Below, in pieces: positions 1-64,000 of a stretch of 64,000 nt of DNA. Positions within the stretch are counted from its first letter, which is position 1; each line of letters starts with the position of its first letter. Where the stretch lies: positions 372,001 through 436,000 of IMG/VR virus record IMGVR_UViG_3300036715_004471; one strand, 5' to 3'. A model generated the notes under the pieces. That model was not told the DNA's origin, made no database searches, and saw nothing but the letters and a program-made list of their open reading frames with translations. The translations under genes were made by a program, and so were the position numbers.

Positions 1-513
1 GGCTGTTTCTAATTTTTCTTCAATCTGCTCGCAAGATTTATCTGCCAAATGTTTGAAGGCTTCAATTCTAGCCTCCATAGTCGGTAAGTCTCTCAAATCT
101 TTAATCAAAAACCAATCAGGGGTTATTTTAAGATAACTTGGTTTACCATTACTGGCATCATACCAACCTTCAGCGCCAATAACCGCGACTTCATCATTTA
201 ACGGAACAACGCCCGATTCAGTCATCCAAATCAAATTTGGATGCTTATCACACAGGGCACGGATCTTTTTATGGGTTTCTTCAAATGAAGAGAAATGATA
301 ATCATGATTGCCGAGGACAAAATATATAGGGCACTTAACTAAAGTTGCCAAAAGCTTCAAATCCAAACAAGTCATTAATCCGTTGGAAATATCTCCGGTC
401 AGAAAAATGGCTTTTGGATTTTCTTTTTTGATACGATGGAAAAATCTTAATTTAGTAATAGGACCCACTTTATCCAAGTGGGTATCAGTGTACCATAGAT
501 ATTTGTCCTTCAT
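1..513 (-). CDS. calcineurin-like metallophosphoesterase (runs off window edge)
   Basis: Hand translation from ATG 513 (MKDKYLWYTDTHL...FLTGDIS...VLGNHDYH) shows DxH, GD and GNHD motifs; not in the ORF track because it is truncated. Confidence 0.8.
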   Translation of the reverse strand, partial: MKDKYLWYTDTHLDKVGPITKLRFFHRIKKENPKAIFLTGDISNGLMTCLDLKLLATLVKCPIYFVLGNHDYHFSSFEETHKKIRALCDKHPNLIWMTESGVVPLNDEVAVIGAEGWYDASNGKPSYLKITPDWFLIKDLRDLPTMEARIEAFKHLADKSCEQIEEKLETA

Positions 514-533
514 AAATCACCACCTAGTTAGTT

Positions 534-863
534 TTATAAGAATGCTTTCATATGATAGATTCTATCAGCAAATGCAGCAGCTTCTGTCGGTTTAACAATT
601 TCAAAACATATGAGAACTTCAATTCTGCCCATTAATACAGATGACTCTTCTTGCCTAACCCAGAGAACAGTAATGTCTTCTTTTGGATATAAAACCAAAG
701 CTGCATACTTATTTTCAAACCTATAAGTAAGATTTTTCAATTCCCATTTAGAATAGTGTGGTGGTACTTGAGTTACAAAATATTCAACATTACACTCATC
801 GCATCTAGACATGTACATGTTTATTCTATTTTCTGCATCACAAAACAGACATTTCCAACCCAT
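534..863 (-). CDS. hypothetical protein, Zn-ribbon N-terminus, ends MKAFL
   Basis: CxxC...CxxC; abuts ligA. Confidence 0.6.
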   Translation of the reverse strand: MGWKCLFCDAENRINMYMSRCDECNVEYFVTQVPPHYSKWELKNLTYRFENKYAALVLYPKEDITVLWVRQEESSVLMGRIEVLICFEIVKPTEAAAFADRIYHMKAFL

Positions 864-864
864 A

Positions 865-2760
865 TTACTTCACCAAATCTAAGAAGTCTTCTTCTGAAAG
901 AAGGATTGTACCTAACTTACGAGCTGCCACCGCCTTAGAACTAGTACTGTTCGGATCTGCAATTACCAGATAACTTAAACCTTTACTAACTGAATTCTTT
1001 ACGTCTCCGCCAGCATCAGCCGCCATCTTTTCCAAAACAGGTCTTTTGGTTTTCATTGATCCTGTAAAACAAACTGATTTGCTAGTTAAAACGCCCTTGG
1101 CTCTGATTTTGATTTTAACACCATTATCTAGTAATTCCAAGATCAAATCTTGATTTGAAATCAAACCATTTGCCAAAGACTTGGCTTTTACCGGACCCAA
1201 ACCTGGAACTTGTTCAAATTCATCAGCTGATAGTTGTCCAAACTTCTCCAAACTATCACACCCAGCATTCATGATGAGTTTAATAGTGGACTGCCCAATC
1301 ATAGGGATACTTAAAGCTCCAAGGAAAACTTCCAAAGGAACTTCTGCGGCTTGCCACAAAATATCATGACATTTCTGAGCAGATTTCTTGCCCATACGAT
1401 CTATACTAGATAAATCATCGACAGTTAACTCGTATAAGTCAGAAACTTTAACTACCTTACCTGTCCGAACCAATTTCTCAACTAAAGTATCTCCCCACTC
1501 TAATAGGTTGAGTTCTTTAATCCAATTCTTGATTCTGCCCACCACTTGTGCCGAACAAGTTAAACTGTTGGTACAGTTAAGATTTTCTCCAACCATTTCT
1601 ACTAATCCTCCACACTCCGGGCAATTAGTTGGAGCCTGCAATATGGTACCGGTGCTTTTAATCAATTCTTCAACACGCGGAATAACATCATTTGCTCTTG
1701 AGACTAAAACTGTAGCCCCAATATCCAAGCCTAATTCCTGGACATAAGCTAAGTTATATAGACTTGCTCTACTAACAGATGCTCCAACTAAGATCACCGG
1801 ATCTACCGTAGCAACAGGAGTTAATCTTCCGCTATTACCAACCTGCCAAACAATATTTCTAATAACAGACTCTCTAGCCTCATTATCGAATTTGAAAGCA
1901 ATAGCTCCTTTAGGTCTTAAATCTTTATCTCCCAAAGCAGCTTGGATAGCCAGATCGTTCACTCTAACGACCAAACCATCAATATCATAGTCTAATTTAT
2001 CACGCTCAGTGTCTTGATATTGTCTCCAAAAATCGCTTACATATTTAGCGTCATTGAATAGCCAAATATTAGGGGTTTTTAAATTGTGAGATTTCAACCA
2101 AAGCCACTGATCGTGCTCAGAATCAAAATCTACATCTCCCAAAACTTGATAAAATAGAATATCAAGATATTCACTGCCCACACCATCCAGTCTCTTGGAG
2201 ACACCGGAGGCGGCATTTCTGGGATTTGCCTTATCAGCAAAATGGGCTTTATGATTGGTTTTGGTCATAATGATTTCGCCACGCAAAGAGCCAGTAAAAG
2301 GATCTGGCAAATTGTCACAAAAATCATACAATTCTCTCATTACTCCTCCCATGTTAATAACATTAGAAGTAATGTCTTCTCCAATAGTTCCGTCACCACG
2401 GGTAATAGCTTGAACCAATGAACCATATTCATAAATAAGTTCAATACTAAGTCCATCTAACTTTTCAATTACCCATAATTTTTCACCTGGAGCAGTGCTG
2501 TCGACCCATTTAGTCAACTCATCAGGAAGATTAACTTTATCCAAAGATCCCATAGGAATTTGGTGTTTAGCTTTTTTCCATTCTGTTAACGCAACTGGCG
2601 CGCCAACAGCAGTAACAGCAGCGTTTGTGGGATCTAGAATTTTAAGTTCATCAACCCATGCGTCATAAACCTTATCTGAAAAGGTTGATTGACCATTGTA
2701 ATAATCATTACGTGCTTTAGTAATTTTATCTGTTAATTCTTGAATACGTTGCTGTGACAT
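865..2760 (-). CDS. ligA: NAD-dependent DNA ligase
   Basis: KLDGLS adenylation motif, TRGDG, NPRNAASG, OB fold, C4 zinc finger, HhH, BRCT. Confidence 0.97.
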   Translation of the reverse strand: MSQQRIQELTDKITKARNDYYNGQSTFSDKVYDAWVDELKILDPTNAAVTAVGAPVALTEWKKAKHQIPMGSLDKVNLPDELTKWVDSTAPGEKLWVIEKLDGLSIELIYEYGSLVQAITRGDGTIGEDITSNVINMGGVMRELYDFCDNLPDPFTGSLRGEIIMTKTNHKAHFADKANPRNAASGVSKRLDGVGSEYLDILFYQVLGDVDFDSEHDQWLWLKSHNLKTPNIWLFNDAKYVSDFWRQYQDTERDKLDYDIDGLVVRVNDLAIQAALGDKDLRPKGAIAFKFDNEARESVIRNIVWQVGNSGRLTPVATVDPVILVGASVSRASLYNLAYVQELGLDIGATVLVSRANDVIPRVEELIKSTGTILQAPTNCPECGGLVEMVGENLNCTNSLTCSAQVVGRIKNWIKELNLLEWGDTLVEKLVRTGKVVKVSDLYELTVDDLSSIDRMGKKSAQKCHDILWQAAEVPLEVFLGALSIPMIGQSTIKLIMNAGCDSLEKFGQLSADEFEQVPGLGPVKAKSLANGLISNQDLILELLDNGVKIKIRAKGVLTSKSVCFTGSMKTKRPVLEKMAADAGGDVKNSVSKGLSYLVIADPNSTSSKAVAARKLGTILLSEEDFLDLVK

Positions 2761-2787
2761 TTATAGTGTTCCTTCATCTATAAAGAA

Positions 2788-3234
2788 TCAAAATCCCAAT
2801 TCGTCAGCATTTTCCACTATATTTTTGTAATCTCCTAAGAAATCATTTTCTCTATAGTGAAAAGCCACATGGGAAATTAAAGACTTATAGTCTTTAATTT
2901 GCCCATTGGATTTCGCGAAAATCTTTCTGTATTTTTCAGAGTCGTAAAAACTGTCCTTCTCCGCCACTCCAAAATTCAGTATTCCATCATCATGCAATTG
3001 ACGAAGATGTTTTTCAAAATCAATTTCTTCTCCAAGAAACTCCTCTAGTTTCTTGGATTCACAAAGATATCTAGTAGTTCCAGATAACCTAAGTAAGACA
3101 TCATTTCTTTTTTCTTTCTTAGTTTTCTTCTTTGGAGGGTCTAAATAAGTCTTAACTCCAGAAACTGGATATACATAGTATTCTGGTCTGGAGTTTTTAA
3201 CAAGAAAAAGTAGAATTTCGTCCGAAGTTTTCAT
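2788..3234 (-). CDS. hypothetical protein
   Basis: 148-aa ORF in gene-dense minus-strand run. Confidence 0.55.
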   Translation of the reverse strand: MKTSDEILLFLVKNSRPEYYVYPVSGVKTYLDPPKKKTKKEKRNDVLLRLSGTTRYLCESKKLEEFLGEEIDFEKHLRQLHDDGILNFGVAEKDSFYDSEKYRKIFAKSNGQIKDYKSLISHVAFHYRENDFLGDYKNIVENADELGF

Positions 3235-3541
3235 AACAATAGCCTAATTTAGGATAGGTAAGTACATTCCAGGTAAATTATTGGCACGCATTACATTGCG
3301 CTTCTGGGAAGCAATCGTTTCTACAGAATGAATTCACGCATGAAACTAAATTTTCATATACAATGGAATCAGCTTGCTCGCAACCACATGTAGACAAACA
3401 TCACATGAACGAACTGTTTGTCCTGCTGGACATTTTGTTGGTGCTCTATTCAAATCAAGACATGATGTTCCGATTATAGAAATTAATATTGTGCTAAAAA
3501 TCACCGGTATTGTATATTTCATATTTTCTTTCTTAAGTAAT

Positions 3542-4321
3542 TTAAACAGTAACTGTACTAACGACATCATAATTTGACAAGATGTGCTGATCAATATATG
3601 ATCTGTCTTTGGAGAAGATGGGGATACTCTCATCTACTACCCATTCAGAACGCATTGCTTCAATTGTCTCACCCGTCTTGGGGTTTAGACCTTCCTTCCA
3701 AACCTGAGTTTTAACAAGGCAGCGCCCTCTCCTCTGAGAGATTGGGCAGTCATTCCAGTTAATACCTTTTTGGAAACAAAGTTCCTGCAATTCTGAGTTG
3801 TTTTTGTTCTCAAGTGCTTTGTGAGAATATAAGGATCTTGCTAACATTTGCACAGAGTTACGGGTAGCGTCTTGCTGCCTCCAGATGAAATAGTTACAAA
3901 CTTCATCATTTGGTAAAATGAATGCTCTAGCATCAAATGCTGCTAATTTGATTTTACCAAAAATTCTATCTGAAATTGATGAAAAATATGAAGAGGCTTT
4001 TGCAGCAGACACACTAACAGTTTTTTGTAAATTATTGTCAAACCACGATTGTGTTTCAAATTGATTATTGTATATCAATATAGATATTTCGTCGCTCTGA
4101 ACGAAACTCAATTTGGCGCCCTGTATATTTTTACATAAATAAATCGCAGTATCATTCATACATGAAACTAAATTTTCATCTACTGGTCTTTTAAGACCTT
4201 TAGTATAAGAATGAAACGCAACTCCGTCCAATCTCAAAATGATTGGCATTCTCATTGGCAATTTTATTCTGTAAGAATCTTCATAAGACTTAATTCTATT
4301 TCCTAAATTTTCTTTGCTCAT
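3542..4321 (-). CDS. Thg1-like tRNA(His) guanylyltransferase / 3'-5' polymerase
   Basis: RLDGVAFHSYT, FVQSDEISIL, FDARAF, YFIWRQQDATRNS; start taken at ATG 4321. Confidence 0.92.
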   Translation of the reverse strand: MSKENLGNRIKSYEDSYRIKLPMRMPIILRLDGVAFHSYTKGLKRPVDENLVSCMNDTAIYLCKNIQGAKLSFVQSDEISILIYNNQFETQSWFDNNLQKTVSVSAAKASSYFSSISDRIFGKIKLAAFDARAFILPNDEVCNYFIWRQQDATRNSVQMLARSLYSHKALENKNNSELQELCFQKGINWNDCPISQRRGRCLVKTQVWKEGLNPKTGETIEAMRSEWVVDESIPIFSKDRSYIDQHILSNYDVVSTVTV

Positions 4322-4370
4322 AAAACACTCGTGTCGCAATTATATTCAATCTGATGATATATATCATTGT

Positions 4371-4964
4371 ATGAGATACATATACTTAATAAGAAATGTT
4401 GTAAACGATAAATCTTATATTGGTCAAAGCAAGGTGCCACAAAAACGATGGGTAAGGCACAAGTATGATGCGATTACTCGACTAATTGATTCTCCATTAT
4501 ATAGATCAATCAGAAAACATGGTGTAAATAATTTTACATTTTCCATTATAGATCAATCGGAAGAAGATGATTTGATTGATCATCTGGAAATATTTTGGAT
4601 ACAAAAGTTAAAATCGAATAATTTGAATTATGGATATAATTTAGAATCTGGCGGATGTAATAATAAAATTGTGAGTCAAGAAACGAAAAACAAACAATCC
4701 ATTTCGGCAAAAAAGAGATATACATTAGAAACACAAAATAAATTGAGAGAATCTAAAAAAACTGAACAATCTAGAAAAAATTCTAGTAAATCCTCATTAG
4801 GATCTAATAACGGAAGAGCAATAGTTAACGAAATGATTGTAAAAGAAATAAGAAGATTATGGGAAACTAATGATTACAAACAAATTGAATTATCAGAAAA
4901 ATTCAACTTATCAACTTCTACCATCAATCATATTGTAAAAAGATATACTTGGAAACATATATAA
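4371..4964 (+). CDS. GIY-YIG homing endonuclease
   Basis: YIYLIRN...YIGQS...R, GYNL, C-terminal HTH; opposite strand to neighbours. Confidence 0.88.
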   Translation: MRYIYLIRNVVNDKSYIGQSKVPQKRWVRHKYDAITRLIDSPLYRSIRKHGVNNFTFSIIDQSEEDDLIDHLEIFWIQKLKSNNLNYGYNLESGGCNNKIVSQETKNKQSISAKKRYTLETQNKLRESKKTEQSRKNSSKSSLGSNNGRAIVNEMIVKEIRRLWETNDYKQIELSEKFNLSTSTINHIVKRYTWKHI

Positions 4965-5381
4965 TTATAATGCTTGCAATCTTTTGATTATTTTTGGAGC
5001 ATCACTTTTCTGCATTGGCCAAAAACCAATGACGGTTTCTGTATGTGGAGCTAATTCAGTAAAACCTGCATCTATAATCAACACATGATTGGGCAACTCT
5101 TTCAATTTAGCCCATTCTTTTTCATCGGCTTTCAAAACCACTTTTCTAACAGCTTTGGAAAGCCACTTGCTGAAAATATCGTATTTTGAAACATGATCAT
5201 TCCAGCCACACATAATTTCGTTGTGAATGTCTTGATATTCTTGCTGTAATCTTTGAGCGGCATGAGCTACTTGTGCGGCAGTTTTACCGATACTCATATT
5301 CAAAGATTCACGAACTACCAAATACATAGCCAGAGGAGATTCCTCGGTCTCAGTAAATTCATCATTCATTATATTCATCAA
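4965..5381 (-). CDS. peptidyl-tRNA hydrolase type 2 (Pth2)
   Basis: MYLVVR..L.MSIGKTAAQVAHA, KVVLK, IIDAGFTE...T.TVIG. Confidence 0.92.
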   Translation of the reverse strand: MMNIMNDEFTETEESPLAMYLVVRESLNMSIGKTAAQVAHAAQRLQQEYQDIHNEIMCGWNDHVSKYDIFSKWLSKAVRKVVLKADEKEWAKLKELPNHVLIIDAGFTELAPHTETVIGFWPMQKSDAPKIIKRLQAL

Positions 5382-5820
5382 TCAGGTTACGAACCAATTG
5401 TAAATTAGTTCTTAAATACTTTTCATAATCAGGACTAATGCTTTCCCACAAAGGAGCTCCAACGTCTGGAACATTAGGAATGTTTGCCTCATGAGATTGA
5501 CATTCTGATTCAATTTTAGCATGTAATGCCTCTAATTCAGAAATTCTAGTTTTACATGCCAACACTTCTTGTTTCAAAAGTTCTTTTTCTTCTTTGGAAG
5601 CTTTAGGAAAACGCGAAGAAATCTCATTTCTCTTAGCTCTTAAGATTTCAATTTCCTTTTGAAAATCTAAAGCTTGTTTTCCTAATATTTCTACTTGTTG
5701 TAGACGGTGTATCATTTCTTCGGCAGCATCCGACAAATACAAAGACTTGGGAGGATATCTCACCATTAACGCCTCTTGTATGCTGCGGCGCCATTCAATA
5801 ATCAAATTTCTAGGAAGCAT
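5362..5820 (-). CDS. seryl-tRNA synthetase N-terminal coiled-coil-like protein
   Basis: LRAKRNEISS...coiled coil...NIPNVPD resembles the SerRS arm ending in IPN.P; no catalytic domain. Confidence 0.55.
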   Translation of the reverse strand: MLPRNLIIEWRRSIQEALMVRYPPKSLYLSDAAEEMIHRLQQVEILGKQALDFQKEIEILRAKRNEISSRFPKASKEEKELLKQEVLACKTRISELEALHAKIESECQSHEANIPNVPDVGAPLWESISPDYEKYLRTNLQLVRNLIDEYNE

Positions 5821-5822
5821 AG

Positions 5823-7019
5823 TTAAGCACCATAATCAGTCTTCCAATATGGAAAACCTAAAACTCTAAATAAATCTAATTTGTCAGGCGTGTTATTAAC
5901 TTCCGTTCTAGTAACGGTTCCATAATTAATTACATCTGTAGAACTATATTTGTATTTTAATTCAGAAGAATTGGCAAAAATGACACTACTACCATTTCCG
6001 CCAAACAAGAAAATTCTATCATAAATAATTGCTACTTGAGATTCGGAAACTTCTCCAGGAACATACTTTCTAGTATCCACCCATTGAGTAGGAGAAGATA
6101 AATCACATCTTAATATTCTAGTGCCTTTTGATTTGGGATTTGTACTTACCACTCCAGGAGTAATCAAATATCCTTTATTACCAATAGCAAAAAACTGTCC
6201 ATTACATATAGGATAAGGGAGATGATTAGCTGTTATCCAATTGGTCGGATCATTTAATGGAGCAGAATAGATATTTTCAACCGGAGTATTTGTAAGCAAT
6301 AAACCACCAAACAAATAAATATGATCACCAATAATAGCCACCTGAGATCCGTATAATGCAGTTGGCAATGTTGTCCCTGTATTTGCCCAAGTTAAAGGAT
6401 CAGAGACAGAGGCGGTAAAAATAGTATTTTGAGGTTCGTTCATATTCTTGCCACCTAAAAGGTAAATCTGAGAATTAACGATTATTGCTTGTGCGTTTTG
6501 AATTTTATCAGGTAATCTTGAACCATGATCAGTCCAAGTTAAAGGATCTAAAACAGAGGCGGAAAATATATGATCAGTACACGAACTATCATTACCGCCA
6601 ATTAAATAGATAATATCATTGATGATAAGTAATTGAGATCCATACAGTGGGGTTGGTAATTGCGCGCCCGTATCAACCCAATCAGTTGGATTATTAATAT
6701 TGGCTTTATAGATTTTACCAGATATTTTTCCACCAAAAAGGTAAATATCTTCCCCTATAATAGCCAATTGAGAATCACCGAGGGCGGCGGGCAATACCTT
6801 TTTGGTAGTATCCCACTGTAATGGATTTGGTAGATTGAAATCAACAACCGCCGTATCATCATAGATAATATAGGCTGATACATCTACAAATGGATTTGAT
6901 CCAGATTTCAAACCAGTATATTGAATTGCTTCAAAATCAGGCTGATCTTCAACTATCCAAGTTCTATATTGTACTGGAGATGAATTAACGTCTCTAGCTA
7001 ACATTTTATAACGCACCAT
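5823..7019 (-). CDS. Kelch-repeat beta-propeller protein
   Basis: Repeated IYLFGG...W units. Confidence 0.85.
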   Translation of the reverse strand: MVRYKMLARDVNSSPVQYRTWIVEDQPDFEAIQYTGLKSGSNPFVDVSAYIIYDDTAVVDFNLPNPLQWDTTKKVLPAALGDSQLAIIGEDIYLFGGKISGKIYKANINNPTDWVDTGAQLPTPLYGSQLLIINDIIYLIGGNDSSCTDHIFSASVLDPLTWTDHGSRLPDKIQNAQAIIVNSQIYLLGGKNMNEPQNTIFTASVSDPLTWANTGTTLPTALYGSQVAIIGDHIYLFGGLLLTNTPVENIYSAPLNDPTNWITANHLPYPICNGQFFAIGNKGYLITPGVVSTNPKSKGTRILRCDLSSPTQWVDTRKYVPGEVSESQVAIIYDRIFLFGGNGSSVIFANSSELKYKYSSTDVINYGTVTRTEVNNTPDKLDLFRVLGFPYWKTDYGA

Positions 7020-7244
7020 ATTATTATGGTATTTTATGCAAAAACCGATATATTAAACTTAACCAATCTAGAAATTATGGATTGTAATTTATTATCAATA
7101 GCAGAATCCGTTATCAAATCATTAAATCTATTATTTACAACTGATTTTAACGGAAGATGTATATAATCATATTTTGAAGTAAGAATTACATATTTACCAT
7201 AAACATCATTATGAATAGATAATACATAAATGTTTTTTTGTATT

Positions 7245-8930
7245 CTATATTGTAATAGTATTCTGCCAATTTTTGTATTTTAATATTTGAGCCGATTCAC
7301 TATAATAATGATCTATGAAATGATGATCCGAATCGCAACATTCATCACACCCTTCACATAAGAAGTTAGAACAAGGATTATGAATTTCTCCCGTATTGGG
7401 ATCAATCATTGGTTTTTTCTTTTTCTTATCATCATATTTGCTGTATTTACTAGGTCCTCTAACCATATACAACTCTTTTTTGGCTCTAGTTACAGCTACA
7501 TAATAAAGATTAGCTTCTTCGCCAGAAACCCCCGGACCGTATCTATAAGTATTTATCAACATAAATACTCTATCACGTTCCAATCCTTTGGCTTTGTGAG
7601 TAGTAGAAAAGATTACTTTTTTATCATCAGCCACATCATTAAAAAGCTTTTCAATAGTTTCCTTGAGATCTTTTAAGGTCAGGGTTCCTTCACACAAGTT
7701 TAACAAACATTCTGCTTTATCTAAACAAGTGGTGGTGTCTTTTTTCTCAGAAAGAAGTCTTTCAATTTCTTGATCTTTCCAAGCATTAACATAAGCTGTG
7801 AAATCTTTGATAGTCTTAGATTTAGATTTCTTAATGAAATAGATTAAGTTAGCTCCAACATCTCGACCTTGAATATTTGCCGGCACGCCAGCCTTTAACA
7901 AAGCCATACAATGTTTAATCAGTGGAGCATTAGTTCTAGATAATACGAAGTCTCCAGGCTTTACCATTTTCAAGAATTCAACAACTTGAATATTTTCAAC
8001 TTTACCTTCTGGAGCATTCGCTGCACACTCAATATCTGGAACTATCTCTTGAGCCAATTTGACTATTTTTTGTGGACAACGATAGGTTACTGATAAAGGT
8101 AACGTTTTGGCTTTTAACTTATTGATGAAATTAGGAATAGCCTCACTATCTGCTCCTCTGAACTGATAAATGCTTTGAGCCGGATCTCCTACTGCAATAA
8201 TTCTTCCATCTATTTTGCAAGCAGAAAGTACCATTGCCATCTGAGCCGCATTTAAGTCCTGCGCTTCATCAACAAATACAACATCAAACTTACCAACATT
8301 CAATCGGTAAACAAACGGAAACCAAATCATATCATCAAAATCTATGACCTGTTTTTGTGTTTTGCACGACGCCAAAACTTTAATGACAATTTGAATAAAC
8401 TTTTCTTTGGTTAATTCAAAGATTTCAATACCAAACTTTTCAATCAACTCTTCAATGCGAGAAGGGGTGTCAAATAAAAACCCTTTACATAAAGAAACGC
8501 ATTTACAAATGCTTTGATTTAGTTCCCATAGATCATAAGAGGTTCCAATTATAGTACCTACAATTGTTCTACACTTATCATTATCTAGGACGACTTCACC
8601 AAAACTTTGTTTGATAGATCTGAATCCTAAAGAATGAAGAGTAAGTACATCTACATACGACGGGGCGCGCTGTTTTAATTCATCAGCAATAGATTTGTTA
8701 AAGGCGACCATTAAGGTTTTTTTACCTTTAGGGATATATCTAAATCCCTCAACGATCGTGCTGGTCTTACCACTACCAGCACGAGCGATGACAACAGTAT
8801 GATCGTTCTCTTTAGCGATATCTTTGAAGATATCTTTCTGATATCTGGACCAATCTCTTTTGGGGTTCGCCTTGACTATATGTGAATTGTCAGGCTTCTT
8901 GGGTGGATATTTATTTGTTTTCTTGGTCAT
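7245..8930 (-). CDS. UvrD/Rep superfamily 1 helicase
   Basis: ARAGSGKT, VDEAQD, VGDPAQSIYQFRGA, TTHKAKGLE, YVAVTRAK. Confidence 0.95.
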   Translation of the reverse strand: MTKKTNKYPPKKPDNSHIVKANPKRDWSRYQKDIFKDIAKENDHTVVIARAGSGKTSTIVEGFRYIPKGKKTLMVAFNKSIADELKQRAPSYVDVLTLHSLGFRSIKQSFGEVVLDNDKCRTIVGTIIGTSYDLWELNQSICKCVSLCKGFLFDTPSRIEELIEKFGIEIFELTKEKFIQIVIKVLASCKTQKQVIDFDDMIWFPFVYRLNVGKFDVVFVDEAQDLNAAQMAMVLSACKIDGRIIAVGDPAQSIYQFRGADSEAIPNFINKLKAKTLPLSVTYRCPQKIVKLAQEIVPDIECAANAPEGKVENIQVVEFLKMVKPGDFVLSRTNAPLIKHCMALLKAGVPANIQGRDVGANLIYFIKKSKSKTIKDFTAYVNAWKDQEIERLLSEKKDTTTCLDKAECLLNLCEGTLTLKDLKETIEKLFNDVADDKKVIFSTTHKAKGLERDRVFMLINTYRYGPGVSGEEANLYYVAVTRAKKELYMVRGPSKYSKYDDKKKKKPMIDPNTGEIHNPCSNFLCEGCDECCDSDHHFIDHYYSESAQILKYKNWQNTITI

Positions 8931-8941
8931 AGTACTCGAAT

Positions 8942-9904
8942 TTACATTTTGCTATGTACTTTGGCGTTTTGTTTTAACATATATGGATAGTATCCGTTTT
9001 CGTCTGGTTTATCAAGACCATCTTCCTCGGACTCCATCTCTCGCTTCATAATAACACAGGTTGCCGCCTCTAGCAATTTTTTATGAATATCGAGGTCCTG
9101 ATTTTGGCTGCCCTTGCCACTTTGTGGGTGCCAAAACTTTCTGGCACGCATTATTGTGATTTGGAAATGAGACATTTCCCATAGCGGATTACACCATGCT
9201 TGAACTCTGGCATCATCAAATGGAACTCCAGCCTCAATTAGCTCAACAAACTTGGTTCTCAAGATATGAATTAATTCGTTATCTCTATGATGAGCGTAGA
9301 AAATATCAGCCGTTGCCATTCTGCAAAATAATCTTGTTTTGTCATCTCCGTGCGGTAAATTCGCAAAATGTGATAAAGATTGCTCATACCACTCTTTAAG
9401 TTCTTCTATGAAGATAGTTTTTTCAGGCTTATATTGGAATTCTGGTTCAGTATAATGTACACCAATTGGATTAAATTCCATTATAGATTGATATACTTCT
9501 TCCAAAACATACATAATACCAAGCGTTCTATTTTTTCGACAAAGAGTGCTATATTTCGCTGCGTCTCTTTCGACGCCATTCAAAACATCAGCCAATTTAA
9601 GCTTGCTAGTATCTGGAATGTTATATCTTGATTTATCTTCACCATCTATTGACCAACCTTCTTTAAGAAGATCAAGCATAAGATGAGTTGTTTCATTCTC
9701 GACGATATTTTCCATTCCGCCATAATCATCATAAGTGCCTGGAACAGAAATGCCTAGCGGCATCCATTCATCGTACGGATAATAATTTCCGCCTCCCCGC
9801 ACTTTGCCTTTATAAGTATTATCTACTAAGATAAAAGCACGAATCTTATCTCCGCTATTGATTGGGAGTTGAGTAATCCCGCAACTTTCATTCCATGATC
9901 CCAA
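8942..9904 (-). CDS. hypothetical protein
   Basis: 320-aa ORF; GTYDDYG motif. Confidence 0.6.
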   Translation of the reverse strand: MGSWNESCGITQLPINSGDKIRAFILVDNTYKGKVRGGGNYYPYDEWMPLGISVPGTYDDYGGMENIVENETTHLMLDLLKEGWSIDGEDKSRYNIPDTSKLKLADVLNGVERDAAKYSTLCRKNRTLGIMYVLEEVYQSIMEFNPIGVHYTEPEFQYKPEKTIFIEELKEWYEQSLSHFANLPHGDDKTRLFCRMATADIFYAHHRDNELIHILRTKFVELIEAGVPFDDARVQAWCNPLWEMSHFQITIMRARKFWHPQSGKGSQNQDLDIHKKLLEAATCVIMKREMESEEDGLDKPDENGYYPYMLKQNAKVHSKM

Positions 9905-9906
9905 AA

Positions 9907-10563
9907 TTACACCTTCTTTTTATTAAACTGTTTCCAACCTTCAAATAAACCTAATTCTTTTGCTGATTTTACTAATGGAACCATATGTATCCATGCAGCA
10001 TAGGGAATGCTATTTCGTATAGTATTACAAGAAATACATGCAACATTCACATTATCAGTTGTGTGACCTTTATTGTTATCTATACGATCAAGAGTAAGTT
10101 TACTATTTGAATCTTCACAATAAGAGCATTTTGCTCCGCTGAGCTTTTCTATAATAAAGTCCAAAGTTAAATTATTTTCACGGTGATTGATCTTATCATT
10201 TTTTCTAGAATCATACAAAATGAAATATGAATAATCTTTTACTGGACCATTTCTCATTCTTTTATTTAATGAGTTACGTTTTTTGATTTTTGAAACACGT
10301 TGCGCCTCTGCTTCATCAATTTTATTTCTACTTCTTTTTTCAAGATGAGAAATATCAATTCCATTATACTTGGCAGCTACACGTACACGAGTTATTGAAT
10401 TAGTACAATAATACAGGTCTAATTTTAATAGTGCTTCTCGAAAGTTTTTTGAAGATAATAAAACTGTTTTAAGTTTAGAATATTCAATATCAAGTATTTG
10501 TTTTCCATTTTTTGCCATGTAAAAATATATAGATATTGATAGTTTGGTAGCTACCAAACTCAC
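9907..10563 (-). CDS. HNH endonuclease
   Basis: CSYC...LDRIDNNKGH..DNV...CISCN. Confidence 0.8.
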   Translation of the reverse strand: MSLVATKLSISIYFYMAKNGKQILDIEYSKLKTVLLSSKNFREALLKLDLYYCTNSITRVRVAAKYNGIDISHLEKRSRNKIDEAEAQRVSKIKKRNSLNKRMRNGPVKDYSYFILYDSRKNDKINHRENNLTLDFIIEKLSGAKCSYCEDSNSKLTLDRIDNNKGHTTDNVNVACISCNTIRNSIPYAAWIHMVPLVKSAKELGLFEGWKQFNKKKV

Positions 10564-10565
10564 AT

Positions 10566-11477
10566 TTAATTCCTCGGGAAAAAGACAGCGCTGGACTTGT
10601 TGTACAGTTTACTATCCAATGTAACTAGTTTATCAAAATCTTCTACTTCGAAAAATGATTTATCGATATCTTTCAAACTAGATTTAGCACCGAACAATGC
10701 GCCAACAATGGCAGCAGTTGTATCAGTGTCTCCGCCAGCTTTAATTGCTGCCAACACTGCATCATAATAATTATCGAATCTTAAAACGCAATAGATAGCA
10801 GCCGGAACGGTTTCTCTTACATTTGCGCCCGTTCCAAGAAGTGCCAATGACATTGTTGTTGATGCGCCGGCGCTGATAAGAACATGCAGTTTACTTAATT
10901 TGTGTTTGACGCAGGAATCAGGCAAATGAACCATGATTTTATCAATCAAATTGTCAGTGTCATGATTGGCAATATAAGCTGTCGCCAACGCAATCGCCAA
11001 TGCTCCTGCCTCGGCATCATGCGACTGATGGGTGATAGCGCTGTCAATTTTAACCGATTCAACTAGTTTTGCAATATCATGCCTGAAATAGATTCCAAAG
11101 GGTGCAGCTCTCATAGCTGTTCCATTACCATAAGAACCTGGAACTCCCGATTCGGACCAATGAATTCCTTTTTGTAGTTTTTCCACTGCCATAAAAGTAG
11201 TTCTGCCGTATCCTCTAGCACGACCAGAAACAATCCAATCTACATAACGAGCGCACAAATCTTCGGGAACAAATCCATTGTTTTCGATTAAAGATTCAGC
11301 AACCATTAATGACATTTGGGTGTCATCTGAATATTGGGCGGGAAGCAATCCATGATGTTTGCTGCCCAAATAAGATTTACCATCCCAATTGACCAGTAGA
11401 GGATTATCTCCCCGCATTGTTTCAAATGGAACGCCCAATGCATCGCCAATAGCAGTTCCAACAAGAACATTACTCAT
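10566..11477 (-). CDS. ADP-ribosylglycohydrolase (DraG/ARH family)
   Basis: AIGDALG, SDDTQM, GNGTAMR, GGDTDT. Confidence 0.93.
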   Translation of the reverse strand: MSNVLVGTAIGDALGVPFETMRGDNPLLVNWDGKSYLGSKHHGLLPAQYSDDTQMSLMVAESLIENNGFVPEDLCARYVDWIVSGRARGYGRTTFMAVEKLQKGIHWSESGVPGSYGNGTAMRAAPFGIYFRHDIAKLVESVKIDSAITHQSHDAEAGALAIALATAYIANHDTDNLIDKIMVHLPDSCVKHKLSKLHVLISAGASTTMSLALLGTGANVRETVPAAIYCVLRFDNYYDAVLAAIKAGGDTDTTAAIVGALFGAKSSLKDIDKSFFEVEDFDKLVTLDSKLYNKSSAVFFPRN

Positions 11478-12106
11478 TTTCGAAATCCTTTTGATTTAGG
11501 AGCCAAGTTTCTGAACTCTGACATTTTGTTATTATGGAGTTCATGGTATTTATCTTTGTACGAATCCCATTCCTCCGAATCATCATTCTTAATCTCTTCC
11601 CACAAGGAATTACAAGAAGCATAATCTACAATTTTGGAATGTTGTGCAATTTGCATACCAAAATCAATTATTCTAAATGAATGGAATAATGACTTCTTAG
11701 CAATGTAAACATTCTTATCTTGTTCTACTTCTAACTTCTTTTTTGCTTTCACCCAAGAATGAGAGGCTTTTTCGGAAATACTTGAACGAAGCTTTTCTTT
11801 GTCCAAAGAAAAGCTTATCTTCAATCTATTTTTCAAAAGCAATTCTTTTGGCAAAAAGATACATTCTAAAGCGGCAATCTTATGTTGAAAACATTGTGTT
11901 AAAAAATCATCTATTGAATAAAGATGAACATTGATATTTCCATCATTCGATGTAAGAGAAAATTCTTTAACATCTTTATCCATAACTATAATAAAATCAT
12001 AATCAGAAGATTCAGAATGTGTTCCATAAACACGTGAGCCATAAGAATAAATATTCAAAACTTCTTTCTCGTCGAGCCCAAAACTTTTGATGATTAGGTC
12101 TTTCAT
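11474..12106 (-). CDS. pol-beta-type nucleotidyltransferase
   Basis: YGSRVYG...SDYDF motif. Confidence 0.8.
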   Translation of the reverse strand: MKDLIIKSFGLDEKEVLNIYSYGSRVYGTHSESSDYDFIIVMDKDVKEFSLTSNDGNINVHLYSIDDFLTQCFQHKIAALECIFLPKELLLKNRLKISFSLDKEKLRSSISEKASHSWVKAKKKLEVEQDKNVYIAKKSLFHSFRIIDFGMQIAQHSKIVDYASCNSLWEEIKNDDSEEWDSYKDKYHELHNNKMSEFRNLAPKSKGFRK

Positions 12107-12630
12107 AATATTTCATTGTGAACAGAATGATTTCCAGTCAGTTTAACGATTGGTTTGATAATTTCGTCCAAAAGTGGTTCGAAAACAATATATTTACCTT
12201 TTATATTTTCTTTTTCAAGTAACTCATGCCAACTTAATTTGAAATCATCAAGAACCGGCTCATCATCAAAATGAACTAAAATATCTTGTCTGCCGGGCAT
12301 TTTGCTATTCAAATAACATTCACAAAAATTAGGTCCACGTTTACTTTTACGTTCAGACAATGTTCCTTTACCTTTTGCTTTGGGCGCATTTAGTAAAGGT
12401 TCATTCCTTTTTGAATCAAAATCTAAAATTAATTTTCTTTTAGAATCTGCCTCCTCATAAGAATCAAAAACATAAGTTCTTGCTTTAAGAGTTTTAGAAT
12501 TTAATTTAATTTTTACTCTAATGCCGACTTTTCTTACAGTTACCCGTGATTCATCAACATATGATGTCCATATTTTTTCCATCTCTTCTTTGGAATGAGA
12601 GGCATAAATTTGAGACATAACTGACATCAA
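12103..12630 (-). CDS. hypothetical protein, start uncertain
   Basis: Frame stays open upstream to about 12753. Confidence 0.45.
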   Translation of the reverse strand: MMSVMSQIYASHSKEEMEKIWTSYVDESRVTVRKVGIRVKIKLNSKTLKARTYVFDSYEEADSKRKLILDFDSKRNEPLLNAPKAKGKGTLSERKSKRGPNFCECYLNSKMPGRQDILVHFDDEPVLDDFKLSWHELLEKENIKGKYIVFEPLLDEIIKPIVKLTGNHSVHNEIL

Positions 12631-12803
12631 TTTTTGTTCAGCATATACTTTTATTCTTGTATCTTTGTTTCCAAAAATTGCTTTGCGTTCTTTACTATTA
12701 TAATCTGATGAATAATGAAATACCCTACCAATTGCCTGAGTGTAGTTCTGTGATCATACTCCTTATATATCACAGAACTACAAGAGTTTAATGTCGCGGA
12801 GCG

Positions 12804-14192
12804 TTATTTTGTACGTTCTCTGATTCTTTCCAGAGAATCATCAATCAGTAGTTCTCCATTTTCATAGACAGTCTTTAACGCCGAGAATTCGTTAGCATTC
12901 TCGCTATCGGACAAAGAAATTGTCTGCCAAATTCCGTTTGGCCATTTTACCAAATCTAATCTACCTGGTTTGGACTTTTTGCCGTGATCGGTGATTGGGT
13001 CTTTGAAGACTGGTCTGGTTTTACCATCGACCGTAATAGATGAACATTTCATGGCGAATTTAAGAGTATCTCTATTCAAACCCTGAATTAAAGCCCCGCC
13101 CATTCCAAATCCTACATTGGTGGCAGAATAGCCATAATTCAACAGATTTTCTAGAATTGCCCCAATAGAATGCTCATCAACACCATCGCCCTGAATAACC
13201 CTTACATTATTCAAGACTTTATATCCCTTTGTATTGGTAGTGCTACCAAACTTACTATCCAAAATCTGAACAGTTTTCAACACTACATCAGGGGGATTTC
13301 CGCTGTCTGGTCTAATAACCACTGTAGCGCCAGAATCAATTACTTCCTGTTTTAACTGCCCACCCCATAATTTCTCGCAGGCATTATACAAATCATAAGA
13401 GTCAGAAACACAAGCAACCATCGATCCGGGTTTCGCGAACTGGTTCAGCATATTTCTATAAGCTTCAGCTTCATTCTCTTTACCCCAACTGGTAATCGAA
13501 GAGTGTTCCGATGCAGGGATACTAAATCCTGACATAGGACAATTATAGTATTCGTTAGCGCAGAGAACTCCTGCTGCCGTATCTGAACCTAAGAAATTGA
13601 CTAAATGAGCAGCATCACCAATCATTGCTGATTCCTGACTGCTATTTCCTCTGGCTCCGAATCCATGCAGCTTGAAGTTAATCTCTGCGGCAGGATCATC
13701 AGATGACTTGTTCAAAGCATCAAGAATAATCTGTTTAATTGTATAGCTGCGTGTGGCTACTGTAATTGGATACCAAATCCTAAGTAACATAGTTTCTAGC
13801 CATGAAACAATCCAAAATACGTTTGGATCTGTGGATTCAATACTAACTAGAATGTTGTGACCCGAAACGACTGTTCCTTCCGGAACCGCACGAATTCTAA
13901 CAGGAAGTTTGCCGCCTAATTCTTTGGCAATATACATCCAGCCTTCATAGTTGAAAGGCTCTCCGTGAGCAGTCCAAAACTCTCTAGCTCTTTCTACTTC
14001 TTCTACGGTTACGCGATGCGATAGATACTCTTTCAGATAATACTGTAAGCCGAAAAATACTGTCTTATCATATTCTCCGCCACGACTTTCGATATAACTA
14101 AACATCGAAGTGGTCCCCGGCGGATACTGAAGATAATGCGAAACCTTGTATGAATCAGTATCAAAGAGATAGCTAAATCTAATTGTTTTCAT
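12804..14192 (-). CDS. nadV: nicotinamide phosphoribosyltransferase
   Basis: TDSYKVSH, SIPASEHS, VSDSYD, IRPDSG, IQGDG, RDTLKFAMK. Confidence 0.95.
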   Translation of the reverse strand: MKTIRFSYLFDTDSYKVSHYLQYPPGTTSMFSYIESRGGEYDKTVFFGLQYYLKEYLSHRVTVEEVERAREFWTAHGEPFNYEGWMYIAKELGGKLPVRIRAVPEGTVVSGHNILVSIESTDPNVFWIVSWLETMLLRIWYPITVATRSYTIKQIILDALNKSSDDPAAEINFKLHGFGARGNSSQESAMIGDAAHLVNFLGSDTAAGVLCANEYYNCPMSGFSIPASEHSSITSWGKENEAEAYRNMLNQFAKPGSMVACVSDSYDLYNACEKLWGGQLKQEVIDSGATVVIRPDSGNPPDVVLKTVQILDSKFGSTTNTKGYKVLNNVRVIQGDGVDEHSIGAILENLLNYGYSATNVGFGMGGALIQGLNRDTLKFAMKCSSITVDGKTRPVFKDPITDHGKKSKPGRLDLVKWPNGIWQTISLSDSENANEFSALKTVYENGELLIDDSLERIRERTK

Positions 14193-14208
14193 ATAATCTC
14201 TCTTTCTA

Positions 14209-15252
14209 TCAACTAAAAACTAAAAACTTCTTAATGTCAAAGAGTTTAGTATCTTCGGCTTCAAATGGGTAAAGATTCAAACGCTCCGAATTATATGCAA
14301 CTTCGTTTTCCAGATATGTTGCAGATGGCTTGGCGTAATTTTTATCCATTGGCATGTGACCAGTGTATTGAAGAAGTTTGTGTTTTATTTCTTTCTGTGC
14401 TTTCTCACGTAGGAAAGTGACGATACTTGATAGGTCAACGTCCACATGACCAACCTTTTCAATATAAGGATGAGATTTTTTGACATCAAACTTGTAATTT
14501 GATTCTGGTTTTAACATTGTGTCAATGTTTTCTTCCAGAGAACCATATCTTACTCCATAGAAAAGCATAGATTTTTTAACTGGTTTTTTCTCAAATTCAA
14601 AAGTAGCATCTTTTCTATTGTAGTATGGAGTTTTGTCTTTGAGACTAAAAAGTGTAGTATTTACATATCCCAAAAAGATTGCTTTATTTTTCTTTCTGTC
14701 TTGATAAATTCCACCAACTTCTAATTTTTTCTTTCCAACAGGTTTAACATCTTTGTTTTCTTCAAACTCCATAATTAATCTATGTAGCTCAGATCCAATT
14801 CTTATTAGGCTTATGCGGCTTCCGATTTTTGCCCAAATGAATTCTCCTTGTAAAACTCCACCTGGAGCGATACCAACTTGTAACATGGTATCCATCAAAA
14901 CATCTCCCGGCAAGTCTACGTAATATTTATCGATCAAGGCTTTGAAAGTTTTTCCCCTATATCCAGCAGAAATAACTCTAATATTTGAAATTGGTTTATT
15001 TTCCATTTCAACAGTTATTGGAACAGCTTGACCATTCCATCCGCTTGCTGTCTTTTTAATTTTCGTAAGACTTTTTACGTTCGTATCAGTAACCCACACT
15101 GGCAATACTTTTTCTTTTTCGTATTTGCTTATATGTTTCTTTTCATCATATGAATATTCACTATCCCAAGAAGAACCCACTAATACTTCGCTCTCCTTAG
15201 TATAAGTATAAGTAATCTTTTCGGGAATACTTCCAACTACAACTTTTGTCAT
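14209..15252 (-). CDS. hypothetical protein, ends FLVFS
   Basis: 347-aa ORF. Confidence 0.6.
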   Translation of the reverse strand: MTKVVVGSIPEKITYTYTKESEVLVGSSWDSEYSYDEKKHISKYEKEKVLPVWVTDTNVKSLTKIKKTASGWNGQAVPITVEMENKPISNIRVISAGYRGKTFKALIDKYYVDLPGDVLMDTMLQVGIAPGGVLQGEFIWAKIGSRISLIRIGSELHRLIMEFEENKDVKPVGKKKLEVGGIYQDRKKNKAIFLGYVNTTLFSLKDKTPYYNRKDATFEFEKKPVKKSMLFYGVRYGSLEENIDTMLKPESNYKFDVKKSHPYIEKVGHVDVDLSSIVTFLREKAQKEIKHKLLQYTGHMPMDKNYAKPSATYLENEVAYNSERLNLYPFEAEDTKLFDIKKFLVFS

Positions 15253-15272
15253 AAACTTTCACCTTGAAAATG

Positions 15273-15306
15273 AAAAAGGTGAGTGACACTTGGTTCACTC
15301 ACCTTT
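15273..15306 (-). terminator. intrinsic terminator
   Basis: AAAGGTGAGTGA/TCACTCACCTTT hairpin followed by a T-run on the minus strand. Confidence 0.65.
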
Positions 15307-15350
15307 AGGTTAGATGTAGCTACACTTAGCTACTTGATGGGATGACTGCC

Positions 15351-16286
15351 TCAAAATCTAGTAAAGACTGACTCTGAAACAGCGCGTTTTACTCTTTTGT
15401 TTTGAGCCGGAACCCTTGGAGTGCTTTTAATATCCATAATCTTAAATTCTTTGTCACCTGGGAAACCGGATGGATGAGCGTCTTTAGGAGATTGTTCCTT
15501 CAACTTAGCAACAAGTTCATCCCACCAAAGATATCTTACTCTAATAGATTCTGCAAATTTTGGCTTGATCAAGCCGGTTACATACATAATCTTTTGATCA
15601 ATGTGTTCGCCTGCGCCCACAGAAACTAAACTTTCCAAACTTCTATTATCAGATGAGTTATTGCAATTTACTGAAACAGAATCTGTATAACAAAGACTCA
15701 AACTTTGAGGTTCAATCACGCCTTTTGTTAAGGACTTAGATCTGGATCTACGAAAATCACCTTTAGGTGTACCTAAAGAATTATAACTTCCAGAATATCC
15801 AGAGCTTATGCCACCGCTACCAATTGTGCCAGAACCACCAGACCAATCTCCTCCAAAAGAAAAATCAAATCTAATTGGCTCTACATGACCTTCTTCATAT
15901 ACAGCAGCAGCAATAATTCCACGATGGCTTAAATCTCCATGGGTATGCAAAGCAACGCTTTTATCAGCGCTAGTAAATACAAATCCAGCCCCACCATTAT
16001 TTGTTTCTGGCCAAGCTTTCAATGATAAAGTACCGTATCCGTTGACAAGCCACATTCCACTTTCTAAATCAGTAGAAGCTGGCTTACCAGTTAAAACATC
16101 GGTACCATCAATAGATAGTTTGACTTGAACTTTGGCGGAGGAATTGTTTTTAAATCTAAGCTCGAACGGCTCGTTGCCCCATGCACCCACAGTTTGAATA
16201 TCATCAATAAGATGTTTCTTCAACGATCTGTTGACAAACTGTGGGTGATGACTAATGATATCTAACGAATATTTTGAGTATGACAT
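15351..16286 (-). CDS. hypothetical protein, Gly/Ser-rich linker
   Basis: 311-aa ORF with AGGAG Shine-Dalgarno. Confidence 0.65.
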   Translation of the reverse strand: MSYSKYSLDIISHHPQFVNRSLKKHLIDDIQTVGAWGNEPFELRFKNNSSAKVQVKLSIDGTDVLTGKPASTDLESGMWLVNGYGTLSLKAWPETNNGGAGFVFTSADKSVALHTHGDLSHRGIIAAAVYEEGHVEPIRFDFSFGGDWSGGSGTIGSGGISSGYSGSYNSLGTPKGDFRRSRSKSLTKGVIEPQSLSLCYTDSVSVNCNNSSDNRSLESLVSVGAGEHIDQKIMYVTGLIKPKFAESIRVRYLWWDELVAKLKEQSPKDAHPSGFPGDKEFKIMDIKSTPRVPAQNKRVKRAVSESVFTRF

Positions 16287-16386
16287 ATAATCTCCTGCGG
16301 AGTGAAATTAAACTCCGCAATTATATATATCATATCTTTCATAGAATTATCGTTTTTTATCAATAATTTCTTTTTGAAGCGTGAAA

Positions 16387-17541
16387 TTAGTATTCACTAT
16401 CTTCTTCATCTTGGGCGTCATAAGCATCAGGTTTTTCATGAACAACTACTTCATGTTTTCTAGATTCTGGATTCCAGCCATGTTCTCTAGCAACAGAATA
16501 GATTTCTGCCAATGTAAACGGCTTATCTTCCTCAATTGAAAAGATAGTATCAGCCACATTAGCAAGACCAGGAACCAATTTGTTGAATATAAATTGTGAT
16601 TTGGAAGCGCTCAATGCTCCAACCTTGATATCTTTGCTTAATCTGCCGGGGCGCATGATTGCGGCTTCCATTTCCAATTTCTGAGCGTTGGTTGTGGCAA
16701 TAATACGTAAATCCAACATCGAACCAAGAATACCATCTCCCAAATTCAACAAAGATTGAATTGAGTTAATATTCTCATTACCCCTAGTTACCAATACTTT
16801 ATCAGCATCTTCTAAGACCAAAATGATTGGTCCGGATGCATGATGCCTATTATCAATCAATAGCGGTAACAGTTCTGGTCCACCCAATGAAGAAACCATC
16901 TCTGGTGGAACCAAAACGAACATAGCATCTGGAACCTCCAAAAGCATCGCTCTTACTAAATGGGTCTTACCAGTACCGGGCTCACCTTCCATGATTACGA
17001 TTCTTCCAGAAGGTTGATTGGAATTCAAATCTTTGATAACGAAATCATAATCTTTGATAACTTCATCACTGTAATTATCTCTAACTAATCGTATGCTTGC
17101 GTTACCCAATGAGCTAAGAGAAAGATTACCATATTGTTTGGTAATTGCGAAGACATGCCCTTTTTTCTTCTCTGGAACAATTAAAGGAGCAACAAAATCT
17201 CTAATTGTTTCAACTAGTTTTTGATCCTTTGAGGCGGCAGCAACAGTTACATAGGAACCAGACAAACCATATTCCGCCATGCCGTCCTTCCAAATCCAAA
17301 CCAAAGATTCCGGTTTACCAATGAAATTATAGACAAGTCTTCCACCAAGAGCCGTCATTTTTGCCTTAATGGATTCCAGATTATCTGAATCTACATTTCC
17401 GTAAATGTAACACTCAGATATATGCCCACTATCGTTTTCCAACACATTTCTCAGAAGTGTAGACATGCCCAAAGCATTGACGCTAATTTCTGGTTTGCGA
17501 CCAAGTTCAATCCAATTCATACCATTTCTCCAGATACTCAT
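16387..17541 (-). CDS. AAA+ ATPase
   Basis: GEPGTGKT, LVLEDAD, ATTN, RPGRL. Confidence 0.92.
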   Translation of the reverse strand: MSIWRNGMNWIELGRKPEISVNALGMSTLLRNVLENDSGHISECYIYGNVDSDNLESIKAKMTALGGRLVYNFIGKPESLVWIWKDGMAEYGLSGSYVTVAAASKDQKLVETIRDFVAPLIVPEKKKGHVFAITKQYGNLSLSSLGNASIRLVRDNYSDEVIKDYDFVIKDLNSNQPSGRIVIMEGEPGTGKTHLVRAMLLEVPDAMFVLVPPEMVSSLGGPELLPLLIDNRHHASGPIILVLEDADKVLVTRGNENINSIQSLLNLGDGILGSMLDLRIIATTNAQKLEMEAAIMRPGRLSKDIKVGALSASKSQFIFNKLVPGLANVADTIFSIEEDKPFTLAEIYSVAREHGWNPESRKHEVVVHEKPDAYDAQDEEDSEY

Positions 17542-17549
17542 CTAAATCC

Positions 17550-18164
17550 TCATGCTAATCTGTTAAAGAGTGCTTCATTATCCTTACAATGTTCTTTCAA
17601 CTTATCTAGCCAAGCTTGGCTTTTAATCTTGAACATAATAGGCATATTAGTTTTTTTATCATTAGTGCCCTTACACACTACACCCTCCATAGTCATACCA
17701 GGAAGAGTGGACTGCTTAACGGCATCAAACAATTCTACGCTTACTTGTCCTTCGTAAAGGACTCGTGGGATATCCAAATGACTAAACAATTTTAGAAATT
17801 CATCTGGTGTTAAGATTCCTTGTTTATATGGATTGACATCAATTAAAGTAACATCCATTTTTTCTTCAAAGTTATGTGAGCCCGCAAAGGAGCTTGGTCC
17901 CCAATATTCAAAAAAGCACAAAGCATCAGACCACTTATTGTCTTTGAATACTTTAGAAAGACTTTCTGAATATTTCTCTTGAATTAAAGTAATGGCTCCA
18001 TTAAAAGGACTTGTGCGATCAATCAATTCGGTACGAGAACCAAACTTATAAAAACCCTTTTTGGAGTTCCACTCGGCTCTCATATTAGAGCCATCTAGCT
18101 TATCAAAAGCATAGATGTAAACATCTTTTCTGACGTCTTTGGTAATAGACGGATACATTTTCAT
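17550..18164 (-). CDS. RNA ligase-like covalent nucleotidyltransferase
   Basis: KLDGSN (motif I), FFEY, EGVVCK, FKIKS. Confidence 0.72.
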   Translation of the reverse strand: MKMYPSITKDVRKDVYIYAFDKLDGSNMRAEWNSKKGFYKFGSRTELIDRTSPFNGAITLIQEKYSESLSKVFKDNKWSDALCFFEYWGPSSFAGSHNFEEKMDVTLIDVNPYKQGILTPDEFLKLFSHLDIPRVLYEGQVSVELFDAVKQSTLPGMTMEGVVCKGTNDKKTNMPIMFKIKSQAWLDKLKEHCKDNEALFNRLA

Positions 18165-18769
18165 AAAAATACTTTCAATGTATGAGGAATAAATCTAACC
18201 CATTTCGTATGATTATATTGTTTAGTTGGCTTATGTTCTTCACAACAACACCATTCAGTAAACTCATCATAATAATATTTTGTATACAAAGCTTTGTTAG
18301 GACAATCTTTATCGAGATTACACAAACCATTCATATAGGCTTGATGATCGCCACCGGTATTTAACCAAATACTATATTCATAAGATTTTTGATCTCTGTC
18401 CCAGCCAACTTCTTTCACACAATCTCCATTGAGATTAAGGTTATAAACCTCTGGTTTTATCTTGCAAGATACGAATAATTTTCTCAAACATTCTTCGCAA
18501 AGAGAAAAAACATATGCATTCAGATCGAGTAGATGAATTGAATCATATCCACCAATTACTTTGGCTTTATGTAAACCAAATGGTATTTGATCATTGTATC
18601 CTTCCGGATGACACATGCCGCCGCCGCACAAATTACATAATATGGTTAATGGATTTTGAACTTGAAGTGAATTTGCACAATGGGTACAAACATGTTTATT
18701 GCGAGTGTCTTCGCTCCAATGGTCACAACTTTTGCAAACAACAAAATCTTCGATTACTTCATTCGACAT
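18161..18769 (-). CDS. Cys-rich hypothetical protein, ends LKVFL
   Basis: Multiple CxxC. Confidence 0.55.
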   Translation of the reverse strand: MSNEVIEDFVVCKSCDHWSEDTRNKHVCTHCANSLQVQNPLTILCNLCGGGMCHPEGYNDQIPFGLHKAKVIGGYDSIHLLDLNAYVFSLCEECLRKLFVSCKIKPEVYNLNLNGDCVKEVGWDRDQKSYEYSIWLNTGGDHQAYMNGLCNLDKDCPNKALYTKYYYDEFTEWCCCEEHKPTKQYNHTKWVRFIPHTLKVFL

Positions 18770-18779
18770 ATAAAAGAAA

Positions 18780-18808
18780 ATGCGAAGCTGTTGGAACAGC
18801 TTCGCATC
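18780..18808 (-). terminator. intrinsic terminator after groES
   Basis: ATGCGAAGCTGTT/AACAGCTTCGCAT hairpin plus T-rich tail on the minus strand. Confidence 0.7.
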
Positions 18809-18827
18809 AGTAGAATTATTGATTAAC

Positions 18828-19115
18828 TTACTTAATGATACAGAGGACCTGATCTTCTCTCAAAAGAAAATTAGAAACACCATCAACTTTAACTTCGGTC
18901 AAGAAGTTTTTATTGAAAGCCACTCTGTCACCAACACTAACTTCTAGTGGAATTGATTTGCCGCTGGCATCCAATCTTCCACTACCAACTGCCAGTACCG
19001 TGCCAGTTGTAACTTTTTCCTCAGCAGTCTGGGGAACAAATAACCCGCCGGCGGTTTGTGTTACTGGCTCATCTTTTGAAACAACTACGAAATCTCTTAG
19101 AGGTTGAACTGTCAT
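18828..19115 (-). CDS. groES: co-chaperonin GroES
   Basis: PLRDFVVV, TAGGLFVP, GTVLAVGSG, VGDRV. Confidence 0.95.
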   Translation of the reverse strand: MTVQPLRDFVVVSKDEPVTQTAGGLFVPQTAEEKVTTGTVLAVGSGRLDASGKSIPLEVSVGDRVAFNKNFLTEVKVDGVSNFLLREDQVLCIIK

Positions 19116-19139
19116 AATATCTCCTGTACCACAAATATA

Positions 19140-19658
19140 TCATTCGCTGTCTGCTTCGATGATTCTAATAAGTTGCTCAAAACAAAACTTTATCTTTTTT
19201 CTTTCGCAAGCATCATTAAACTTTATTTCAAATTGAAATTGTTTTTCATAGTCAGAGAAATCCATATTTTTTATTCGAAGAATTTGACAAGCTTGATTAA
19301 TGATTTCTATCGGAATAGCTTTGTCTTCTTTGAGACATTCTTCTTTGGCTATATTAAGTACTTTAATTCTCAAATTATTGAAATACATTTTTTTGTATTT
19401 CAATAATTTGATTTCATCAAAATTGAATCCTTTAACATATTCAAAAAATGGTTTATTTCCTCTGCTATTGTTACATTCATAACAAGATACAGTTAAGTTG
19501 GTTGTATTGAAAGTTCCTCTTTTACTGTCGGGAACAATATGTTCCATAGTAATTGTTTCTGAAGTTAACAGTTTTTGACAATAACAACAAACTGGTCTGT
19601 CTCTGTTTACAACGTATTCTTTGATCTTTTTTTGTCTTTTACGTTCCTGGGCGCCCAT
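19140..19658 (-). CDS. HNH endonuclease
   Basis: CCYC, TMEHIVP, NL..SCYECN. Confidence 0.85.
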   Translation of the reverse strand: MGAQERKRQKKIKEYVVNRDRPVCCYCQKLLTSETITMEHIVPDSKRGTFNTTNLTVSCYECNNSRGNKPFFEYVKGFNFDEIKLLKYKKMYFNNLRIKVLNIAKEECLKEDKAIPIEIINQACQILRIKNMDFSDYEKQFQFEIKFNDACERKKIKFCFEQLIRIIEADSE

Positions 19659-19664
19659 AATACA

Positions 19665-20354
19665 TTAAACCTCGAGATGAAAACAATCATTTACATTCAG
19701 TAATCTCCATCCTTCGGGACCGAAATACAATCTAGTCACCGAAGTATTATCAATTTGAACTTTCCAGGTGAAACCTCTGTCAAATCCAGTAACGTATTGA
19801 AGCAGACATTTAATAGTCATGCCATGGCTAAAACATCCAATATTCAACATTGGTAGTTTATTAGCTTTTCTATAGTTGGCTTGTTCAATCATCTTGGGAT
19901 TATATAGAATTTCATTTTCTACCCAAGCGGAAGATCTGCGCTCTACCATAGTAAAAGATTCTCCGTTGGGCGGCAAAAATGCTTGATTCAAATAGTTCAT
20001 TTTTGCTTTAACAGTATCGGTCATTGTAGCAGATCGACTCGCGCCGGTCCAATCTCCTGCATCATATTCACGAATGTCAGGGACTACAATAATATCTTGA
20101 TGAATGTCTGCACAAGCTAGTTTAGCAGTTTCTAATGCCCTATCATAGCTTGACGAATAAACATAATCGAACTTCTCTCCTCTTTTAAGGAGTCTAAGAC
20201 CTAAACGTCGCGCTTGATCTTTACCCTTTTCGGTCAGTTTAACATGAGCCGTCTGTCCCATGATGTCAGGGGTCGCATTCACCTCAGATTCGCCATGACG
20301 AATCAGAGAAAGAATAAATTCATTATCTTGAATCATTCTGAGTTGTCCTTCCAA
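19665..20354 (-). CDS. histidine phosphatase (phosphoglycerate mutase family)
   Basis: LIRHGES, SSYDRALETA, SHG. Confidence 0.9.
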   Translation of the reverse strand: MEGQLRMIQDNEFILSLIRHGESEVNATPDIMGQTAHVKLTEKGKDQARRLGLRLLKRGEKFDYVYSSSYDRALETAKLACADIHQDIIVVPDIREYDAGDWTGASRSATMTDTVKAKMNYLNQAFLPPNGESFTMVERRSSAWVENEILYNPKMIEQANYRKANKLPMLNIGCFSHGMTIKCLLQYVTGFDRGFTWKVQIDNTSVTRLYFGPEGWRLLNVNDCFHLEV

Positions 20355-20724
20355 TAGTTAAATGGAAACCGTATCTTGGCTCTTTTGAAAGTCCATAATT
20401 TTCCCTTAAGTTTAACAAATAGGGACATTGAACCTTAAGCCAATAATACTCTCCGTTATCTTGTACTCCCCCTTCATATTCAAATTCAATTATTTTGTGT
20501 TCGTCCATCCTCCATAAATTGTAATTGGGAATTCTTTCTCCCCTAATAACGGAAATATGAGCACCCCATACTGGTCGGGTTAATTTCCCCAACCAAGGAG
20601 TCTCACTATAGAATAAGCTTCTGTAATATCGTGATATCTCATCATCACACATGATTACTAACCACTTGTTGCTCGACGACAGATGGGTGCGCGGCGAATA
20701 TACCATCTTACCAATAGATTTCAT
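20323..20724 (-). CDS. 2H phosphoesterase-like protein
   Basis: Two HxS/T motifs (AHISV, FHLTI); paralog at 50025..50426. Confidence 0.7.
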   Translation of the reverse strand: MKSIGKMVYSPRTHLSSSNKWLVIMCDDEISRYYRSLFYSETPWLGKLTRPVWGAHISVIRGERIPNYNLWRMDEHKIIEFEYEGGVQDNGEYYWLKVQCPYLLNLRENYGLSKEPRYGFHLTIGRTTQNDSR

Positions 20725-20727
20725 ACA

Positions 20728-21234
20728 TTATTTCTTTTTCGACTTTCCAGCATAAGTATCGGTTTGAGAGTGACAATTAGGACATAATATTCTTAAATTG
20801 TCCAACCTATTATCATTAGGCTGACCATTTATATGGTCAATTTGTAACGATAATTTTTTATTATTCCATTCTGGACCAATACCACATTCGTAACATGAAT
20901 TTTTCAACAAGCCGAGAGCAAGTAATCTTTTCTTCAAAGTTGTACGAGAATAAGAAGAGTTAATAACTAAAATTTCTTCTATGGATGATACATATTTGGA
21001 TTTTTGTTTTCTGCCGCAATTAGCATTTGATCCTAGTTTAATATGAGAAAAATCTATATTCTCTTGTTTTAATCTAGTTTTCAATGCCAGATAACTTCCA
21101 CTTGAAGGGTTTATACTGTATTTCACCAATACAGTATTCAAACTGAAATTATTTTTGATAATTTCACGCAACTCTTCCGTTGGAATTGACCAAATTTTTG
21201 ATCTCTTTTTCCTAGGTAATTTTCTATAATCCAT
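20728..21234 (-). CDS. HNH endonuclease
   Basis: LQIDHING...NRLDNLRILCPNCH. Confidence 0.9.
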   Translation of the reverse strand: MDYRKLPRKKRSKIWSIPTEELREIIKNNFSLNTVLVKYSINPSSGSYLALKTRLKQENIDFSHIKLGSNANCGRKQKSKYVSSIEEILVINSSYSRTTLKKRLLALGLLKNSCYECGIGPEWNNKKLSLQIDHINGQPNDNRLDNLRILCPNCHSQTDTYAGKSKKK

Positions 21235-21305
21235 AATTAACTCTCTAATAGTTTATTGTTTTATCAATAAATTATATCTACCATTAGAGAAATTTTCAAT
21301 ATAAG

Positions 21306-21378
21306 CTCAGGAGATCCGATTCGGACGGATATTTCATAGAGTCGGAAACTATGCGACCTACCATTAGTCGACTCCTGA
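21306..21378 (-). tRNA. atypical tRNA, probably Arg(CCG)
   Basis: Cloverleaf; arm CATAG-TTTCCGACT-CTATG (9-nt loop or closing mismatch); T-loop TCCGAAT; no CCA. Confidence 0.5.
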
Positions 21379-21381
21379 ATG

Positions 21382-21455
21382 TGGTTGGGAAACTGAGACT
21401 CGAACTCAGATAAACGGATTCAGAGTCCGTTGTCCTGCCGTTGAACGATTTCCCA
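21382..21455 (-). tRNA. tRNA-Gln(CTG)
   Basis: ACGGA-CTCTGAA-TCCGT; CCA. Confidence 0.92.
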
Positions 21456-21499
21456 ATAACAGGGTAGGTCACCATTGCCTACCCTCATATATCAGACTA

Positions 21500-21856
21500 T
21501 TAGTTGATTGATACCACTACTGCGGCACCAACATCTGATACGTGGGAGGCTCTATTATCCGTTAGATAACGAGATAATGTTTCCACCGGATTCTCTGGTA
21601 GAGGATTCTCTACAATGAATTTTTCTGCTAACTCTCTCAAAGCTACAGTTAAGTCCGGATTATGAACCGAACAAACTACTTCCTTCTCACCAGAAACCCA
21701 ACGAACAATAGAAACGTAATACGTTTCACGTGCGCGAGATAACCAAGCAACAGTTAGTCCTGGCGCAGTACCATCAGATTGGTACGCGAAGTTAATAGCC
21801 TTGGTGATCTTATCAATTAACGTTTGTGTGTCCATTTTACTTATCTCTCCATTCAA
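21500..21856 (-). CDS. hypothetical protein
   Basis: ORF coupled to tsf. Confidence 0.55.
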   Translation of the reverse strand: MNGEISKMDTQTLIDKITKAINFAYQSDGTAPGLTVAWLSRARETYYVSIVRWVSGEKEVVCSVHNPDLTVALRELAEKFIVENPLPENPVETLSRYLTDNRASHVSDVGAAVVVSIN

Positions 21857-22841
21857 AATTTGAATTATTTAAAACGCCTTTTTCAAAATTTGGATCTGGC
21901 GTAGCAGGAACACCTGACAACTTAGCAACTTCATCAGAGAAATTGCCTTTAGTTTGCTGTTCTATTCCTTCACCAACTTGACAACGAATGAAATTCACAA
22001 TCTCAATCTTGCCACCTAATTGAGCTGCATATTGTGTGTCAATAAGTTGCTCTATACTTTTCTTAGGAACCACTACTGATTCCTGTTTAGTCAAACAAAC
22101 CTCAGTATACCATTTATTAAGCTTGCCTTCAATAATTCTAGCCCATTGTACTTGAGGTTTTCCAAGCCCTTCTACTTGAGCTTGAAAAATATCTTTTTGT
22201 CGATTAAGCACATCTTCTGGTAACTTATCTGGTGATATTGCTATCGGATTCATTGCCACAATTTGCATTGCTAAATCGTAACCAATTTGTGCAAATGCTT
22301 CTGAATTAGCAATTTCTACAGATGGAGCTTTCAATGTAACTATTGAAGCTAGTTTATCAGCAGGATGATGTACATATCCAAACACGCGACACGTGTCGTC
22401 GATGGGCTCCTCGATCCACCAACGATTGAATACGCATTTTTCTTTAACTTTAGCAGACAATTCTGTTTGTGCCGTAAGCGCCTCACCATTTGTTAATTTA
22501 TCGAATGGTAATCCCACCACATGAACTGCGGCAATACTAAACCACACTTCTTCCGCGAACCCTCTAAATTCCGGGCTTCTAGCTACAAAATCAGTTTCAC
22601 AATTTACTTCTAACATCAAAACAGCTTTACTACCAACTGGTAATTGTACAGGTCCCGCCAATACAATACCTTCAGCGGCGATTTTACCCTCTCTACCAGA
22701 AACAATATTCTGTCCCTTGGTTTTGATAATATCAACGGCTTTTTGTAGATCATCGCCCGCCTCTTTCAAAGCATCATTACAATCTTTCATACCAGCTTGG
22801 GTAAGGGCGCGTAATTCTTTTAATAATTCTGATTTATTCAT
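21837..22841 (-). CDS. tsf: translation elongation factor Ts
   Basis: LRALTQAGMKDC..AL, AAEG, EVNCETDFVAR, AMQIVAMNP. Confidence 0.95.
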   Translation of the reverse strand: MNKSELLKELRALTQAGMKDCNDALKEAGDDLQKAVDIIKTKGQNIVSGREGKIAAEGIVLAGPVQLPVGSKAVLMLEVNCETDFVARSPEFRGFAEEVWFSIAAVHVVGLPFDKLTNGEALTAQTELSAKVKEKCVFNRWWIEEPIDDTCRVFGYVHHPADKLASIVTLKAPSVEIANSEAFAQIGYDLAMQIVAMNPIAISPDKLPEDVLNRQKDIFQAQVEGLGKPQVQWARIIEGKLNKWYTEVCLTKQESVVVPKKSIEQLIDTQYAAQLGGKIEIVNFIRCQVGEGIEQQTKGNFSDEVAKLSGVPATPDPNFEKGVLNNSNFEWRDK

Positions 22842-23154
22842 GACTTCACCTTAAATACTACATCCATAATATGACTATATCTTTTACAAACCCAAACTCA
22901 GCCATTGGATTAGTTTTGACAATAAAACCATCTAATTCTAGCATAGCTTTTACTTTAATAAAGACTGTGTTTCTAATCTTTTTCTTATATAAATCATTAT
23001 GATGGCTTGCACTCGGATAATGAAGACTGAATTGACCATTAACTGCCGAGTTTCTACAACAATCTATAATATGTTTATAGAGCTCATATTCTTCGGTCTT
23101 ATAAAAATTCATTCGTTCAGCTAATTCTTTAAATTCTTCAGCTTTATTCATAAT

Positions 23155-23538
23155 TTACCTAACTTCTAAATACCAGCGCATGTTGTTAACATAAAGCGAA
23201 TGACGTAACGAATATTTATAAAGAGGATCATAAATTTTCTTAGATACAGGATCCCAAACCACTGCATGACCCGATTTTCTACCTGTTTTCCAAACAATAG
23301 ATAGTATTGCAGCAGTTTTGATATCAGTTAATTTTTTAACTGGAGCCTTAACCGTTACTGACAATTTGATTTTGTTTAATAAACGTTTACAATCTTTCAG
23401 AAAAAATGATTTGTATTTAGAACCTTTTTTATGATTTGGATAAGCTATTTTTATTATTTCATTATGCGGAATGTCTTTGATCATCGCCACACAAGTAGGG
23501 AAACAATCGCCGTAAAATCTTTGTCTTAATTTACGCAC
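23155..23538 (-). CDS. C39-like cysteine peptidase fold protein
   Basis: Q....DCFPTCVAM, GHAVVWD, IYDP. Confidence 0.55.
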   Translation of the reverse strand: MRKLRQRFYGDCFPTCVAMIKDIPHNEIIKIAYPNHKKGSKYKSFFLKDCKRLLNKIKLSVTVKAPVKKLTDIKTAAILSIVWKTGRKSGHAVVWDPVSKKIYDPLYKYSLRHSLYVNNMRWYLEVR

Positions 23539-23744
23539 TGATATACTCCAATTGAGTAAAGAATTACAGCAGCAATGCTAACACTGCTTTAATAAAGCAA
23601 TAACAACTAAAAATTAAAATAACAACAGACACCCAATGTCTGTTGTTTCTTTTTTCATATGATTTCTTTACTCTTGCAAAGAACAAAGAAGATAGAATTA
23701 TCCAAAACCAAAATATCAATAGCATTTGAATCTCTAATCAAAAT

Positions 23745-23818
23745 TGGAGCGGGCGCCGGGAATCGAACCCGGATAGCTAGCTTGGAAGGCTAGAGCACAA
23801 CCACTATGCCACGCCCGC
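23745..23818 (-). tRNA. tRNA-Gly(TCC)
   Basis: CTAGC-CTTCCAA-GCTAG; U73, CCA. Confidence 0.95.
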
Positions 23819-23850
23819 ATACCTGAACTTATATATCAGGTTATGCACAA

Positions 23851-24350
23851 TTATCCGATCCAAGATTCTATAAAAATTTTGGGCTCTCCTACATCAATAC
23901 CAAATTCTTTTTCTAATTTGCTTTTCAATTCCAAAAGTTTTTCTTTATTCTGTTCGATCCAAGAAATAGGAACCACAGTATTGGAAACTACAACCCCGCC
24001 ACATTTAATTGCTTCGGATTGAGGAAATTCCAAATAGAAATTAATATCAGCAACATCTCCGGCGGCATCAAATGGGATAGAAATTTCACAATCAAACTTT
24101 TTGTGAAAGAAATCAGTTTCTTGCACTAATGCCCAAAGGTCTTCGTAAGTTTCGCCTTCGTAATCTACCAACAGGTAAAACCCGCCAACCTCATCCATTA
24201 TCTTTACTGGCTTAAGTTTTTTCCACTCTTAGGATCAAAACGATCTTCGTAATGAAATTTCTCTTCATGTAGAGAAGAATATGGTTTCATGACATCATCT
24301 TGATTTAAGGTATAACCAACTCTTAAATAAAAAGTATAATCAATTCCCAT
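23851..24350 (-). CDS. hypothetical protein with -1 frameshift near 24220
   Basis: Frame from ATG 24350 joins 23851..24198 via A-AAA-AAC. Confidence 0.5.
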
Positions 24351-24598
24351 ATTTATTCCGTCTGACAACCCAGACTTTCACAATAACCATTGATACAATC
24401 AACAGTTAAACATCCCGCCGCAACAATGCAGTCATTAGGCTGAATACATGTTACTCCGGGCTCAATCTTGCATCCAGTATTAGGTCCTTCCACCTTACAA
24501 TCACTACTGCTACAATTAATCACAAAGAGCAGCAAAATGCCCAATATTAATTTATTCATTATTTTTCTTTCTAAATCTAAAATATTAATGACTGATAA

Positions 24599-24673
24599 TG
24601 GTAGGCGATAAGGGATTCGAACCCCTGACTTCCTGCGAGTCAAGCAAGCACTCTACCACTGAGTTAATCGCCC
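24599..24673 (-). tRNA. tRNA-Val(GAC)
   Basis: CTTGC-TTGACTC-GCAGG; U37; CCA. Confidence 0.9.
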
Positions 24674-24697
24674 ATAAATTATTTACACTTTTCTAAT

Positions 24698-24771
24698 TGG
24701 TAGGACCTGATGGAATCGAACCATCGAGTTAGCCTTGTAAAAGCTACATTATACCATTTAATTAAGGTCCC
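24698..24771 (-). tRNA. tRNA-Val(TAC)
   Basis: TAGCT-TTTACAA-GGCTA; CCA. Confidence 0.9.
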
Positions 24772-24775
24772 AAAA

Positions 24776-24824
24776 GCCGGTCTCTCCCTACTTGTCACAC
24801 CACTATGGTAAGGTGTCACCCTAG
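24776..24824 (-). ncRNA. two-hairpin RNA motif, copy 1 (possibly abiF-like)
   Basis: AGGG-stem-GACA-stem-GAGAGA; second copy at 54397. Confidence 0.5.
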
Positions 24825-24830
24825 TTTAAT

Positions 24831-24905
24831 TGGTCGTCGGTGAGGGATTCGAACCCACGACTTACACGGTGTAAACGTGTCACTCTACCGCTGAGTTAAC
24901 CGACG
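24831..24905 (-). tRNA. tRNA-Val(TAC)
   Basis: ACACG-TTTACAC-CGTGT; CCA. Confidence 0.92.
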
Positions 24906-24908
24906 ATG

Positions 24909-24984
24909 TGGTCCCGGATGTGGGAGTCGAACCCACTAAAAATCGCGTATGAAACGACCGCTCAATCCGATAAGCATATCCGGG
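24909..24984 (-). tRNA. tRNA-Met or Ile2(CAT)
   Basis: GTCGT-TTCATAC-GCGAT; CCA. Confidence 0.8.
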
Positions 24985-25079
24985 AAAGTACTGTATATAT
25001 ATCACATTATGTATGTCTGATATTTAATAATTCAATTATATGATTTTTAAATCATATAATTACAAACCAAGGAGTTATA

Positions 25080-26021
25080 ATGCCTACTTTAAATCCGCCA
25101 AAATGTTTCAATTCAACTATGTCATCAAAACCTGGCACCGGACCAGTACTAGTAAACAATGTTAACTATCCAGTAAATAGTATGTATACAAATAATACAT
25201 ATTTATGGGATGGCACTAATTGGTCAACAACATCTAGTAATGTTATTGATGCATCCGGACCGCTTCCTACAAGACAAAATAGTTGTTCTTCTGAGTTTTT
25301 TGGTGCTTCTGGCACAAATCATAATACTGTAATGGTATTTGGTGGTCAAAGCAGCTCTTCTTTATTAAGAGACACATGGGTATTTGATGGGACTAGTTGG
25401 ACAAACCCAACACAATCCGGGTCTCCTAGTGCAAGGTACTCAGCAGCTATGTCATGTGGTTTTTCCGCATTATCAAAAGTTTTGTTATTTGGTGGAAAAA
25501 ATGAACATGATGTTTTGGGTGACACTTGGTTATGGGATGGACATACTAATACATGGGCACAAAAAACACTTGACGTATCACCATCTGCCAGATATGGAGC
25601 CAAATTAGTGGGCGGAATTTCTGCTGGAAGAAACTCTATATTATTTGGAGGCGCTAATAATTTTGAGCTTTTAAATGATACATTTAGATGGAATGATGCC
25701 GCAGAAACTTGGGTAAAATTAACCCCTACGCACTCACCATCAGCAAGATTTGACCATGTTATGGGAAAAGATGCCGCAAATAGTAACGTTATTGTATTAT
25801 TTGGCGGATTAAATCAAGACTCTGTACTTTCAGATACATGGGTTTTTAATGGTACTGATTGGACACAACAGTCTCCCGCAAGTTCTCCATCTGCACGTTA
25901 TGGCGCTCATATGAGTTATGATGTCACTTCAGGGGCATTAATATTATTTGGTGGCACAAATGGATCCACAGTATTTAATGATACTTGGAAATGGACCGGC
26001 ACAAATTGGGTTCAACTATAA
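25080..26021 (+). CDS. Kelch/galactose-oxidase-type beta-propeller protein
   Basis: Repeats PSARY...LFGG...DTW.W.G..W; AAGGAG Shine-Dalgarno. Confidence 0.88.
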   Translation: MPTLNPPKCFNSTMSSKPGTGPVLVNNVNYPVNSMYTNNTYLWDGTNWSTTSSNVIDASGPLPTRQNSCSSEFFGASGTNHNTVMVFGGQSSSSLLRDTWVFDGTSWTNPTQSGSPSARYSAAMSCGFSALSKVLLFGGKNEHDVLGDTWLWDGHTNTWAQKTLDVSPSARYGAKLVGGISAGRNSILFGGANNFELLNDTFRWNDAAETWVKLTPTHSPSARFDHVMGKDAANSNVIVLFGGLNQDSVLSDTWVFNGTDWTQQSPASSPSARYGAHMSYDVTSGALILFGGTNGSTVFNDTWKWTGTNWVQL

Positions 26022-26039
26022 TCTGATATAAGGCTCATA

Positions 26040-26072
26040 ATATGACCCGCATATTTTATATGCGGGTCATAT
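26040..26072. terminator. terminator hairpin between convergent genes
   Basis: ATATGACCCGCATAT/ATATGCGGGTCATAT. Confidence 0.7.
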
Positions 26073-26633
26073 TTATACGTCTTCTTTTAATTCTAATACC
26101 TGAGAAAATCTTGGCAATGCCAAACCAGTTCCATAACTCCAAGTGTGATCCCCGAACTGACGGTAACCATAAGATCCTAATTCAATGCCTTTACACATCA
26201 AATCATAACCTTCGATTGTTTTAACAACACTGATTTTGCAGTCTCCAAGACTTTCCATGAGAGCGCGGGCGCTATCCATAATTTCAAATACATTTTTAGA
26301 ATTAGGATTTACTTCAATTAATTCAACCTTAAAAAAGTATAAACCATGCCATTCATCAACCTGCTCATCTCTGAAACAAGGAGAGGCAGCACAATATTTA
26401 CCCTTTGGTAATTTATTTTCTACCATCATTTGAATAAAACCTTGTTCGGCAGAGCCGACTAAATATCCAGGATTTTTGTTTGGATGATCCAACTTAAATC
26501 CATATCTATTGTAAGGAAGAGTAACCTCAATGGCTGAGAATGGAACAATCCAAGGAGCCTCCATATATGTAAACTCATTGTCCACAAAATGTTGAACAGC
26601 TTTGCCTACCCAAACCCAATTGATGGGAGTCAT
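26073..26633 (-). CDS. minimal class II aminoacyl-tRNA synthetase catalytic-core homolog
   Basis: Motif 1-like (F..MEAP), GSAEQ, motif 2 CFRDE...FFKVEL, IELGS, motif 3 GTGLALPRF. Confidence 0.72.
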   Translation of the reverse strand: MTPINWVWVGKAVQHFVDNEFTYMEAPWIVPFSAIEVTLPYNRYGFKLDHPNKNPGYLVGSAEQGFIQMMVENKLPKGKYCAASPCFRDEQVDEWHGLYFFKVELIEVNPNSKNVFEIMDSARALMESLGDCKISVVKTIEGYDLMCKGIELGSYGYRQFGDHTWSYGTGLALPRFSQVLELKEDV

Positions 26634-26875
26634 TTTCGTTTACCTTCCCTAAATGCCGATGATGTCATTTCCGACATCTGTTTAATGTCTATCATAGTCA
26701 TGCCATACTTAGATTGTAAATAACCCTCAATGGCGCCATACAAATCAGATAATTCTACCAACTCAAGAATCTTACCACCTTGTTCATGAGCATCCAGTAA
26801 TTCCTCCCACTCTTCTTGAATTTTGGAAAAGTCTCCGAAACTACCTTTTGTTATCTCACGAATATGATATCCTAT
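26630..26875 (-). CDS. MazG-like helical protein, apparent ATA start
   Basis: Hand translation IGYHIREITKG...KIQEEWEELLDA...ELVELSDLYGAI; ATGA overlap with the next gene. Confidence 0.6.
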   Translation of the reverse strand: MGYHIREITKGSFGDFSKIQEEWEELLDAHEQGGKILELVELSDLYGAIEGYLQSKYGMTMIDIKQMSEMTSSAFREGKRK

Positions 26876-26885
26876 ACAGCCTCAC

Positions 26886-27770
26886 TTAAAGATGTTTCAT
26901 TATAATACTATAGAATTCCTCTAGGTTAACGTGATCAGGAAGTCCTGCCGAACCACCATCATTCACTTCAATGACCCACCATTTATCATCTTCAGCTTGA
27001 ACAATATCCAAAGCCACAAATGGACTCTTGATTCTTTTACCAATTTCAATCAACCAACTCATTGGAGGAAATTCTACATTCTCAGGATAAACAGCATCAT
27101 TGCCCCAATAAGGAGTAGTAAATACTGGCGTTCCTTTTACAAAGAAAGTTCTAAACTCTACTGGTAAGGGCATTCTGCTTTTTGGATGAAGCCCAATCTT
27201 TTTCAAAGAAAGAAAATCTCGACAAACTAATCCGCCGTAGAAGTCTCTACCCTGTAACTTAAAGAAGTTGCTCATGACACGTAACGACTCTTTTTGATCA
27301 GATGCGTCTCTAATGAAACACGCGTCATACCATTCATGTTTACGGCTTTTCAAGTAATCTTTAATCAAGATTGATTTGTCATTAAATTCTTCTGCAATCT
27401 TCTTAGAAATGGCTGGAAGACCGGCATTTGCAATATCATCAGCCGGAATAATCATTGAATATGGAGTGTATTCTTTCAGTTCTACGTACCATTCTGGAAA
27501 ATTATAAGACCACATATAGTCTTGATAAGAGTTAACCAACTCCGCGCCCAAACTATCCATCTCTTGGTAAACGGAAGGTTTAACAATCCATCCTCGATAA
27601 AGAGTAGGAGTTTGTTTATTGAAAATAGACATTGGGGATCCGAAATGACTTTCACTTAGAATACTCACACCAAACCCAACGGATCCGGCAGCTCCCGCTT
27701 CGTTCTGCCAAAAACTGTCTACTTGGCGCGGAGAACTAAGATTAGTAGGGAATAAGATATTCATTTTCAC
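26886..27770 (-). CDS. ATP-grasp fold protein (R2K-like)
   Basis: YRGWI, IKDYLKSRKHEW, EFRTFF, ALDI...VIEVNDG. Confidence 0.8.
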   Translation of the reverse strand: MKMNILFPTNLSSPRQVDSFWQNEAGAAGSVGFGVSILSESHFGSPMSIFNKQTPTLYRGWIVKPSVYQEMDSLGAELVNSYQDYMWSYNFPEWYVELKEYTPYSMIIPADDIANAGLPAISKKIAEEFNDKSILIKDYLKSRKHEWYDACFIRDASDQKESLRVMSNFFKLQGRDFYGGLVCRDFLSLKKIGLHPKSRMPLPVEFRTFFVKGTPVFTTPYWGNDAVYPENVEFPPMSWLIEIGKRIKSPFVALDIVQAEDDKWWVIEVNDGGSAGLPDHVNLEEFYSIIMKHL

Positions 27771-28423
27771 TCGTTAACTGGAATGTTCATTCCTTCAAAA
27801 ACTTTTAACTTGTATGACAACCTATGTAGCGGACTGTATCCATACTTGGTAATACCCGCAATGTGTTGACCATCTGCACCATAATAACCAACATTGTTGA
27901 CCCAATCATAATGAGGATACTTAAGATGATAATCTCTCATTTTTTTGTCACGGTACGTCTTAGCAAGAATACTTGCCGCCATGACTGATGGGACTAGCGT
28001 GTCCGCTTTAACGAGCGAGACCTTATCATAGTCATCCACGCCTAAATTGTCAAATTTTAGATTTCCATCGCAAATTAATAATGATTCGTCAGTGTATAAA
28101 GATTTGAAATTTTCAACGTAACAATCTTTCAAAGCGACGCTAACACCGAATTTATCAATCTCAGCATTGGTTCTTTCTGCCAAATGAAATTTAATAGTAC
28201 CAGCCTCAATGATTTTCATCAATTGATCTCGCATCACATTGCGACGGTTCTCACTCAATTTTTTTGAGTCGTTCAACCCAGCCAAAGTCCATCCTTTAGG
28301 GGCGCGAACACCGCAAACAACTAATGGTCCGGCAATAGATCCATAGCCAACCTCATCACAACCTACAATAGAGGTTTTCTTTTCTAAGAGGCTTTTCAAT
28401 TCTTCATATTTAATTTGTGCCAT
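27767..28423 (-). CDS. rnhB: ribonuclease HII
   Basis: GCDEVGYG..AGPL, LNDSKKLS, AASILAK, HRLSY. Confidence 0.93.
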   Translation of the reverse strand: MAQIKYEELKSLLEKKTSIVGCDEVGYGSIAGPLVVCGVRAPKGWTLAGLNDSKKLSENRRNVMRDQLMKIIEAGTIKFHLAERTNAEIDKFGVSVALKDCYVENFKSLYTDESLLICDGNLKFDNLGVDDYDKVSLVKADTLVPSVMAASILAKTYRDKKMRDYHLKYPHYDWVNNVGYYGADGQHIAGITKYGYSPLHRLSYKLKVFEGMNIPVNE

Positions 28424-28429
28424 AACGGA

Positions 28430-28660
28430 TCACCAAAACACTTTGTTTTTGATTAACTTATCACAGAATACAATTACTCTCTTCAATTTTTCATCAAGAG
28501 AATCCAATTTATCTATTCCTTCCCAACATACCCCATTTTCGGATAAAGGAAATCTAAATAACCTTCTGCCACGAGAAAAAGAATTAACATCCCAAATGGC
28601 AACAGAGAATTTGGCTACTACAACCAAATACCCTTCCACTTCGTATTCTTTATTATCCAC
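28430..28660 (-). CDS. small hypothetical protein, ends NKVFW
   Basis: Shared C-terminal motif. Confidence 0.55.
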   Translation of the reverse strand: MDNKEYEVEGYLVVVAKFSVAIWDVNSFSRGRRLFRFPLSENGVCWEGIDKLDSLDEKLKRVIVFCDKLIKNKVFW

Positions 28661-29396
28661 GCGCCACTGTCCCTTCCATACAATCTAATACAGAATCAGG
28701 ATCGCACTGATAAATACCAGATGCCCAAATAGGATTAGTTTCAATTACTGCCCAACCTTTGTTGGGAATAATTCCTACATCAATCACACACCCGGGCACA
28801 GGATCAATCTCCTTGAGAAGATTGTTAACGAATTCATCTGGTCTAATGTGATCGCCAGGAATCATATATTGATATCGAGGATCATTTATCTCCCCAAAGA
28901 ACAGATAATTCGACCAAGTTTTAACTCGATTGTCTTTAACAAAGCATCTATATTCTACGTCCCATTGAACCACGTCTGATACCAAAACTGGACAATCATC
29001 CGCAATTAATTCATTGGGCTGAAACTCACCGGCTTCATAAACTTTGGCATCGAAACATTTATCATCTGCTGGTTTGATAAATTTCTTGACATTGATTTTC
29101 TTAGCGTCAGCCAAGGTCATGAAATCTACCCGACGCTTAAGATAATGACGAGGTACTTTAGTCAACCAATCAAATGAATTTTGATGAAGCTTCCATCCCA
29201 TTTGCTGAGCGATAACTTCACAAAAGATTTGCGAACCATATGGAATTCCAACTTGATGAGTTTGAATCAATTCATCATCCAAACGCCAGCCACCTGGTGC
29301 AGGAATAACTTCCCACCCCTTTTCTCTGGCAGACATTTGTAAAGCAATAATCTCATTGTGAGACGTGCCCACACGCGGCTGAGTAATGAATAACAT
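28653..29396 (-). CDS. ATP-grasp fold protein (DUF4343-like)
   Basis: FIKP...K.F, EYRCFV, VIDVG, VIETN..WASGIY. Confidence 0.8.
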   Translation of the reverse strand: MLFITQPRVGTSHNEIIALQMSAREKGWEVIPAPGGWRLDDELIQTHQVGIPYGSQIFCEVIAQQMGWKLHQNSFDWLTKVPRHYLKRRVDFMTLADAKKINVKKFIKPADDKCFDAKVYEAGEFQPNELIADDCPVLVSDVVQWDVEYRCFVKDNRVKTWSNYLFFGEINDPRYQYMIPGDHIRPDEFVNNLLKEIDPVPGCVIDVGIIPNKGWAVIETNPIWASGIYQCDPDSVLDCMEGTVARG

Positions 29397-29405
29397 AATT
29401 TTAAA

Positions 29406-29654
29406 TCACCAAAATGCTCTGTTTTTTATAAAACGTTCGCAGATTTTTTTAATTTGAACGGGTATTTCTTCCCCAAACCAGGTAAAATTACCATCTCGAA
29501 AATCCGCAGCCGCCAAATACAACCAATAACTATAGATAGTTAAAGATTCTTCACCATATTTCCAAACATACACTGTGTGCTTATCATCTGTTAAAATGTG
29601 CATGTCGTCTATCTTATAGATATCTTTATCTATTGAATAAATAATTGGTTCCAT
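29406..29654 (-). CDS. small hypothetical protein, ends NRAFW
   Basis: Shared C-terminal motif. Confidence 0.55.
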   Translation of the reverse strand: MEPIIYSIDKDIYKIDDMHILTDDKHTVYVWKYGEESLTIYSYWLYLAAADFRDGNFTWFGEEIPVQIKKICERFIKNRAFW

Positions 29655-29675
29655 TTTTATTTCTTTTGAAAATAA

Positions 29676-29930
29676 TTACCAAAATGCTTTATTTGCCAAA
29701 GTTCTTGTACAAAATTTTGCCAATTCTAATGGAATAAAACGTTCCCAATTGTAACCTAATTTACCATTTTTGATTTTGGAACTAGCAACATAAACCCAAA
29801 ATCCTAACTTATCAGACACAGGATTGTATTTCCAGATGTATAATAAGTTAGGACTAAAATCAATTTTGTAATTATCATTACCTATTGAAAGAGAAAGTTG
29901 CTTTTTTATTTCTGAGATATTTTTTGACAT
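29676..29930 (-). CDS. small hypothetical protein, ends NKAFW
   Basis: Shared C-terminal motif; resembles 29406..29654. Confidence 0.55.
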   Translation of the reverse strand: MSKNISEIKKQLSLSIGNDNYKIDFSPNLLYIWKYNPVSDKLGFWVYVASSKIKNGKLGYNWERFIPLELAKFCTRTLANKAFW

Positions 29931-29992
29931 GAATCACCACAAATGCGAAGAGGCGGAAAAACCGCCTCTTCAATCAAGAATCACTAACATTT

Positions 29993-30340
29993 TCAGTTCA
30001 CTTGAGTATTAGTTACCTTATGTTGCAATTCGTATTCTTCAATTAAGAAGATACAATCATATGCTTGACTTACCGCATCTCCAAAATAAGCATTCTTACA
30101 AATGCTCTGTAAGAAACTCTTAATATGTGGTAAAGACTCCATCTTTACATAACCAGCCTCAATGGCTTGCGCAACACCAGTATCCAGAATAGTTTCTACT
30201 TGATTTTGAATTTGCCAACCTAATTTATTGTATTCTCTACAAATATTGATTATGTCAGAAATATCTAGTGGGATACTGTATTCTTCATCATTAGCGCTAT
30301 TATTGACAATATTTGTCAATTTCAAATCTTGGGCAGTCAT
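29993..30340 (-). CDS. hypothetical protein
   Basis: GGAG Shine-Dalgarno; hairpin downstream at 29947-29971. Confidence 0.55.
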   Translation of the reverse strand: MTAQDLKLTNIVNNSANDEEYSIPLDISDIINICREYNKLGWQIQNQVETILDTGVAQAIEAGYVKMESLPHIKSFLQSICKNAYFGDAVSQAYDCIFLIEEYELQHKVTNTQVN

Positions 30341-30445
30341 AAATACTCCATCTTAAGAAAGTATGAAAATCATATAATAATACGAATCTAAGTGAACCTC
30401 CAGGTTAATCGAACATATACAATATATCAAATTAAACACTAATGA

Positions 30446-30847
30446 TCACTGAAATACTTTCATTCTCGATAAGCGCGCAGTAAATTTCATCATCTCCAAA
30501 AGTACATCTGGAGATACAATTGCGGCACTTCTGGGATCTTTCTGGAAAAACTCTGTCCAATCCACACCGACAAATCTTTGATCATTCTTAGGATATAAGA
30601 GACCAAATGTTTTGTTACGCCCATGAGATTCATACAAATGGACTCTTAATTCATTGATTTCATCTGCTGGAACGTCTTGTGGAGCGTAAACGCTAAAAGA
30701 AAACATATTCTCAACAGAGAAACAAAATAGAACCCAGCGTTTTGAATCGAACTCTTTTTCTGCCTGAAAAGGATAAAGCACAACTAATTCTTTTAATAGA
30801 TTATTTTTGGTGAGGGATCTCACATCATCGAACGTTAGATTTTTCAT
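30446..30847 (-). CDS. hypothetical protein, ends MKVFQ
   Basis: Shared C-terminal motif. Confidence 0.55.
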   Translation of the reverse strand: MKNLTFDDVRSLTKNNLLKELVVLYPFQAEKEFDSKRWVLFCFSVENMFSFSVYAPQDVPADEINELRVHLYESHGRNKTFGLLYPKNDQRFVGVDWTEFFQKDPRSAAIVSPDVLLEMMKFTARLSRMKVFQ

Positions 30848-31170
30848 AGCTTTAGACTAGCTTTCTTAGCTTTCTCTAGGGAAGATTTGATTGCAGTATA
30901 CAAATCCTCAATTGAAAAACCTGGAACAGCGGTTCCGGTAGAGTGAAATTCTTCTGCTTTCTTGTGGCACTCTTCACATAATGAAATACCATTTTCCTTA
31001 ACATACCCACCATTTGGTAATTCATTTCTATCTGTTATGTGGTGGGCATCCAATTCTTGTTCGGCTTTTTGAAAAGATGATTTATATCCACAAGTCACAC
31101 AACTGTAACTGTCTCTTCTAAAGCAATCATCTCGGAATTTTTGACGAACAAATTTCTTTTGGGCACTCAT
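30844..31170 (-). CDS. HNH domain protein
   Basis: RD..CVTCG, LDAHHI, NGISLCEECH. Confidence 0.85.
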   Translation of the reverse strand: MSAQKKFVRQKFRDDCFRRDSYSCVTCGYKSSFQKAEQELDAHHITDRNELPNGGYVKENGISLCEECHKKAEEFHSTGTAVPGFSIEDLYTAIKSSLEKAKKASLKL

Positions 31171-31171
31171 A

Positions 31172-31588
31172 TTAAAAATATGATGCCAGACGGCTAAGTC
31201 TGGACAAATGTTGCATGATTTTATGTAATTCTCTTAAAGGCATTTTAAATATTCTTTGAGATGAATCAAAATATGACATCCATGGTTGTGACAAAAACCA
31301 ATCGTCTTCAGATAATTGATTTAGTTGAAAATCAAAATCTATATTCAAAATCCAAAAACGCACAACTCTTTCTAAAGTATCAGAATATTGTATTTCATAT
31401 TCATATTCCACTCCACAAATATATGGACCAACCATGAAAATCAATACGTTTGATGGCAAATTAACAGATAGATAAAGTTCCAAAAAACTATTGCACTCAT
31501 CCTCGGAAGGATCTTGTGATAATAGTTTAGGAACTTCATCTTTTGAAAAACCCAACTCTTCTAAATAATCTAACTTTTTCGGAAACAT
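31172..31588 (-). CDS. hypothetical protein
   Basis: Ends RLSRLASYF. Confidence 0.5.
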   Translation of the reverse strand: MFPKKLDYLEELGFSKDEVPKLLSQDPSEDECNSFLELYLSVNLPSNVLIFMVGPYICGVEYEYEIQYSDTLERVVRFWILNIDFDFQLNQLSEDDWFLSQPWMSYFDSSQRIFKMPLRELHKIMQHLSRLSRLASYF

Positions 31589-31589
31589 G

Positions 31590-31883
31590 TTACCAAAACG
31601 CTATTACTTTCTTATAACGAGAACAAATCTCATCTATTTCTTGATTGAGTTCCTGTAACGTTTCATCTGACATAGATGAGTCGCAGTCAGCGAGTCGAAT
31701 AACGTAGCAATTTAATGGTTTCTCACAAACCATTGATAATGATCTTAGTGATGGTCTAACATAATATAAGCTACTACTGTTAGCATACCAATTGATAAAT
31801 GTTGATTTCCGCATTATGGGGGATTCATTATATCGCACTAATATCTCATAGATTTCAGAAAATATCGTAGACAAAACAGACAT
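31590..31883 (-). CDS. hypothetical protein, ends VIAFW
   Basis: Shared C-terminal motif. Confidence 0.5.
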   Translation of the reverse strand: MSVLSTIFSEIYEILVRYNESPIMRKSTFINWYANSSSLYYVRPSLRSLSMVCEKPLNCYVIRLADCDSSMSDETLQELNQEIDEICSRYKKVIAFW

Positions 31884-31950
31884 ATCACCTTACTGATACC
31901 TAAGTACCATAGCACTTGGTTAAGGGTTAATTAAAGGTGAGAAGTCTAGA

Positions 31951-32517
31951 TCAACCGTCTAATTCTTCATAGATCAGATTAAATCCAAACTCCTCATACA
32001 AAACATCAAGGCTTTCTTTTACTTCTGGAAATCTAGCCGAAAGATTCGTGACAGCATTTTTACCATCATGAACTTCATAGAAAATATCTTGAAGAATGTT
32101 TCTTCCACAAATTTTTTCCAATCTATCTAATTCAGAAATAAGAAATTCCAAATCTACCGATTCAGATTCTTCCACCGAAGAATCTTCTTTGATTACAATT
32201 GCCGCCGGTACTACCGGAACAACAGGTTTGGAGACAGAATATTGGTTTGATTGTGATGCCGCATAATGGAATAAAACATGATATCCACCAATCATTTGTG
32301 GAACACTTCCAATGAAATTGATGTCAAATTCATAGACATAAACCACAAGTCTATTGTATCGATCAAACTCAACGTCACAGAACCAATCATATTGATCAAG
32401 TGTCGACACAAATTGTTGTAGCTCTTCGTTGAGCGAATTCATAATCCTTTTTCCTTCCAAACGAAATAAATATACCCTTTTGATCGGGCAAGGTCCTGCG
32501 CTTCTGACAAAAGACAA
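31951..32517 (-). CDS. hypothetical acidic protein (true start probably near 32442)
   Basis: AAGGA before internal ATG. Confidence 0.5.
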   Translation of the reverse strand: MSFVRSAGPCPIKRVYLFRLEGKRIMNSLNEELQQFVSTLDQYDWFCDVEFDRYNRLVVYVYEFDINFIGSVPQMIGGYHVLFHYAASQSNQYSVSKPVVPVVPAAIVIKEDSSVEESESVDLEFLISELDRLEKICGRNILQDIFYEVHDGKNAVTNLSARFPEVKESLDVLYEEFGFNLIYEELDG

Positions 32518-32538
32518 GTCAAGGGATTTTTAATCTGA

Positions 32539-32865
32539 TCAGGGCAGATTATTCTCAAATCTAGCGATGGGTGTCCCGATAAGCCTTTTGAACTTATAAG
32601 CTTCATAAGATGATTCTTCAACATCGCAACACAAACAAATTCTATGTTCGGGATGTTCATCTTCATAATCATATGAATGAGAACCATCATACGCAGAACG
32701 TAAAACAACAATAGAATTCTCATGATCACATGATGATTTCAATCTTCCCAAAAGCAATGACGCCTCTTTTCTCAAAGAAGCGTCGGTTGACTTAGAATCT
32801 GTTTCATTAGCTAGTTTAATACATGCCCTGTAATCATTACGGAGCTGTAGAATGATTTCATTCAT
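32539..32865 (-). CDS. hypothetical protein
   Basis: 108-aa ORF. Confidence 0.5.
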   Translation of the reverse strand: MNEIILQLRNDYRACIKLANETDSKSTDASLRKEASLLLGRLKSSCDHENSIVVLRSAYDGSHSYDYEDEHPEHRICLCCDVEESSYEAYKFKRLIGTPIARFENNLP

Positions 32866-32898
32866 AATATGTAACTTTCAATGAAGAATAAAAGAATT

Positions 32899-32972
32899 TG
32901 GCAGGGGCAGAAGGAATTGAACCTTCATTAGCCGTTTTGGAGGCGGCAGTCCTACCGTTGAACGATACCCCT
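32899..32972 (-). tRNA. tRNA-Trp(CCA)
   Basis: GCCGC-CTCCAAA-ACGGC; A1-U72, G73, CCA. Confidence 0.92.
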
Positions 32973-32976
32973 ATAA

Positions 32977-33068
32977 TTGTAAAATAAAGAGGACTCGAAC
33001 CCCATATCCTATCGGATGCCCGAACCTCATCGGTTCGTGATAGCGCCCGCTATCTTCATATTTTACAA
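32977..33068 (-). ncRNA. tRNA-like cloverleaf without a normal anticodon loop
   Basis: 10-bp terminal stem, GATAGC/GCTATC arm, CGAACC-GATGA-GGTTCG, ATCC/GGAT arm, GGTTCGAGTCC T-arm. Confidence 0.65.
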
Positions 33069-33158
33069 TGGCGGAAAGTACAGGATTCGAACCTGTGGAG
33101 GTTGTTACACCTCAATTGTTTAGCAAACAATCACCATAGACCACTCGGACAACTTTCC
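33069..33158 (-). tRNA. tRNA-Ser(GCT)
   Basis: ATTGT-TTGCTAA-ACAAT; long variable arm; GCCA. Confidence 0.93.
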
Positions 33159-33177
33159 ATGATCTGATACCTATATA

Positions 33178-33543
33178 TCAGATATTATTAATAGATAAAT
33201 GTTTCTTGTCTTTACAATGCTTATACCAAACATCATAATCATTACCGAACACTTCTTGTGCTCTTTTAACCATATCTGCCAGAATTACTTGTTCTTCCTC
33301 AACAACTACCCAGGGACTTTTATGTTCATTAAGAACATACTCTTCTTGTTCTACGATAGCGTTAAATACTCCCCAAGCCGAGAATTGCTGATAATCCATG
33401 CCAGCTATCTTGCCGCCAACACTTGGTTCATCTAACTGGACTTCTTCAAGTGCATTAGCAAAATCTTCAAGAGCATAAGCTCGATTCTCTAAGTAAGTCT
33501 GTCTAACGTCTTCTAATTCTTTCTTTTTTTCTTTCTTCTTCAT
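33178..33543 (-). CDS. hypothetical protein
   Basis: 121-aa ORF. Confidence 0.5.
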   Translation of the reverse strand: MKKKEKKKELEDVRQTYLENRAYALEDFANALEEVQLDEPSVGGKIAGMDYQQFSAWGVFNAIVEQEEYVLNEHKSPWVVVEEEQVILADMVKRAQEVFGNDYDVWYKHCKDKKHLSINNI

Positions 33544-34488
33544 GACTCTTTTATATCAAAGAGCGAAGCAAGCTCTAAATCTAAAGAATGAAGCATTTCA
33601 AAATTCTCTACTTGCTCTTTATATTCTTCTGGAATTTCATCCAAACCATAAAGAGTTCCCGCCATACCACCAGCAATAGCAGCGGTAGTATCAGTGTCGC
33701 CACCTGCTTTGACCGCCATCACAACAGTATCCCTAAAATTATCATTCACCAACAAACAATAGAAGGCGGCGCCAACAGTTTCAGGAACATATCCCTGTGA
33801 ACCAATGTCGGCTAAAGCAACATCAACATCTGTTCCAGATTCTAAATGTTCTAACACTAAAGACAATTTCTTATTGACAATTGTGTCTCCAGTTACTGCA
33901 ATGACTGATTTTAATACAACCAATGGATCAATACCAGATGCTAATCTGTGCAGTTCCTAATGCTATTGCAATTGATCCGTTGATGGGTTCAGAAGAATTG
34001 TGAGTGATAATGGCATCTTCCGAAGCATGTTTCATACATGTTAAGAAATCATTTCTATAAGCGAGACCCAATGGAGTGGCACGCATTGCGGTTCCGTTTC
34101 CACCAATATTATCACCTACAACACCACTCTTATCCCAAGACAAACCGTGTTGCAAGTTAACCATAGCACGAGCTGTAGTTCCACCGATACCACGAGTATT
34201 TTTTGATTCATACCAGGCTAAATACTCCCTAGCCACATCAGCAGGGTTAAAACCTTTACAACGTACAAGGCTTCTAGCCAGCCCAAGACTCATTAGAGTA
34301 TCATCAGTGTATTGACCTGGCTGACCCCACCAAAAAGTTCCACCCTCTTTAAATTTACCATCCCACTCACGCAATGGTTGATAAGAAGATAGCTTTGTTT
34401 CAAAAGGATTGCCCAATGCATCACCAATAGCGCATCCGACTAATGTTGCAAATTTACTCATAAAATTTATTAAACCTAATGGGGGCAA
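33540..34488 (-). pseudogene. second ADP-ribosylglycohydrolase, split by one extra base near 33947
   Basis: N-half AIGDALG/TDDT/GNGTAMR and C-half GGDTDT; removing 1 nt restores ...ALGTAxLASGIDPLVVLKSV. Confidence 0.8.
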
Positions 34489-34519
34489 AGTATCATATCA
34501 TTAATACTTTGCCCTAATT

Positions 34520-35077
34520 TCAAAAGAAAGTGACCTGATAGCCAACATGGACAGTAGTAATTGGTCCCTTCCACAAGGAAGTTGCCATATAAGCTACATG
34601 ACCCTCTGCAATTATACCATGGCGTTCTGTTATATATCCATTAATATTTAACACCCCGCCAGGCGTCCACCCACCAAGTTTGGCGCACTGATCATCATTA
34701 GAACATACTGTCATAAAATATGTTCCAATTGCAGGACCAGCTTCAATTCCAAAATGTTTAGATGGAAGCCAACCTAGTTCTAGCGCATGCATATCATAAA
34801 TTCCAATACCTTTTAAGGATCGGAATGTAGATAGATAAGCAGAATTGCGATATACAAATGTCCAGCCAGTTGTTTCTTGACCGCCCCTATATCCAACAAC
34901 GCCACCACCTAGAAATGCAAATCCTCCAGATGGATGTTTATCTCCAACTACTAACATACCAAAACCAACTTGGGCGCCCAATCTAAATGGACCTGTACCA
35001 GTATCATCAGCATATGCTGATTGAGATGATAATAGTACAGCTATCAACATTGCCATTACAGCAAATATTTTTTTCAC
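34520..35077 (-). CDS. secreted outer-membrane beta-barrel-like protein
   Basis: Signal peptide ending AYA; amphipathic strands; terminal VGYQVTFF. Confidence 0.55.
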   Translation of the reverse strand: MKKIFAVMAMLIAVLLSSQSAYADDTGTGPFRLGAQVGFGMLVVGDKHPSGGFAFLGGGVVGYRGGQETTGWTFVYRNSAYLSTFRSLKGIGIYDMHALELGWLPSKHFGIEAGPAIGTYFMTVCSNDDQCAKLGGWTPGGVLNINGYITERHGIIAEGHVAYMATSLWKGPITTVHVGYQVTFF

Positions 35078-35664
35078 TTACCATTTCCTCCAGGCTGAGC
35101 ACCACTACCAGGTACGGGACCAGGATCTACAGTACCAGGATCACCAGGAGCTGGCAAATCATTTCCACCATTAAACCCTTCCATTGAACAAGTAAGTGGC
35201 GGTTTATTGGCAAATGTTTCTTCGCAATGAACATTATCTACTGTAATTTTATCTGCTGGAGACGTGTTCCATCCATTCTTGATCAAGAATAAATCAATAT
35301 TATCCCTGCTACTCAAAAAGCCATTTTTAAAAAATATTTTGGCTAAATCCATAGCTAAAGCTCGCCAAGCTCCAAATGTTTTAGCAAACATCCCTTGATA
35401 CAAAGCTTTTGTAGTAATATCTATTCCTGATTGCTTAATAAAACCTTCAAAAAATTTCCCTGCACCATTAGTTACCGCGACACGCGCCGTGCAATCAAAA
35501 CTAAATTGCTTATCATTTGGCGCCTGGTTTCCAACCCATTCGGAATCAGGACTAATTTGAACATCCTCTACTGCCGGGAATTTATTACAATCCGGCGCAG
35601 AGCAATTTAAACTCATAATACTACACATCAAAGCAGCAATAAATACTTTTGCATTTTTAATCAT
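35074..35664 (-). CDS. putative lipoprotein with Pro/Gly tail
   Basis: Hydrophobic leader followed by Cys; PG repeats. Confidence 0.5.
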   Translation of the reverse strand: MIKNAKVFIAALMCSIMSLNCSAPDCNKFPAVEDVQISPDSEWVGNQAPNDKQFSFDCTARVAVTNGAGKFFEGFIKQSGIDITTKALYQGMFAKTFGAWRALAMDLAKIFFKNGFLSSRDNIDLFLIKNGWNTSPADKITVDNVHCEETFANKPPLTCSMEGFNGGNDLPAPGDPGTVDPGPVPGSGAQPGGNGK

Positions 35665-35955
35665 CTTTATGACTTTCTTGTTTTAATAATAATCACCTAT
35701 TAAGTGATTGTTTGTAATCGTAAATATAAATTGGAGGAAGCAGTCTTACTAATAAATTACTCTTCATCATGAATTGAAAAATCACAATCTTTTAAATTAA
35801 GTTTAGGTAATTCTTTTGCAATTTCTCTTTTTACAATTTTAATAGCATTATTTTTGTCAACGCACAAAACATGGTGTGTAGAAGTTTCAGTACCTGCACT
35901 GGCGATCCAATAATCGTTCTCTAACGCGTCCATATCAATTATTTCTTTTTTTACT

Positions 35956-36414
35956 TTAATTTTTATCATAATGTTCTTCCGCATGACAATTAGGGCAAAT
36001 CAATTGCAAATTATCTAATTCATCTGAACCTCCATCACATTGTCTTATTATGTGATGAACTTCCAATATTTTCGTATTAGGATATTTACATTTTTCACAA
36101 CTAGAACCTTTTAAATCAATTAATCTTATTTTAAGAGCTTTTCTAGTTTTTACTTTATCTTTACTGGGTCTGCCAGTTTTATATTTAGAGCCTATCCTTA
36201 ATTTATTAGAACACTCTCTATTACAGGTATTTTTATTCAAACCTGATTTCAAATCAGCGCCGCAATTCAAACATTGAATTAAAATAGTACAAGATTTACC
36301 ATAACATTCCTGGCTACAATAAACATGACCCTTTTCAATTTCAGAAGGTCTTTTATAAATATATTTATTACAAATCTTGCAATTAAAATTTGGTTTTCTT
36401 TTGTATGTTTCCAT
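35956..36414 (-). CDS. HNH endonuclease with zinc-finger repeats
   Basis: LEVHHI...GGSD...NL.LICPNCH; close paralog of 36628..37101. Confidence 0.88.
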   Translation of the reverse strand: METYKRKPNFNCKICNKYIYKRPSEIEKGHVYCSQECYGKSCTILIQCLNCGADLKSGLNKNTCNRECSNKLRIGSKYKTGRPSKDKVKTRKALKIRLIDLKGSSCEKCKYPNTKILEVHHIIRQCDGGSDELDNLQLICPNCHAEEHYDKN

Positions 36415-36452
36415 GTCTAATTATATATCAGACACTCGTGCAGTTAACCAGT

Positions 36453-36540
36453 TGGCGGAAGCCAGAATATTCGAAATCCATACCGATCAAGGTACCATCA
36501 GTTTTCAAGGCTGCGTTCGCTCCTCGCGAATTTAACTTCC
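36453..36540 (-). tRNA. tRNA-Ser(TGA), atypical long D-stem
   Basis: Loop CTTGAAA; TTCGC/GCGAA D-stem; long variable arm; GCCA. Confidence 0.75.
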
Positions 36541-36549
36541 ATTAATAAT

Positions 36550-36641
36550 TGGAGGAATGAGAGGGATTCGAACCCTCGGAACCCTTACGAGTCCACAACC
36601 TTTCCAGGGTTGCCGTTTCAGCCAAACTCACGCACCATTCC
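36550..36641 (-). tRNA. tRNA-Ser(GGA)
   Basis: CAACC-CTGGAAA-GGTTG; long variable arm; CCA. Confidence 0.9.
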
Positions 36642-37101
36642 CTAATCTTCTTAAATAATGTTCTTCTGCATGACAATTAGGACATATCAATTCCAAATTA
36701 TCTATATCATCAGAACCACCTTTTGATTTTTCTATTTTGTGATGAATTTCCAAAATTTCTAGTTTTGAATAATTACATCTCTCACATTTATATCCTCGTA
36801 AATCAACTATTCTTTTTCTTAATTCACTAAGACTTTTTACTTTATCTTTTATTGGTCTTCCAGTTTTATATGTTGACCCAATTTTTTGTTTATTCGCACA
36901 AGCCCTACTACATGTTTTCTTATGTAAACCAGATTTAATTTGGTTATCACACATAGTGCATTTGTGTAATTTTTGCTGTGCTTTTCCCTTGCAATCATGA
37001 GAGCAATATACAGGACCTTTTGCTATTTGAAATGGTCTTCTATAAATTTCCATAAAACAAACACTGCATGTACAATTTGGTTGACGTTGATATTTTTCCA
37101 T
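36628..37101 (-). CDS. HNH endonuclease with zinc-finger repeats
   Basis: LEIHHK...NLELICPNCH; stop codon lies inside tRNA-Ser. Confidence 0.88.
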   Translation of the reverse strand: MEKYQRQPNCTCSVCFMEIYRRPFQIAKGPVYCSHDCKGKAQQKLHKCTMCDNQIKSGLHKKTCSRACANKQKIGSTYKTGRPIKDKVKSLSELRKRIVDLRGYKCERCNYSKLEILEIHHKIEKSKGGSDDIDNLELICPNCHAEEHYLRRLGNGA

Positions 37102-37141
37102 ATCAAACTATATATCAACCACTCATGCATTAAACCATTTT

Positions 37142-37218
37142 TGGAGTCGTCGGTTCGATTCGAACAAACGAATACGAGTTTTGCAGACTCGCCCCTTAAG
37201 CCTCTTGGGTACAACGAC
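37142..37218 (-). tRNA. tRNA-Cys(GCA)
   Basis: CGAGT-CTGCAAA-ACTCG; U73, CCA. Confidence 0.92.
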
Positions 37219-37242
37219 ATGTGCTTCTATATATCAGATTAT

Positions 37243-37512
37243 TCACAAGAATGATTTCAGATTTATCATTCTTAACATACCGGACTCTTTGAGATTTTTT
37301 CCGTGAAGTCGGTAAGTTACACTACCATCACGATATTCGTAAGCAATAACATTATCTACTGGCGGATATCCACTACCATCATGTTCTCCATGAAAATAGA
37401 TAACAATATTCCCACCTTGACTATGAAGTGTTCTACTTTTTATTTCTTTACCATTAGTGGTACAAAAATTCAAAATATCTTTATGAAGAGGATAATTATC
37501 TTGAGTGTTCAT
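37243..37512 (-). CDS. hypothetical protein, ends LKSFL
   Basis: Shared C-terminal motif. Confidence 0.55.
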   Translation of the reverse strand: MNTQDNYPLHKDILNFCTTNGKEIKSRTLHSQGGNIVIYFHGEHDGSGYPPVDNVIAYEYRDGSVTYRLHGKNLKESGMLRMINLKSFL

Positions 37513-38068
37513 GTAATTTTTTATTGGCTAAGTTGAAATTATTAAATCTTTTATCAGAAGTTACCTCTTCCACAATTTTAAGGTACGGAGGCAACTCTAC
37601 TTTTTGATTCTTATCTTCTAATTCAATTTCAAGAATAGCAAGTCCTTTTAAAGCACTTTTGAAAACATCTAGCTCAAAAACCTGCTCATTATATTTGAAA
37701 ACAAATCTGGTTTTATCTATGGTGACTTTATCTGGATGAGATTTTTGCAAATACTTCTCGTATTGCTTTTCAGAAATCTCATGTTCTTTTTCTTCGTTGA
37801 CACCATCTTCAACAAAGACTTTCTTATTAAAATGATAAACCGTCTCTTTATCACCCGTCAAACCTTCGACGGTTTTACGAACTCTAGCAGAAGGCTCTTT
37901 ACCTTCCGGTTTGAGATAAGTCTGACTGATTCTTTTTACATCAACCAACTCATCAAACATTTCTGCTAACTCGGACCAGTAAGATGGAAAGTTAACCAAA
38001 AATTTTCTTTCTATTTCTAATTGTTTTGCCATTTTTCCCTTTTGAAATGAGCAAGATGCTCTCTTCAA
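37496..38068 (-). CDS. CYTH (triphosphate tunnel) domain protein
   Basis: EIERKFL, QTYL, RVRK, KTR, FELDVF, LEIEL, EVT. Confidence 0.9.
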   Translation of the reverse strand: MKRASCSFQKGKMAKQLEIERKFLVNFPSYWSELAEMFDELVDVKRISQTYLKPEGKEPSARVRKTVEGLTGDKETVYHFNKKVFVEDGVNEEKEHEISEKQYEKYLQKSHPDKVTIDKTRFVFKYNEQVFELDVFKSALKGLAILEIELEDKNQKVELPPYLKIVEEVTSDKRFNNFNLANKKLHEHSR

Positions 38069-38096
38069 AAGGACCGAACAAACGGTCCGAAAACAC

Positions 38097-38492
38097 TCAG
38101 TCTTCTGAATCCTCAGTAGGTTCGACTAGAGCAATCGATGGGTCGCGGGCGACCGATACTGTTTTGGAAGTTGTGGACTTAGCTAATTTAGCTGGCTTTG
38201 CTGTCTTCACCCCCTTTATAACGCCACCGTTCTTACCACGGGTTACATAAGCAATATCGCTGTTGTGTACGAAGTGATTTACAAAACCTAGCACGTGCTT
38301 TGGCTCCATAGCTACAGCAAGTCCTACAGTTTGTGCCAACTCCTTCAACTGAAGTCTTTCGCCATCATTCATCGAATCAACAGTTGCATGCGTTGCTTCA
38401 AAAATTCTTTCTACGGTTTCCAACATATTAGAGATACTTTTATTCTTACTCATTCTTATTCTCCAAAATTGCGGCACCCAAATCGGCGCCAT
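38097..38492 (-). CDS. hypothetical, possibly DNA-binding protein
   Basis: Wing-like RGKNGG motif and Lys-rich tail; sigma70-like promoter upstream. Confidence 0.45.
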   Translation of the reverse strand: MAPIWVPQFWRIRMSKNKSISNMLETVERIFEATHATVDSMNDGERLQLKELAQTVGLAVAMEPKHVLGFVNHFVHNSDIAYVTRGKNGGVIKGVKTAKPAKLAKSTTSKTVSVARDPSIALVEPTEDSED

Positions 38493-38504
38493 TTGATAAA
38501 TGGA

Positions 38505-38532
38505 ATATTAACCACCCCGCGACAAGCGTCAA
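38505..38532 (-). promoter_or_regulatory. sigma70-like promoter
   Basis: TTGACG-N16-TAATAT. Confidence 0.5.
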
Positions 38533-38599
38533 GCCTCCCCAAACATAAAAAATTAACAGACACAAAATCGCTTGGATAAGTGCCAGCGAGTTAAAAACT

Positions 38600-38956
38600 C
38601 TAAGCTTTACCTTTATGATTAGTGGGGGTAAATTTTGTAATTGATTCAAACTTAATTGCTGGCGTAGTAGAAAGATGATTTCCTAATTGACAAGATTTGC
38701 CTTTATGTAAACCTGAATTGTTTTGCCAGAAACGCAAATATTGTTCACGATCTTGAGTAGACTCAAACTTTAAAATAGTTGCCTGAGCCTGCTTACCGTC
38801 AGCGGCTTGAACGCCGGCGTATTTTATAACATTCTCCCGAGAGCAAGAGGGGCACTCGTTGATTCGACCTCCTGCTGCGCGTTTGGCAGAAGAAGATAAG
38901 TCAAATTCATCCTCACAATGAACACAAAAAACAATATTCTTCACTCTTTTTTCCAT
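38600..38956 (-). CDS. Zn-ribbon hypothetical protein
   Basis: CVHC...CPSC. Confidence 0.55.
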   Translation of the reverse strand: MEKRVKNIVFCVHCEDEFDLSSSAKRAAGGRINECPSCSRENVIKYAGVQAADGKQAQATILKFESTQDREQYLRFWQNNSGLHKGKSCQLGNHLSTTPAIKFESITKFTPTNHKGKA

Positions 38957-39690
38957 TCACGATCTTCAATTAAAAGATCAAGCAATTGAGCCTCAAAAGA
39001 TTCTGGAAGCCCTATTCTTTCTTTTATCAAATCTTGTTGAGTAGGTAACACATTATTTGATCTGTAGAAAGCATCTTCATCTAAACCTTCTTTGAAAATA
39101 AAAAGAAGGATATCTTTTATTTTTTCAGTCAGCATATTTATAGATTCCTTTTAAGGATATCCAGCTCTTCTGGAGAAAGTTTTTTCTTTAACTCACTCAT
39201 CATCTTAATATCCTCAACAGATCTAAGAGCTTCTTTTTGTTTCTTCTTTTCTTTTTTCTCTTTTAATTGCAACTTACGCAATTTTTCTTTCTCATCAAAC
39301 TTTTGTTTGCCCTCTATAAGTTCATCTTCAAAATCTTCAAATAACCAACGAGATGGAAGAAGACCTTCATAAGACCATTCGGAACCATCTTTAAGCAAAT
39401 AACTATATTCTTATATACCGCCATTACATTCAGTAACTATAGAATATATAGTATCGCCACTTATATGATTTCTTAAATTTCCTACTTCTCCTTCGGCAGC
39501 ACCGTCAAAATACCAAGTACTTAACTTTGCTGACTCAAAATCAAAAATAAAATTTAAAATATAATGTATACGATCAGTAATTTGTCCTTCTAATTCATCT
39601 GCTTCGCCTCGTTTTTGTTCCCAACGACTTGGCAAATCATTAGCTATTGGATCTATTTTTTCAATTGTTTTTTTCATAATTTTTATAAAA

Positions 39691-40042
39691 TGGAAGAGTT
39701 ATTCTATAATCCGGGTTCTGTTATTTCAAACAATCATTAATCTTGGCGAATAGTCACCTATTCGCTCCAGCACCAACCCGTAAACATCGGGCGAGTAACC
39801 CTCAAACGTTTACTATTTGGCTTGCTTCAAATGGGGTTTGCCGTGCCATGTTTGTTACCAAACATGCGGTGGGCTCTTACTCCACCATTTCACCCTTACC
39901 GGAAGCCGAAGCTTCTTAGGCGGTATCTTTCTGTTGCACTTTCCGTCGTGTCACCACGCCCAGCCGTTAACTGGCATTCTACTCTACGAAGCCCAGAATT
40001 TCCTCAGTCTTGCGACCGCGATTGCTCAAACAACTCTTTCCA
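39691..40042 (-). ncRNA. rnpB: RNase P RNA, bacterial type A
   Basis: GAGGAAATTCTGGG, GGAAAGTGCAACAGAAA, GGTAAGGGTGAAA, GGCAAACCCC, ACAGAACCCGGATTA; P1 closes the ends. Confidence 0.93.
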
Positions 40043-40355
40043 AAGCTTTACGATAATGATGCGCTATTACATTTTTCAAATAAGAAAGAAATTTAGGAGG
40101 ATAAGGCATTAGATCAATTCTAGACAAAATGTTGTCTCTTACCAAAGATAACACGGGATTTTTAACTCTTCTATCAGAAATAACACTAATGCCTTTGAAT
40201 TGGCAAGTAGCCATGTTGATAAAAGATAATACTCTATGTTTTTCGTAAGCGGGGATTAGATCTTGATTCATCAAATCCGCCAATACTTCACAAGCTTTGG
40301 TTCCGCCAAATGTATGCGGCTCTACATAAATGTATGTAGACCAAGCCCTACTCAT
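40026..40355 (-). CDS. hypothetical protein
   Basis: Stop codon falls within the rnpB 5' end. Confidence 0.5.
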   Translation of the reverse strand: MSRAWSTYIYVEPHTFGGTKACEVLADLMNQDLIPAYEKHRVLSFINMATCQFKGISVISDRRVKNPVLSLVRDNILSRIDLMPYPPKFLSYLKNVIAHHYRKALERVV

Positions 40356-40358
40356 AAA

Positions 40359-41033
40359 TCAACCCTTCTTTTTGAAAGAAACATTCAATCCTACACTCAC
40401 CTTAGCAGCGCCAGGAGTAATGTCAATAGCATCATCTGCCGCCATTTCATCATCTTGAATCATGCGCGCAGCAGCCAACTTGGCGCCAGCTGGAGCAACA
40501 GGTCGTTTAGAATCGCTGTATGTTGCTTCCCAACTCTCAATCTCATAATCCGCCGCACTCAATCCCAACACATCGCATTCATCAGCAAATCTCTCTGTCA
40601 CTTTCTTCCAAGCATTCTTAAGCGCCTTTTTGTTAAGACGATCAGTGCTCTTCAATTGAAATGAAGGAGAGTGCAAAGTAACTTCATGCAGATTAGAAAG
40701 CGCTTCATAAATCTGATTGATTTTGTCCATAGACTCAACCTGAAATGATAAAGTATATGTTCCAGTAAATCCATCATTGATGCGGTTGTTATTGTTATCC
40801 CAATGATATTTGGGCTGAACATTCATATTAGTTCGCGTAGAATCTTTTACTAGTTTAACCTTCAAGTTATCAATAACAAATTTGAGAGTATCTTCTAGCT
40901 CATCAATCTTAGTCTTTAATCTTAGCTTGACTCCAGGTACAAGAGTATCCTCAGCCGTCAAAACCAATGAAAAGGTGGCAAGATCGTACTTGCCCTCTGT
41001 TTCACCCGTAGCTGACACAGTAGTTACAATCAT
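40359..41033 (-). CDS. SIMPL (DUF541) domain protein
   Basis: TVSATG....DLA...; PKY.W; A..NA...A; ITPG...V.V.F. Confidence 0.75.
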   Translation of the reverse strand: MIVTTVSATGETEGKYDLATFSLVLTAEDTLVPGVKLRLKTKIDELEDTLKFVIDNLKVKLVKDSTRTNMNVQPKYHWDNNNNRINDGFTGTYTLSFQVESMDKINQIYEALSNLHEVTLHSPSFQLKSTDRLNKKALKNAWKKVTERFADECDVLGLSAADYEIESWEATYSDSKRPVAPAGAKLAAARMIQDDEMAADDAIDITPGAAKVSVGLNVSFKKKG

Positions 41034-41061
41034 TTTATCTTCCTCAATTTAGAATAATTTT

Positions 41062-41622
41062 TTATTCCCAAATATCACACAAATAATCAATTAACTCATC
41101 TCCACTAAAAGGAAATGCAGTTGCTACTACATATTTTCTTTTGTAGTATTCGCTATCTATAGCCTGCTGACTATCTAGTTTATCTATTAGTTTCAGCTGT
41201 AACATACGACTATATTTGCCAGCACACCCTCTGGAACAGAATGGACCGGCTTTATTTTTCTTAGCTTTATCTCTAATCAGTCTAGGACTACGTTCAAATT
41301 CCTTATCACACCATGCACAATTGAATTTAACCAATTTTACACGACGAGTATCGTCTCCAGAATGCTGAGAGCGCTCAACTAATCTCAAATTATTGAGATC
41401 ATTGTTTTCAAAATTGCTATCAATATGATCAACAGTTTCTAGATTAGGATCTAATTTCCTTCCTAAATGAAGTTCCATAATCCATTTAGGATAGGAAACG
41501 GTCCTTCTCTTGCCCTTACGATCCACAACAATTACTATTTGTCTTGAATCTCTACGGCGATAAGGTCCAAAAACTTTGAATTTATCTGCATATTCCATAC
41601 CATTATATGGTTTTATATGCAT
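41062..41622 (-). CDS. HNH endonuclease
   Basis: LGRKL...ETVDHID....NN.LNNL; CxxC...FCSRGC. Confidence 0.82.
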   Translation of the reverse strand: MHIKPYNGMEYADKFKVFGPYRRRDSRQIVIVVDRKGKRRTVSYPKWIMELHLGRKLDPNLETVDHIDSNFENNDLNNLRLVERSQHSGDDTRRVKLVKFNCAWCDKEFERSPRLIRDKAKKNKAGPFCSRGCAGKYSRMLQLKLIDKLDSQQAIDSEYYKRKYVVATAFPFSGDELIDYLCDIWE

Positions 41623-41812
41623 TATGAAACGGAATAATTATCCGGTGATAAGCGAGACATTCTCCTTCAAACAAAGTCTTGGACCTGGTTCTCCATCAAT
41701 TTGAACTACAACCCTGCCATGCACAAATTCAATTACCGTTCCCGGACTAGAACCATTAGTAGAAATTGTGACTCTATCACCAATTTTAAATACATTGTTT
41801 TTCATATCAATC

Positions 41813-42748
41813 TCAATAATAGTAATAAGAATTATATTTTGGTCTCAGATTTTCTGGATAAGTTGGAGAACGCTCCAATACCTTGGTCTGAACCCACGCA
41901 GGCATAGAATTCCAGAAAACCATTTCTTTATCGTTCAACTTACGATCTTGACGCAAAGATGGGATGCCGCCAGATTTCCAAACTGGTTTGTAACTAGTGA
42001 TAACAAGAATGCCTTCTTTGTTCTTCTCATAGACTGGTTCATCGTAAGAATACAAAAAAGAGAAACCATTGTACCAATTGTAAAAATTGTTACGGACATT
42101 GCCCCATTCGATTTTCCATTTACGATTGGTGCCGCCATATTTTTTGGTTTTGTTTGCGGGAACAAACCAAAACAACTTATCACCAACTTTTCCTACCATA
42201 CGCCCGCTCAACCAATTAGCAACAGCTTGAGTGTTGAACTTGGGAGTCTTGGGGTGACGAGGGCGCATGATCTTGGCGCGCAAAACGCCACCATCATCCA
42301 CATAAAAATCGTTCTCGTAATTGGTGGTGATGTAATCTTCTTCGCTTTTGTAGAAACGACCAAATCTCAGATCTGGAACTTCTTCCACAGAAGAGAGCAA
42401 ATGATCATAAAGAATGTGACGACCTGCGGTGGTGCGAGAATCGAATTTCTTGCAAACATCGGATTTCACATCATTCCAAAGTCGACCAACCTGACAATGA
42501 AGCCAACGATACATAGGACCGAGCTTATCATCAAATTCCTTACGAACTTTTTCTTTTTTGGTGATGACAATATTATCTTCATCAGAAAAATCTGGATTAT
42601 CTTTCAAGAAGTGACAGTAATCTCTTTCAGAGGCTCTTTCAACAGTGAAGGAATTACGACGTTCCCACTTGTTGAAACGAGCGCGACCACCCTCGATGGT
42701 GGTTTTAGCAAGATTCTTTTTAGACATAACATTCTCCAGTGGAGACAA
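41813..42748 (-). CDS. hypothetical protein
   Basis: 311-aa ORF in the majority orientation with GGAG Shine-Dalgarno. Confidence 0.6.
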   Translation of the reverse strand: MSPLENVMSKKNLAKTTIEGGRARFNKWERRNSFTVERASERDYCHFLKDNPDFSDEDNIVITKKEKVRKEFDDKLGPMYRWLHCQVGRLWNDVKSDVCKKFDSRTTAGRHILYDHLLSSVEEVPDLRFGRFYKSEEDYITTNYENDFYVDDGGVLRAKIMRPRHPKTPKFNTQAVANWLSGRMVGKVGDKLFWFVPANKTKKYGGTNRKWKIEWGNVRNNFYNWYNGFSFLYSYDEPVYEKNKEGILVITSYKPVWKSGGIPSLRQDRKLNDKEMVFWNSMPAWVQTKVLERSPTYPENLRPKYNSYYYY

Positions 42749-42752
42749 ATTT

Positions 42753-43130
42753 TTATTGAAACGTTAACATAACTTTTAACTTGTTGACGATCTTATTCAT
42801 ATCGCCATCTAAAAAATCAAAAGCTAATGTTGGCAAATCATTAAACTCTGAAGTACAAATATATTTATCTTCATTATCATAAACAACAACCAATACATCG
42901 TTATTGTTTAGATACTGAGTAATTTCATACTTTTTATGATTGAAACGAATTCTAATCATTTCCTCATCTCCGGCAATAAAATCATTGCCGAATTTGAATG
43001 CGTAATGTGCATTTCCGAACAGCGCACATTTATAGGTGACAAGCGTACTTGCTTTGAAATCAACCCGCTCTTTCTTCAAAAGAGCCTGGCAGATGGGGCA
43101 GCGCTTGGCATCTAAGTTTTTCATAATCAA
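42753..43130 (-). CDS. Zn-ribbon hypothetical protein, ends MLTFQ
   Basis: CPIC; resembles the adjacent ORF. Confidence 0.55.
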   Translation of the reverse strand: MIMKNLDAKRCPICQALLKKERVDFKASTLVTYKCALFGNAHYAFKFGNDFIAGDEEMIRIRFNHKKYEITQYLNNNDVLVVVYDNEDKYICTSEFNDLPTLAFDFLDGDMNKIVNKLKVMLTFQ

Positions 43131-43528
43131 CTGAATGTAAAAACAGTTCTTATTCTATTGATTGCTTTGTCAACATTGAATTTTGAAAAGTCAAAAAGTT
43201 CTTTGTCGAGGGTAAAAGCATTGTTCTTAAAACTAAAATTGACCCTACCCTCCGCATCCACCTTAAAAACCATAATCTCGGTTTTAACAGATGTTGCTGG
43301 CGCAGAGTCATATTTCTTAGTCAACCTATACTTATGTTTATCATCGTAGATATTAACTATCTCGGAAAACAATTGAGGAATACCAAAATCGTTTCTCATA
43401 ATTGAGATAACATAATGATCTAGATCGCTAACGCAACCGTATCCTGACTTGCGGTCAATCATATCAATCTGACATTGGCAAGTTGGGCATTTGAGACTAT
43501 TTAATAGTTTCTTTAACAGGGGATCCAT
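43127..43528 (-). CDS. Zn-ribbon hypothetical protein, ends VFTFS
   Basis: CPTC. Confidence 0.55.
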   Translation of the reverse strand: MDPLLKKLLNSLKCPTCQCQIDMIDRKSGYGCVSDLDHYVISIMRNDFGIPQLFSEIVNIYDDKHKYRLTKKYDSAPATSVKTEIMVFKVDAEGRVNFSFKNNAFTLDKELFDFSKFNVDKAINRIRTVFTFS

Positions 43529-43744
43529 TCTCTTATGAATATATCTTGTTAATGCCTGTTCATATCATTTCTAGTGATGCGCCAATACACCAAACTTGCA
43601 ATTTGACGATGTGACATGCCCTCTGTATGAAGTTTTAAGGAACGAGCAAGTCTCAATAAGTTTTCTGTCTTTGCTCGTCTCAAATCTAAGCGCAAGACAT
43701 TTGCATATTTAGCTTTCCATAAATGTCTATGACTTATTTCCATA

Positions 43745-43822
43745 TGGCTGAGGAGGTAGGATTCGAACCTACATTACATCGTGATTCAAAGTCACGGATT
43801 CTGCCAGTTAAATTACTCCTCA
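43745..43822 (-). tRNA. tRNA-Gln(TTG)
   Basis: CGTGA-CTTTGAA-TCACG; U1-A72, GCCA. Confidence 0.9.
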
Positions 43823-44304
43823 ATATTCGCGTTATCTAATGCCGAAAAAATGGCAGAATCTTCTGCTGCCAAAATATCACTTTTGCATTTATCTATTAAA
43901 TCAAACCTTCTCTTCTTTATGTCACTTATTCTGATCGTAGGATTAGAATAAATTTCAAAAAGCGGCATCCTTACTCTAACTCCCCTTGGAAAAGAGTTTC
44001 GTTTATTAAGCCTACCACTAGAATTTATAACTAGCTCACGATGTTTATAAGCACCAACATTGAGTACAATGTTACAAACACCGGGCTCTTTATCATAGAT
44101 CGGTAAAGCCCCAGAAGGTAATTGATCAATCAGAAAAGTTTTTCTGGCTATACCTTGATAATCTATTCTGGTTCTTAATGGCTGAATCATTGATTGCGCC
44201 AGCCTCATACGACCAGCCGCACTTGACAAGTAACTTCCAATAAAACCAGGTTTAGTTCTTTTGTAGAGAGCGCCATCGGATGATATGAGAACAGGATGCT
44301 TCAT
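43813..44304 (-). CDS. truncated major-capsid-like protein
   Basis: GRMRLAQSMIQPLRTRIDY...LPSGALPIYDK...PLFEIYSNP...RRFDLID resembles, from memory, the N-half of a large-phage major capsid protein family. Confidence 0.55.
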   Translation of the reverse strand: MKHPVLISSDGALYKRTKPGFIGSYLSSAAGRMRLAQSMIQPLRTRIDYQGIARKTFLIDQLPSGALPIYDKEPGVCNIVLNVGAYKHRELVINSSGRLNKRNSFPRGVRVRMPLFEIYSNPTIRISDIKKRRFDLIDKCKSDILAAEDSAIFSALDNANIEE

Positions 44305-44310
44305 GTAGTA

Positions 44311-44514
44311 TCATATATCATCTTTGTTTTCTACTGAATCCGACCAGGCTAAAATATCTTTCCAGTCAGCCTCACTCATAAAGATTCTGGAAGGCTTGAG
44401 CGGTGCATTAAAAATTTTATTGAAAGACCTCTTGAAGGATCTGGTTACATTACCAACCGGGTCATTTACATTTATTAATTCACCATCTGAATCAATAACA
44501 ATGGGATGCTTCAT
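44311..44514 (-). CDS. small protein sharing an MKHPxxIxSDG leader with 43813..44304
   Basis: Duplicated N-terminus at protein and DNA level. Confidence 0.5.
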   Translation of the reverse strand: MKHPIVIDSDGELINVNDPVGNVTRSFKRSFNKIFNAPLKPSRIFMSEADWKDILAWSDSVENKDDI

Positions 44515-44562
44515 GTAGAAGCATATAACCTGTCACTAATCTTATTAATCCAAAAATAAAAA

Positions 44563-44638
44563 TGGTGGAGCTAAAGGGAGTCGAACCCTTAACCTCATCG
44601 CAGCCAGCGACGCGCTCTCCCAGTTGAGCTATAGCCCC
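44563..44638 (-). tRNA. tRNA-Ala(GGC)
   Basis: G3-U70; CGTCG-CTGGCTG-CGATG; ACCA. Confidence 0.92.
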
Positions 44639-45141
44639 AATGTTCTTCTATTTATTCTTCTATTTTTGGTCCATCTCTCTTTAGATCTTCTATCAGCAAT
44701 TGGAACACCAATATCAATCTCAACTACCGATGGACTCATCGATAATTCTTTAATCTCATTCTTCATCAATCTCATTCTTGAAACTGAACTAGACAGTTTT
44801 ACATTCACATCAAACGGACCTTCACTTTCTTGAAAAGCAAGGCACAAAAGAACAGTTAATTTGTCTAAGTTCATATACTGTTTAAGTTGAGAATCTTAAT
44901 GAAAATTTGATAGTTCATAGCAGCCTTATATTATCAATTATGACAGCTCGGCTCACAATCTTCATTGTGACAAACACCATCTGCAAGCCCCGCATCAGCA
45001 GTAAAATTACATACTGTGCCATCGCTTTTGCCCTGACATTGATCGTCATTATATGTTACATCAGGAAATGTACAACCAACCAATGCAAAAAGCAAAATAA
45101 CATTTAATAATTTCATCATAAATCTTTCTTAATGAATTCTA

Positions 45142-45217
45142 TGGTGGAGCTGGAGAGATTCGAACTCTCAACTTTTTGCTTGCAAAGCAAACACGCTGCC
45201 AATTGCGTCACAGCCCC
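45142..45217 (-). tRNA. tRNA-Ala(TGC)
   Basis: G3-U70; TTTGC-TTTGCAA-GCAAA; ACCA. Confidence 0.92.
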
Positions 45218-45557
45218 ATAATCCTGCATGTATTTCTCTATGACAATTAGAACACAATAGCAAACATTTATCAAGTTCTAATTTTGCTTTTTCTAAACCC
45301 CAATATCTCATACTTTGAAAAGTAGGGTCTTTATATTCGGGATCTATATGATGAAATTCTAATGCCTCCATACATTTTGAATAATCACATTTTTGACACT
45401 TACCACCCTTATACTCGACATATAAAGATTTGTTTGTACGACCCCTACTTATTGTATTTGTGTTGTGACAATTTTTGCATAAAGTTAAGCATTTTCTGCC
45501 CTGACCTTTATTCATCATTTTGTCAGGATCTGACTCCCCACAAATTTTACATTTCAT
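45168..45557 (-). CDS. HNH endonuclease
   Basis: GGKCQKC...ALEFHH.DP..K...KC.LLCSNCHREIH; reads 50 nt into tRNA-Ala. Confidence 0.88.
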   Translation of the reverse strand: MKCKICGESDPDKMMNKGQGRKCLTLCKNCHNTNTISRGRTNKSLYVEYKGGKCQKCDYSKCMEALEFHHIDPEYKDPTFQSMRYWGLEKAKLELDKCLLLCSNCHREIHAGLWGCDAIGSVFALQAKS

Positions 45558-45559
45558 TT

Positions 45560-45641
45560 TGGTGGATTTGGAGAGAATCGAACTCTCAAACTCTGAAACT
45601 CTGAATGCAAATCAGAAATTATCCCATTTAATTACAAGCCC
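45560..45641 (-). tRNA. tRNA-Ala(TGC) with an 8-nt duplication in the variable loop
   Basis: TCTGA-TTTGCAT-TCAGA; TCAGAGTT repeated twice. Confidence 0.75.
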
Positions 45642-45845
45642 ATACAGTCTTATTTATATCAGTTTATGCATAATTATTTAATTCCACATATTTTATATAT
45701 TATTTTCAAGAATCTTTTACTTTTCTTTTTATTAATTGATTCTAATAAATAATTCAAATCTGCATTATTATTAAACATGTTATGTTCTGCCTTTGCAAGC
45801 AAATACCCAATCATATGTTTCATATTAAAAATCTCATTCAATTTT

Positions 45846-45930
45846 TGGTGGATCTGGAGGGACTCGAACCCGCGTAGGCTTTCGCCGAGAGCTTAAAAGG
45901 CTCTTGTCATTGCCGCTAGACAACAAATCC
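45846..45930 (-). tRNA. tRNA-Lys(TTT) with long variable arm
   Basis: AGAGC-CTTTTAA-GCTCT; GGC-GAAA-GCC extra arm. Confidence 0.85.
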
Positions 45931-45943
45931 ATATTTCGTAATT

Positions 45944-46020
45944 TGGTAGGTTTACTTGGATTCGAACCAAGACTGAGCAGATTAAAAGTCTGCTGTGCTA
46001 GCCATTAACACTATAAACCC
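45944..46020 (-). tRNA. tRNA-Lys(TTT)
   Basis: GCAGA-CTTTTAA-TCTGC; ACCA. Confidence 0.92.
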
Positions 46021-46052
46021 ATGAAGGAGATTATAACATCTCCTTTTTTTTA

Positions 46053-46487
46053 TTAGGCAGTAGTTGGTGCTAAGACCCAACAATTACCTGTGCGTGGTTG
46101 TGCTTGAGGAACACTTACAAAAAATCCACCAGTTGGTGCACTTGGTCCATATGCTTCACCAGTTAAGGTTCCATCCGTATTTTTTACTAACTTAGCTGGC
46201 GCTTTAACTGTTGGATCAGTAGTTGGGAAATAACAACCAACCGTAACTCCACCATCAGAATCTAGTCCCCCAAAATCAGCGGCGCAAGGAGCTTGAGCTA
46301 ACTCTCCCTTAGCAACTCCTGATACAACTTTTAAAGTTCCCTTGCCCGTGTCTACAACTATTGTAGCAACACCATCAGAATCAACACTAGTAACAAATCC
46401 AAAACTCATATCATCATCAGAAAAATACATAACGTAAAAAGGTTTCATTTTAGCTCCTAAAATAACAATCCCAGTTATATAAGCCAA
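46053..46487 (-). CDS. hypothetical protein
   Basis: AGGAG before internal ATG (MKPFY). Confidence 0.5.
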   Translation of the reverse strand: MAYITGIVILGAKMKPFYVMYFSDDDMSFGFVTSVDSDGVATIVVDTGKGTLKVVSGVAKGELAQAPCAADFGGLDSDGGVTVGCYFPTTDPTVKAPAKLVKNTDGTLTGEAYGPSAPTGGFFVSVPQAQPRTGNCWVLAPTTA

Positions 46488-46525
46488 AATGCATACATTA
46501 TTCTATAATGTATTTTTTATTCATG

Positions 46526-46933
46526 TCACGCTTGATTTTGAGCAAATGCGTGGCGAATTTTTCCACTTTTACTGACGAAAACAAAACCTTTGAAAGTATC
46601 ACCCTCATCCACTACTTCACAGTCAAACATAAACTGAATCATGTTTGGATTTTCATTTCCTCTGACAGCCATCAGTTTCCAATGCTCTGGTTTGGCTGAT
46701 TCATTTTTTAGAAAGTCTGCCATGTCGTCATTATCTTCCAGAAGACCGCCATAGTCGCCTGATGGGGCGATGTTGACAAACTCGTGAGTTAACTCTTCTG
46801 AATTCTTCTTGATCCATTCGCAAATTGCGTTTTGCAAATCATTTATCTTAAGTCCCAATTTTTCTTGAAGTTGCTCTTCCCATTTTTCGATACTAGCACC
46901 TTCTTCAAGACCAAGATCATCTAGAACGTCCAT
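46526..46933 (-). CDS. hypothetical acidic protein
   Basis: 135-aa ORF. Confidence 0.55.
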   Translation of the reverse strand: MDVLDDLGLEEGASIEKWEEQLQEKLGLKINDLQNAICEWIKKNSEELTHEFVNIAPSGDYGGLLEDNDDMADFLKNESAKPEHWKLMAVRGNENPNMIQFMFDCEVVDEGDTFKGFVFVSKSGKIRHAFAQNQA

Positions 46934-46945
46934 GATAACTTTCCT

Positions 46946-47194
46946 TCAATGGAAAACCCATAAGTTAGAATTCAAAATCTTTTTCAACTCTGCATAAATC
47001 TTGTCTATGCAACCACGACAATAATATCCTAAAATACCAGGTTCAGTGCCACCTGCCCCATATACAGTAATGGTTGCACAAGTTGTACCCTTTTTTATTT
47101 TGCCATTTTCTCCAACATATTGAGGATCTTTATCACATTCATGATAACGACATTTTTTTCTACCAGACTTATCTACTTCTAGTCCAACTCTCAT
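46946..47194 (-). CDS. Cys-rich hypothetical protein, ends LWVFH
   Basis: Cys pairs; shared C-terminal motif. Confidence 0.5.
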   Translation of the reverse strand: MRVGLEVDKSGRKKCRYHECDKDPQYVGENGKIKKGTTCATITVYGAGGTEPGILGYYCRGCIDKIYAELKKILNSNLWVFH

Positions 47195-47487
47195 TCTGAA
47201 AGCATCCTTTCCAAACGAGCGTGAAGTCTTTCAGCTTCATATCTAGTCAAAGCAATAAGCGCATCTTCTTCAACAGCTTTTGCGCCTACTTCCATGATTT
47301 GATCGTCCCAATTACTGTATCGGAAATCTTCAAAATCTTCTTTTGAATCTGGTCCCTCTACAGAATAAGAATCTTCAATAGTTTGAAGAGGAGTATTGAC
47401 GTTAACAACATGAATGTAAAAAATCTTATTCTTACTTGAAGAATCTTTTGCTTTATGTCTTTTCACAACACACCATTTAATAAAAAT

Positions 47488-47633
47488 TGAAACAACAAGA
47501 ATTGGAAAGACTATTTTTCGCGTGTTACCATTACACCACACTGCAATGTTTAATTTCTTGGTTGCAGTGGAGGGAATCGGACCCCCTTCTCGTTCTTATA
47601 ATGAAATGTAATCCTTCACAGGCATTTGTTTCA
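47488..47633 (-). ncRNA. Y-RNA-like (YrlA-type) RNA 1 with permuted tRNA domain
   Basis: TGAAACAA/TTGTTTCA closing stem; AATGC..GAAGGATTACAT; T-arm, CACTGCA-ACCA-loop-TGCAGTG, D-arm. Confidence 0.8.
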
Positions 47634-47755
47634 TGGTCTCTCAAGTAGGGTTTACGCCTACAACATCCCTTTAATTCAGGAGTTTTACACATTACTTTTC
47701 ATAATTAAGTTAAGTTAACTGCCCTTAATATGAATTTCACTTAAACTATCGAGAG
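47634..47755 (-). ncRNA. tRNA-like RNA with about 45-nt hairpin inserted in the D-loop
   Basis: CTCTCGA/TTGAGAG-ACCA; GTAGG-CGTAAAC-CCTAC. Confidence 0.55.
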
Positions 47756-47758
47756 ATA

Positions 47759-47833
47759 TGGAGGGTTCGGAGGGACTTGAACCCTCAACAAACTGGTTAA
47801 AAGCCAGCTACTCTGCCATTGAGTTACGAACCC
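47759..47833 (-). tRNA. tRNA-Lys(TTT)
   Basis: GCTGG-CTTTTAA-CCAGT; TCCA. Confidence 0.92.
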
Positions 47834-47835
47834 AT

Positions 47836-48099
47836 TTATACGCCGTTAATCTTCTTAGAAGTCCAATCATGGAAATCAAAAGTCGATTTACACGGAAAAA
47901 CTCCAATCAAAGGATGTGCAATGCAATTATGCACAAACCACCAACTATGATGTTTGTAGACAGGCTTCTCTTCCTGCTTATATCCTTCGATACGTTTATG
48001 AAACCTCATTTCGGCTCCCGACTCATCAGAGTTTGGGAATTCCTTTTCTTCCTTCTTCGGTTTCACTTCGCCATCTTCTTCATCATATTCCCAAAACAT
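47836..48099 (-). CDS. hypothetical protein
   Basis: WFVHNCIAHPL...FHDWT. Confidence 0.5.
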   Translation of the reverse strand: MFWEYDEEDGEVKPKKEEKEFPNSDESGAEMRFHKRIEGYKQEEKPVYKHHSWWFVHNCIAHPLIGVFPCKSTFDFHDWTSKKINGV

Positions 48100-48185
48100 T
48101 TTATTATCTTTCTATGTTTGTGGTTTGGTAGGGCAACGGGTATGTGAAAATATATTTTCACATATCAATATTATCATACATATGT

Positions 48186-48935
48186 ATGTTTCAACTATTT
48201 ACACAAGAGCAATTACAAACTTCCAGATCAAATGATTTGTTACCATTAAAATGTCAACAATGCTCTAAAACATTTTTAATATCTAAAAAGTACATAACAC
48301 AAGTTCTCAATGGTAAATCTAGCCGAGGGTATAAACTACATTTTTGTAGTTCTAAATGTTCACAATTGTCAAGAACTACTTCTGAAATTTTTTCATGCAC
48401 TTTTTGTGATAATCCATTAAAAATGAAATTATCACAAAAACAAAGATCAAAATCTGGAAATATTTTTTGTTCTAAATCGTGCGCAGCTAAATATAATAAC
48501 ACTCATAAAACTAAAGGTAGCAGGCGTTCTAAACTTGAAATTTGGTTAGAGCAACAACTTTTATCATCTTACCAACAATTAAAAATACAATTCAATTGCA
48601 AAGAAACTATCAATTCTGAATTAGATATTTATATTCCAAGTTTAAAATTAGCATTTGAGTTAAATGGCATCTTTCATTATGAGCCAATTTATGGTTCAGA
48701 AAAATTGGCTTCCATTCAAAATAATGATAACAGGAAATTTCAAGCCTGTTTAGAACAAGACATTGAGCTTGTTATTATAGATACGTCATCTCAAAAATAT
48801 TTTAAAGAAAAAACATCACAAAAATATCTTAAAATTATAAAAGATATAATTGATAATAAACTAAATTACTGGTCGTCCCCCCGAGATTCGAACTCGGCAC
48901 CTCTGCCTTATCAGAGCAGCGTTCTAACCAAATGA
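48186..48935 (+). CDS. zinc-finger plus PD-(D/E)xK/Vsr-like endonuclease
   Basis: FCS..C repeats; ELDIYIP..LAFELNG.FHY; D..K...C; 3' end antisense to tRNA-Ile. Confidence 0.8.
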   Translation: MFQLFTQEQLQTSRSNDLLPLKCQQCSKTFLISKKYITQVLNGKSSRGYKLHFCSSKCSQLSRTTSEIFSCTFCDNPLKMKLSQKQRSKSGNIFCSKSCAAKYNNTHKTKGSRRSKLEIWLEQQLLSSYQQLKIQFNCKETINSELDIYIPSLKLAFELNGIFHYEPIYGSEKLASIQNNDNRKFQACLEQDIELVIIDTSSQKYFKEKTSQKYLKIIKDIIDNKLNYWSSPRDSNSAPLPYQSSVLTK

Positions 48936-48946
48936 ACTAGAGGACG
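48870..48946 (-). tRNA. tRNA-Ile(GAT)
   Basis: CTGCT-CTGATAA-GGCAG; ACCA. Confidence 0.92.
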
Positions 48947-48951
48947 GTTAT

Positions 48952-49045
48952 TGTGGATACACAGGGAATCGAACCCTACGCTAGCCTGCTTTCGACTCCT
49001 TTCTACCCACCTTGGTAGGTGGACAATGGCGGGCTCTCTATACCC
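48952..49045 (-). ncRNA. D-armless tRNA-like RNA with Ala identity elements
   Basis: GGGTATA/TGTATCC-A (G3-U70); T-arm TAGGG-TTCGATT-CCCTG. Confidence 0.65.
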
Positions 49046-49049
49046 AAGT

Positions 49050-49127
49050 TGGTGGACACATTGGGAGTCGAACCCAATTTTTCCCGACAATTGTCCGAGC
49101 TTTTCATAGGGACGGGTTACTGTGCCC
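49050..49127 (-). ncRNA. D-armless tRNA-like RNA with Ala identity elements
   Basis: GGGCACA/TGTGTCC-ACCA (G3-U70); T-arm TTGGG-TTCGACT-CCCAA. Confidence 0.7.
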
Positions 49128-49334
49128 AAAATCTTAAACACTAAAAATGAGTACGATATCTTCTCCGCCTTCCTTAATAAAAGCATCATAACTCATACTA
49201 CACGGAGCGTTGAACCAAACATAATTGTTATTATCAATAGTCCATGTCAACTTTCTATCAGGATTAAATCTAACTTCTTTATCATCTTCCATGATATAAG
49301 TGCCAAATTTGTCCATCTTGATCTGTCTTTTCAT

Positions 49335-49410
49335 TGGTGGTACCTAACAGGATCGAACTGTTTTCGTCCGCTTTTCAGACGGCGGTCTTGACCACAAATA
49401 CGAAGGTACC
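49335..49410 (-). tRNA. tRNA-Phe(GAA)
   Basis: Loop CTGAAAA; ACCA. Confidence 0.82.
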
Positions 49411-49419
49411 ATATTTGTC

Positions 49420-49494
49420 TGGTGGCTCCTGTTGGTATCGCGCCAACATTTCCTGCTCTTCAGGCAGGCGCTAATCTATTTCAGCTAAGGAGCC
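49420..49494 (-). tRNA. tRNA-Phe(GAA)
   Basis: CCTGC-CTGAAGA-GCAGG; unusual T-loop CGCGATA. Confidence 0.8.
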
Positions 49495-49499
49495 ATGTT

Positions 49500-49574
49500 G
49501 TAGTTTAATAAGGGCTCGAACCTTAATATATTTTTGTATATCGTTTCCACGAGTACTCATAAACATTAAACTAC
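49500..49574 (-). ncRNA. tRNA-like RNA, T-arm on a 9-bp terminal stem
   Basis: GTAGTTTAA/TTAAACTAC; TAAGG-TTCGAGC-CCTTA. Confidence 0.55.
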
Positions 49575-49652
49575 TGGTCGGGCGAGTGGGGATCGAACCC
49601 ACCTCAAGGTGCTTATAAGACACCCGGATGCAACCAGCTTACCTTTCACCCG
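49575..49652 (-). tRNA. tRNA-Ile(TAT)
   Basis: GGTGT-CTTATAA-GCACC; ACCA. Confidence 0.85.
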
Positions 49653-49850
49653 GTTGACTCACCAAAGATTATAGTGGCAGGCGAAACATTCGAATAAAAA
49701 TGTTGAAGATTTTGGTTTTTCTTTAACCATTACTACTTCATCATCTTCATTATTTTCATAATGACCGCTCACCATTCTCTTGCAACGATGGCATTCATAA
49801 GTAAAATCGCAAGACTTCTCTTCGTTTTCCATGTTGTTTCTTTCTTTGGC

Positions 49851-49926
49851 TGGCAGGTGTAACGGGTGCTGCCCCCGCTTGGTCTTGCTCGACAGGCAAG
49901 TGCAATTGCTGAATTGCTATACACCT
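49851..49926 (-). tRNA. tRNA-Asp(GTC), atypical D and T loops
   Basis: CTTGC-CTGTCGA-GCAAG; T-loop GGCAGCA; GCCA. Confidence 0.78.
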
Positions 49927-49929
49927 ATA

Positions 49930-50004
49930 TGGCACCCCCGAGCGGACTCGAACCGCCCTCATCTGCGTGACAAGCAGACCGCCTCACCCGATGCGTACGG
50001 GGGT
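49930..50004 (-). tRNA. tRNA-Asp(GTC)
   Basis: TCTGC-TTGTCAC-GCAGA; GCCA. Confidence 0.88.
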
Positions 50005-50024
50005 ATGTTATACAATATATCACT

Positions 50025-50426
50025 TTATTCGTAGATGAAAGGTCTTTCTAATCTCCCAATTGTTAAATGAAACCAAGGCTTAAACGGAAAGCCTAACATT
50101 TCTCTGACTGCCGACAATTCTTCTGAATAAACATCAATCCGGGCATGGATTCCATTTTCGAATCTTATCACATGGTTGTAATAAAAATCTACTTCGTATC
50201 CCTCCAACTTACCCCAGGCTGATGGGTCAGTGACGGTCTCGCCGCGAACAACTGAGATATGTGTTCCCCACAACCCTTTTGGATTAGATTCTATTCCATA
50301 TTTTTTCAAATGCCAAGAATAATACTCAGCAATTTGATCGTCACACGAAAGTAAACACCACCAAGGTTCAAATTGTTTAGATCCTTTTTTCAAATCGAAA
50401 TGAAGTGTTCCAGATGAACTAAACAT
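50025..50426 (-). CDS. 2H phosphoesterase-like protein
   Basis: WGTHISVVRGE, FHLTIGR; paralog of 20323..20724. Confidence 0.7.
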   Translation of the reverse strand: MFSSSGTLHFDLKKGSKQFEPWWCLLSCDDQIAEYYSWHLKKYGIESNPKGLWGTHISVVRGETVTDPSAWGKLEGYEVDFYYNHVIRFENGIHARIDVYSEELSAVREMLGFPFKPWFHLTIGRLERPFIYE

Positions 50427-50617
50427 GGCTTGTGTCTTTCAAAAATTTGATGACTAGAAATCGTAAAGACGAAGTTTATTGAATTGAATGACCAATCAAC
50501 AATAATATGGTATTACAGTTTTAACCTTCTGATAATAATACAGGACATTCTATTTATTCTCTTAGAAATGCTTGGAGGTTATTGTTATTATTTATGTAGT
50601 CCTTACTGCATTCATCA

Positions 50618-50690
50618 TGGTCCGCCCCGCCGGGGTTTCACCAGCATTTCCGCCTCATGGCAGCGTCTTGACTATTTAGACGATGGATAG
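50618..50690 (-). ncRNA. degenerate tRNA-like RNA with 4-nt anticodon loop
   Basis: CTGCC-ATGA-GGCGG; weak acceptor stem; ACCA. Confidence 0.45.
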
Positions 50691-50696
50691 ATATTA

Positions 50697-50772
50697 TGGC
50701 GATACGTGTGGGAATCGAACCCACCGTCATCCGCTTAACAGGCGGGCGCTGCACCAAGCCAGCTAACGTACC
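50697..50772 (-). tRNA. tRNA-Asn(GTT)
   Basis: CCGC-CTGTTAA-GCGG; GCCA. Confidence 0.88.
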
Positions 50773-50777
50773 ATTTA

Positions 50778-50864
50778 GTTATGTTAGAGTCGGTTACGGT
50801 AGATCTTTGCCGTCACTCTCTCTAATCCTAGAGTCAAAGTCTAGATGCTCTTACATTACATAAC
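50778..50864 (-). ncRNA. structured RNA carrying a Gln(TTG)-like anticodon arm
   Basis: GTTATGT/ACATAAC closing stem; CTAGA-CTTTGAC-TCTAG; no canonical T-arm. Confidence 0.45.
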
Positions 50865-50897
50865 AAGGTAACATATTTTCGAAGATATGTTTTCCTT

Positions 50898-50973
50898 TGG
50901 CTCATCCCCTCAGATTCGAACTGAGATATCACGAGTTAACAGCCCGCCTCACGACCAATTGTGATAAGGATGA
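50898..50973 (-). tRNA. tRNA-Asn(GTT)
   Basis: GCGGG-CTGTTAA-CTCGT; GCCA. Confidence 0.9.
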
Positions 50974-50975
50974 AT

Positions 50976-51124
50976 ATATTGACGAGAATTGTAAAGATTC
51001 GCTGCGCCCTGCACTTTTGTCTTGCGACCCACTTGTGCTACCACTCATGCGAGTCTTTGAGTGGATGGGATTCGATACCCATACCATCGAGCATTTTCTA
51101 TGTAATCCTTAACGTATTCACTAT
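50976..51124 (-). ncRNA. Y-RNA-like RNA 2 with permuted tRNA domain
   Basis: GAATACG.TAAGGATTACAT; T-arm, CCACTCA/TGAGTGG, D-arm; CAATTCTCGT. Confidence 0.75.
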
Positions 51125-51126
51125 CA

Positions 51127-51282
51127 ACAATAAACTGAGAGGAACAGCTCTGACAATAATAACCCTCTTGCCAGTCAGCGGAGCTCGTTTACGTTTTACT
51201 TCAAACACGAACAAATTGAAGGTTTTCGGTAATCCATTTCAACCGAGACTGTTTTAACCCATTCCTAATCGCAGCTTACTGC
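51127..51282 (-). ncRNA. unknown multibranched ncRNA
   Basis: 11-bp closing stem GCAGTAAGCTG/CAGTTTATTGT plus internal hairpins; begins right after a tRNA CCA. Confidence 0.55.
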
Positions 51283-51358
51283 TGGCTCCGTGGGTACGAT
51301 TCGAACGTACATATCATTGGTTAACAGCCAATTTCATTGCCAGTTATGATACCACGGA
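51283..51358 (-). tRNA. tRNA-Asn(GTT)
   Basis: ATTGG-CTGTTAA-CCAAT; GCCA. Confidence 0.92.
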
Positions 51359-51362
51359 ATGA

Positions 51363-51420
51363 TGCCAGCGATATGAGTTTAAGCCCACATTCTATTGTCC
51401 CCTATATGGACATACTGACA
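51363..51420 (-). ncRNA. 58-nt three-helix mini tRNA-like element
   Basis: TGTCAGT/GCTGGCA; TGTCC-7nt-GGACA; T-like arm. Confidence 0.4.
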
Positions 51421-51467
51421 AAGAAAAGTCAACGAGTATATATATCTAGAATAATAGTCATTGACGT

Positions 51468-51683
51468 CTAGTCTTCAACTTTCATTTCATCGATTATGAG
51501 ATATCTTCCCTGAGATACCCATAACGTTGATCTGTCTCTGGTCCAAGGACTTGCATGTGGTAAGTCCTTGCAATCTTGCTCGATATATTCTTCAACGTAT
51601 TTCTCGGCTGATTCGAAAGATTTGAATGCCTTTTGAATATCACTACCTTCGTAATCATAGCCCAAAGATACTAAAAAGATCAT
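51468..51683 (-). CDS. small hypothetical protein
   Basis: 71-aa ORF inside the tRNA array. Confidence 0.5.
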   Translation of the reverse strand: MIFLVSLGYDYEGSDIQKAFKSFESAEKYVEEYIEQDCKDLPHASPWTRDRSTLWVSQGRYLIIDEMKVED

Positions 51684-51697
51684 AAATCAACTTTCTT

Positions 51698-51773
51698 TGG
51701 TCGGGGACACGGGATTTGAACCCACACCACATGATTCCGGATCACGTACGCTACCAAGTTACGCCAATCCCCG
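51698..51773 (-). tRNA. tRNA-Pro(CGG), C33/A37
   Basis: CGTGA-TCCGGAA-TCATG; C1-G72, ACCA. Confidence 0.82.
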
Positions 51774-51776
51774 ATA

Positions 51777-51850
51777 TCAAAATACGTCAGGAATCGAACC
51801 TGAACTGTGGGGTGATTACCCCAATCCTGCCCTTAGACGACATATTTTGA
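51777..51850 (-). ncRNA. anticodon-less tRNA
   Basis: Normal D and T arms; GGGGT-AATC-ACCCC; 10-bp terminal stem; no CCA. Confidence 0.7.
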
Positions 51851-51851
51851 T

Positions 51852-51927
51852 TGGTCGGGGAACTCAGATTTGAACTGAGACTACATGCTTCCTGAGCACG
51901 GATGCTACCAGATTACAACATTCCCCG
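51852..51927 (-). tRNA. tRNA-Pro(AGG), C33/A37
   Basis: CGTGC-TCAGGAA-GCATG; ACCA. Confidence 0.8.
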
Positions 51928-51930
51928 ATT

Positions 51931-52006
51931 TTGACGACAAAATGAAATAAGTTATTTTGATTCGGTTTATAAGACTGAAATGTAAACCTAATTTCTCATT
52001 CGTCAA
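51931..52006 (-). ncRNA. Y-RNA-like RNA 3 (short)
   Basis: TTGACGA/TCGTCAA; AATGA...TAGGTTTACAT. Confidence 0.72.
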
Positions 52007-52007
52007 T

Positions 52008-52083
52008 TGGTCGGGAATGCCGGATTTGAACCGACACAAGATGATTCCAGATCACCGAGACTACCAAATTATCATAATTCCCG
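52008..52083 (-). tRNA. tRNA-Pro(TGG), C33/A37
   Basis: GGTGA-TCTGGAA-TCATC; ACCA. Confidence 0.82.
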
Positions 52084-52104
52084 AAAATATAACCCCATGG
52101 TTAT

Positions 52105-52189
52105 TGGCGGATCTGGAGAGACTCGAACTCTCGATGGGTTTCCCCGACTGGTTAAGAGCCAGCTGTTATTGCCACTAAACGACAGATCC
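52105..52189 (-). tRNA. tRNA-Lys(CTT) with long variable arm
   Basis: GCTGG-CTCTTAA-CCAGT; GGG-GAAA-CCC extra arm; GCCA. Confidence 0.85.
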
Positions 52190-52197
52190 ATTCTTAA

Positions 52198-52345
52198 AGA
52201 CAACAAAAATTGAAAGTTATCACGCCTTTCGGCTTCAACGCGTTTGCCTTTTCGCCACCACCAACAGTAAGTCGATGGGAGGGACTCGAACCCTCAAACC
52301 TTTTCAGATATTGATTTTAATATGTAAACCTTCTGACATTTGTCT
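52198..52345 (-). ncRNA. Y-RNA-like RNA 4 with permuted tRNA domain
   Basis: AGACAAATGTCAGAAGGTTTACAT; GAGGG-TTCGAGT-CCCTC; CCATCGAC/GTTGGTGG; D-arm; CAATTTTTGTTGTCT. Confidence 0.8.
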
Positions 52346-52354
52346 AGAAGAAGC

Positions 52355-52430
52355 TGGTCGAGCATATTGGATTTGAACCACCCTACATCGCCCCAAACGA
52401 CGTGTGCAACCAGGCTACACTTTATGCTCG
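52355..52430 (-). tRNA. tRNA-Pro(TGG), imperfect T-stem
   Basis: CGTCG-TTTGGGG-CGATG; ACCA. Confidence 0.75.
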
Positions 52431-52777
52431 ATTAATTTTTCTTCATAATGCTCTATTCTGTGGCAATTTGCACACAGAACTTTACATTTAGAAATCTCAT
52501 TCATAATCTTTTCTTTAGACTTACCACTTTGTACTAGATTAGTTACTTCTGTAAGTTTTTGTGTTGGATCTATGTGATGGAAATCTAAAACTCTCCAATC
52601 ACTAATCTCACATTTGAGTAACTTCCTATACTCTATAAACCATTCTCTTTTTTCTTTACGAATACGATATTTCGTGGCTTTATCTTTTTTCTTATAATCT
52701 TCTCTGTGCTTATTGTTTTCATACCATTGTCTCCAATAAGCTCGTCTTTCTTCAACGCTGTTAAATTTCTTAGCCAT
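52415..52777 (-). CDS. HNH endonuclease
   Basis: VLDFHHIDP...EISKCKVLCANCHR; stop inside tRNA-Pro. Confidence 0.82.
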   Translation of the reverse strand: MAKKFNSVEERRAYWRQWYENNKHREDYKKKDKATKYRIRKEKREWFIEYRKLLKCEISDWRVLDFHHIDPTQKLTEVTNLVQSGKSKEKIMNEISKCKVLCANCHRIEHYEEKLIEHKV

Positions 52778-52795
52778 GCTAAGAATATATCAGCT

Positions 52796-52874
52796 TGGTC
52801 GGGCATGCTGGATTTGAACCAGCAAAATCTCCTGTACCCAAAACAGGCGCGATACCAGATTACGCTAATGCCCG
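52796..52874 (-). tRNA. tRNA-Pro(TGG)
   Basis: CCTGT-TTTGGGT-ACAGG; ACCA. Confidence 0.92.
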
Positions 52875-52927
52875 ATCTATATTGTTTCATTCCCGCATCA
52901 AAAAGCGCAGAAACAATTAAACTGCCT

Positions 52928-53014
52928 TGGTCCCCCATAGTGGAATCGAACCACATAGCACATAGGCACTCGTTTTACAGACGAGGGATCCTCCCAGGGA
53001 TCTAGTTACAGGGG
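52928..53014 (-). tRNA. tRNA-Tyr(GTA), possible 8/4 fold
   Basis: CTCGT-CTGTAAA-ACGAG; CCCCTGTA/TATGGGGG; GTGG/CCAC T-stem. Confidence 0.8.
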
Positions 53015-53103
53015 ATAATTTCAACTGATTGTGTGGCGCCCGACATTCAGTAGGAGCACATAATCGCCTGGTGTCCCTACTTATTCAATTGAAGTTAAAC
53101 TTA

Positions 53104-53160
53104 GCTGACAAAAATTGATAAGTTTTTACAACCCAAATGTAAACCTATCGAGCATTCAGC
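53104..53160 (-). ncRNA. Y-RNA-like RNA 5 (minimal, 57 nt)
   Basis: GCTGAATGCTCGATAGGTTTACAT...AACTTATCAATTTTTGTCAGC. Confidence 0.75.
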
Positions 53161-53236
53161 TGGAGTCGAAAGTAGGAATCGAACCTACTGTGACAGTTTT
53201 GCAGACTGTTCCTCAAAGCCATCGAGGACTTTCGAC
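53161..53236 (-). tRNA. tRNA-Cys(GCA)
   Basis: ACAGT-CTGCAAA-ACTGT; TCCA. Confidence 0.88.
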
Positions 53237-53288
53237 TTATCAAGGCTCTCGCCTTGGTCCAACCACCGAAGTGAATTGGGGGATGTTA

Positions 53289-53350
53289 GACGACAAAAAT
53301 TGAATAAGATGTTGTTTATCCTAAAATGTAATCCTATTCTAGCATTCGTC
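53289..53350 (-). ncRNA. Y-RNA-like RNA 6 (minimal)
   Basis: GACGAATGCTAGAATAGGATTACAT...ATCTTATTCAATTTTTGTCGTC. Confidence 0.75.
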
Positions 53351-53351
53351 A

Positions 53352-53425
53352 TGGTTGGGATGTATGGATTCGAACCATAATAAGAAGATTCAAAGTCTTC
53401 TGTCCTGCCGTTGAACGACACCCCA
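53352..53425 (-). tRNA. tRNA-Gln(TTG)
   Basis: GAAGA-CTTTGAA-TCTTC; CCA. Confidence 0.92.
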
Positions 53426-53429
53426 ATAA

Positions 53430-53870
53430 TTATCTACCCAATCTCCACCAACCAAAATCTTTAGCAGTTTTTCTTCTGTGACAATTTGCGCATCTAACAA
53501 CACATTTAGATATTTCTAAAGCTATTTTATCTAAGGATGCGCAATCATTAATCATACTGGAAATGCTGCATTCTTTATTTTCAAGATGATCAAAATCCAA
53601 AACAATCAAATCTTTTTCACCACAATCCACACAACCATTTTTTAGATGTGAAACAATAAAATCTTGTATTAAAGGCTTTAATGTTTCTTTTCTATTATAA
53701 ATACGTTGTTTTACTTTTTCAGTATTAAGTAAGTAATGTTTCTTACCATTTTCTAAATTGCACAACTTACAAAGATTTTGTCTTCCATCTTTAGATAATT
53801 TCTTTTTGTTAAAATCATCTAGCGATTTTTTATCTTTACAGATTGTACAAACTTTGAATTCTTCACTCAT
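53430..53870 (-). CDS. HNH endonuclease
   Basis: CVDCGE...LDFDH...EISKCVVRCANCHR. Confidence 0.88.
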   Translation of the reverse strand: MSEEFKVCTICKDKKSLDDFNKKKLSKDGRQNLCKLCNLENGKKHYLLNTEKVKQRIYNRKETLKPLIQDFIVSHLKNGCVDCGEKDLIVLDFDHLENKECSISSMINDCASLDKIALEISKCVVRCANCHRRKTAKDFGWWRLGR

Positions 53871-53906
53871 AACTTTGATATCAAAGTATTAGTAGTTTTC
53901 AAAGTT

Positions 53907-53978
53907 TGGTTGCGACGGCAAGATTCGAACTTGCGGGGGCTGGCTTATGAGACCTGCTTGAATCCAATTCTCATCACA
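53907..53978 (-). tRNA. tRNA-Met(CAT), initiator-like body, reduced D-arm
   Basis: GGT-CTCATAA-GCC; CGCAACCA end. Confidence 0.7.
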
Positions 53979-53982
53979 ATAG

Positions 53983-54071
53983 TGGTTGCAACAGTAAGAC
54001 ATTACCACTTACGGTCTCCCCCAGATGAACGGGAGGCGGGAGGCGGGATATGTATTCTTCCCTATATTGCA
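53983..54071 (-). ncRNA. atypical tRNA-like RNA (CAT in loop, 7-nt duplication, 9-nt T-loop)
   Basis: TGCAATA/TGTTGCA-ACCA; GGGA/TCCC; GTAAG/CTTAC. Confidence 0.5.
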
Positions 54072-54149
54072 TGGTTGCGGGGGCTGGAGTCGAACCAACT
54101 ATTACAAGGCTTATGAGACCTGTGTGATATTCCGTTTCACTCTCCCACA
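54072..54149 (-). tRNA. tRNA-Met(CAT), initiator-like body
   Basis: AGGT-CTCATAA-GCCT; CGCAACCA end. Confidence 0.82.
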
Positions 54150-54153
54150 ATAT

Positions 54154-54230
54154 TGGGGTGTCGTACGAGTTTCGATCTCGCCTAAGATTGATTCACAGTC
54201 AATCGGGGTCACCAGCTCCCTCACGACACC
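54154..54230 (-). tRNA. tRNA-His(GTG)
   Basis: ATTGA-CTGTGAA-TCAAT; encoded G-1 and C73. Confidence 0.9.
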
Positions 54231-54326
54231 ATAATATTTAAAAAAGTACTTCATGAACACCCGCAATTTATAACTGCTCAGTTTGTAACAAGATATCCTT
54301 GTTCACCACACCTTTTTTAAATACAG

Positions 54327-54394
54327 CAGGATGGGAGGGAATCGAACCCTCTTCCAGAGGGTTGGAGGCTCTGTTGCGCCCTGCACTCCATCCT
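54327..54394 (-). tRNA. tRNA-Trp(CCA), short D-arm, no CCA
   Basis: CAGAG-CCTCCAACC-CTCTG; A1-U72, G73. Confidence 0.7.
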
Positions 54395-54396
54395 AT

Positions 54397-54448
54397 ATCG
54401 TCTCTCCGATTGTCATGCCTAGATCGATTGATCGGCGGCATTCCCTTG
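54397..54448 (-). ncRNA. two-hairpin RNA motif, copy 2 (possibly abiF-like)
   Basis: AGGGA-ATGCC...GGCAT-GACA-ATCG-GAGAGA-CGAT. Confidence 0.5.
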
Positions 54449-54449
54449 A

Positions 54450-54524
54450 TGGTGGGGCAGCTTGGACTTTAACCAAGGACCTCAACTCTTACTGAGTTGC
54501 GCTCTTTCGCTGAGCTAATGCCCC
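54450..54524 (-). ncRNA. atypical tRNA with collapsed anticodon loop
   Basis: CAACTC-AGTAA-GAGTTG; D-loop lacks GG; T-loop TTAAAGT; ACCA. Confidence 0.55.
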
Positions 54525-54528
54525 ATTG

Positions 54529-54600
54529 CACCTCTAGTAGGACTCGAACCTACAACATTCGGTTTAGAATACCGACACTCTTCCATTGAGTTATAGAGGC
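54529..54600 (-). tRNA. tRNA-Arg(TCT)
   Basis: TCGGT-ATTCTAA-ACCGA; A20; ends GCAA. Confidence 0.88.
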
Positions 54601-54605
54601 ATATC

Positions 54606-54710
54606 GTATTGACGAATATTGAAGAAATTTTTTCCTGTCACCGGACATCACGGAGTCGAACCGTCACGGATTGTTTCCTATACAATGTAATTCCCTCGAG
54701 CATTCAATAC
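54606..54710 (-). ncRNA. Y-RNA-like RNA 7 (T-arm only)
   Basis: GTATTGAATGCTCGAGGGAATTACAT; ACGG-TTCGACT-CCGT; CAATATTCGTCAATAC. Confidence 0.75.
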
Positions 54711-54799
54711 AAACTTTTTAAAATCTGTGTATCTACTATATCATCTTATTGATATGTTGGAACGTTTTTTGTTTTCTTTCGTCGTCCCAGGTGACTCAT

Positions 54800-54827
54800 A
54801 CTATAACACCGTTGATGGGACCGTCAA
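54800..54827 (-). promoter_or_regulatory. sigma70-like promoter heading the tRNA/ncRNA array
   Basis: TTGACG-N16-TATAGT with TG extension and upstream A-tract. Confidence 0.6.
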
Positions 54828-54933
54828 CATCCGGCTTATTTTTTTCTTTTTCGTCGGCGTCTCCGCCGCGTCGTTGCATCAACCGCCCGGCGACCGTAGT
54901 TGATGGGAGCCGACGGGCGTCCGAAAATTTCAA

Positions 54934-55413
54934 TCAACCTTTTAGATGAGTGATTTTAGATACCAGTTTTTCTAATTCTTGTTCTGCAAGATATAACTGA
55001 TACTTCTTATCAGCCTCGACATATTCTGCATATTTGCGCTGATACTCTTCTTCTTCTGCATCATGTGCGGCTTGCCAGGCTTGAGCATCTACTTGTGTTC
55101 TATGTTCAACAGAAATCCCAACATGAATTATATCCCTATCTCTTGATAGAGATATAATTATATCTTTGGGGTTTTTGCCTTTAGCTAAATCAAGTAAGTC
55201 TTGTAAAGTATACAAGTTAGTATCATAATTCCATGCATGTACGCCGGCAGGAAGTTCATCATTATTGCGATAATTATCGTAATCTTCTTCGCTTTCTATC
55301 CAACGTTCTATACATTCAGGATGAACATAAGTTTTACTGTCTAATGTCTCAGACTCATATTCTGGCAAACAAATATATTTACAAGATTTGAATGGTTCTT
55401 TAGGTTTTTCCAT
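54934..55413 (-). CDS. hypothetical protein
   Basis: 159-aa ORF. Confidence 0.55.
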   Translation of the reverse strand: MEKPKEPFKSCKYICLPEYESETLDSKTYVHPECIERWIESEEDYDNYRNNDELPAGVHAWNYDTNLYTLQDLLDLAKGKNPKDIIISLSRDRDIIHVGISVEHRTQVDAQAWQAAHDAEEEEYQRKYAEYVEADKKYQLYLAEQELEKLVSKITHLKG

Positions 55414-55430
55414 GTATACTTTACCAAATC

Positions 55431-56105
55431 TTAAATATCACATTTATGTAAACTAGCAGCAAACTCTTTCAAATCATCTAAACTACCAACAAACACATCA
55501 CGATCAACATTGCCATGAATACCTGGTACATGAAGTATAGTATCACCAGCAGCAGCTTGATCACCACTTCTTTGCCAAAACTTCCAGCTCAAATCTTTCC
55601 AAACACTTGGCACATATTTATCCGGATTTTTCGTATAAGCAGCCAACCATAATGGAAAATGTGACAACCTAGTTATTTCATCCTCGCTTGGATTACCATC
55701 ATGAGAACTCCAAAATGGTCCGCCAGTATAAACTATTGGAGTCACTCCAGTTTGAGATTCTACTCTTTCTAGCCATGCAAGATTCCATTGTACAAATGAT
55801 TCTCCGGCAATTGAAGAAGTTTCTACATCTAAAACTAACATGTCTGTTGGATCAAGATCACCTAAAACAGACAAAAAATGATCTGCCTCAGCTACTGGAT
55901 CATTTTTTAATCTAGCAAAATGATAGGCGCCCCTAACAAAACCACGGTCCTTGACCGCCTGCCAATTCTTCTGAAATTGAGGATCAACAAAAGTAACACC
56001 TTCAGTAGTCTTACAAAATACATAGTTAACCAATTGGGATGCGACAACCGTATCCCAATTGATTGTACCTTGAGCACTTGATACATCAATACCTATTAAA
56101 TCCAT
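55431..56105 (-). CDS. GH25 muramidase (endolysin-like)
   Basis: GIDVS..QG.INW, KTTEG, GAYHF, LDVE, LWLAAY, WKFWQ, VDRD. Confidence 0.92.
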   Translation of the reverse strand: MDLIGIDVSSAQGTINWDTVVASQLVNYVFCKTTEGVTFVDPQFQKNWQAVKDRGFVRGAYHFARLKNDPVAEADHFLSVLGDLDPTDMLVLDVETSSIAGESFVQWNLAWLERVESQTGVTPIVYTGGPFWSSHDGNPSEDEITRLSHFPLWLAAYTKNPDKYVPSVWKDLSWKFWQRSGDQAAAGDTILHVPGIHGNVDRDVFVGSLDDLKEFAASLHKCDI

Positions 56106-56147
56106 ATCTATTCTCCTTAGAGTAGATACGAATAATTTCATAGATTA

Positions 56148-56840
56148 TCAGGGATTAAAAAATCCTGAACCACCACCAACACGGAATCTAGTAGTAGCTG
56201 CTGACGATGTAGCATACAGTTTTTTGGTTCCAGCAGAAGTAGCCTCATATTGCAATGTATTGTCCTTAGCTACCCCTAATGAGGCGCCAGCACCGAAAGC
56301 ATCAATATTAGCTCCCATGAACACAAATTCCCAATTATACTTAGATTTTTGATGATCAATCATTTCCTTAATGCGCTCAAGAGGATATTTCAAATCATTA
56401 AAACGAGGAACAGATCCGTTCTTATAGAATCCTTTAGAAGGCATAGCCACGGCACCATCTTTAAGAAGATGGCTAGAATTTTCCTCACCATCAGTAATGA
56501 TCAAGAATAAAATCTTAGATGGTCTGTCTTCTTCTTTCATATTGGATAATTTTTCGCCCAACTTATCAACAGATAAGCCAACAGCATCTAATAATGCAGT
56601 TCCTCCAGAAGCTTTATAAGTTTTATTGTTTAATAGTGGAACAGAAGCTAGTGGAATATAATCGTGCACGATATCTGGCTTTGTATTGAAAATACAAAGC
56701 GAAACCATTGCTTCACCTGGCGCCGCTTGCTGATCTGTAAGAAATTGGTTCACTCCACCAATAGTATCATTAACTAATGGTGCCATTGAACCACTACCGT
56801 CTAGAAGAATATTAATTGAAGTTAAATTTGGTTTTGTCAT
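56148..56840 (-). CDS. von Willebrand factor A domain protein
   Basis: LDGSGSM MIDAS, GGTALLDA, ITDGEENSS, FMGAN. Confidence 0.9.
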   Translation of the reverse strand: MTKPNLTSINILLDGSGSMAPLVNDTIGGVNQFLTDQQAAPGEAMVSLCIFNTKPDIVHDYIPLASVPLLNNKTYKASGGTALLDAVGLSVDKLGEKLSNMKEEDRPSKILFLIITDGEENSSHLLKDGAVAMPSKGFYKNGSVPRFNDLKYPLERIKEMIDHQKSKYNWEFVFMGANIDAFGAGASLGVAKDNTLQYEATSAGTKKLYATSSAATTRFRVGGGSGFFNP

Positions 56841-57373
56841 ATTATTCCTTTGTTGTTTGACAGATCTTCTATAGCTTCTGTCATATGGTAATATAAAGTA
56901 TCTTTTTTGTCAGCGTATGAGTTTTTATCCTGCATCCACTGTCTTATGATTTTATCTTTTTGTTTTTCAACAGCCTTGAATACCCATTCAGGCGTTTGAT
57001 AATAATTACAATATTCTTGCAATTCAATTGCTGGTAAAGTATATTCAGCTCGTCCCTGAGCCCACATTTTTATCTGTAAGTTGACCGAAGCTTTACAAGT
57101 AAGCAATTCAACCAACAACTGAGGCTCCGAACATGAACCACATTTACCTTCACTATCTATTTTGTAAAAACATATCTTGGCATTCTTGCCGGCTTCAGAA
57201 TAAGTAATATTAAATGGAATTTCTTTTTCTTCTTCATCAAGCCCGGGTAAATCTCCTGGAAATTGAATACCAAAATCAGATTTAATGTCGGATCCAGAAA
57301 AAGTAAAAGTATCTTTTTGAGAGAGATAAAACTGGTAATCTCTTTCAAACTGTGGACTAAATTTGATTTTCAT
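56837..57373 (-). CDS. hypothetical protein
   Basis: 178-aa ORF. Confidence 0.55.
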   Translation of the reverse strand: MKIKFSPQFERDYQFYLSQKDTFTFSGSDIKSDFGIQFPGDLPGLDEEEKEIPFNITYSEAGKNAKICFYKIDSEGKCGSCSEPQLLVELLTCKASVNLQIKMWAQGRAEYTLPAIELQEYCNYYQTPEWVFKAVEKQKDKIIRQWMQDKNSYADKKDTLYYHMTEAIEDLSNNKGII

Positions 57374-57416
57374 AATCTAGTTTCTTAATTTCATATCAAT
57401 AAATACATATATAACT

Positions 57417-58028
57417 ATGAATAGTAGAAAAATAAAAGAAGATATTCTTGGTTATAAATTTGGCAAACTTACTGTTTTAGAATTTATTGGCTCCAAAACA
57501 CGAAACAATAAATACCACAAACTACTTAGATTTTACAAATGTTTATGCGATTGTGGATCTATCTGTGAAAAATTTGGGACAGATTTGAAATCTGGAACAG
57601 TAACAAGTTGTGGTTGTTGGCGTAAAGAAATACAAATAAAAATTCATACCGGTCAAATCTCTAAAATGAGATATGCTGCTGGCGCATCAAAAAGAACAGC
57701 TAAAGATATTTGGAAAAGTTCTTATTCTGATGGATTGCCTCTTGATGATTTTTTAATCTTATCACAACTTAATTGTCATTATTGCGGCGTCCCACCATCA
57801 AATAAATCTAATAAAATTAATCCTAAATCATGCAGTAAAGAATGGTATGATCAAGGTTGGTGGACATACAATGGTTTGGATCGTATTGATAGTTCACAAA
57901 ATCATAATAAAAACAATGTTGTTCCATGTTGTTGGAAATGTAATAGAGGCAAAAGCTCTATGACACATGAAGAATTCATGGAATGGATTTCTCTTGTGTA
58001 CAATCATAATCAGACAAAGAAAACTTAA
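57417..58028 (+). CDS. HNH endonuclease
   Basis: FGKLTV, CLCDCG, SCGC, CHYCG, NGLDRIDS...NVVPCCWKCN. Confidence 0.88.
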   Translation: MNSRKIKEDILGYKFGKLTVLEFIGSKTRNNKYHKLLRFYKCLCDCGSICEKFGTDLKSGTVTSCGCWRKEIQIKIHTGQISKMRYAAGASKRTAKDIWKSSYSDGLPLDDFLILSQLNCHYCGVPPSNKSNKINPKSCSKEWYDQGWWTYNGLDRIDSSQNHNKNNVVPCCWKCNRGKSSMTHEEFMEWISLVYNHNQTKKT

Positions 58029-58260
58029 GTTTATCTTCTCTTGGAAGAGATTTTATTTTTAACTCTATTCTGAGGGCACAACTTTTGTTATCTACTTCAA
58101 AAGATTTGATCAATACAACGGGGAGACGACCTTTTGTATATTTGGCGCCTTTTCTTTTGTTATGGGTCTCAATTCTTTTTTCAAGATTGTTCGTAATTCC
58201 ACAATATAAAGAATCATCAGAACACCTGAGAAGATAAACAAACCATTTCATTCTAAACAA
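57976..58260 (-). CDS. small GIY-YIG nuclease (UPF0213-like)
   Basis: VYLLRC.D.SLYCGITN...R...HN..KGAKYT.GR.PV. Confidence 0.9.
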   Translation of the reverse strand: MFRMKWFVYLLRCSDDSLYCGITNNLEKRIETHNKRKGAKYTKGRLPVVLIKSFEVDNKSCALRIELKIKSLPREDKLKFSLSDYDCTQEKSIP

Positions 58261-59078
58261 TTCTTTTGGAAAATGTTTAAGAAAGGTTTCTCTTCATTGT
58301 TTTCATAAATAGCAAAACATACTTCATCAAAATCTGGAACTTTATCCAAGGCTGCCATAAATGCTTTAGATACCATTTCTGGATCATTTCCAAAAGCACC
58401 ACAACCCCAAGCTCCCAACACTATGTTTCGATGACCATGAGCGCTTGCTATTCTCAAAATCTTAATCGACCTGCGCAATAGGATTTCTTTTAAATCCTTC
58501 GGATCAACTTCATCCAAGGCTCTAACATTTGGAGCCGGAGCTGTAATTACTGAGACAAGAAATGGTTGTTCTAGTAGTAATAAATGTTCATCTCTAATGA
58601 ACGGCACCTTAGGAGAATAAATCATATTATCTGTATACAACGAATTATCTGCTAGAATATTTTCATTATAGAAAATTGGTTTAGTTTTGATACAGGTATA
58701 CAAACCAGAACATCTACACAAGTCTTCTTCTTGAGCCATTGCGCCAGCTAAGAATCCGCCGCCAGGATTTCTGGCAGAAGCAAAATTCAAAACCACTATG
58801 TCTTTACCAGCTTCACAATAACGTCTGGCTGCTTGACCAGACGTTTCTGGAGTAACTTCTACTTTTGCTTCAGTCTTTTTAACTTGAGTATGCGGCTCAT
58901 CTTTATAGAGAATAGTTCCTTTTACAGCTTTGTCAAGGTCGTCAGAAAAATCTACAATAACACTAGATCTTGTAAGATAATTTCCTTCTTTTACAATAGC
59001 AAGAGTTTCTTTACCAATAGCTACATTATTGGTTCGCGCATTCATTAATGCAACGCCATTCTTTTTAATCATATTCAT
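58248..59078 (-). CDS. bacterial PARG-like macrodomain (TIGR02452 type)
   Basis: LNFASARNPGGGFL.GA.AQEEDLCR.S, IYSP.V, VLGAWGCGAFGN. Confidence 0.92.
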   Translation of the reverse strand: MNMIKKNGVALMNARTNNVAIGKETLAIVKEGNYLTRSSVIVDFSDDLDKAVKGTILYKDEPHTQVKKTEAKVEVTPETSGQAARRYCEAGKDIVVLNFASARNPGGGFLAGAMAQEEDLCRCSGLYTCIKTKPIFYNENILADNSLYTDNMIYSPKVPFIRDEHLLLLEQPFLVSVITAPAPNVRALDEVDPKDLKEILLRRSIKILRIASAHGHRNIVLGAWGCGAFGNDPEMVSKAFMAALDKVPDFDEVCFAIYENNEEKPFLNIFQKNCLE

Positions 59079-59694
59079 TCTCGATAATCGTTATAAATTT
59101 CTAATATACCCAATTGGTTAATAATTAAATCATGCCCCAGAATTTCTGGCATATGAAATAAATCTTCCAATGAATCAATTTCTAATTCGTAAATCGGTGG
59201 CTTAGGTTCATTGCCATCATATTCCATTTCTGATGGTACAGCTAATATTCCCAATTTTTCTAGAATCTCTTTTGCGTCGCCCGAAGTGCTAGATACCAAT
59301 ATTTTCATATTATTTTCTTTCAAAACAACGTTTTGAGCCATGTAATAACCAAGAACAGCACTCATTACAATCAAAACAATGAAGTGGTCCTATCAAATTT
59401 CCGGAACATAATGCTTTGATTATTTTCCACCACCTACCAGAAGATTCTAATACTTTCATAAAATCAACCTCCACACCAGCCACAGCCGCCAGGAATATAG
59501 CCACATTTTCTGCAAAGTGTTCTTTTACAATGTCCACAATAACTATATGGTTCTTGAATTAAATCTTTTTTGCACGCAATGCATTTGAGATTTTTCCACC
59601 AATCATTATTTTCTGCCTTATTGTTTTTTAATCTTTGTAGTAAACTTGCTAATATTTTCACACTGAACTCCAAATAATTTTGAACCAGAAACAC

Positions 59695-59729
59695 GATTTG
59701 CCGGCAGGGAATAACCCTGCCGGCAAATC
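59695..59729. terminator. 15-bp hairpin downstream of Ro60
   Basis: GATTTGCCGGCAGGG/CCCTGCCGGCAAATC. Confidence 0.65.
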
Positions 59730-59734
59730 ATATA

Positions 59735-61297
59735 TCAGATTTGAACAGACTCAATGGTTGAGACCCATAGGTCTTTGTTGTTACCAAGTTCAAGGAACTT
59801 TGCAATTACATCAAAAACTTGATCACTAAAACCACCTACGTTAAGGATATTCTCCTTATCGTAAGCTTGAGTAGAGGTATTCGGAGTAAGATCAATACAA
59901 ACAAGCTTTGCTTTCTTGTTACGAGCTTTGAACTCAGTCCAAGCTTTCATCGTAGCGGTACCACGACTTCTGCCTGAATCAACCCAAGACTCGTTATCGC
60001 TTACATAAATGACTAGATCGCCCATGGCTTTTCTACGATTCAACTCTTCCATTGGAAGCGAACAGTTAGTGCCACCTCCGCCAAATCCTGCTAGGATCTT
60101 GGCGTTAGTCATAATTGAATCCATTGGATTCAGCTTATGAGCATGAACTCTAGTATCGAATGGTAATACTTCTACATCAGAATTTCTGCGCATAATAGCT
60201 GCGGCAACCAGGGCTGCCACATCAATACAACGCATCTTGCTGGATACATTTCCACGATTTCCGGTGACCGGAGAATTCATGGATCCAGAAGTATCTACCA
60301 TTACATAAACCTTTTTGTTTTCAAACTCTGGAATGTTCTCCAACGCATGCTCAGCAGCCTTTTGCAAAGCTACAGAAACCTTAGCAGGAACACTTGCATC
60401 CATATTCAAAAACGTAGTGAACAACTGGTACGGGAATACCTTTGCTCTCTTAACTTGCTCCTTATCCTCCAACTTGGCACAGATAAGCCCTAACAGATCA
60501 CGATCTGCTAACACATTATGACGAGCAAATGTGTTAAGGTTCTGTCTAATCTGGTTCCAAGTTGCATTGACTGCAATCTTTTTCCAGTGTTCAGCAGTCA
60601 ATGGTAAAGCCGTAAGCTTTTGGAAAGGTACATGCGGGATTTCTTTTGACATATCTTTCTTGAAGTCTTCAAACTGCTTAACTAGAGCACACAAGTCTTC
60701 CTTTGCATACTCCTTATCTAGCAAGTACCCAAATATAGCAGAACGTTGCTTATTGGTTGGCTTCGGATGAACCAACTTGATGATATCTTGCAATGACGGA
60801 TCATTACCAACATCTGCCGCAAACAACTGCTCATCATTCAAAGATTCCAAATACTTTTGGATTAATCTTTTAGGGCGAGTACCTAAAGACTTACGTCCAG
60901 TAGCCCCTGAACGAATAACCTGCACGAAATTTCTCAACATCTTTGGAGAATCAACTACCTTATCAAAGATTTTGGACAAAAGCTCGGAGTCCTTTCCAGC
61001 AACTACCGCAGCCAAAACCGCAGGCATATCTTTCATTAAACCCTCTTGACGAGAGTATACTGCCAAGCGAGCAACGTACTCAGCCGGCAACTTGTTAGCT
61101 AACTCTAACACTTTCTTAAGTTGATCTTCATCAGATACATAATATGTTCCGTTAAAACAACCAGTCATAGCTAATTGAGCCAATGCGGCTTTGTCAGACA
61201 AACTATAAGCTTGTCCACCAGCATTGTTAACTACATTGGTCGGCTTTACAGCCTTTGAAGACACAAACTTGCTAGCAAATAATTTCTTTGATGACAT
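59735..61297 (-). CDS. rsr: Ro60/TROVE RNA-binding protein with vWA domain
   Basis: NNAGGQAY, LAQLAMTG, GRKSLG, VHPKP, VFPYQL, VDTSGSM, GGTNCSLP, SDNESW. Confidence 0.93.
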   Translation of the reverse strand: MSSKKLFASKFVSSKAVKPTNVVNNAGGQAYSLSDKAALAQLAMTGCFNGTYYVSDEDQLKKVLELANKLPAEYVARLAVYSRQEGLMKDMPAVLAAVVAGKDSELLSKIFDKVVDSPKMLRNFVQVIRSGATGRKSLGTRPKRLIQKYLESLNDEQLFAADVGNDPSLQDIIKLVHPKPTNKQRSAIFGYLLDKEYAKEDLCALVKQFEDFKKDMSKEIPHVPFQKLTALPLTAEHWKKIAVNATWNQIRQNLNTFARHNVLADRDLLGLICAKLEDKEQVKRAKVFPYQLFTTFLNMDASVPAKVSVALQKAAEHALENIPEFENKKVYVMVDTSGSMNSPVTGNRGNVSSKMRCIDVAALVAAAIMRRNSDVEVLPFDTRVHAHKLNPMDSIMTNAKILAGFGGGGTNCSLPMEELNRRKAMGDLVIYVSDNESWVDSGRSRGTATMKAWTEFKARNKKAKLVCIDLTPNTSTQAYDKENILNVGGFSDQVFDVIAKFLELGNNKDLWVSTIESVQI

Positions 61298-61684
61298 ATG
61301 AATAACTCCTTTTGAACAAAAGTTTCAGGAAATAATAACCAGGATGGTTGAAGATTACAATTCACCAACATCAAGTTTACTATTTATTCTGGAGAATTTT
61401 TAATGAAAATAGCTTTCCCCTCGCTATCTCGAATCTACTATATAACCGTCTTAATTTATCTTTTCAATTTTCTAAATAAAAATATTTTCAATCTCGTAAA
61501 ACTTTAGAATGTGATCCACATGGACATTCTAATACAATTTTATCTTCCTGTACCTTTTCTATATCGATGTGCTCGTCGAACTCAACGCTTACTATCATCT
61601 GACAATCTTCGCAACGAAACAAAAATTTTCTTAATTCCTTCATATCAATATATGTTTTATATGCATTATGTGATATGATTTATC

Positions 61685-62266
61685 ATGACAATCACGCAAC
61701 AATGTACTAGATGTGGTGTTACAAAATCATCTTTAGAATTTCTAAAGAATCCATTACATAATGACATTCTATACAAAAATTGTATTTCTTGCACGGAAAA
61801 ACAAAAGACATATAGAAAAAAACATAAGAACGAATCAAAAATAGCAAGACAAACCTATTACAAAAAGAACAAAGAAAAAATAATCAAGATTAGACAAAAA
61901 CGTTTTGATACGTTAAACGGTAGATTAAAAAACATTTTGTCAAACATAAAAAACAGATCTAAATTTCATGAATATGATTTGGATATTGATTTTCTTATTT
62001 CATTATTCAAATCACAAAATGGTAAATGCGCTTTAACCAACATAGAAATGTCTCTAACAAATAAATCTAATCATAGATCAGATCCATTTGTGGTTTCTGT
62101 TGATCGAATTAATCCATCAATAGGATATTTGAAATCTAATGTTCGACTTGTTTGTACAGTTGTGAACTATGCTCTCAATGAATTTGGAGAAGATGTTTTT
62201 CAAACTATTTGTATAGCTTATATCCAACAACTTCAAAAAAAGAAAATTTCACAGGAAACATTTTAA
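61685..62266 (+). CDS. HNH-type endonuclease
   Basis: QNGKCALT, SVDRINP..GY...NVRLVC..VN. Confidence 0.82.
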   Translation: MTITQQCTRCGVTKSSLEFLKNPLHNDILYKNCISCTEKQKTYRKKHKNESKIARQTYYKKNKEKIIKIRQKRFDTLNGRLKNILSNIKNRSKFHEYDLDIDFLISLFKSQNGKCALTNIEMSLTNKSNHRSDPFVVSVDRINPSIGYLKSNVRLVCTVVNYALNEFGEDVFQTICIAYIQQLQKKKISQETF

Positions 62267-62539
62267 TTTCGATATTCGTCCATAGAAATTTTCTACTTCA
62301 TTTTTAATGTCCGAACCAATTTTTGAATGTTTTTTCGTCCATTGTGGTATTTGATCTTTAAATACCAAATCAAAAACTTTTTCTTTGTATGAAGAATTGA
62401 TTATTTGACCACTAGGTATAGTAATCCATGCTTTATGGATTCCGAAAAATTCTACCCAAAAATCTTTTCCAGAACTCTCATCTTTCAAATAAAATGACAG
62501 TCTGTTTTCAAAATTAGAAGAAAGTTGACTAATCTTCAT
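62249..62539 (-). CDS. hypothetical protein, ends LKCFL
   Basis: Shared C-terminal motif. Confidence 0.5.
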   Translation of the reverse strand: MKISQLSSNFENRLSFYLKDESSGKDFWVEFFGIHKAWITIPSGQIINSSYKEKVFDLVFKDQIPQWTKKHSKIGSDIKNEVENFYGRISKLKCFL

Positions 62540-62949
62540 TATTCTTTAACTTTCCACCACATTTTAGAAGAATTTCTTAATTCTTGCAAACAATCTTTAC
62601 TATCACATAATGTAAATAAATAATATCCACATTTTGTACAATAATGATCATGTTGATTCAACGAATACATTGGCTCAACATGCCAGCCAAGTGTACAAAT
62701 GTGACAAAAAATTTGTTTTAAATTCATAATAAATCTAACCAATCCGTGGTAATTCTAATACCTTTGAATTTTTCCTTAAGAACCCATTTTCTATTAATGT
62801 AGTAATGAGTCTTATCATACAATCTTTGTTCTTTTAATTCTTTATCCGCAATTCTTTGGAAATAATACAAATATAGAAATAAAAAAATAAGCGAAAGAAC
62901 AGAATCAATTGCACTCATATTGTGATGTATAAAATATGATATAATATTT

Positions 62950-63837
62950 TCAATTAGAAATTTTTAAGCAATGCGGAGAAAAATATATGACTTCTTTGTT
63001 TGCATTTTCTTTTCCTCTGCCGCTTCCTAATGCTGACATGCCGCCTCCCGTTTTCCAAGCATAAGTTTGCCAAGTGTCAGGAATCCCATGATCACCATCG
63101 TAACCGCACAATACAATTCTCATGCGCGGATGTGATCCATTCTCGATAGCCCACTTACAAACTTGTTTAAAAATATCTTTATCTTCTTTATACACTTTAT
63201 CTCTAACACTAGCTTCATACGGAGGATCTAAAAAAACACCCGTAATATCTTTATCACCTAATCCTTTACTAGCATAAGTAATACTTGGCGTTACTACTCT
63301 AGACCAATCACCACAAGCTACTCTAACGCGCCTGAGTCTGGTTTGCAATTTCCGAAAATCTTCTTTAATATTGTAAGTTAAACCATGAACCCCGCCGCCA
63401 GCAGAAGAAAGCATGGGCAAAGCTTTAAGTCCTTTTTGTTGAAGCCAATTGTTTCCTACACTAGCACATTGCCCCCAAACCCAATATCCAGCCATTCGAG
63501 CATCAAAAAAATCTGGATCCGAATCCATATTCTTTCTAAAATCATCTGTTAATCTTTCAATTAACCATTTATGCTTGGCATGTAAATCAGTTTCATTAAC
63601 TGGATAATCTGTCCATTTAGCTACTTCATCAGGAGAATTAGAAATTGCTCTCCAAAAATTGGATAACCCACAATCTAAATCATTTATTGTTTCTATTTTA
63701 GGAATTTTTGGATTTGATAAAAGTACTGCCAAAGAACCAGCGAAAGGTTCAACATAATTGGAAACTTCCCCCAAACCCGACCAAACTACCTTGGCGACCT
63801 TACTTTTACCACCAAACCAACTGAACGGAGATTTCAT
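62950..63837 (-). CDS. DNA adenine methyltransferase (Dam/D12 class)
   Basis: WFGGKS, YVEPFAGS, INDLD, FLDPPY. Confidence 0.9.
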   Translation of the reverse strand: MKSPFSWFGGKSKVAKVVWSGLGEVSNYVEPFAGSLAVLLSNPKIPKIETINDLDCGLSNFWRAISNSPDEVAKWTDYPVNETDLHAKHKWLIERLTDDFRKNMDSDPDFFDARMAGYWVWGQCASVGNNWLQQKGLKALPMLSSAGGGVHGLTYNIKEDFRKLQTRLRRVRVACGDWSRVVTPSITYASKGLGDKDITGVFLDPPYEASVRDKVYKEDKDIFKQVCKWAIENGSHPRMRIVLCGYDGDHGIPDTWQTYAWKTGGGMSALGSGRGKENANKEVIYFSPHCLKISN

Positions 63838-63864
63838 TGATATATACCTTTCTGTGAGGTATAT

Positions 63865-64000
63865 ATGTTATTATGTAAAAAATGCAATCAAGAAAAAATA
63901 GAAACAGATTTTTCTGAGAAAAGAAAAGATTGGTGCAAATTGTGTGTCAAAGACTATAATGCTATCTATAGACAAAATAACAAAGAAAAATATAAACAAT
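63865..64000 (+). CDS. partial ORF with HNH-associated zinc-finger N-terminus
   Basis: CKKC..EK...DF...WCKLC; truncated by the window edge. Confidence 0.55.
   Translation, partial: MLLCKKCNQEKIETDFSEKRKDWCKLCVKDYNAIYRQNNKEKYKQ

What the first reader, a model, noticed from the sequence alone, without database searches (positions are those of the whole stretch)
47488..61297. Phage Ro60 with a seven-member modular Y-RNA-like family hidden in the tRNA array
Seen: seven minus-strand elements (47488, 50976, 51931, 52198, 53104, 53289, 54606) share a terminal module: stem1-AAT(G/A)N..stem2(RwAGGwT)-TACAT-[cargo]-stem2'-CA(A/T)T..YGT-stem1'. The stem1 sequences differ but pair in each copy. Cargo ranges from almost nothing (57-76 nt RNAs), to a T-arm only, to a full circularly permuted tRNA domain (T-arm, acceptor hairpin, D-arm). 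Several start within 0-2 nt of an upstream CCA. A complete TROVE+vWA gene lies 5 kb from the array start. Known: bacterial YrlA Y RNAs have this permuted tRNA domain and bind Ro60, tethering it to effectors such as PNPase. Inference: one phage Ro60 is programmed with a panel of interchangeable RNA adaptors or decoys released by tRNA processing, possibly against host tRNA-damage defences. I know of no description of so large and graded a set in one phage.
Basis: partly seen in the sequence, partly recalled or inferred. Interest (0 to 1): 0.92.

Follow-up and report, generated by a model that had tools for sequence, protein, structure and literature searches.

The report
Eight Y RNAs in phage tRNA array
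A very large uncultivated phage encodes an Ro60 RNA-binding ring protein and, scattered through its neighbouring tRNA gene array, eight small RNA genes that are diverged members of the known bacterial Y RNA family (YrlA/YrlB), so the finding is real but extends a known system and is not a new one.

Summary
The minus strand of 47.49-54.71 kb holds eight elements, not seven; the extra one is at 50448-50617. All share a terminal stem, GA-AUGC loop, second stem with a conserved G.U, UACAU, variable cargo, and a CAAU..UUG return strand. The 520-aa ORF at 59735-61297 is an intact Ro60 (TROVE plus vWA with MIDAS).

The shared module is the Ro60-binding end of the known YrlA family. Rfam YrlA aligns full length to two elements but below threshold. 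The same module occurs in bacterial YrlA genes that pass Rfam's threshold.

In 80 phage and 80 bacterial Ro60 loci the module occurs 128 and 121 times on the Ro60 strand, against 3 and 0 on the other strand. Covariation supports all four helices.

Sets of 2-6 Y RNAs with short, T-arm and full tRNA-like cargo are common beside bacterial Ro60 genes. What is unusual here is the number (eight) and their dispersal among tRNAs, 5-12 kb from Ro60, abutting tRNA ends, in a 446-kb phage and its relatives, including Myxococcus phage Mx1.

Function as adaptors or decoys is untested. I rate this a new variant of a known kind, of moderate interest.

The parts
59735..61297 (-). Ro60 (TROVE + vWA) gene, 520 aa, intact
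   Evidence: Pfam vWA_Ro60 1.1e-18 and TROVE 1.7e-7. Full-length phmmer matches to PDB 9KOP, 2NVO, 1YVP and 9NEN. MIDAS residues D335, S337, S339, T410 and D434 are invariant in alignment A5.
54606..54710 (-). Y RNA-like element 1 (E54606). First in the array; 56-nt cargo with a T-arm; ends 6 nt before tRNA-Arg.
   Evidence: Descriptor 6+6 bp. Model R1 35.5 bits, E 5e-6. Fold recovers both stems. This T-arm class is conserved in relatives and in phage Mx1.
53289..53350 (-). Y RNA-like element 2 (E53289). Short, YrlB-like; exact GACGAAUG motif; starts 1 nt after the CCA of tRNA-Gln.
   Evidence: R1 72.8 bits (a training member). Fold z = -2.8.
53102..53161 (-). Y RNA-like element 3 (E53104). 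Short; its first base is the terminal A of the CCA of tRNA-Cys.
   Evidence: Weak Rfam YrlB hit, 22 bits. Fold z = -3.4.
52198..52345 (-). Y RNA-like element 4 (E52198). 103-nt cargo: T-arm, 8-bp hairpin and further hairpins; 9 nt after tRNA-Pro and 8 nt before tRNA-Lys.
   Evidence: An ortholog with the same cargo length is in L002.
51931..52006 (-). Y RNA-like element 5 (E51931). 26-nt cargo; lies between two tRNA-Pro genes; probably a T-arm-class member that lost its T-arm.
   Evidence: Alignment A6 shows a 30-nt gap relative to orthologs.
50977..51124 (-). Y RNA-like element 6 (E50976). YrlA type: T-arm, 7-bp acceptor-like hairpin, D-arm with a long loop; ends 3 nt before tRNA-Asn.
   Evidence: Rfam YrlA aligns to model positions 1-114 at 23.8 bits. 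One G-A mismatch in stem 1. The L021 ortholog pairs perfectly.
50448..50617 (-). 123-nt AT-rich cargo without a tRNA-like domain; starts directly after a CCA-ending tRNA-like RNA.
   Evidence: An ortholog with the same ..CTAG-TCATCA return strand is in L017.
47488..47633 (-). Y RNA-like element 8 (E47488). YrlA type: T-arm, 7-bp acceptor stem followed by A-CCA in the loop, then U8/G9 and a D-arm; follows a CCA-ending RNA.
   Evidence: Rfam YrlA aligns to positions 1-114 at 25.7 bits. Covariation in A4. Orthologs in L009, L013, L014, L017-L019 and L021.
54800..54827 (-). Candidate promoter of the array (TTGACG, 16 nt, TG-TATAGT), about 90 nt upstream of element 1
   Evidence: Best-scoring sigma-70-like site in 46.5-56 kb, but the number of sites does not exceed shuffles. 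Inference only.
39691..40037 (-). Phage-encoded bacterial class A RNase P RNA, a possible processing enzyme for the array
   Evidence: Rfam RF00010 at 288 bits. Its identity is shown; its link to Y RNA release is inferred.

Best explanation
The eight elements are genes for Y RNA-like noncoding RNAs. They are diverged YrlA/YrlB homologs that partner the phage's own Ro60.

Shown: each has the conserved Ro60-binding end, made of the terminal stem, the GA-AUGC / CAAU..UUG internal loop and a second stem with a G.U pair. A variable distal domain is inserted after UACAU. That domain is almost nothing in three copies, a T-arm in one, a permuted tRNA body in two or three, and a long AT-rich insert in one. 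The elements lie in the same orientation as the tRNAs and abut their ends.

Inferred: they are transcribed with the tRNA array. RNase P cleavage at the 5' end of the next tRNA, and 3' maturation of the preceding tRNA, release them. The phage encodes its own RNase P RNA. Each RNA then binds the outer surface of the Ro60 ring and gates it or tethers it to partners. By analogy with D. radiodurans, Salmonella and Thermus phage phiLo, the partner is a host 3'-5' exoribonuclease such as PNPase. The RNP would then handle structured, misfolded or damaged RNA during infection, most plausibly the phage's own large tRNA pool or host RNAs. E47488 has a 7-bp acceptor stem followed by ACCA, so RNase P probably cuts it again into a two-piece RNA with a tRNA-like 3' end, as reported for M. 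smegmatis YrlA.
For: Motif enrichment and strand bias in the window. Rfam YrlA aligns full length to E47488 and E50976, including the module, T-arm, acceptor stem and D-arm. The same module is found in elements scoring 34-64 bits and in bacterial YrlA above Rfam's gathering score (L248 78 bits, L249 75 bits). Co-occurrence with Ro60: 128 elements on the Ro60 strand against 3 on the other in 80 phage loci, and 121 against 0 in 80 bacterial loci. Pairing without circular selection: 57 of 105 5'-anchor sites have perfect 6+6 bp stems, against 3.7% with shuffled hexamers. Covariation: 24 pairs, 91.5% paired against 66% shuffled and 40-52% slid, 22 pairs with compensatory changes, including the T-arm and acceptor helices that were not used for selection; for the short class, 11 of 13 pairs are compensatory. 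Intact Ro60. Junctions with tRNAs in the window and relatives. Mx1 has the same arrangement. [quoted passage not shown]
Against: There is no expression, end-mapping or binding data. Rfam scores for the window copies (22-26 bits) are far below the gathering scores (69 and 97). Single-sequence fold z-scores are modest, from -0.4 to -3.4. The elements lie 5-12 kb from Ro60, beyond the 4 kb used to define YrlA candidates. The promoter call does not exceed chance. No exoribonuclease partner is encoded in the window. The exact GNCGAA motif occurs in only two of the eight copies.
Confidence: 0.78

Rival explanations
1. The RNAs act mainly as free tRNA mimics. They would be competitive inhibitors or sponges for host enzymes that recognise the tRNA elbow or acceptor end, such as defence nucleases, toxins acting on the acceptor end, or processing enzymes. 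Ro60 would only stabilise them.
For: Two or three copies have a precise permuted tRNA body, and one has an encoded ACCA. The window holds tRNA and ADP-ribose related counter-defence-like genes: Thg1, PARG, two ADP-ribosylglycohydrolases and NAMPT. Hughes et al. raised competitive inhibition of an anticodon nuclease by YrlA as a possibility (PMC7790460).
Against: Five of the eight copies have no tRNA body or only a T-arm. None has an anticodon arm. The invariant part of all copies is the Ro60-binding module, and that module tracks Ro60 genes.
Confidence: 0.1
2. The elements are structural punctuation of the tRNA array: spacer hairpins or tRNA-derived relics that guide or survive precursor processing. 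They would have no function with Ro60.
For: They abut tRNA ends. Phage tRNA clusters are known to carry extra stable RNAs of unknown role, such as T4 species 1 and 2 RNAs (my own knowledge). Some copies look degraded: the E50976 mismatch and the cargo loss in E51931.
Against: The same module occurs next to Ro60 in bacteria whose loci have no tRNAs and matches curated YrlA. Compensatory changes maintain both stems across loci with 41-94% Ro60 identity. Most tRNA junctions in the window lack such an element.
Confidence: 0.06
3. The shared motif is a chance or repeat-derived similarity, for example a recent local duplication without function.
For: All copies are paralogs within 7.2 kb. L016 shows four near-identical tandem copies.
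Against: The window copies differ in stem sequence while keeping pairing. Ortholog classes are conserved across the clade and in Mx1. Enrichment is 8 against 0.59 expected. Strand bias is 128:3 and 121:0.
Confidence: 0.01

Closest known systems
Bacterial YrlA / YrlB Y RNAs with Rsr (Ro60), Rfam RF02553 and RF02565 (Chen et al. 2013, 2014; PMC4201824)
   Same: The 5' GA-AUGC motif (GNCGAAN0-1G), the terminal stem, internal loop and second stem. The permuted tRNA-like domain (T-arm, acceptor-like stem, D-arm) in the long forms and short hairpin forms beside them. Location on the Ro60 strand. A 7-bp acceptor stem with CCA, as in M. smegmatis YrlA, which RNase P cuts.
   Different: Eight copies instead of the two described per species. 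The copies are dispersed among tRNAs 5-12 kb from Ro60 rather than within 4 kb. Scores are far below Rfam thresholds. One copy has a 123-nt AT-rich cargo with no tRNA feature.
Thermus phage phiLo Ro60 with Yrl1 and Yrl2 (PMC12135203); mycobacteriophage, CcrColossus and phage G Ro60/Y RNAs (PMC4201824)
   Same: A phage-encoded Ro60 with phage-encoded Y RNA-like partners. For phiLo, binding and a ternary complex with host PNPase were shown.
   Different: Those phages have one or two Y RNAs immediately beside Ro60. Here there is a family of eight inside a tRNA array of a roughly 446-kb phage. Protein identity to phiLo Ro60 is low (E 1e-16).
Myxococcus phage Mx1 (OR576727.2)
   Same: It has the closest cultured Ro60 (48% identity). 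A tRNA array surrounds Ro60. Two elements carry the same module including UACAU, one of YrlA type and one of T-arm type, each abutting tRNAs.
   Different: Only two copies were found in the 42 kb examined. The genome is 170 kb. The elements are not annotated in the record.
Extra stable RNAs in phage tRNA clusters (T4 species 1 and 2 RNAs); nematode stem-bulge RNA families (both from my own knowledge)
   Same: Small stable RNAs co-transcribed with and processed from a phage tRNA cluster. A multi-member Y RNA homolog family in one genome.
   Different: The T4 RNAs have no known Ro60 link. The sbRNAs are eukaryotic and are not linked to tRNAs.

Membership tests
YrlA (Rfam RF02553; Chen et al. 2014) | Encoded near a Ro60 ortholog on the same strand (within 4 kb in the original screen) | tested here: inconclusive
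   The strand is the same, but the distance is 5.0-12.2 kb. In more distant phage and bacterial relatives, elements with the same module sit within about 0.3 kb of Ro60.
YrlA (Rfam RF02553; Chen et al. 2014) | 5' motif GNCGAAN0-1G | tested here: inconclusive
   The motif is exact in E53289 and E51931 (GACGAAUG). The other six have variants: GCUGAAUG, AUUGAAUG, GAUGAAUG, AGUGAAUA and ACAAAUG twice. Changes at the C position are compensated on the 3' strand.
YrlA (Rfam RF02553; Chen et al. 2014) | Terminal 5'/3' stem, asymmetric internal loop, second stem | tested here: met
   Present in all eight copies. Covariation is shown.
YrlA (Rfam RF02553; Chen et al. 2014) | tRNA-like domain: T-arm, acceptor-like stem, D-arm in permuted order | tested here: met
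   Met for E47488 and E50976 and partly for E52198 (T-arm plus hairpin). It is absent from the other five, which therefore resemble YrlB or T-arm-only Y RNAs.
YrlA (Rfam RF02553; Chen et al. 2014) | Score at or above Rfam's gathering threshold (69 bits) | tested here: not met
   Scores are 25.7 and 23.8 bits, although both alignments cover the full model. Elements with the same module reach 34-64 bits in other phage contigs and 71-90 bits in bacteria.
YrlA (Rfam RF02553; Chen et al. 2014) | Bound by Ro60 in vivo; tRNA-type base modifications | not testable with these tools
   This needs a pull-down or EMSA and modification mapping.
YrlB (Rfam RF02565) | Short Ro60-bound hairpin Y RNA encoded beside YrlA; score at or above 97 bits | tested here: not met
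   E53104 scores 22.1 bits. The Rfam model is built from Salmonella sequences only, per PMC4201824. The architecture (module plus short apical hairpin) is the same for E53289, E53104 and E51931.
Ro60 / TROVE protein family | TROVE HEAT-repeat ring plus C-terminal vWA domain with a MIDAS motif | tested here: met
   Both Pfam domains are above cut-off. Matches to solved Ro60 structures cover residues 20-506. The DxSxS, T and D residues are invariant in A5.
RYPER-type Ro60 / Y RNA / PNPase complex | Y RNA tethers Ro60 to PNPase | not testable with these tools
   No PNPase gene is in the window. The partner would be a host enzyme. This step is inference from PMC4201824 and PMC12135203.

The most novel reading that the evidence does not exclude
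The eight Y RNAs are not redundant. Each distal module would direct the single phage Ro60 ring to a different partner or substrate: exoribonucleases, RNase P, the CCA-adding enzyme, tRNA-modifying enzymes or tRNA-targeting defence proteins. Production would be coupled stoichiometrically to tRNA expression through shared processing, including a phage-encoded RNase P RNA. That would amount to a phage-borne, modular RNA surveillance or counter-defence platform. It could include a two-piece Y RNA with a mature ACCA end that might even be charged.
Probability: 0.2. Interest if true: 0.8.

Novelty: new variant of a known kind. Interest (0 to 1): 0.5.

Why it matters
How the distal modules of bacterial Y RNAs set the function of Ro60 is still open, and only a few Y RNAs have been studied. 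This phage clade offers a natural series: one Ro60 and eight RNAs that share the binding end but differ in cargo, with ortholog classes conserved across many genomes. A cultured relative, Mx1 on Myxococcus, carries two of the classes, so pull-downs, end mapping and deletions are feasible. The survey also shows that multi-copy, graded Y RNA sets are widespread beside Ro60 genes in phages and bacteria, and that current Rfam models miss most of them. The link to tRNA arrays, and to a phage RNase P RNA, suggests that Ro60 RNPs belong to the translation and tRNA-maintenance toolkit of very large phages.

Tried and rejected
1. Covariance model R1, built from 21 short members. It finds the short copies and E54606 but not the copies with 94-123 nt cargo, so I used a descriptor script for the inventory.

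2. Exact 5'-half motif scan of viral contigs. Most of the 117 stretches are chance matches. Only those that also passed the full descriptor were used.

3. Alignment A3 used wrongly converted minus-strand coordinates for L070, L127 and L132. I discarded it and redid it as A4.

4. Two AGGTTTACAT-like or anchor sites outside the array (38705 and 31244) lack the return strand and lie in coding sequence, so I rejected them. The looser descriptor's hits at 48273(+), 62638(-) and 18592(-) match the shuffle background of about 1.6 per window.

5. Mycobacteriophage ScoobyDoobyDoo as a yardstick. There was no YrlA hit at E <= 0.01, and its Ro60 is not in a tRNA array, so it was uninformative.

6. Two review articles (PMC10870794, PMC6047535) and the supplements of PMC4201824 were not held. 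The maximum number of Y RNAs previously reported per genome could therefore not be checked beyond the main texts.

7. The promoter and terminator scan gave no enrichment over shuffles.
Full report
**What is in the window**

ARAGORN finds 38 tRNA genes, all on the minus strand, between 21.3 and 54.6 kb. Rfam adds a class A RNase P RNA at 39691-40037. The ORF at 59735-61297 (minus strand, 520 aa) matches Pfam vWA_Ro60 (1e-18) and TROVE (2e-7). It aligns over residues 20-506 to solved Ro60 structures: phage phiLo 9KOP, D. radiodurans 2NVO, Xenopus 1YVP and 9NEN. Its MIDAS residues are invariant among relatives.

The window is identical to part of IMG/VR contig 3300036715_004471, which is 446,541 bp long. 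Close relatives are contigs of up to 480 kb. No DNA-level match exists among deposited phages. The nearest cultured Ro60 is that of Myxococcus phage Mx1, at 48% identity.

Other genes in the window fit a large phage with translation, tRNA and NAD/ADP-ribose functions:
- a Thg1-like enzyme
- EF-Ts
- NAMPT
- two ADP-ribosylglycohydrolases
- a PARG next to Ro60
- R2K ATP-grasp proteins
- a weak 2H phosphoesterase match inside the array

**Checking the observation**

The shared plan is:
- a terminal stem ending in GA
- AUGC(N)
- a short linker
- a second stem containing AGG paired with CUU, which gives a G.U pair
- UACAU
- variable cargo
- the return strand of stem 2
- CAAU (or UCAU, CGAU)
- a U-rich linker ending in G
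- the return strand of stem 1

AGGWYTACAT occurs 8 times, all on the minus strand, against 0.59 expected. An anchor scan and a descriptor script give eight full elements, not seven. The additional one is at 50448-50617 and has a 123-nt AT-rich cargo. Minimum-free-energy folds recover the two stems in seven of the eight. E50976 has one G-A mismatch in stem 1.

A covariance model of the short class, run without filters, and Rfam scans of 20-55 kb find no further copies. The family is therefore confined to 47.49-54.71 kb, the end of the array nearest Ro60.

**What the module is**

Rfam YrlA aligns end to end (model positions 1-114) to E47488 (25.7 bits) and E50976 (23.8 bits). YrlB aligns weakly to E53104. 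They place the cargo on the T-arm, the acceptor-like stem and the D-arm.

The 5' motif is the published GNCGAAN0-1G (PMC4201824). It is exact in two copies. In the others it varies, with compensating changes on the partner strand.

The scores are far below Rfam's thresholds, so I looked for intermediates. Other phage contigs with the same module score 34-64 bits. Bacterial loci whose descriptor hits include UACAU score above the gathering threshold: Haloferula L248 7859-7984 at 78 bits, and Adhaeretor L249 7860-8056 at 75 bits. The module is therefore the ordinary Ro60-binding end of YrlA-type Y RNAs in this branch of the Ro60 family.

**Association with Ro60**

I scanned both strands with one descriptor, so the opposite strand serves as an internal control.

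| Set of Ro60 loci | Ro60 identity to window | Bases scanned | Elements on Ro60 strand | Elements on other strand | Loci with at least one |
|---|---|---|---|---|---|
| 80 phage loci | 41-94% | 1.5 Mb | 128 | 3 | 51 |
| 80 bacterial or MAG loci | 50-56% | 0.89 Mb | 121 | 0 | 55 |

Among the phage loci, 34 have two or more elements.

In the distant relatives the elements sit within a few hundred bases of Ro60, often in tandem. In the window's own clade they lie 3-10 kb downstream, among tRNAs. Mx1 has two copies inside its tRNA array.

**Structure**

The descriptor selects for pairing, so I ran a test that does not. I took every AATG..TACAT site with no regard to the return strand. There are 105 such sites on the Ro60 strand and 20 on the other. 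Of the 105, 57 have perfect 6+6 bp partners at the right spacing, against 3.7% when the hexamers are shuffled.

RNAalifold on 21 short members predicts both stems, and 11 of 13 pairs show compensatory changes. On 15 long members it predicts four helices: stem 1, stem 2, the T-arm and the acceptor-like stem. Of the cells, 91.5% are paired, against 66% in shuffles and 40-52% when partners are slid by 1-3 columns. Compensatory changes occur in 22 of 24 pairs. The T-arm and acceptor helices were not used to pick the sequences. The G.U in stem 2 is kept in 11 of 15.

**Cargo classes**

- **Short hairpins** (59-76 nt): E53104, E53289, E51931.
- **T-arm class:** E54606. This class has orthologs across the clade and in Mx1. 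E51931 shares the stem, the unusual UUCAU linker and the position before tRNA-Pro with this class but lacks 30 nt including the T-arm, so cargo has been lost within one lineage.
- **Full permuted tRNA bodies:** E47488 and E50976. E52198 has a T-arm, an 8-bp hairpin and other hairpins.
- **Long AT-rich cargo:** the element at 50448-50617.

In E47488 the order is T-arm, 7-nt acceptor 3' strand, A, CCA, a 13-nt loop, the acceptor 5' strand, U and G, then the D-arm. The NCCA is conserved in 7 of 15 long members. M. smegmatis YrlA, which also has a 7-bp acceptor stem, is cut by RNase P and carries CCA in vivo (PMC4201824).

This graded series is not special to the phage. Many bacterial loci have a short element, one with about 50 nt of cargo, and one with 80-100 nt, in tandem after Ro60. 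One locus (L264) has six.

**Junctions with tRNAs**

Five of the eight elements begin 0-2 nt after a CCA. Three follow called tRNAs (Gln, Cys, Pro). Two follow uncalled CCA-ending structured RNAs. Four elements end 3-8 nt before the next tRNA. The same holds in the relatives.

This fits co-transcription and release by tRNA 5' and 3' processing. That is inference; there are no expression data. The best promoter-like site is about 90 nt upstream of the first element, but the scan as a whole does not exceed chance.

**Mechanism**

Shown:
- an intact Ro60 gene
- eight genes with the conserved Ro60-binding module and covarying stems
- strict co-orientation and co-occurrence with Ro60
- precise abutment to tRNAs

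Inferred from characterised systems: the RNAs bind Ro60 and gate it or tether it to partners such as PNPase (D. radiodurans and Salmonella in PMC4201824; phiLo in PMC12135203), and the distal domains choose the partners.

A role in coping with tRNA damage is suggested only by context and by the Salmonella rsr-yrlBA-rtcBA operon, which responds to tRNA fragments (PMC7790460). The permuted tRNA bodies lack an anticodon arm, so they cannot be substrates of anticodon nucleases. Competitive binding remains possible.

**Novelty**

Phage Ro60 with Y RNAs has been described for mycobacteriophages, CcrColossus, phage G and phiLo (PMC4201824, PMC12135203). I found no paper describing multi-copy Y RNA families within phage tRNA arrays, but two relevant reviews were not available.

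New here:
- eight copies, the most seen in this survey (six was the next highest)
- their dispersal through a tRNA array at a distance from Ro60
- conservation of this layout in a clade of very large phages and in Mx1
- the broader finding that current models miss most such RNAs

I rate it a new variant of a known kind, with interest of about 0.5.

Noticed in passing
window 39691-40037 (-): A complete bacterial class A RNase P RNA (288 bits) is encoded by the phage inside its tRNA region. I found no paper on phage-encoded RNase P RNA in one literature query.
   Followed up: partly
window 50618-50696 (-) and 47633-47758 (-); L001 about 7870-7945 and 8715-8790: Structured RNAs that end in ACCA but are not called as tRNAs lie directly upstream of two Y RNA-like elements. 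The 79-nt one folds into a cloverleaf-like shape and resembles two Mx1 sequences (GTCGTCTAA..AAGACG .. AATGCTGG .. CCAACCA).
   Followed up: partly
window 54325-54400 (-): A tRNA-like element with a canonical T-arm and an 8-10 bp terminal stem but no D-arm. It gives weak mascRNA and tmRNA hits, and ARAGORN does not call it.
   Followed up: partly
window 53237-53288 (-): Two stable hairpins lie between E53289 and tRNA-Cys, the first followed by ACCA (fold z = -2.5). It may be a minihelix-like processing substrate.
   Followed up: partly
window 53430-53870 (-) and 52415-52777 (-): Small ORFs sit between tRNAs and have Cys-rich, HNH-like C-termini (..CANCH..). They have no Pfam hit and are probably homing endonucleases of the array.
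   Followed up: partly
window 58248-59078, 10566-11477, 33928-34488, 12804-14192, 3542-4339, 21837-22841, 50025-50426: A microbial PARG lies next to Ro60. The window also holds two ADP-ribosylglycohydrolases, NAMPT, a Thg1-like tRNA-His guanylyltransferase, EF-Ts, and a weak 2H phosphoesterase match inside the array. This is a cluster of NAD/ADP-ribose and tRNA-maintenance functions.
   Followed up: partly
window about 51195-51215 (-): CCTTCAATTTGTTCGTG resembles the 3' return strand of the module but has no matching 5' half. It may be a remnant of a ninth element.
   Followed up: no
L016 14618-15100 (+): Four near-identical short Y RNA-like copies lie in tandem with a 142-nt period, which indicates recent local amplification in a relative.
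   Followed up: no
L001 about 6806, 7340, 7741 (+): In Mx1 the motif GATCAACGCAGTAAGTAG recurs just after several tRNAs. Mx1 also encodes a tmRNA at L001 9732-10109 (118 bits).
   Followed up: no
L229, L257, L243, L253, L269, L247 (genome contigs): Several 'bacterial' MAG contigs carry Ro60 plus 22-32 tRNAs in 13 kb, with dispersed Y RNA-like elements. They look like phage contigs binned into MAGs, or prophages.
   Followed up: no
window 51778-51848 (-): ARAGORN calls a tRNA with an undetermined, two-base anticodon between two tRNA-Pro genes.
   Followed up: no

What the first reader, a model, noticed from the sequence alone, without database searches (positions are those of the whole stretch)
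47488..47633. Y-like RNA 1 keeps ACCA in its acceptor loop
Seen: T-arm, CACTGCA-ACCA, 13-nt AT-rich spacer, TGCAGTG-TG, D-arm (GTGT-AATGGTA-ACAC). This is the layout of a tRNA 3' half, a spacer and a tRNA 5' half. RNAs 2 and 4 have shorter loops with no CCA. Inference: a snapshot of YrlA origin from tandem tRNA genes. RNase P cleavage plus trimming could give a two-piece, chargeable, Ro-tethered RNA.
Basis: partly seen in the sequence, partly recalled or inferred. Interest (0 to 1): 0.62.

Follow-up and report, generated by a model that had tools for sequence, protein, structure and literature searches.

The report
Phage Y RNA with encoded CCA
A huge phage encodes a Ro-binding Y RNA whose tRNA-like part carries, inside its "acceptor" hairpin, the same 3' end (ACCA) and 5' cut-site signature as the phage's own tRNA genes. 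It is therefore probably cut into a two-piece tRNA mimic, as was shown by experiment for one mycobacterial Y RNA.

Summary
Window 47484-47633 (- strand) is a YrlA-type Y RNA. It has a Ro-binding closing helix, a T arm, a 7-bp acceptor hairpin and a D arm. It sits in a tRNA array of a 446-kb phage that also encodes Ro60, an RNase P RNA, RtcB and a CCA-adding-family enzyme.

The hairpin loop reads ACCA, then a 13-nt spacer ending in AT. Both ends match this clade's tRNA genes: 167 of 181 encode CCA, and 134 of 181 have AT just before +1.

A covariance model found the same design in related huge phages. Ten of 17 distinct tRNA-module Y RNAs have NCCA exactly after a 7-bp stem. The stems differ between them in a compensating way. 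Spacers range from 3 to about 93 nt, are unrelated in sequence, and mostly end in AT. Other paralogues have tight closed loops.

Near-identical orthologues differ only between ACCA and AT. This argues that the spacer is removed by RNase P plus 3' trimming.

The principle is known: M. smegmatis YrlA is cut by RNase P and gains CCA (Chen 2014). The tandem-tRNA origin model is also published.

New here are the encoded CCA and spacer, and their conservation across a phage clade. The "snapshot of origin" idea is not supported. Cleavage and charging are untested, because no RNA data exist.

The parts
47484..47633 (-). Y-like RNA 1 (YrlA-type, CCA-type acceptor loop), whole gene as matched
   Evidence: Model R1 gives 192 bits on its own training sequence. 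Rfam YrlA matches its full length 1-114 at 25.7 bits. Fold.
47609..47632 (-). 5' strands of the closing (Ro-binding) helices, with the AACAAAUGC motif. This corresponds to the YrlA GNCGAAN0-1G motif; the G-to-A change is compensated on the 3' strand.
   Evidence: Rfam alignment. Family alignment and covariation. Motif named in PMC4201824.
47570..47586 (-). T arm: 5-bp stem and loop TCCGATT, with C at tRNA position 55
   Evidence: tRNA genes of the clade have T at position 55 in 162 of 167 cases.
47563..47569 (-). Acceptor-stem 3' strand, CACTGCA
   Evidence: All 7 acceptor pairs covary across the family.
47559..47562 (-). Discriminator A plus encoded CCA
   Evidence: NCCA stands at this place in 10 of 17 distinct relatives.
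47546..47558 (-). 13-nt spacer ending in AT. Predicted to be excised: RNase P would cut between 47546 and 47545, and the rest would be trimmed back to CCA.
   Evidence: Orthologues replace 47548-47558 with 32 or 90 unrelated nucleotides while the flanks stay 87-99% identical. AT precedes +1 in 134 of 181 tRNA genes of the clade.
47539..47545 (-). Acceptor-stem 5' strand, TGCAGTG
47522..47536 (-). D arm, GTGT / AATGGTA / ACAC. It keeps A14, G18, G19 and A21, and is preceded by U8-G9.
   Evidence: The closest tRNA D arms are those of the phage tRNA-Leu genes.
47489..47513 (-). 3' strands of the closing (Ro-binding) helices, containing CUUGUUGU
47634..47756 (-). Uncalled tRNA-like element directly upstream. 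It starts 3 nt (TAT) after the CCA of tRNA-Lys and ends in a 7-nt acceptor strand plus ACCA, 2 nt before RNA 1.
   Evidence: Sequence and fold. In the orthologues L028 and L030 a normal tRNA 3' end plus CCA stands at the same place.
47759..47833 (-). tRNA-Lys(ttt), the upstream member of the same array
59735..61297 (-). Ro60 orthologue (TROVE plus Ro60 vWA domains), the presumed protein partner
   Evidence: Pfam vWA_Ro60 E 1.1e-18 and TROVE E 1.7e-7, both above their cut-offs
39691..40037 (-). Phage-encoded bacterial type A RNase P RNA, the candidate cutting enzyme
   Evidence: Rfam RF00010, 288 bits, full length. Also present in all 5 related huge phages tested.
52192..52346 (-). Paralogous Y-like RNA with a closed acceptor hairpin (5-7-nt loop, no CCA), lying between tRNA-Pro and tRNA-Lys
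50971..51125 (-). Paralogous Y-like RNA with a closed acceptor hairpin (10-nt loop, no CCA)
54601..54711 (-). Y-like RNA with the Ro-binding helix and a T arm only; abuts tRNA-Arg
53282..53351 (-). Short Y-like RNA with the Ro-binding helix only; abuts tRNA-Gln

Best explanation
RNA 1 is a YrlA-type Y RNA of a 446-kb phage. It is transcribed within the phage's tRNA array and bound by the phage Ro60 through its closing helix.

Its tRNA-like module is built as a circularly permuted tRNA whose acceptor hairpin loop is a real processing cassette. That cassette consists of a discriminator A with encoded CCA, a disposable spacer, and the AT that precedes +1 in this phage's tRNA genes.

Inferred mechanism:
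1. RNase P (the phage RNase P RNA with a host protein subunit, or the host enzyme) cuts between 47546 and 47545.
2. The 13-nt trailer is trimmed back to CCA, as happens for tRNAs with encoded CCA. A phage CCA-adding-family enzyme is available for repair.
3. A 75-nt piece ending in ACCA and a 60-nt piece stay joined. They are held by the 7-bp acceptor stem, the two closing helices and Ro60.

The product mimics tRNA more completely than closed YrlAs do, because it has a free acceptor end. It would present that end, tethered to Ro60, to some tRNA-binding factor.

Shown here: the anatomy, the family membership features, and the conservation and covariation.

Inferred, not shown: transcription, cleavage, trimming, Ro binding and the effector.
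For: 1. Anatomy and YrlA resemblance.
2. Ro60 gene, RNase P RNA, RtcB and a PolyA_pol-family enzyme are in the same genome.
3. The clade's tRNA genes encode CCA in 167 of 181 cases. AT precedes +1 in 134 of 181, and T stands at -1 in 155 of 181.
4. At least 11 distinct full-length Y RNAs from related huge phages share one design: a 7-bp stem, then NCCA (one has ACTA), then a spacer of 3 to about 93 nt, then a complementary 5' strand. In 9 of the 11 the spacer ends in AT. Their stems are all different. All 7 acceptor pairs show compensatory change.
5. The trait is two-state. Paralogues either have NCCA...AT or have tight loops (GAAA, 5-10 nt) with neither.
6. Window versus L030: the flanks are 73/74 and 58/59 identical, but the 11 nt between ACCA and AT are replaced by 90 unrelated nt. 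L028 has 32 nt there. A contig from an independent study replaces exactly 47548-47558 with 90 nt.
7. Some orthologues have lost the D arm but keep the T arm, acceptor and CCA (L027, L023).
8. The Y RNAs abut tRNAs, so they share the array's processing.
9. The two predicted pieces cofold into the same architecture, about 20 kcal/mol more stable than the separate pieces.
10. Precedent: M. smegmatis YrlA, with a 7-bp acceptor, is cut by RNase P in vitro and in vivo. Its 5' half gains CCA, and both halves co-precipitate with Rsr (PMC4201824).
Against: - There is no RNA evidence at all. No RNA run holds the locus, so expression, ends and cleavage are untested.
- CCA is not universal in the class. 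One orthologue has ACTA (L027), and the G001 orthologue of a CCA-type RNA has the loop TCATTAT.
- Several loops are only 7 nt (ACCATAT), which may be poor RNase P substrates while closed.
- Close orthologues are about 95% identical outside the spacer, so within that subgroup the kept ACCA alone says little.
- The Rfam YrlA score is far below the gathering score.
- No RNase P protein gene was found in the phage.
- The non-U55 T loop could weaken the elbow that RNase P recognises.
Confidence: 0.62

Rival explanations
1. It is an uncut, closed-loop YrlA-type Y RNA. On this view the ACCA and the AT in the loop are inherited leftovers of a tRNA-tRNA junction (or of recombination with tRNA arrays). 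They have no processing role, and the loop simply tolerates insertions.
For: - Most characterised YrlAs are closed loops and are not cut by RNase P.
- CCA has decayed in two relatives (ACTA, TCATTAT).
- There are no RNA data.
- Cultured-phage relatives have closed loops without CCA (Mx1 and a Streptomyces phage).
Against: - NCCA and the terminal AT persist although every acceptor stem and every spacer has been replaced.
- The indel boundaries fall exactly at CCA| and |AT.
- CCA-type stems are always 7 bp.
- The module is not being refreshed from tRNA genes, because its T loop (C or G at 55) is almost absent from them.
- Paralogues that really are closed have tight loops instead.
Confidence: 0.25
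2. It is a circularly permuted tRNA gene. Its transcript would be circularised (for example by the phage RtcB) and then opened at the acceptor to give a working tRNA, as in red algae and Thermofilum.
For: - The order 3' half, CCA, spacer, 5' half matches permuted tRNA genes.
- RtcB is encoded in the genome.
- The resemblance is noted in the literature.
Against: - The closing helices are the same conserved module found in short Y RNAs that have no tRNA part, and they align to the Ro-binding part of Rfam YrlA.
- No anticodon stem-loop can be drawn.
- No bulge-helix-bulge motif or splicing endonuclease is known in bacteria.
- Some orthologues lack a D arm.
Confidence: 0.03
3. It is a two-piece (permuted) tmRNA-like gene.
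For: Local matches to the beta_tmRNA and tmRNA_permuted models over the T arm, CCA, spacer and 5' acceptor (19.4 and 17.7 bits).
Against: - The matches cover only the shared tRNA-like junction and lie far below the gathering scores (84 and 47).
- At 150 nt there is no room for a tag reading frame or pseudoknots.
- ARAGORN calls no tmRNA.
Confidence: 0.02
4. It is a chance junction of two tRNA pseudogene halves, or a false-positive tandem tRNA pair.
For: Tandem tRNA junctions do score partially with YrlA-like models. Two such partial hits were seen (L009:15604 and L025:17608). Chen et al. warn of this.
Against: - No tRNA call overlaps RNA 1 or its full-length relatives except by 1-3 nt at their edges.
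- The two acceptor strands are complementary to each other.
- The closing helices covary.
Confidence: 0.02

Closest known systems
Mycobacterium smegmatis YrlA (Chen et al. 2014, RNA 20:1715, PMC4201824)
   Same: A Ro60/Rsr-associated Y RNA with a T arm, a 7-bp acceptor-like stem and a D arm. In M. smegmatis it is cut by RNase P at the tRNA +1 position. The 5' half then ends in CCA, and both halves stay with Rsr. This is exactly the fate predicted here.
   Different: - In M. smegmatis only part of the CCA is encoded; CA is added after nibbling. Here the full ACCA is encoded, followed by a spacer of variable length (3 to about 93 nt) and a tRNA-type AT leader.
- The host here is a huge phage with its own RNase P RNA, and the RNA sits in a tRNA array 12 kb from Ro60.
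- Position 55 of the T loop is C.
- Cleavage is not shown here.
Salmonella Typhimurium YrlA / Rfam RF02553 (closed-loop YrlA; structure in Wang et al. 2018, bioRxiv 10.1101/312249)
   Same: Overall layout: Ro-binding closing helix, variable region, T arm, acceptor-like hairpin and D arm. The conserved AAUGC and CUUGU helix motifs align.
   Different: - The Salmonella stem is 6 bp and closed, with no CCA, and RNase P does not cut it.
- RNA 1 scores only 25.7 bits against a gathering score of 69.
- The 5' motif is CAAAUG, not CGAAUG, with a compensating change on the 3' strand.
Two-piece tmRNA from permuted ssrA genes (Rfam RF04321, RF01850)
   Same: Gene order: T arm, acceptor 3' strand, CCA, disposable intervening segment, acceptor 5' strand. 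The mature RNA is two base-paired pieces with a free CCA end.
   Different: No tag reading frame, no pseudoknots and no SmpB context. The rest of the molecule is a Ro-binding helix.
Circularly permuted tRNA genes (Cyanidioschyzon, green algae, Thermofilum; cited)
   Same: The 3' half lies upstream of the 5' half, and the acceptor is first closed and then opened by RNase P / RNase Z.
   Different: Those mature through a circular intermediate into real tRNAs with anticodons. Here there is no anticodon arm and the ends form a Ro-binding helix.

Membership tests
YrlA-type bacterial/phage Y RNA (Chen 2014; Rfam RF02553) | Encoded near a Ro60 (TROVE) orthologue | tested here: met
   The Ro60 ORF at 59735-61297 (-) is on the same strand, 12 kb upstream. 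This is farther than the 4-kb rule used by Chen et al.. In all related phages, however, the Y RNAs cluster within about 4-12 kb downstream of Ro60.
YrlA-type bacterial/phage Y RNA (Chen 2014; Rfam RF02553) | 5' and 3' ends pair into a helix carrying the conserved Ro-binding motif (GNCGAAN0-1G on the 5' strand) | tested here: inconclusive
   The helix is present and covaries. Many paralogues carry GACGAAUGC, which fits the motif. RNA 1 itself has AACAAAUGC, with a compensating change on the 3' strand. Ro binding is not testable here.
YrlA-type bacterial/phage Y RNA (Chen 2014; Rfam RF02553) | T arm 5' of a D arm, with an acceptor-like stem-loop between them, and tRNA tertiary nucleotides | tested here: met
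   U8, A14, G18, G19, A21, C56 and A58 are present. Position 55 is C instead of U.
YrlA-type bacterial/phage Y RNA (Chen 2014; Rfam RF02553) | Reaches the Rfam gathering score (69 bits) | tested here: not met
   25.7 bits, although the match covers the model's full length. The model was built mostly on closed-loop bacterial YrlAs, and the 17-nt loop costs score.
RNase P-processed, CCA-ended YrlA (M. smegmatis type) | Seven-base-pair acceptor stem stacked on a 5-bp T stem | tested here: met
   CACTGCA pairs with TGCAGTG (7 bp) directly after the 5-bp T stem. All CCA-type relatives also have 7 bp.
RNase P-processed, CCA-ended YrlA (M. smegmatis type) | Cleavage by RNase P at +1, and a 3' CCA on the 5' half in vivo | not testable with these tools
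   No RNA run holds the locus. The only support is comparative.
Permuted tRNA gene | Ends form an anticodon stem / bulge-helix-bulge that is ligated into an anticodon loop | tested here: not met
   The ends form the Y RNA helix shared with Y RNAs that lack any tRNA part. No anticodon arm can be drawn.
Two-piece tmRNA | Tag reading frame and pseudoknots; reaches the Rfam gathering score | tested here: not met
   17.7 and 19.4 bits against gathering scores of 47 and 84, covering the tRNA-like junction only. ARAGORN finds no tmRNA.

The most novel reading that the evidence does not exclude
The CCA-type Y RNAs of this huge-phage clade may be matured into two-piece RNAs whose free acceptor end is aminoacylated or otherwise engaged by the translation or tRNA-repair machinery (a synthetase, EF-Tu or the CCA-adding enzyme). 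The phage would then deploy a Ro60-tethered, anticodon-less 'tRNA' during infection, for example to couple Ro60 surveillance to its own large tRNA set or to divert a host tRNA-directed factor. RNA 1 has A73 and a tRNA-Leu-like D arm. From memory, these are the features LeuRS uses without reading the anticodon.
Probability: 0.12. Interest if true: 0.85.

Novelty: new variant of a known kind. Interest (0 to 1): 0.55.

Why it matters
So far only one Y RNA (M. smegmatis YrlA) is known to be opened by RNase P and to end in CCA, and it has been unclear whether that is an oddity.

Here a whole clade of huge phages keeps the cut-site cassette (NCCA, spacer, AT) hard-wired in some of its Y RNAs, while keeping closed-loop paralogues beside them. 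That argues the open, CCA-ended form has a function of its own.

It also gives a natural series for testing what the free acceptor end does: spacers from 3 to about 93 nt, variants with and without a D arm, and variants with and without CCA.

Finally, it ties phage Ro60/Y RNA biology to the phages' own tRNA-processing kit (RNase P RNA, a CCA-adding-family enzyme and RtcB).

Tried and rejected
- Rfam at gathering thresholds gave nothing at the site. Only the E-value mode found YrlA, well below its cut-off.
- Megablast of 6 kb against named phages gave no match.
- The hand-written scans for a T arm followed by a hairpin were too noisy genome-wide. A covariance model replaced them.
It was rebuilt from a shorter alignment.
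- MAFFT misaligned the closed-loop paralogue. That alignment was not used.
- RNA evidence: no RNA run holds the locus. Laying DNA contigs gave only one further spacer variant, plus a contig that skips the tRNA module. That contig is probably a short paralogue from another phage.
- An IMG/VR pattern scan that did not include CCA found RNA 1-type genes only in the phage contigs already found by the earlier searches. The other 15 hits were coding sequence or ordinary tRNAs.
- A narrower 5'-motif scan found only the same four loci.
- Cultured relatives have closed loops without CCA (Myxococcus phage Mx1 and Streptomyces phage Blueeyedbeauty), so they are not CCA-type.
- The idea of recent descent from a particular tRNA was rejected. 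The best matches, to tRNA-Leu genes, are only partial.
- The permuted-tRNA and tmRNA readings were rejected (see the rival explanations).
- The Sim and Wolin 2018 review is not held. Its model is cited through the 2018 preprint.
- No protein complex or structure prediction was run, because no claim here rests on one.

Full report
**Context.** The window is bases 372001-436000 of a 446,541-bp IMG/VR virus record, 38.7% G+C. ARAGORN tRNA genes in the window and 56 in the genome, all on the - strand. The window also holds:
- a full-length bacterial type A RNase P RNA at 39691-40037 (288 bits);
- EF-Ts, an NAD-dependent ligase and NAMPT;
- a 520-aa Ro60 orthologue at 59735-61297, with Ro60 vWA E 1e-18 and TROVE E 2e-7.

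Elsewhere the genome encodes RtcB and a PolyA_pol (CCA-adding family) protein, but no RnpA protein was detected.

The best DNA-holding runs (shares 0.21-0.98) are microbial-mat, aquatic and sediment metagenomes; runs with shares of 0.05-0.08 include soil, wastewater and lake water. None is RNA.

**Observation.**
- T arm, 47586-47570
- CACTGCA, 47569-47563
- ACCA, 47562-47559
- a 13-nt A/T-rich spacer, 47558-47546
- TGCAGTG, 47545-47539
- TG
- D arm, 47536-47522

Two closing helices formed by the 5' and 3' ends enclose the whole. The minimum-free-energy fold gives the same picture. Its z-score is only -1.5, so thermodynamics alone is weak evidence.

Rfam's YrlA model aligns end to end at 47486-47632 (25.7 bits against a gathering score of 69). 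This includes the AAUGC and CUUGU motifs of the Ro-binding helix. The permuted-tmRNA models match only the T arm, CCA, spacer and acceptor junction.

**How the loop compares with the phage's tRNA genes.** In this genome 48 of 56 ARAGORN calls end in an encoded CCA. The 8 exceptions look like doubtful calls. Across the clade's loci:
- 167 of 181 tRNA genes encode CCA;
- the discriminator is A in 100 of those 167;
- the two leader bases before +1 are AT in 134 of 181;
- position -1 is T in 155 of 181.

Tandem tRNAs are often separated by only 3 nt (CAT, AAT, ATC). The loop of RNA 1, A-CCA followed by 11 nt and then AT, therefore reads exactly like one of this phage's inter-tRNA spacers.

**Relatives.** Ro60-based and pattern-based scans of IMG/VR gave 19 and 4 loci. 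A covariance model (150 positions, 32 pairs) was built from RNA 1 and two orthologues. It found 48 matches at E below 0.005 in these loci.

Apart from two partial hits that are plain tandem-tRNA junctions, the matches do not overlap tRNA genes. Many abut them by 0-3 nt.

On the resulting alignment 93.6% of cells pair, against 66.8% in shuffles and 39-51% with slid partners. In 28 of 32 pairs both sides change, including all 7 acceptor pairs. That alignment is fitted to the model, so the count leans somewhat towards the structure.

**Four grades of Y RNA in the family**:
1. Short RNAs with the Ro-binding helix only (window 53282-53351).
2. Helix plus T arm (window 54601-54711).
3. Full tRNA module with a tight closed acceptor loop (window 52192-52346 and 50971-51125; a GAAA tetraloop in L025).
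4. Full module with NCCA, a spacer and a complementary 5' strand. RNA 1 belongs here.

**The CCA-type class.** At least eleven distinct RNAs share the design, each with a different acceptor stem. Seven of the pairs are CACTGCA/TGCAGTG, TACAGCA/TGCTGTA, CGGCCCG/CGGGACG, ACCTGCA/TGCAGGT, CACTGCT/AGCAGTG, ATTCGGC/GCCGAAT and TGCGGGT/GCCCGCA. All the stems are 7 bp.
- Ten carry NCCA and one carries ACTA.
- An additional orthologue in G001 has TCATTAT.
- Spacers after CCA are 3, 3, 12, 13, 14, 14, 15, 27, 34, about 85, 92 and about 93 nt. They are mostly unrelated in sequence, and most end in TAT or CAT.

With a background chance of about 0.012 per RNA for CCA at a fixed place, 10 of 17 gives P of about 1e-15. 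That figure ignores relatedness. However, stems and spacers have turned over completely, so simple inheritance does not explain the conservation.

The closest orthologues make the boundary explicit. Window and L030 are 73/74 and 58/59 identical on either side, but have 11 versus 90 unrelated nucleotides between ACCA and AT. L028 has 32. A contig from an independent aquatic study replaces exactly 47548-47558 with 90 letters.

Two orthologues have lost the D arm yet keep the T arm, the acceptor stem and ACCA or ACTA. [quoted passage not shown]

**Mechanism.** The most economical reading is that the loop is a processing cassette. RNase P cuts before TGCAGTG, and the trailer is trimmed to CCA as for the neighbouring tRNAs. 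The 75-nt and 60-nt pieces then stay together. Cofolding keeps the same architecture and is about 20 kcal/mol more stable than the separate pieces.

All five related huge phages tested also carry a type A RNase P RNA.

Cleavage, trimming, Ro binding and any aminoacylation are inferred. None could be tested here.

**What is known.** Chen et al. 2014 (PMC4201824) showed the following for M. smegmatis YrlA, which has a 7-bp acceptor stem:
- M1 RNA cuts it in vitro at the predicted site.
- In vivo it exists as 82-nt and 65-nt halves.
- The 82-nt half carries an added CA that completes CCA.
- Both halves co-precipitate with Rsr.

They raised possible aminoacylation only as speculation. They saw no cleavage of the Salmonella or Deinococcus RNAs.

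Wang et al. 2018 (bioRxiv 10.1101/312249) describe most YrlAs as closed, circularly permuted tRNA mimics. They cite the model that YrlA arose from dimeric tRNA transcripts.

I did not find an encoded NCCA with a spacer and tRNA-type leader in the papers read, in Myxococcus phage Mx1 (Ro60 48% identical; closed 4-nt loop) or in a Streptomyces phage. I also did not find its conservation across a phage clade beside closed-loop paralogues.

**Against a 'snapshot of origin'.**
- The design is shared across phages whose Ro60 proteins are 66-94% identical to this one.
- Neither half closely matches any tRNA of the genome.
- Nearly all CCA-type Y RNAs have C or G at T-loop position 55. Of 167 tRNA genes in the clade, 162 have T there.

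The module is thus a specialised, maintained element, not a recent fusion, and it is not being refreshed from tRNA genes.

**Verdict.** It is a new variant of a known kind, the RNase P-processed YrlA. Confidence is about 0.9 that it is a YrlA-type Y RNA, about 0.6 that it is cut to a CCA-ended two-piece form, and about 0.1 that it is charged.

Noticed in passing
window 39691-40037 (-); also G001-G005: The phage encodes a full-length bacterial type A RNase P RNA (288 bits). All five related huge phages tested have one too (247-308 bits), each near the Ro60/tRNA/Y RNA region. No RNase P protein (PF00825) was found in this genome. My limited paper search found no report of phage-encoded RNase P RNA.
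   Followed up: partly
window 48955-49130 (-): Two tandem tRNA-like elements that ARAGORN and Rfam do not call. Each has a good T arm and a 7-bp acceptor. The first ends TGTGTCC-ACCA, then a 4-nt spacer, and the second begins GGGTATA. The 3' strand of the first can also pair with the 5' strand of the second through G-U pairs. This is a tandem arrangement of the kind invoked for the origin of YrlA.
   Followed up: partly
window 47634-47756 (-) and 49495-49574 (-): Two further uncalled tRNA-like elements with paired acceptor strands and a T arm but aberrant or expanded middles. The first ends in ACCA 2 nt before RNA 1. In orthologous loci a normal tRNA stands there.
   Followed up: partly
window 50971-51125, 52192-52346, 53282-53351, 54601-54711 (-); related loci L009-L030: There are at least five Y-like RNAs in the window, in four structural grades: helix only; helix plus T arm; closed tRNA module; CCA-type module. 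Most directly abut tRNA genes, so they are probably released from polycistronic tRNA transcripts by the tRNA-processing enzymes.
   Followed up: partly
T loops of CCA-type Y RNAs, e.g. window 47575-47581 (-): CCA-type Y RNAs have TCCGA or TGCGA T loops, with C or G at tRNA position 55 where tRNAs carry pseudouridine. Closed-loop paralogues and 162 of 167 tRNA genes have T there. The meaning is unknown. It would prevent the usual pseudouridine 55.
   Followed up: partly
L030 6440-6530 (-), L024 18200-18300, L025 17090-17180: The long spacers (about 85-93 nt) inside the acceptor loop are not random filler in every case. Those of L024 and L025 share a CACTCGAA..GAGTG hairpin. Whether these inserts are small mobile or structured elements was not examined.
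   Followed up: no
window 47518-47606 (run X4): A sediment-metagenome contig joins 47518 to 47606, so it matches the Ro-binding helix strands but skips the whole tRNA module. It is most likely a short Y RNA paralogue of another phage aligned at 80% likeness.
   Followed up: no
window 21837-22841 (-), 12804-14192 (-), 865-2760 (-); G000 8546-9850 and 260626-261018: The phage carries EF-Ts, NAMPT and an NAD-dependent DNA ligase in the window. Outside the window it carries RtcB RNA ligase and a PolyA_pol (CCA-adding family) nucleotidyltransferase. Together these form a broad translation and RNA-repair kit.
   Followed up: partly
window 51778-51848 (-), 53161-53237 (-): ARAGORN calls a 71-nt tRNA with a 2-nt 'anticodon' between two tRNA-Pro genes. 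A tRNA-Cys(gca) just reaches the Rfam tRNA-Sec gathering score (47.2 against 47). Both are probably artefacts or odd tRNAs.
   Followed up: no
window 47191-47541 (-): The mechanical ORF with a GTG start overlaps the 3' half of RNA 1. Its first 45 or so residues look non-coding, so any real gene probably starts downstream of the RNA.
   Followed up: no

What the first reader, a model, noticed from the sequence alone, without database searches (positions are those of the whole stretch)
48952..49127. Tandem D-armless RNAs with alanine identity elements
Seen: two adjacent RNAs have a 7-bp GGG acceptor stem with G3-U70, A73 (one with CCA, one CAA) and a canonical T-arm. The D and anticodon arms are replaced by a 3-4 nt linker and an irregular helix. 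Known: G3-U70 is the AlaRS determinant, and the tmRNA tRNA-like domain also lacks a D-stem and anticodon. Inference: chargeable non-decoding RNAs, which could be mini ribosome-rescue RNAs, alanine donors, or EF-Tu/toxin decoys.
Basis: partly seen in the sequence, partly recalled or inferred. Interest (0 to 1): 0.75.

Follow-up and report, generated by a model that had tools for sequence, protein, structure and literature searches.

The report
Two alanine-type tRNA mimics in phage
A 447-kb phage carries, inside its large tRNA gene array, two adjacent tRNA-shaped RNAs that cannot read codons but keep every acceptor-stem mark of alanine tRNA and also carry a motif typical of Ro60-binding Y RNAs, so they are probably chargeable tRNA mimics and not decoders or ribosome-rescue RNAs.

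Summary
On the minus strand, RNA1 (49127-49050, 78 nt) and RNA2 (49045-48951, 95 nt) each have a 7-bp GGG acceptor stem with G3·U70, A73, CCA or CAA, and a canonical T arm. Neither has a D arm or a usable anticodon loop, and ARAGORN and the Rfam tRNA model miss both.

G3·U70 is otherwise confined to tRNA-Ala: 3 of 3 tRNA-Ala against 0 of 35 other tRNAs in the window, and 31/35 against 12/816 across all fetched loci. The two RNAs are paralogues.

- **RNA2** is conserved in four phage lineages (95% mean identity, 96.8% to L003). That is higher than the neighbouring tRNA-Ile (89.6%), and one helix shows compensating changes.
- **RNA1** evolves fast but keeps its helices through compensatory changes.

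They are not tmRNA-like. They lack the D-loop analogue, the P2 helix and a tag frame, and the genome has no SmpB.

Both carry a YrlA-type motif (GUCGAAAG, GACAAUUG) ending 10 nt before the T arm. The same array encodes Ro60 and two YrlA-like RNAs.

Best reading: these are tRNA-Ala-derived, probably alanylatable tRNA mimics, possibly Ro60 partners. Charging, expression and binding are untested.

The parts
49050..49127 (-). RNA1, 78 nt: alanine-type tRNA mimic. Acceptor 49127-49121 with 49060-49054, T arm 49077-49061, A73 49053, CCA 49052-49050.
   Evidence: Sequence. No ARAGORN or Rfam tRNA call. Second-best hit of the RNA2 model R1 at 37.8 bits, above every tRNA. Homologue L003:7528-7608(-) at 74% identity, with compensatory changes 7:66 A:U>U:A and T stem U:A>C:G.
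49086..49095 (-). RNA1 motif GACAAUUGUC; the core GACAAUUG ends 10 nt before the T arm.
   Evidence: 9 of 10 identical to the conserved 5' motif GACAAAUGUC of the YrlA-like RNA at 52196-52344. L003 RNA1 has GUCGAUUGCC in the same register.
48951..49045 (-). RNA2, 95 nt: alanine-type tRNA mimic. Acceptor 49045-49039 with 48961-48955, helix H2 49035-49029 with 48989-48983, hairpin H3 49023-49006, T arm 48978-48962, A73 48954, CAA 48953-48951.
   Evidence: Four lineages (window/L004, L003, L005, L130), 95% mean identity, 97% of cells paired. Pair 15:59 is C.A twice, U:A once and C:G once. 96.8% identical to L003, against 89.6% for the adjacent tRNA-Ile.
48989..49005 (-). Near-invariant single strand UAG-AAGG-N-GUCGAAAG of RNA2 (columns 41-57); the GUCGAAAG motif is 48996-48989.
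   Evidence: 15 of the 17 columns are invariant in alignment A2; columns 44 and 49 vary. GUCGAAAG fits the YrlA motif GNCGAAN0-1G proposed as the Rsr/Ro60 contact (PMC4201824).
48870..48946 (-). tRNA-Ile(GAU), immediately downstream and syntenic with RNA2 in L003, L005 and L130.
49134..49334 (-). 66-aa ORF of unknown function; its stop lies 6 nt before RNA1.
   Evidence: 82% and 76% amino-acid identity in L003 and L005.
59735..61297 (-). Ro60/Rsr homologue (TROVE plus vWA domains), 10.7 kb upstream on the same strand.
   Evidence: Pfam PF25045 at 1.1e-18 and PF05731 at 1.7e-07. 48% identical to the Myxococcus phage Mx1 protein.
52196..52344 (-). YrlA-type Y RNA candidate Yl-1 (context, not part of the pair).
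   Evidence: Full-length Rfam YrlA alignment at 15.9 bits. Conserved in L010 (95%) and L040 (72%), with 8 of 41 pairs showing compensatory double changes.
47488..47630 (-). Second YrlA-type candidate, Yl-2 (context).
   Evidence: 40.3 bits, E about 5e-7 with model R2, full length.
39691..40037 (-). Phage-encoded RNase P RNA (class A), the expected 5'-maturation ribozyme for the array.
   Evidence: Rfam RF00010, 288.2 bits.

Best explanation
RNA1 and RNA2 are a tandem pair of paralogous, tRNA-Ala-derived tRNA mimics that no longer decode. They sit in the phage's tRNA array with no promoter or terminator of their own. They are therefore most likely co-transcribed with the tRNAs, cut at U-1/G+1 by RNase P (the phage encodes its own RNase P RNA), and finished to CCA. 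CCA is encoded in RNA1; RNA2 would get it from a CCA-adding enzyme, and the phage encodes one of that family. Both keep the acceptor/T-arm minihelix with G1:C72, G2:C71, G3.U70 and A73. That is the part of tRNA-Ala which AlaRS needs, so host AlaRS should charge them with alanine. Where the D and anticodon arms would be, they carry a helix-bounded loop. Exactly 10 nt before the T arm, that loop ends in GUCGAAAG (RNA2) or GACAAUUG (RNA1). This is the motif proposed to contact Ro60 in bacterial YrlA Y RNAs, and it is also present at the 5' end of two YrlA-type RNAs in the same array. My preferred mechanism: they are Ro60-binding, Y-RNA-like tRNA mimics in ordinary tRNA topology. Their CCA or alanylated end would stabilise them or link the particle to tRNA-binding factors. 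Shown: existence, tRNA-like ends, the alanine identity set and its specificity, paralogy, strong purifying selection on RNA2, the motif, and the Ro60/YrlA context. Inferred: transcription, processing, alanylation and Ro60 binding.
For: Structure far above chance. G3.U70 with A73 is restricted to tRNA-Ala: 3 of 3 Ala against 0 of 35 others in the window, and 31/35 against 12/816 in all loci. After RNA1, model R1's next-best hits in the genome are the phage tRNA-Ala genes, so the ends are tRNA-Ala-like. RNA2 is 96.8% identical to L003 and 89% identical in a contig with unrelated flanks (L130). That is higher than the adjacent tRNA-Ile, and two independent changes repair the 15:59 mismatch. RNA1 helices are kept by compensatory changes. 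Position 3:70 is G.U, G.U, G.U, G.U, A.C or U.U in homologues and never Watson-Crick. Mispairs at 3:70 can support alanine acceptance in vivo (PMC9976931). The phage encodes RNase P RNA and a CCA-adding-family enzyme. There is no own promoter or terminator. The array encodes Ro60. GNCGAAN0-1G is the YrlA motif, and M. smegmatis YrlA is cut by RNase P and receives CCA (PMC4201824). RNA2 and Ro60 co-occur in both contigs long enough to tell, G000 and G003. YrlA-type RNAs lie in the same array and in many Ro60 loci. An RNA with the RNA1 acceptor and G3.U70 lies 4.9 kb downstream of Ro60 in a 305-kb phage (L032).
Against: No expression data: the one 'RNA?' contig covering an RNA1 relative is inconclusive. 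The Rfam YrlA model does not hit either RNA. The motif sits next to a helix 3' strand and not at the RNA's 5' end as in YrlA, and there is no D arm. The motif evidence is partly post hoc: the chance of the literature motif appearing in RNA2 is about 0.03, and of the Yl motif in RNA1 about 0.01. Ro60 already has two canonical-type partners in the window. Other alanine-type orphans occur in 17 phage contigs without Ro60, though most are fragments. L003 has lost G3 in both RNAs, and G4:C69, a minor bacterial determinant, is absent. RNA1 is missing in L005 and L130, so it is dispensable. Folding energy of RNA1 is not better than shuffles (z = -0.4).
Confidence: 0.4

Rival explanations
1. Alanylatable tRNA mimics with a role unrelated to Ro60. 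They could be decoys that soak up host factors or defence nucleases and toxins acting on tRNA acceptor ends or EF-Tu. They could also be donors of activated alanine for a non-ribosomal transfer.
For: The complete alanine identity set and its conservation. Similar G3.U70 RNAs without a normal anticodon loop occur in phage contigs that show no Ro60: class B, L073 and L096-type. RNA1 evolves fast, as expected of a molecule in an arms race.
Against: No tRNA-dependent transferase or recognisable partner is encoded next to them; the neighbours have no informative domains. This reading does not explain the invariant 16-nt internal strand of RNA2 unless that strand is the decoy's binding site. No defence target is known.
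Confidence: 0.2
2. TLD-only tmRNA analogues, like the RNA of mycobacteriophage DS6A, that titrate host SmpB and inhibit trans-translation.
For: The architecture is G3.U70/A73 acceptor plus T arm with no anticodon arm. DS6A carries a TLD-only gene, and such a molecule inhibits tmRNA, perhaps by titrating SmpB (PMC4131195). This phage has no tmRNA of its own, whereas relatives such as Mx1 and L037 do.
Against: DS6A's RNA scores 43.2 bits on Rfam tmRNA through its GGUCGAC D-loop analogue and P2 helix. RNA1 scores 17.1 bits through its ends only, and RNA2 does not score. The linker after the acceptor is 3-4 nt here, not about 14 nt. The acceptor and T arm resemble the phage tRNA-Ala, not the phage tmRNAs.
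Confidence: 0.12
3. Decaying duplicates of tRNA-Ala, retained at most as RNase P/3'-processing signals that punctuate the polycistronic array transcript, with no function in trans.
For: The array holds several other degenerate tRNA-like elements, at 49498-49572 and 54324-54394. RNA1 is absent from L005 and L130, is only 74% identical in L003, and folds no better than shuffles.
Against: RNA2, including its non-tRNA insert, is more conserved than the neighbouring tRNA. It survives in a contig with different flanking genes. Processing signals would not need G3.U70 or an invariant internal strand. RNA1's helices are maintained by compensatory changes.
Confidence: 0.12
4. Miniature ribosome-rescue RNAs that enter stalled ribosomes like tmRNA.
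For: Only the alanine-type acceptor/T-arm module.
Against: No resume codon or tag frame was detected by ARAGORN. No SmpB is encoded. TLD-specific elements are missing. Without a message to switch to, alanine transfer would not release the ribosome.
Confidence: 0.03

Closest known systems
YrlA Y RNAs (Rfam RF02553), especially M. smegmatis YrlA, which is cut by RNase P and receives CCA
   Same: A tRNA mimic with a canonical T arm and an acceptor-like stem. It has a GNCGAAN0-1G-type motif, is encoded near and on the strand of a Ro60 gene, and is handled by tRNA-processing enzymes (PMC4201824).
   Different: In YrlA the RNA ends form the Ro60-binding stem, the acceptor stem is a closed hairpin, the order is T arm - acceptor - D arm, and a D arm is present. 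Here the ends form an open 7-bp acceptor stem with CCA, there is no D arm, and the motif lies 10 nt before the T arm. The Rfam YrlA model does not match. The pair lies 10.7 kb from Ro60, not within 4 kb.
tmRNA tRNA-like domain and the TLD-only gene of mycobacteriophage DS6A
   Same: G3.U70, A73, a T arm, no anticodon arm, phage-encoded, expected to be a substrate of AlaRS and RNase P.
   Different: There is no GGNUUCGAC D-loop analogue, no P2a helix and no tag frame. Rfam tmRNA gives 17 bits or nothing, against 43 bits for DS6A.
Phage T4 species 1 RNA (rnaC), a stable RNA of the T4 tRNA cluster
   Same: A non-tRNA stable RNA encoded inside a phage tRNA cluster, with a T arm (CCGGG-UUCGAAU-CCCGG) and an acceptor-like terminal stem. 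It stands in tandem with a second odd RNA (rnaD), and its function is unknown.
   Different: It is 139 nt long, has no G3.U70 and no encoded CCA, and has an unrelated interior.
tRNA-Ala and synthetic alanine minihelices
   Same: A73, G2:C71 and G3.U70 on a 12-bp acceptor/T-arm stack, which is the part sufficient for AlaRS recognition (PMC9976931). The ends are most similar to the phage's own tRNA-Ala.
   Different: No anticodon UGC/GGC, no D arm with G20, and C4:G69 or U4:A69 in place of G4:C69. The interior is conserved and unrelated to tRNA.

Membership tests
canonical tRNA (RF00005) | Cloverleaf with a D arm and a 7-nt anticodon loop carrying U33; detected by tRNA models | tested here: not met
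   No ARAGORN call. No Rfam tRNA hit at E<=10. The RNA1 loop ACAAUUG has C at position 33, and RNA2 has no 7-nt loop hairpin.
AlaRS substrates (alanine identity) | G3.U70 wobble pair | tested here: met
   Present in both window RNAs, in RNA2 of L005 and L130, and in the L032 RNA. L003 has A.C and U.U instead.
AlaRS substrates (alanine identity) | A73, G2:C71 (plus G1:C72) and a 3' CCA | tested here: met
   Both have A73, G1:C72 and G2:C71. CCA is encoded in RNA1. RNA2 has CAA in the window and L003 but CCA in L005 and L130. A CCA-adding-family enzyme is encoded.
AlaRS substrates (alanine identity) | G4:C69 and G20 (minor bacterial determinants) | tested here: not met
   C4:G69 in RNA1 and U4:A69 in RNA2; there is no D loop (determinant list from PMC9976931).
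AlaRS substrates (alanine identity) | Actual alanylation | not testable with these tools
   Needs an in vitro charging or acid-gel assay.
tmRNA / TLD-only tmRNA (RF00023) | D-loop analogue GGNUUCGAC directly after the acceptor stem, and helix P2a | tested here: not met
   RNA1 scores 17.1 bits from its ends only, and RNA2 has no hit. The DS6A control scores 43.2 bits including these elements.
tmRNA / TLD-only tmRNA (RF00023) | Resume codon and tag reading frame | tested here: not met
   ARAGORN finds no tmRNA in the window or the genome.
tmRNA / TLD-only tmRNA (RF00023) | SmpB partner | tested here: not met
   No PF01668 match in the 446.5-kb genome, while the control rang in 12 of 14 genomes. 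Binding to host SmpB is not testable here.
YrlA / Y RNA (RF02553) | Ro60 (TROVE) gene nearby on the same strand | tested here: met
   Ro60 lies at 59735-61297(-), 10.7 kb upstream, which is farther than the usual 4 kb. The distance is 7.5 kb in G003.
YrlA / Y RNA (RF02553) | GNCGAAN0-1G motif | tested here: met
   RNA2 has GUCGAAAG, invariant in 4 lineages. RNA1 has only the variant GACAAUUG (GUCGAUUG in L003), which matches the local Yl motif GACAAAUG.
YrlA / Y RNA (RF02553) | Terminal stem formed by the RNA ends, order T arm - acceptor hairpin - D arm, and a match to the family model | tested here: not met
   The ends form an open acceptor stem and there is no D arm. No YrlA hit at E<=10 on 48800-49450, whereas 52194-52346 aligns full-length.
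YrlA / Y RNA (RF02553) | Binding to Ro60 | not testable with these tools
   The complex-prediction job with Ro60 and RNA2 was not folded.

The most novel reading that the evidence does not exclude
RNA1 and RNA2 are one-piece, aminoacylatable Y RNAs. A Ro60-binding module sits where the D and anticodon arms of a tRNA-Ala would be, giving a Ro60 particle with a live, alanine-charged CCA end. They would be a living intermediate between tRNA-Ala and the permuted YrlA family, and would connect Ro60 RNA surveillance to aminoacylation or EF-Tu during infection by a huge phage.
Probability: 0.2. Interest if true: 0.85.

Novelty: new variant of a known kind. Interest (0 to 1): 0.62.

Why it matters
Non-tRNA stable RNAs in phage tRNA clusters have been known since T4 species 1 and 2 RNAs, and they remain unexplained. 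Here a pair of such RNAs shows a clear molecular signature, and one of them (RNA2) is strongly conserved. That signature is the full acceptor-stem alanine code on a molecule that cannot decode, next to a Y-RNA-type motif, in a genome that also brings its own RNase P RNA, CCA-adding-type enzyme, EF-Ts, Ro60 and YrlA-like RNAs.

If they are charged, they would be natural alanine minihelices with a biological role. If they bind Ro60, they would show how Y RNAs could arise from tRNAs, and would give a simple system for asking what the tRNA-like half of a Y RNA is for. Either result is directly testable with transcripts of under 100 nt.

The survey also shows that G3·U70 RNAs without a normal anticodon loop recur in uncultured phages (class B, L032/L096, L073). 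Standard tRNA finders therefore overlook a class of phage RNAs.

Tried and rejected
- **L002:** I first took L002 for an RNA1 homologue. It has a CCUCG-UUUGCAU-CGAGG anticodon arm and belongs to a group of non-canonical phage tRNA-Ala(UGC) with a bulged acceptor stem. I dropped it.
- **Sequence searches:** Cultured phages (blastn) gave no relative of RNA1, RNA2 or class B. The RNA2 core pattern found only the same three IMG/VR contigs, one metagenome contig (L130) and no bacterial or archaeal genome. Model R1 found no further RNA2 homologues in 45 sources; the L032 RNA scores only at tRNA background level.
- **Expression:** No RNA run clearly holds the locus. A 161-nt contig in a run guessed to be RNA covers an RNA1 relative (93% identity) and ends at its CCA end. 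DNA carry-over cannot be excluded.
- **Complex prediction (Ro60 + RNA2):** the job was not folded and gave no verdict.
- **Two-piece or permuted tmRNA, or permuted YrlA across the RNA1/RNA2 junction:** cross-pairing of the RNA2 5' strand with the RNA1 3' strand works in the window. It fails in L003, and RNA1 is absent in L005 and L130, so I rejected this.
- **Coding reading:** the 92-aa ORF at 48911-49189(-) runs through tRNA-Ile and is not conserved, so it is spurious. A 6-codon frame ending in UAG inside RNA2 has no support.
- **Antisense target:** the RNA2 invariant strand has no complement of 12 nt or more in the genome. The one 11-mer is the 3' end of tRNA-Cys and does not covary.
- **Alternative RNA2 fold:** RNAalifold's alternative (12-18 with 35-41, and GUCGAA paired to the T loop) breaks the T arm. 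With the T arm kept, the 12-18/35-41 helix is 5 kcal/mol less stable than H2+H3.
- **Neighbouring proteins:** they gave no functional lead.

Full report
**Setting.** The window is bases 372001-436000 of a 446,541-bp IMG/VR virus record, recovered from a microbial-mat metagenome. Its minus strand carries 38 ARAGORN tRNA genes; the whole genome has 56 and no tmRNA. The window also holds a class A RNase P RNA at 288 bits, EF-Ts, a Ro60/TROVE protein, NAMPT and an NAD-dependent ligase. The genome has a CCA-adding-family nucleotidyltransferase but no SmpB and no AlaRS.

**The observation.** On the minus strand, RNA1 runs 49127 to 49050 and RNA2 runs 49045 to 48951.
- RNA1 reads GGGCACA-GUAA-[34 nt]-AAAAA-UUGGG-UUCGACU-CCCAA-UGUGUCC-A-CCA.
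- RNA2 reads GGGUAUA-GAG-[54 nt]-AGCG-UAGGG-UUCGAUU-CCCUG-UGUAUCC-A-CAA.
- Both have G1:C72, G2:C71, G3.U70 and A73, with U at position -1.
- They are separated by ACUU, and tRNA-Ile(GAU) follows 4 nt after RNA2. This is the spacing used elsewhere in the array.

Neither RNA is called by ARAGORN or by the Rfam tRNA model, even at E<=10. RNA1 gets 17.1 bits on the tmRNA model, from the acceptor and T-arm ends only.

A simple acceptor-plus-T-arm scan finds 38 such structures in the window against 0.58 in random windows. It finds 4 of the alanine type against 0.01 expected.

**Alanine identity is specific, not incidental.** Of the 38 tRNAs in the window, only the three tRNA-Ala have G3.U70, each with A73. 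Bacterial alanine determinants are A73, G2:C71, G3.U70, G4:C69 and G20, and some mispairs at 3:70 still support activity in vivo (PMC9976931). RNA1 and RNA2 have the first three, lack G4:C69, and have no D loop.

**Homologues and selection.** Pattern scans of IMG/VR and JGI metagenomes gave three kinds of relatives:
- RNA2 in L004 (identical), L003, L005 and L130.
- RNA1 only in L004 and L003.
- No RNA1 in L005, which has an unrelated 60-nt spacer, or in L130, where a protein gene abuts RNA2.

RNA2 has 95% mean identity. Against L003 it is 96.8% identical, compared with 89.6% for the adjacent tRNA-Ile, 74% for RNA1 and 82% (amino acids) for the upstream 66-aa ORF.

My RNA2 structure is acceptor 1-7/85-91, helix H2 11-17/57-63, hairpin H3 23-28/35-40 and T arm 68-72/80-84. 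It is 97% paired. Pair 15:59 is C.A in two lineages and is repaired independently to U:A and to C:G in the other two. With four near-identical sequences, no shuffle statistic is significant, so the argument rests on conservation more than on covariation.

RNA1 keeps its helices through compensatory changes: 7:66 A:U to U:A, and T stem U:A to C:G. At 3:70 it goes from G.U to A.C. RNA2 of the same phage (L003) has U.U. Thus 3:70 is never a Watson-Crick pair in any homologue, although the single-step changes to G:C or A:U would be the easiest ones.

A covariance model of RNA2 (R1) scores RNA1 at 37.8 bits, above every tRNA in 840 kb of phage sequence. The next hits in the genome are the phage tRNA-Ala genes at 27 bits. 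The two RNAs are therefore paralogues with tRNA-Ala-like ends.

**Not tmRNA.** The closest published precedent for a phage RNA of this shape is the 'TLD only' tmRNA gene of mycobacteriophage DS6A, thought to inhibit trans-translation by titrating SmpB (PMC4131195). I located it at L128:28478-28560. It scores 43.2 bits on Rfam tmRNA, including the GGUCGAC D-loop analogue and helix P2. RNA1 and RNA2 have a 3-4-nt linker there and lack both elements. Their acceptor stems differ from those of phage tmRNAs in related genomes. With no tag frame and no SmpB gene, a rescue function is very unlikely. A decoy function is possible but unsupported.

**The Ro60 / Y RNA context.** The ORF at 59735-61297(-) is a Ro60 homologue. 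Bacterial Ro60 partners of the YrlA type are tRNA mimics with a T arm and a conserved GNCGAAN0-1G motif thought to contact Ro60. M. smegmatis YrlA is even cut by RNase P and receives CCA (PMC4201824).

RNA2 contains GUCGAAAG. It is invariant in all four lineages, lies within a near-invariant 16-nt single strand, and ends 10 nt before the T arm.

Following a weak full-length Rfam YrlA hit, I found a conserved structured RNA at 52196-52344(-):
- It is 95% identical in L010 and 72% in L040.
- Of its 41 predicted pairs, 8 show compensatory double changes.
- It has the YrlA order T arm - acceptor-like hairpin - D arm, and a bipartite terminal stem.

A model of this RNA (R2) finds a second copy at 47488-47630(-). 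It also finds full-length hits on the Ro60 strand in many Ro60-encoding phage loci, some directly after the Ro60 stop codon.

The conserved 5' motif of these RNAs is GACAAAUGUC or AACAAAUGCC. RNA1 has GACAAUUGUC (9 of 10) and L003 RNA1 has GUCGAUUGCC. The core of each again ends 10 nt before the T arm, in the register that R1 aligns to RNA2's motif.

RNA2 and Ro60 co-occur in both contigs long enough to tell (G000, G003). A 305-kb phage has an RNA with the RNA1 acceptor stem 4.9 kb downstream of its Ro60 and 0.6 kb from its YrlA-like RNA. Myxococcus phage Mx1 has the closest cultured Ro60 (48% identity). It has two unannotated tandem tRNA-shaped RNAs 3 kb upstream of Ro60, without G3.U70.

**Evidence against the Ro60 link.**
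- The motif evidence is partly post hoc.
- The topology differs from YrlA, and the Rfam model does not match.
- Ro60 already has canonical-type partners in the window.
- Seventeen other phage contigs with G3.U70 or related orphans show no Ro60, though most are fragments.

**A wider class.** A scan for the 3' half of the acceptor/T arm found further G3.U70 RNAs that tRNA finders miss. 'Class B' (91-113 nt, nine contigs, GGGUACA...UGUAUCC-ACAA) has an invariant GGCCCC 6-nt loop and gets no Rfam hit. Others are L073 and L096 (the same RNA as in L032). T4's species 1 RNA likewise has a T arm and an acceptor-like terminal stem and lies inside the tRNA cluster beside a second odd RNA. The present pair is therefore a new variant within a long-known but unexplained kind of phage RNA.

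**Mechanism and confidence.** I consider it very likely (about 0.8) that RNA2 is a functional, tRNA-like processed RNA; for RNA1 I put this somewhat lower. I consider it more likely than not (about 0.55) that the G3.U70 forms are alanylated. Ro60 binding I put at about 0.35-0.4. The combined preferred model gets 0.4.

No promoter or terminator of their own was found, which fits release from the array transcript by RNase P. Expression could not be shown: one 161-nt contig from a run guessed to be RNA covers an RNA1 relative and stops at its CCA end, but this is inconclusive.

Noticed in passing
window 52196-52344 (-): Conserved structured RNA with YrlA architecture: bipartite terminal stem, then T arm, acceptor-like hairpin and D arm, plus a GCC-GAAA-GGC tetraloop hairpin. 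It lies between tRNA-Pro and tRNA-Lys, 7.4 kb downstream of Ro60. It has 8 compensatory pairs across 3 sequences. Rfam YrlA gives only 15.9 bits, so it would be missed at the gathering threshold.
   Followed up: yes
window 47488-47630 (-); also L032:15672-15822, L033:11842-11984 and three more copies, L028:4330-4457, L008:8257-8381: A second YrlA-like copy in the window, and full-length matches of my model R2 on the Ro60 strand in many Ro60-encoding huge-phage loci. Some start right after the Ro60 stop codon. This looks like a phage Y RNA family that current models detect poorly.
   Followed up: partly
window 39691-40037 (-): Complete bacterial class A RNase P RNA (288 bits) encoded by the phage next to its tRNA array.
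   Followed up: no
window 59735-61297 (-) and 61405-61435 (-): Ro60/TROVE-vWA gene. About 150 nt upstream of its start is a hairpin with the loop GAGGGGAAA, conserved in L010, L019, L022 and L040. In L040, L022, L023 and L011 a short Y-like hairpin (for example AGCUCCUA-GCCGAAGG...) directly follows Ro60. The window and L010 have a plain terminator hairpin there instead.
   Followed up: partly
window 54324-54394 (-); L010:15198-15268; L020:8146-8216; L022:17875-17946: Conserved 67-72-nt tRNA-like RNA with a 3-bp D stem, almost no variable region and a 9-nt 'anticodon' loop (CCUCCAACC). ARAGORN does not call it.
   Followed up: no
window 49498-49572 (-) and 49335-49410 (-): An AU-rich tRNA-shaped element (AGUUUAA/UUAAACU, ends ACAA) lies between tRNA-Phe and tRNA-Ile(UAU). 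A second tRNA-Phe-like gene is seen only by Rfam (34 bits).
   Followed up: no
G000:15230-15303 and 320811-320884 (outside the window): Two tRNAs with anticodon CUA (amber suppressors), hinting at TAG read-through or recoding in part of the genome. I did not examine this.
   Followed up: no
L080:6286-6395 (+), L088:6213-6325, L103:10455-10545 and six more contigs: 'Class B' RNAs: G3.U70, A73, CAA end, a large D-like loop with GGAAGGUGGAAA, a covarying 7-bp hairpin with the invariant loop GGCCCC that could pair with an upstream GGGG (pseudoknot), and an optional extra hairpin. No Rfam hit and no relative in cultured phages.
   Followed up: partly
L008:16978-17066 and 17226-17314 (+), Myxococcus phage Mx1 OR576727: Two unannotated tandem tRNA-shaped RNAs (acceptor, two hairpins, long variable region, T arm; triloop in place of an anticodon loop) 3 kb upstream of Ro60 in a cultured phage. 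They offer a possible experimental handle.
   Followed up: partly
L057 (record G034), minus strand: the 76-nt GGGUCUU...AUGAUCC-ACCA RNA about 110 nt downstream of tRNA-Ala(GGC) (c[1688,1761]), and the RNA 4 nt after it: Another tandem alanine-type pair. The first is a D-armless G3.U70 RNA with a 7-bp stem and the loop ACUUUAGUG, which may hold a UUA anticodon (a possible ochre suppressor). It shares AUGAAAAGGCU with RNA1. A non-canonical tRNA-Ala(UGC)-like gene follows 4 nt later.
   Followed up: no
L026:603-682, L027:6099-6178, L071:6002-6082: tRNA-like genes with normal acceptor, D and T arms whose anticodon region is replaced by hairpins carrying AGUCCGAAA or GGCGAAAG. The first resembles the metazoan Y RNA motif GGUCCGA.
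   Followed up: no
window 21837-22841 (-), 12804-14192 (-), 865-2760 (-); G000:260626-261018 (-): EF-Ts, NAMPT, an NAD-dependent DNA ligase and a CCA-adding-family nucleotidyltransferase are encoded by the phage. HNH homing endonucleases are scattered through the tRNA array (52415-52777, 53430-53870).
   Followed up: no
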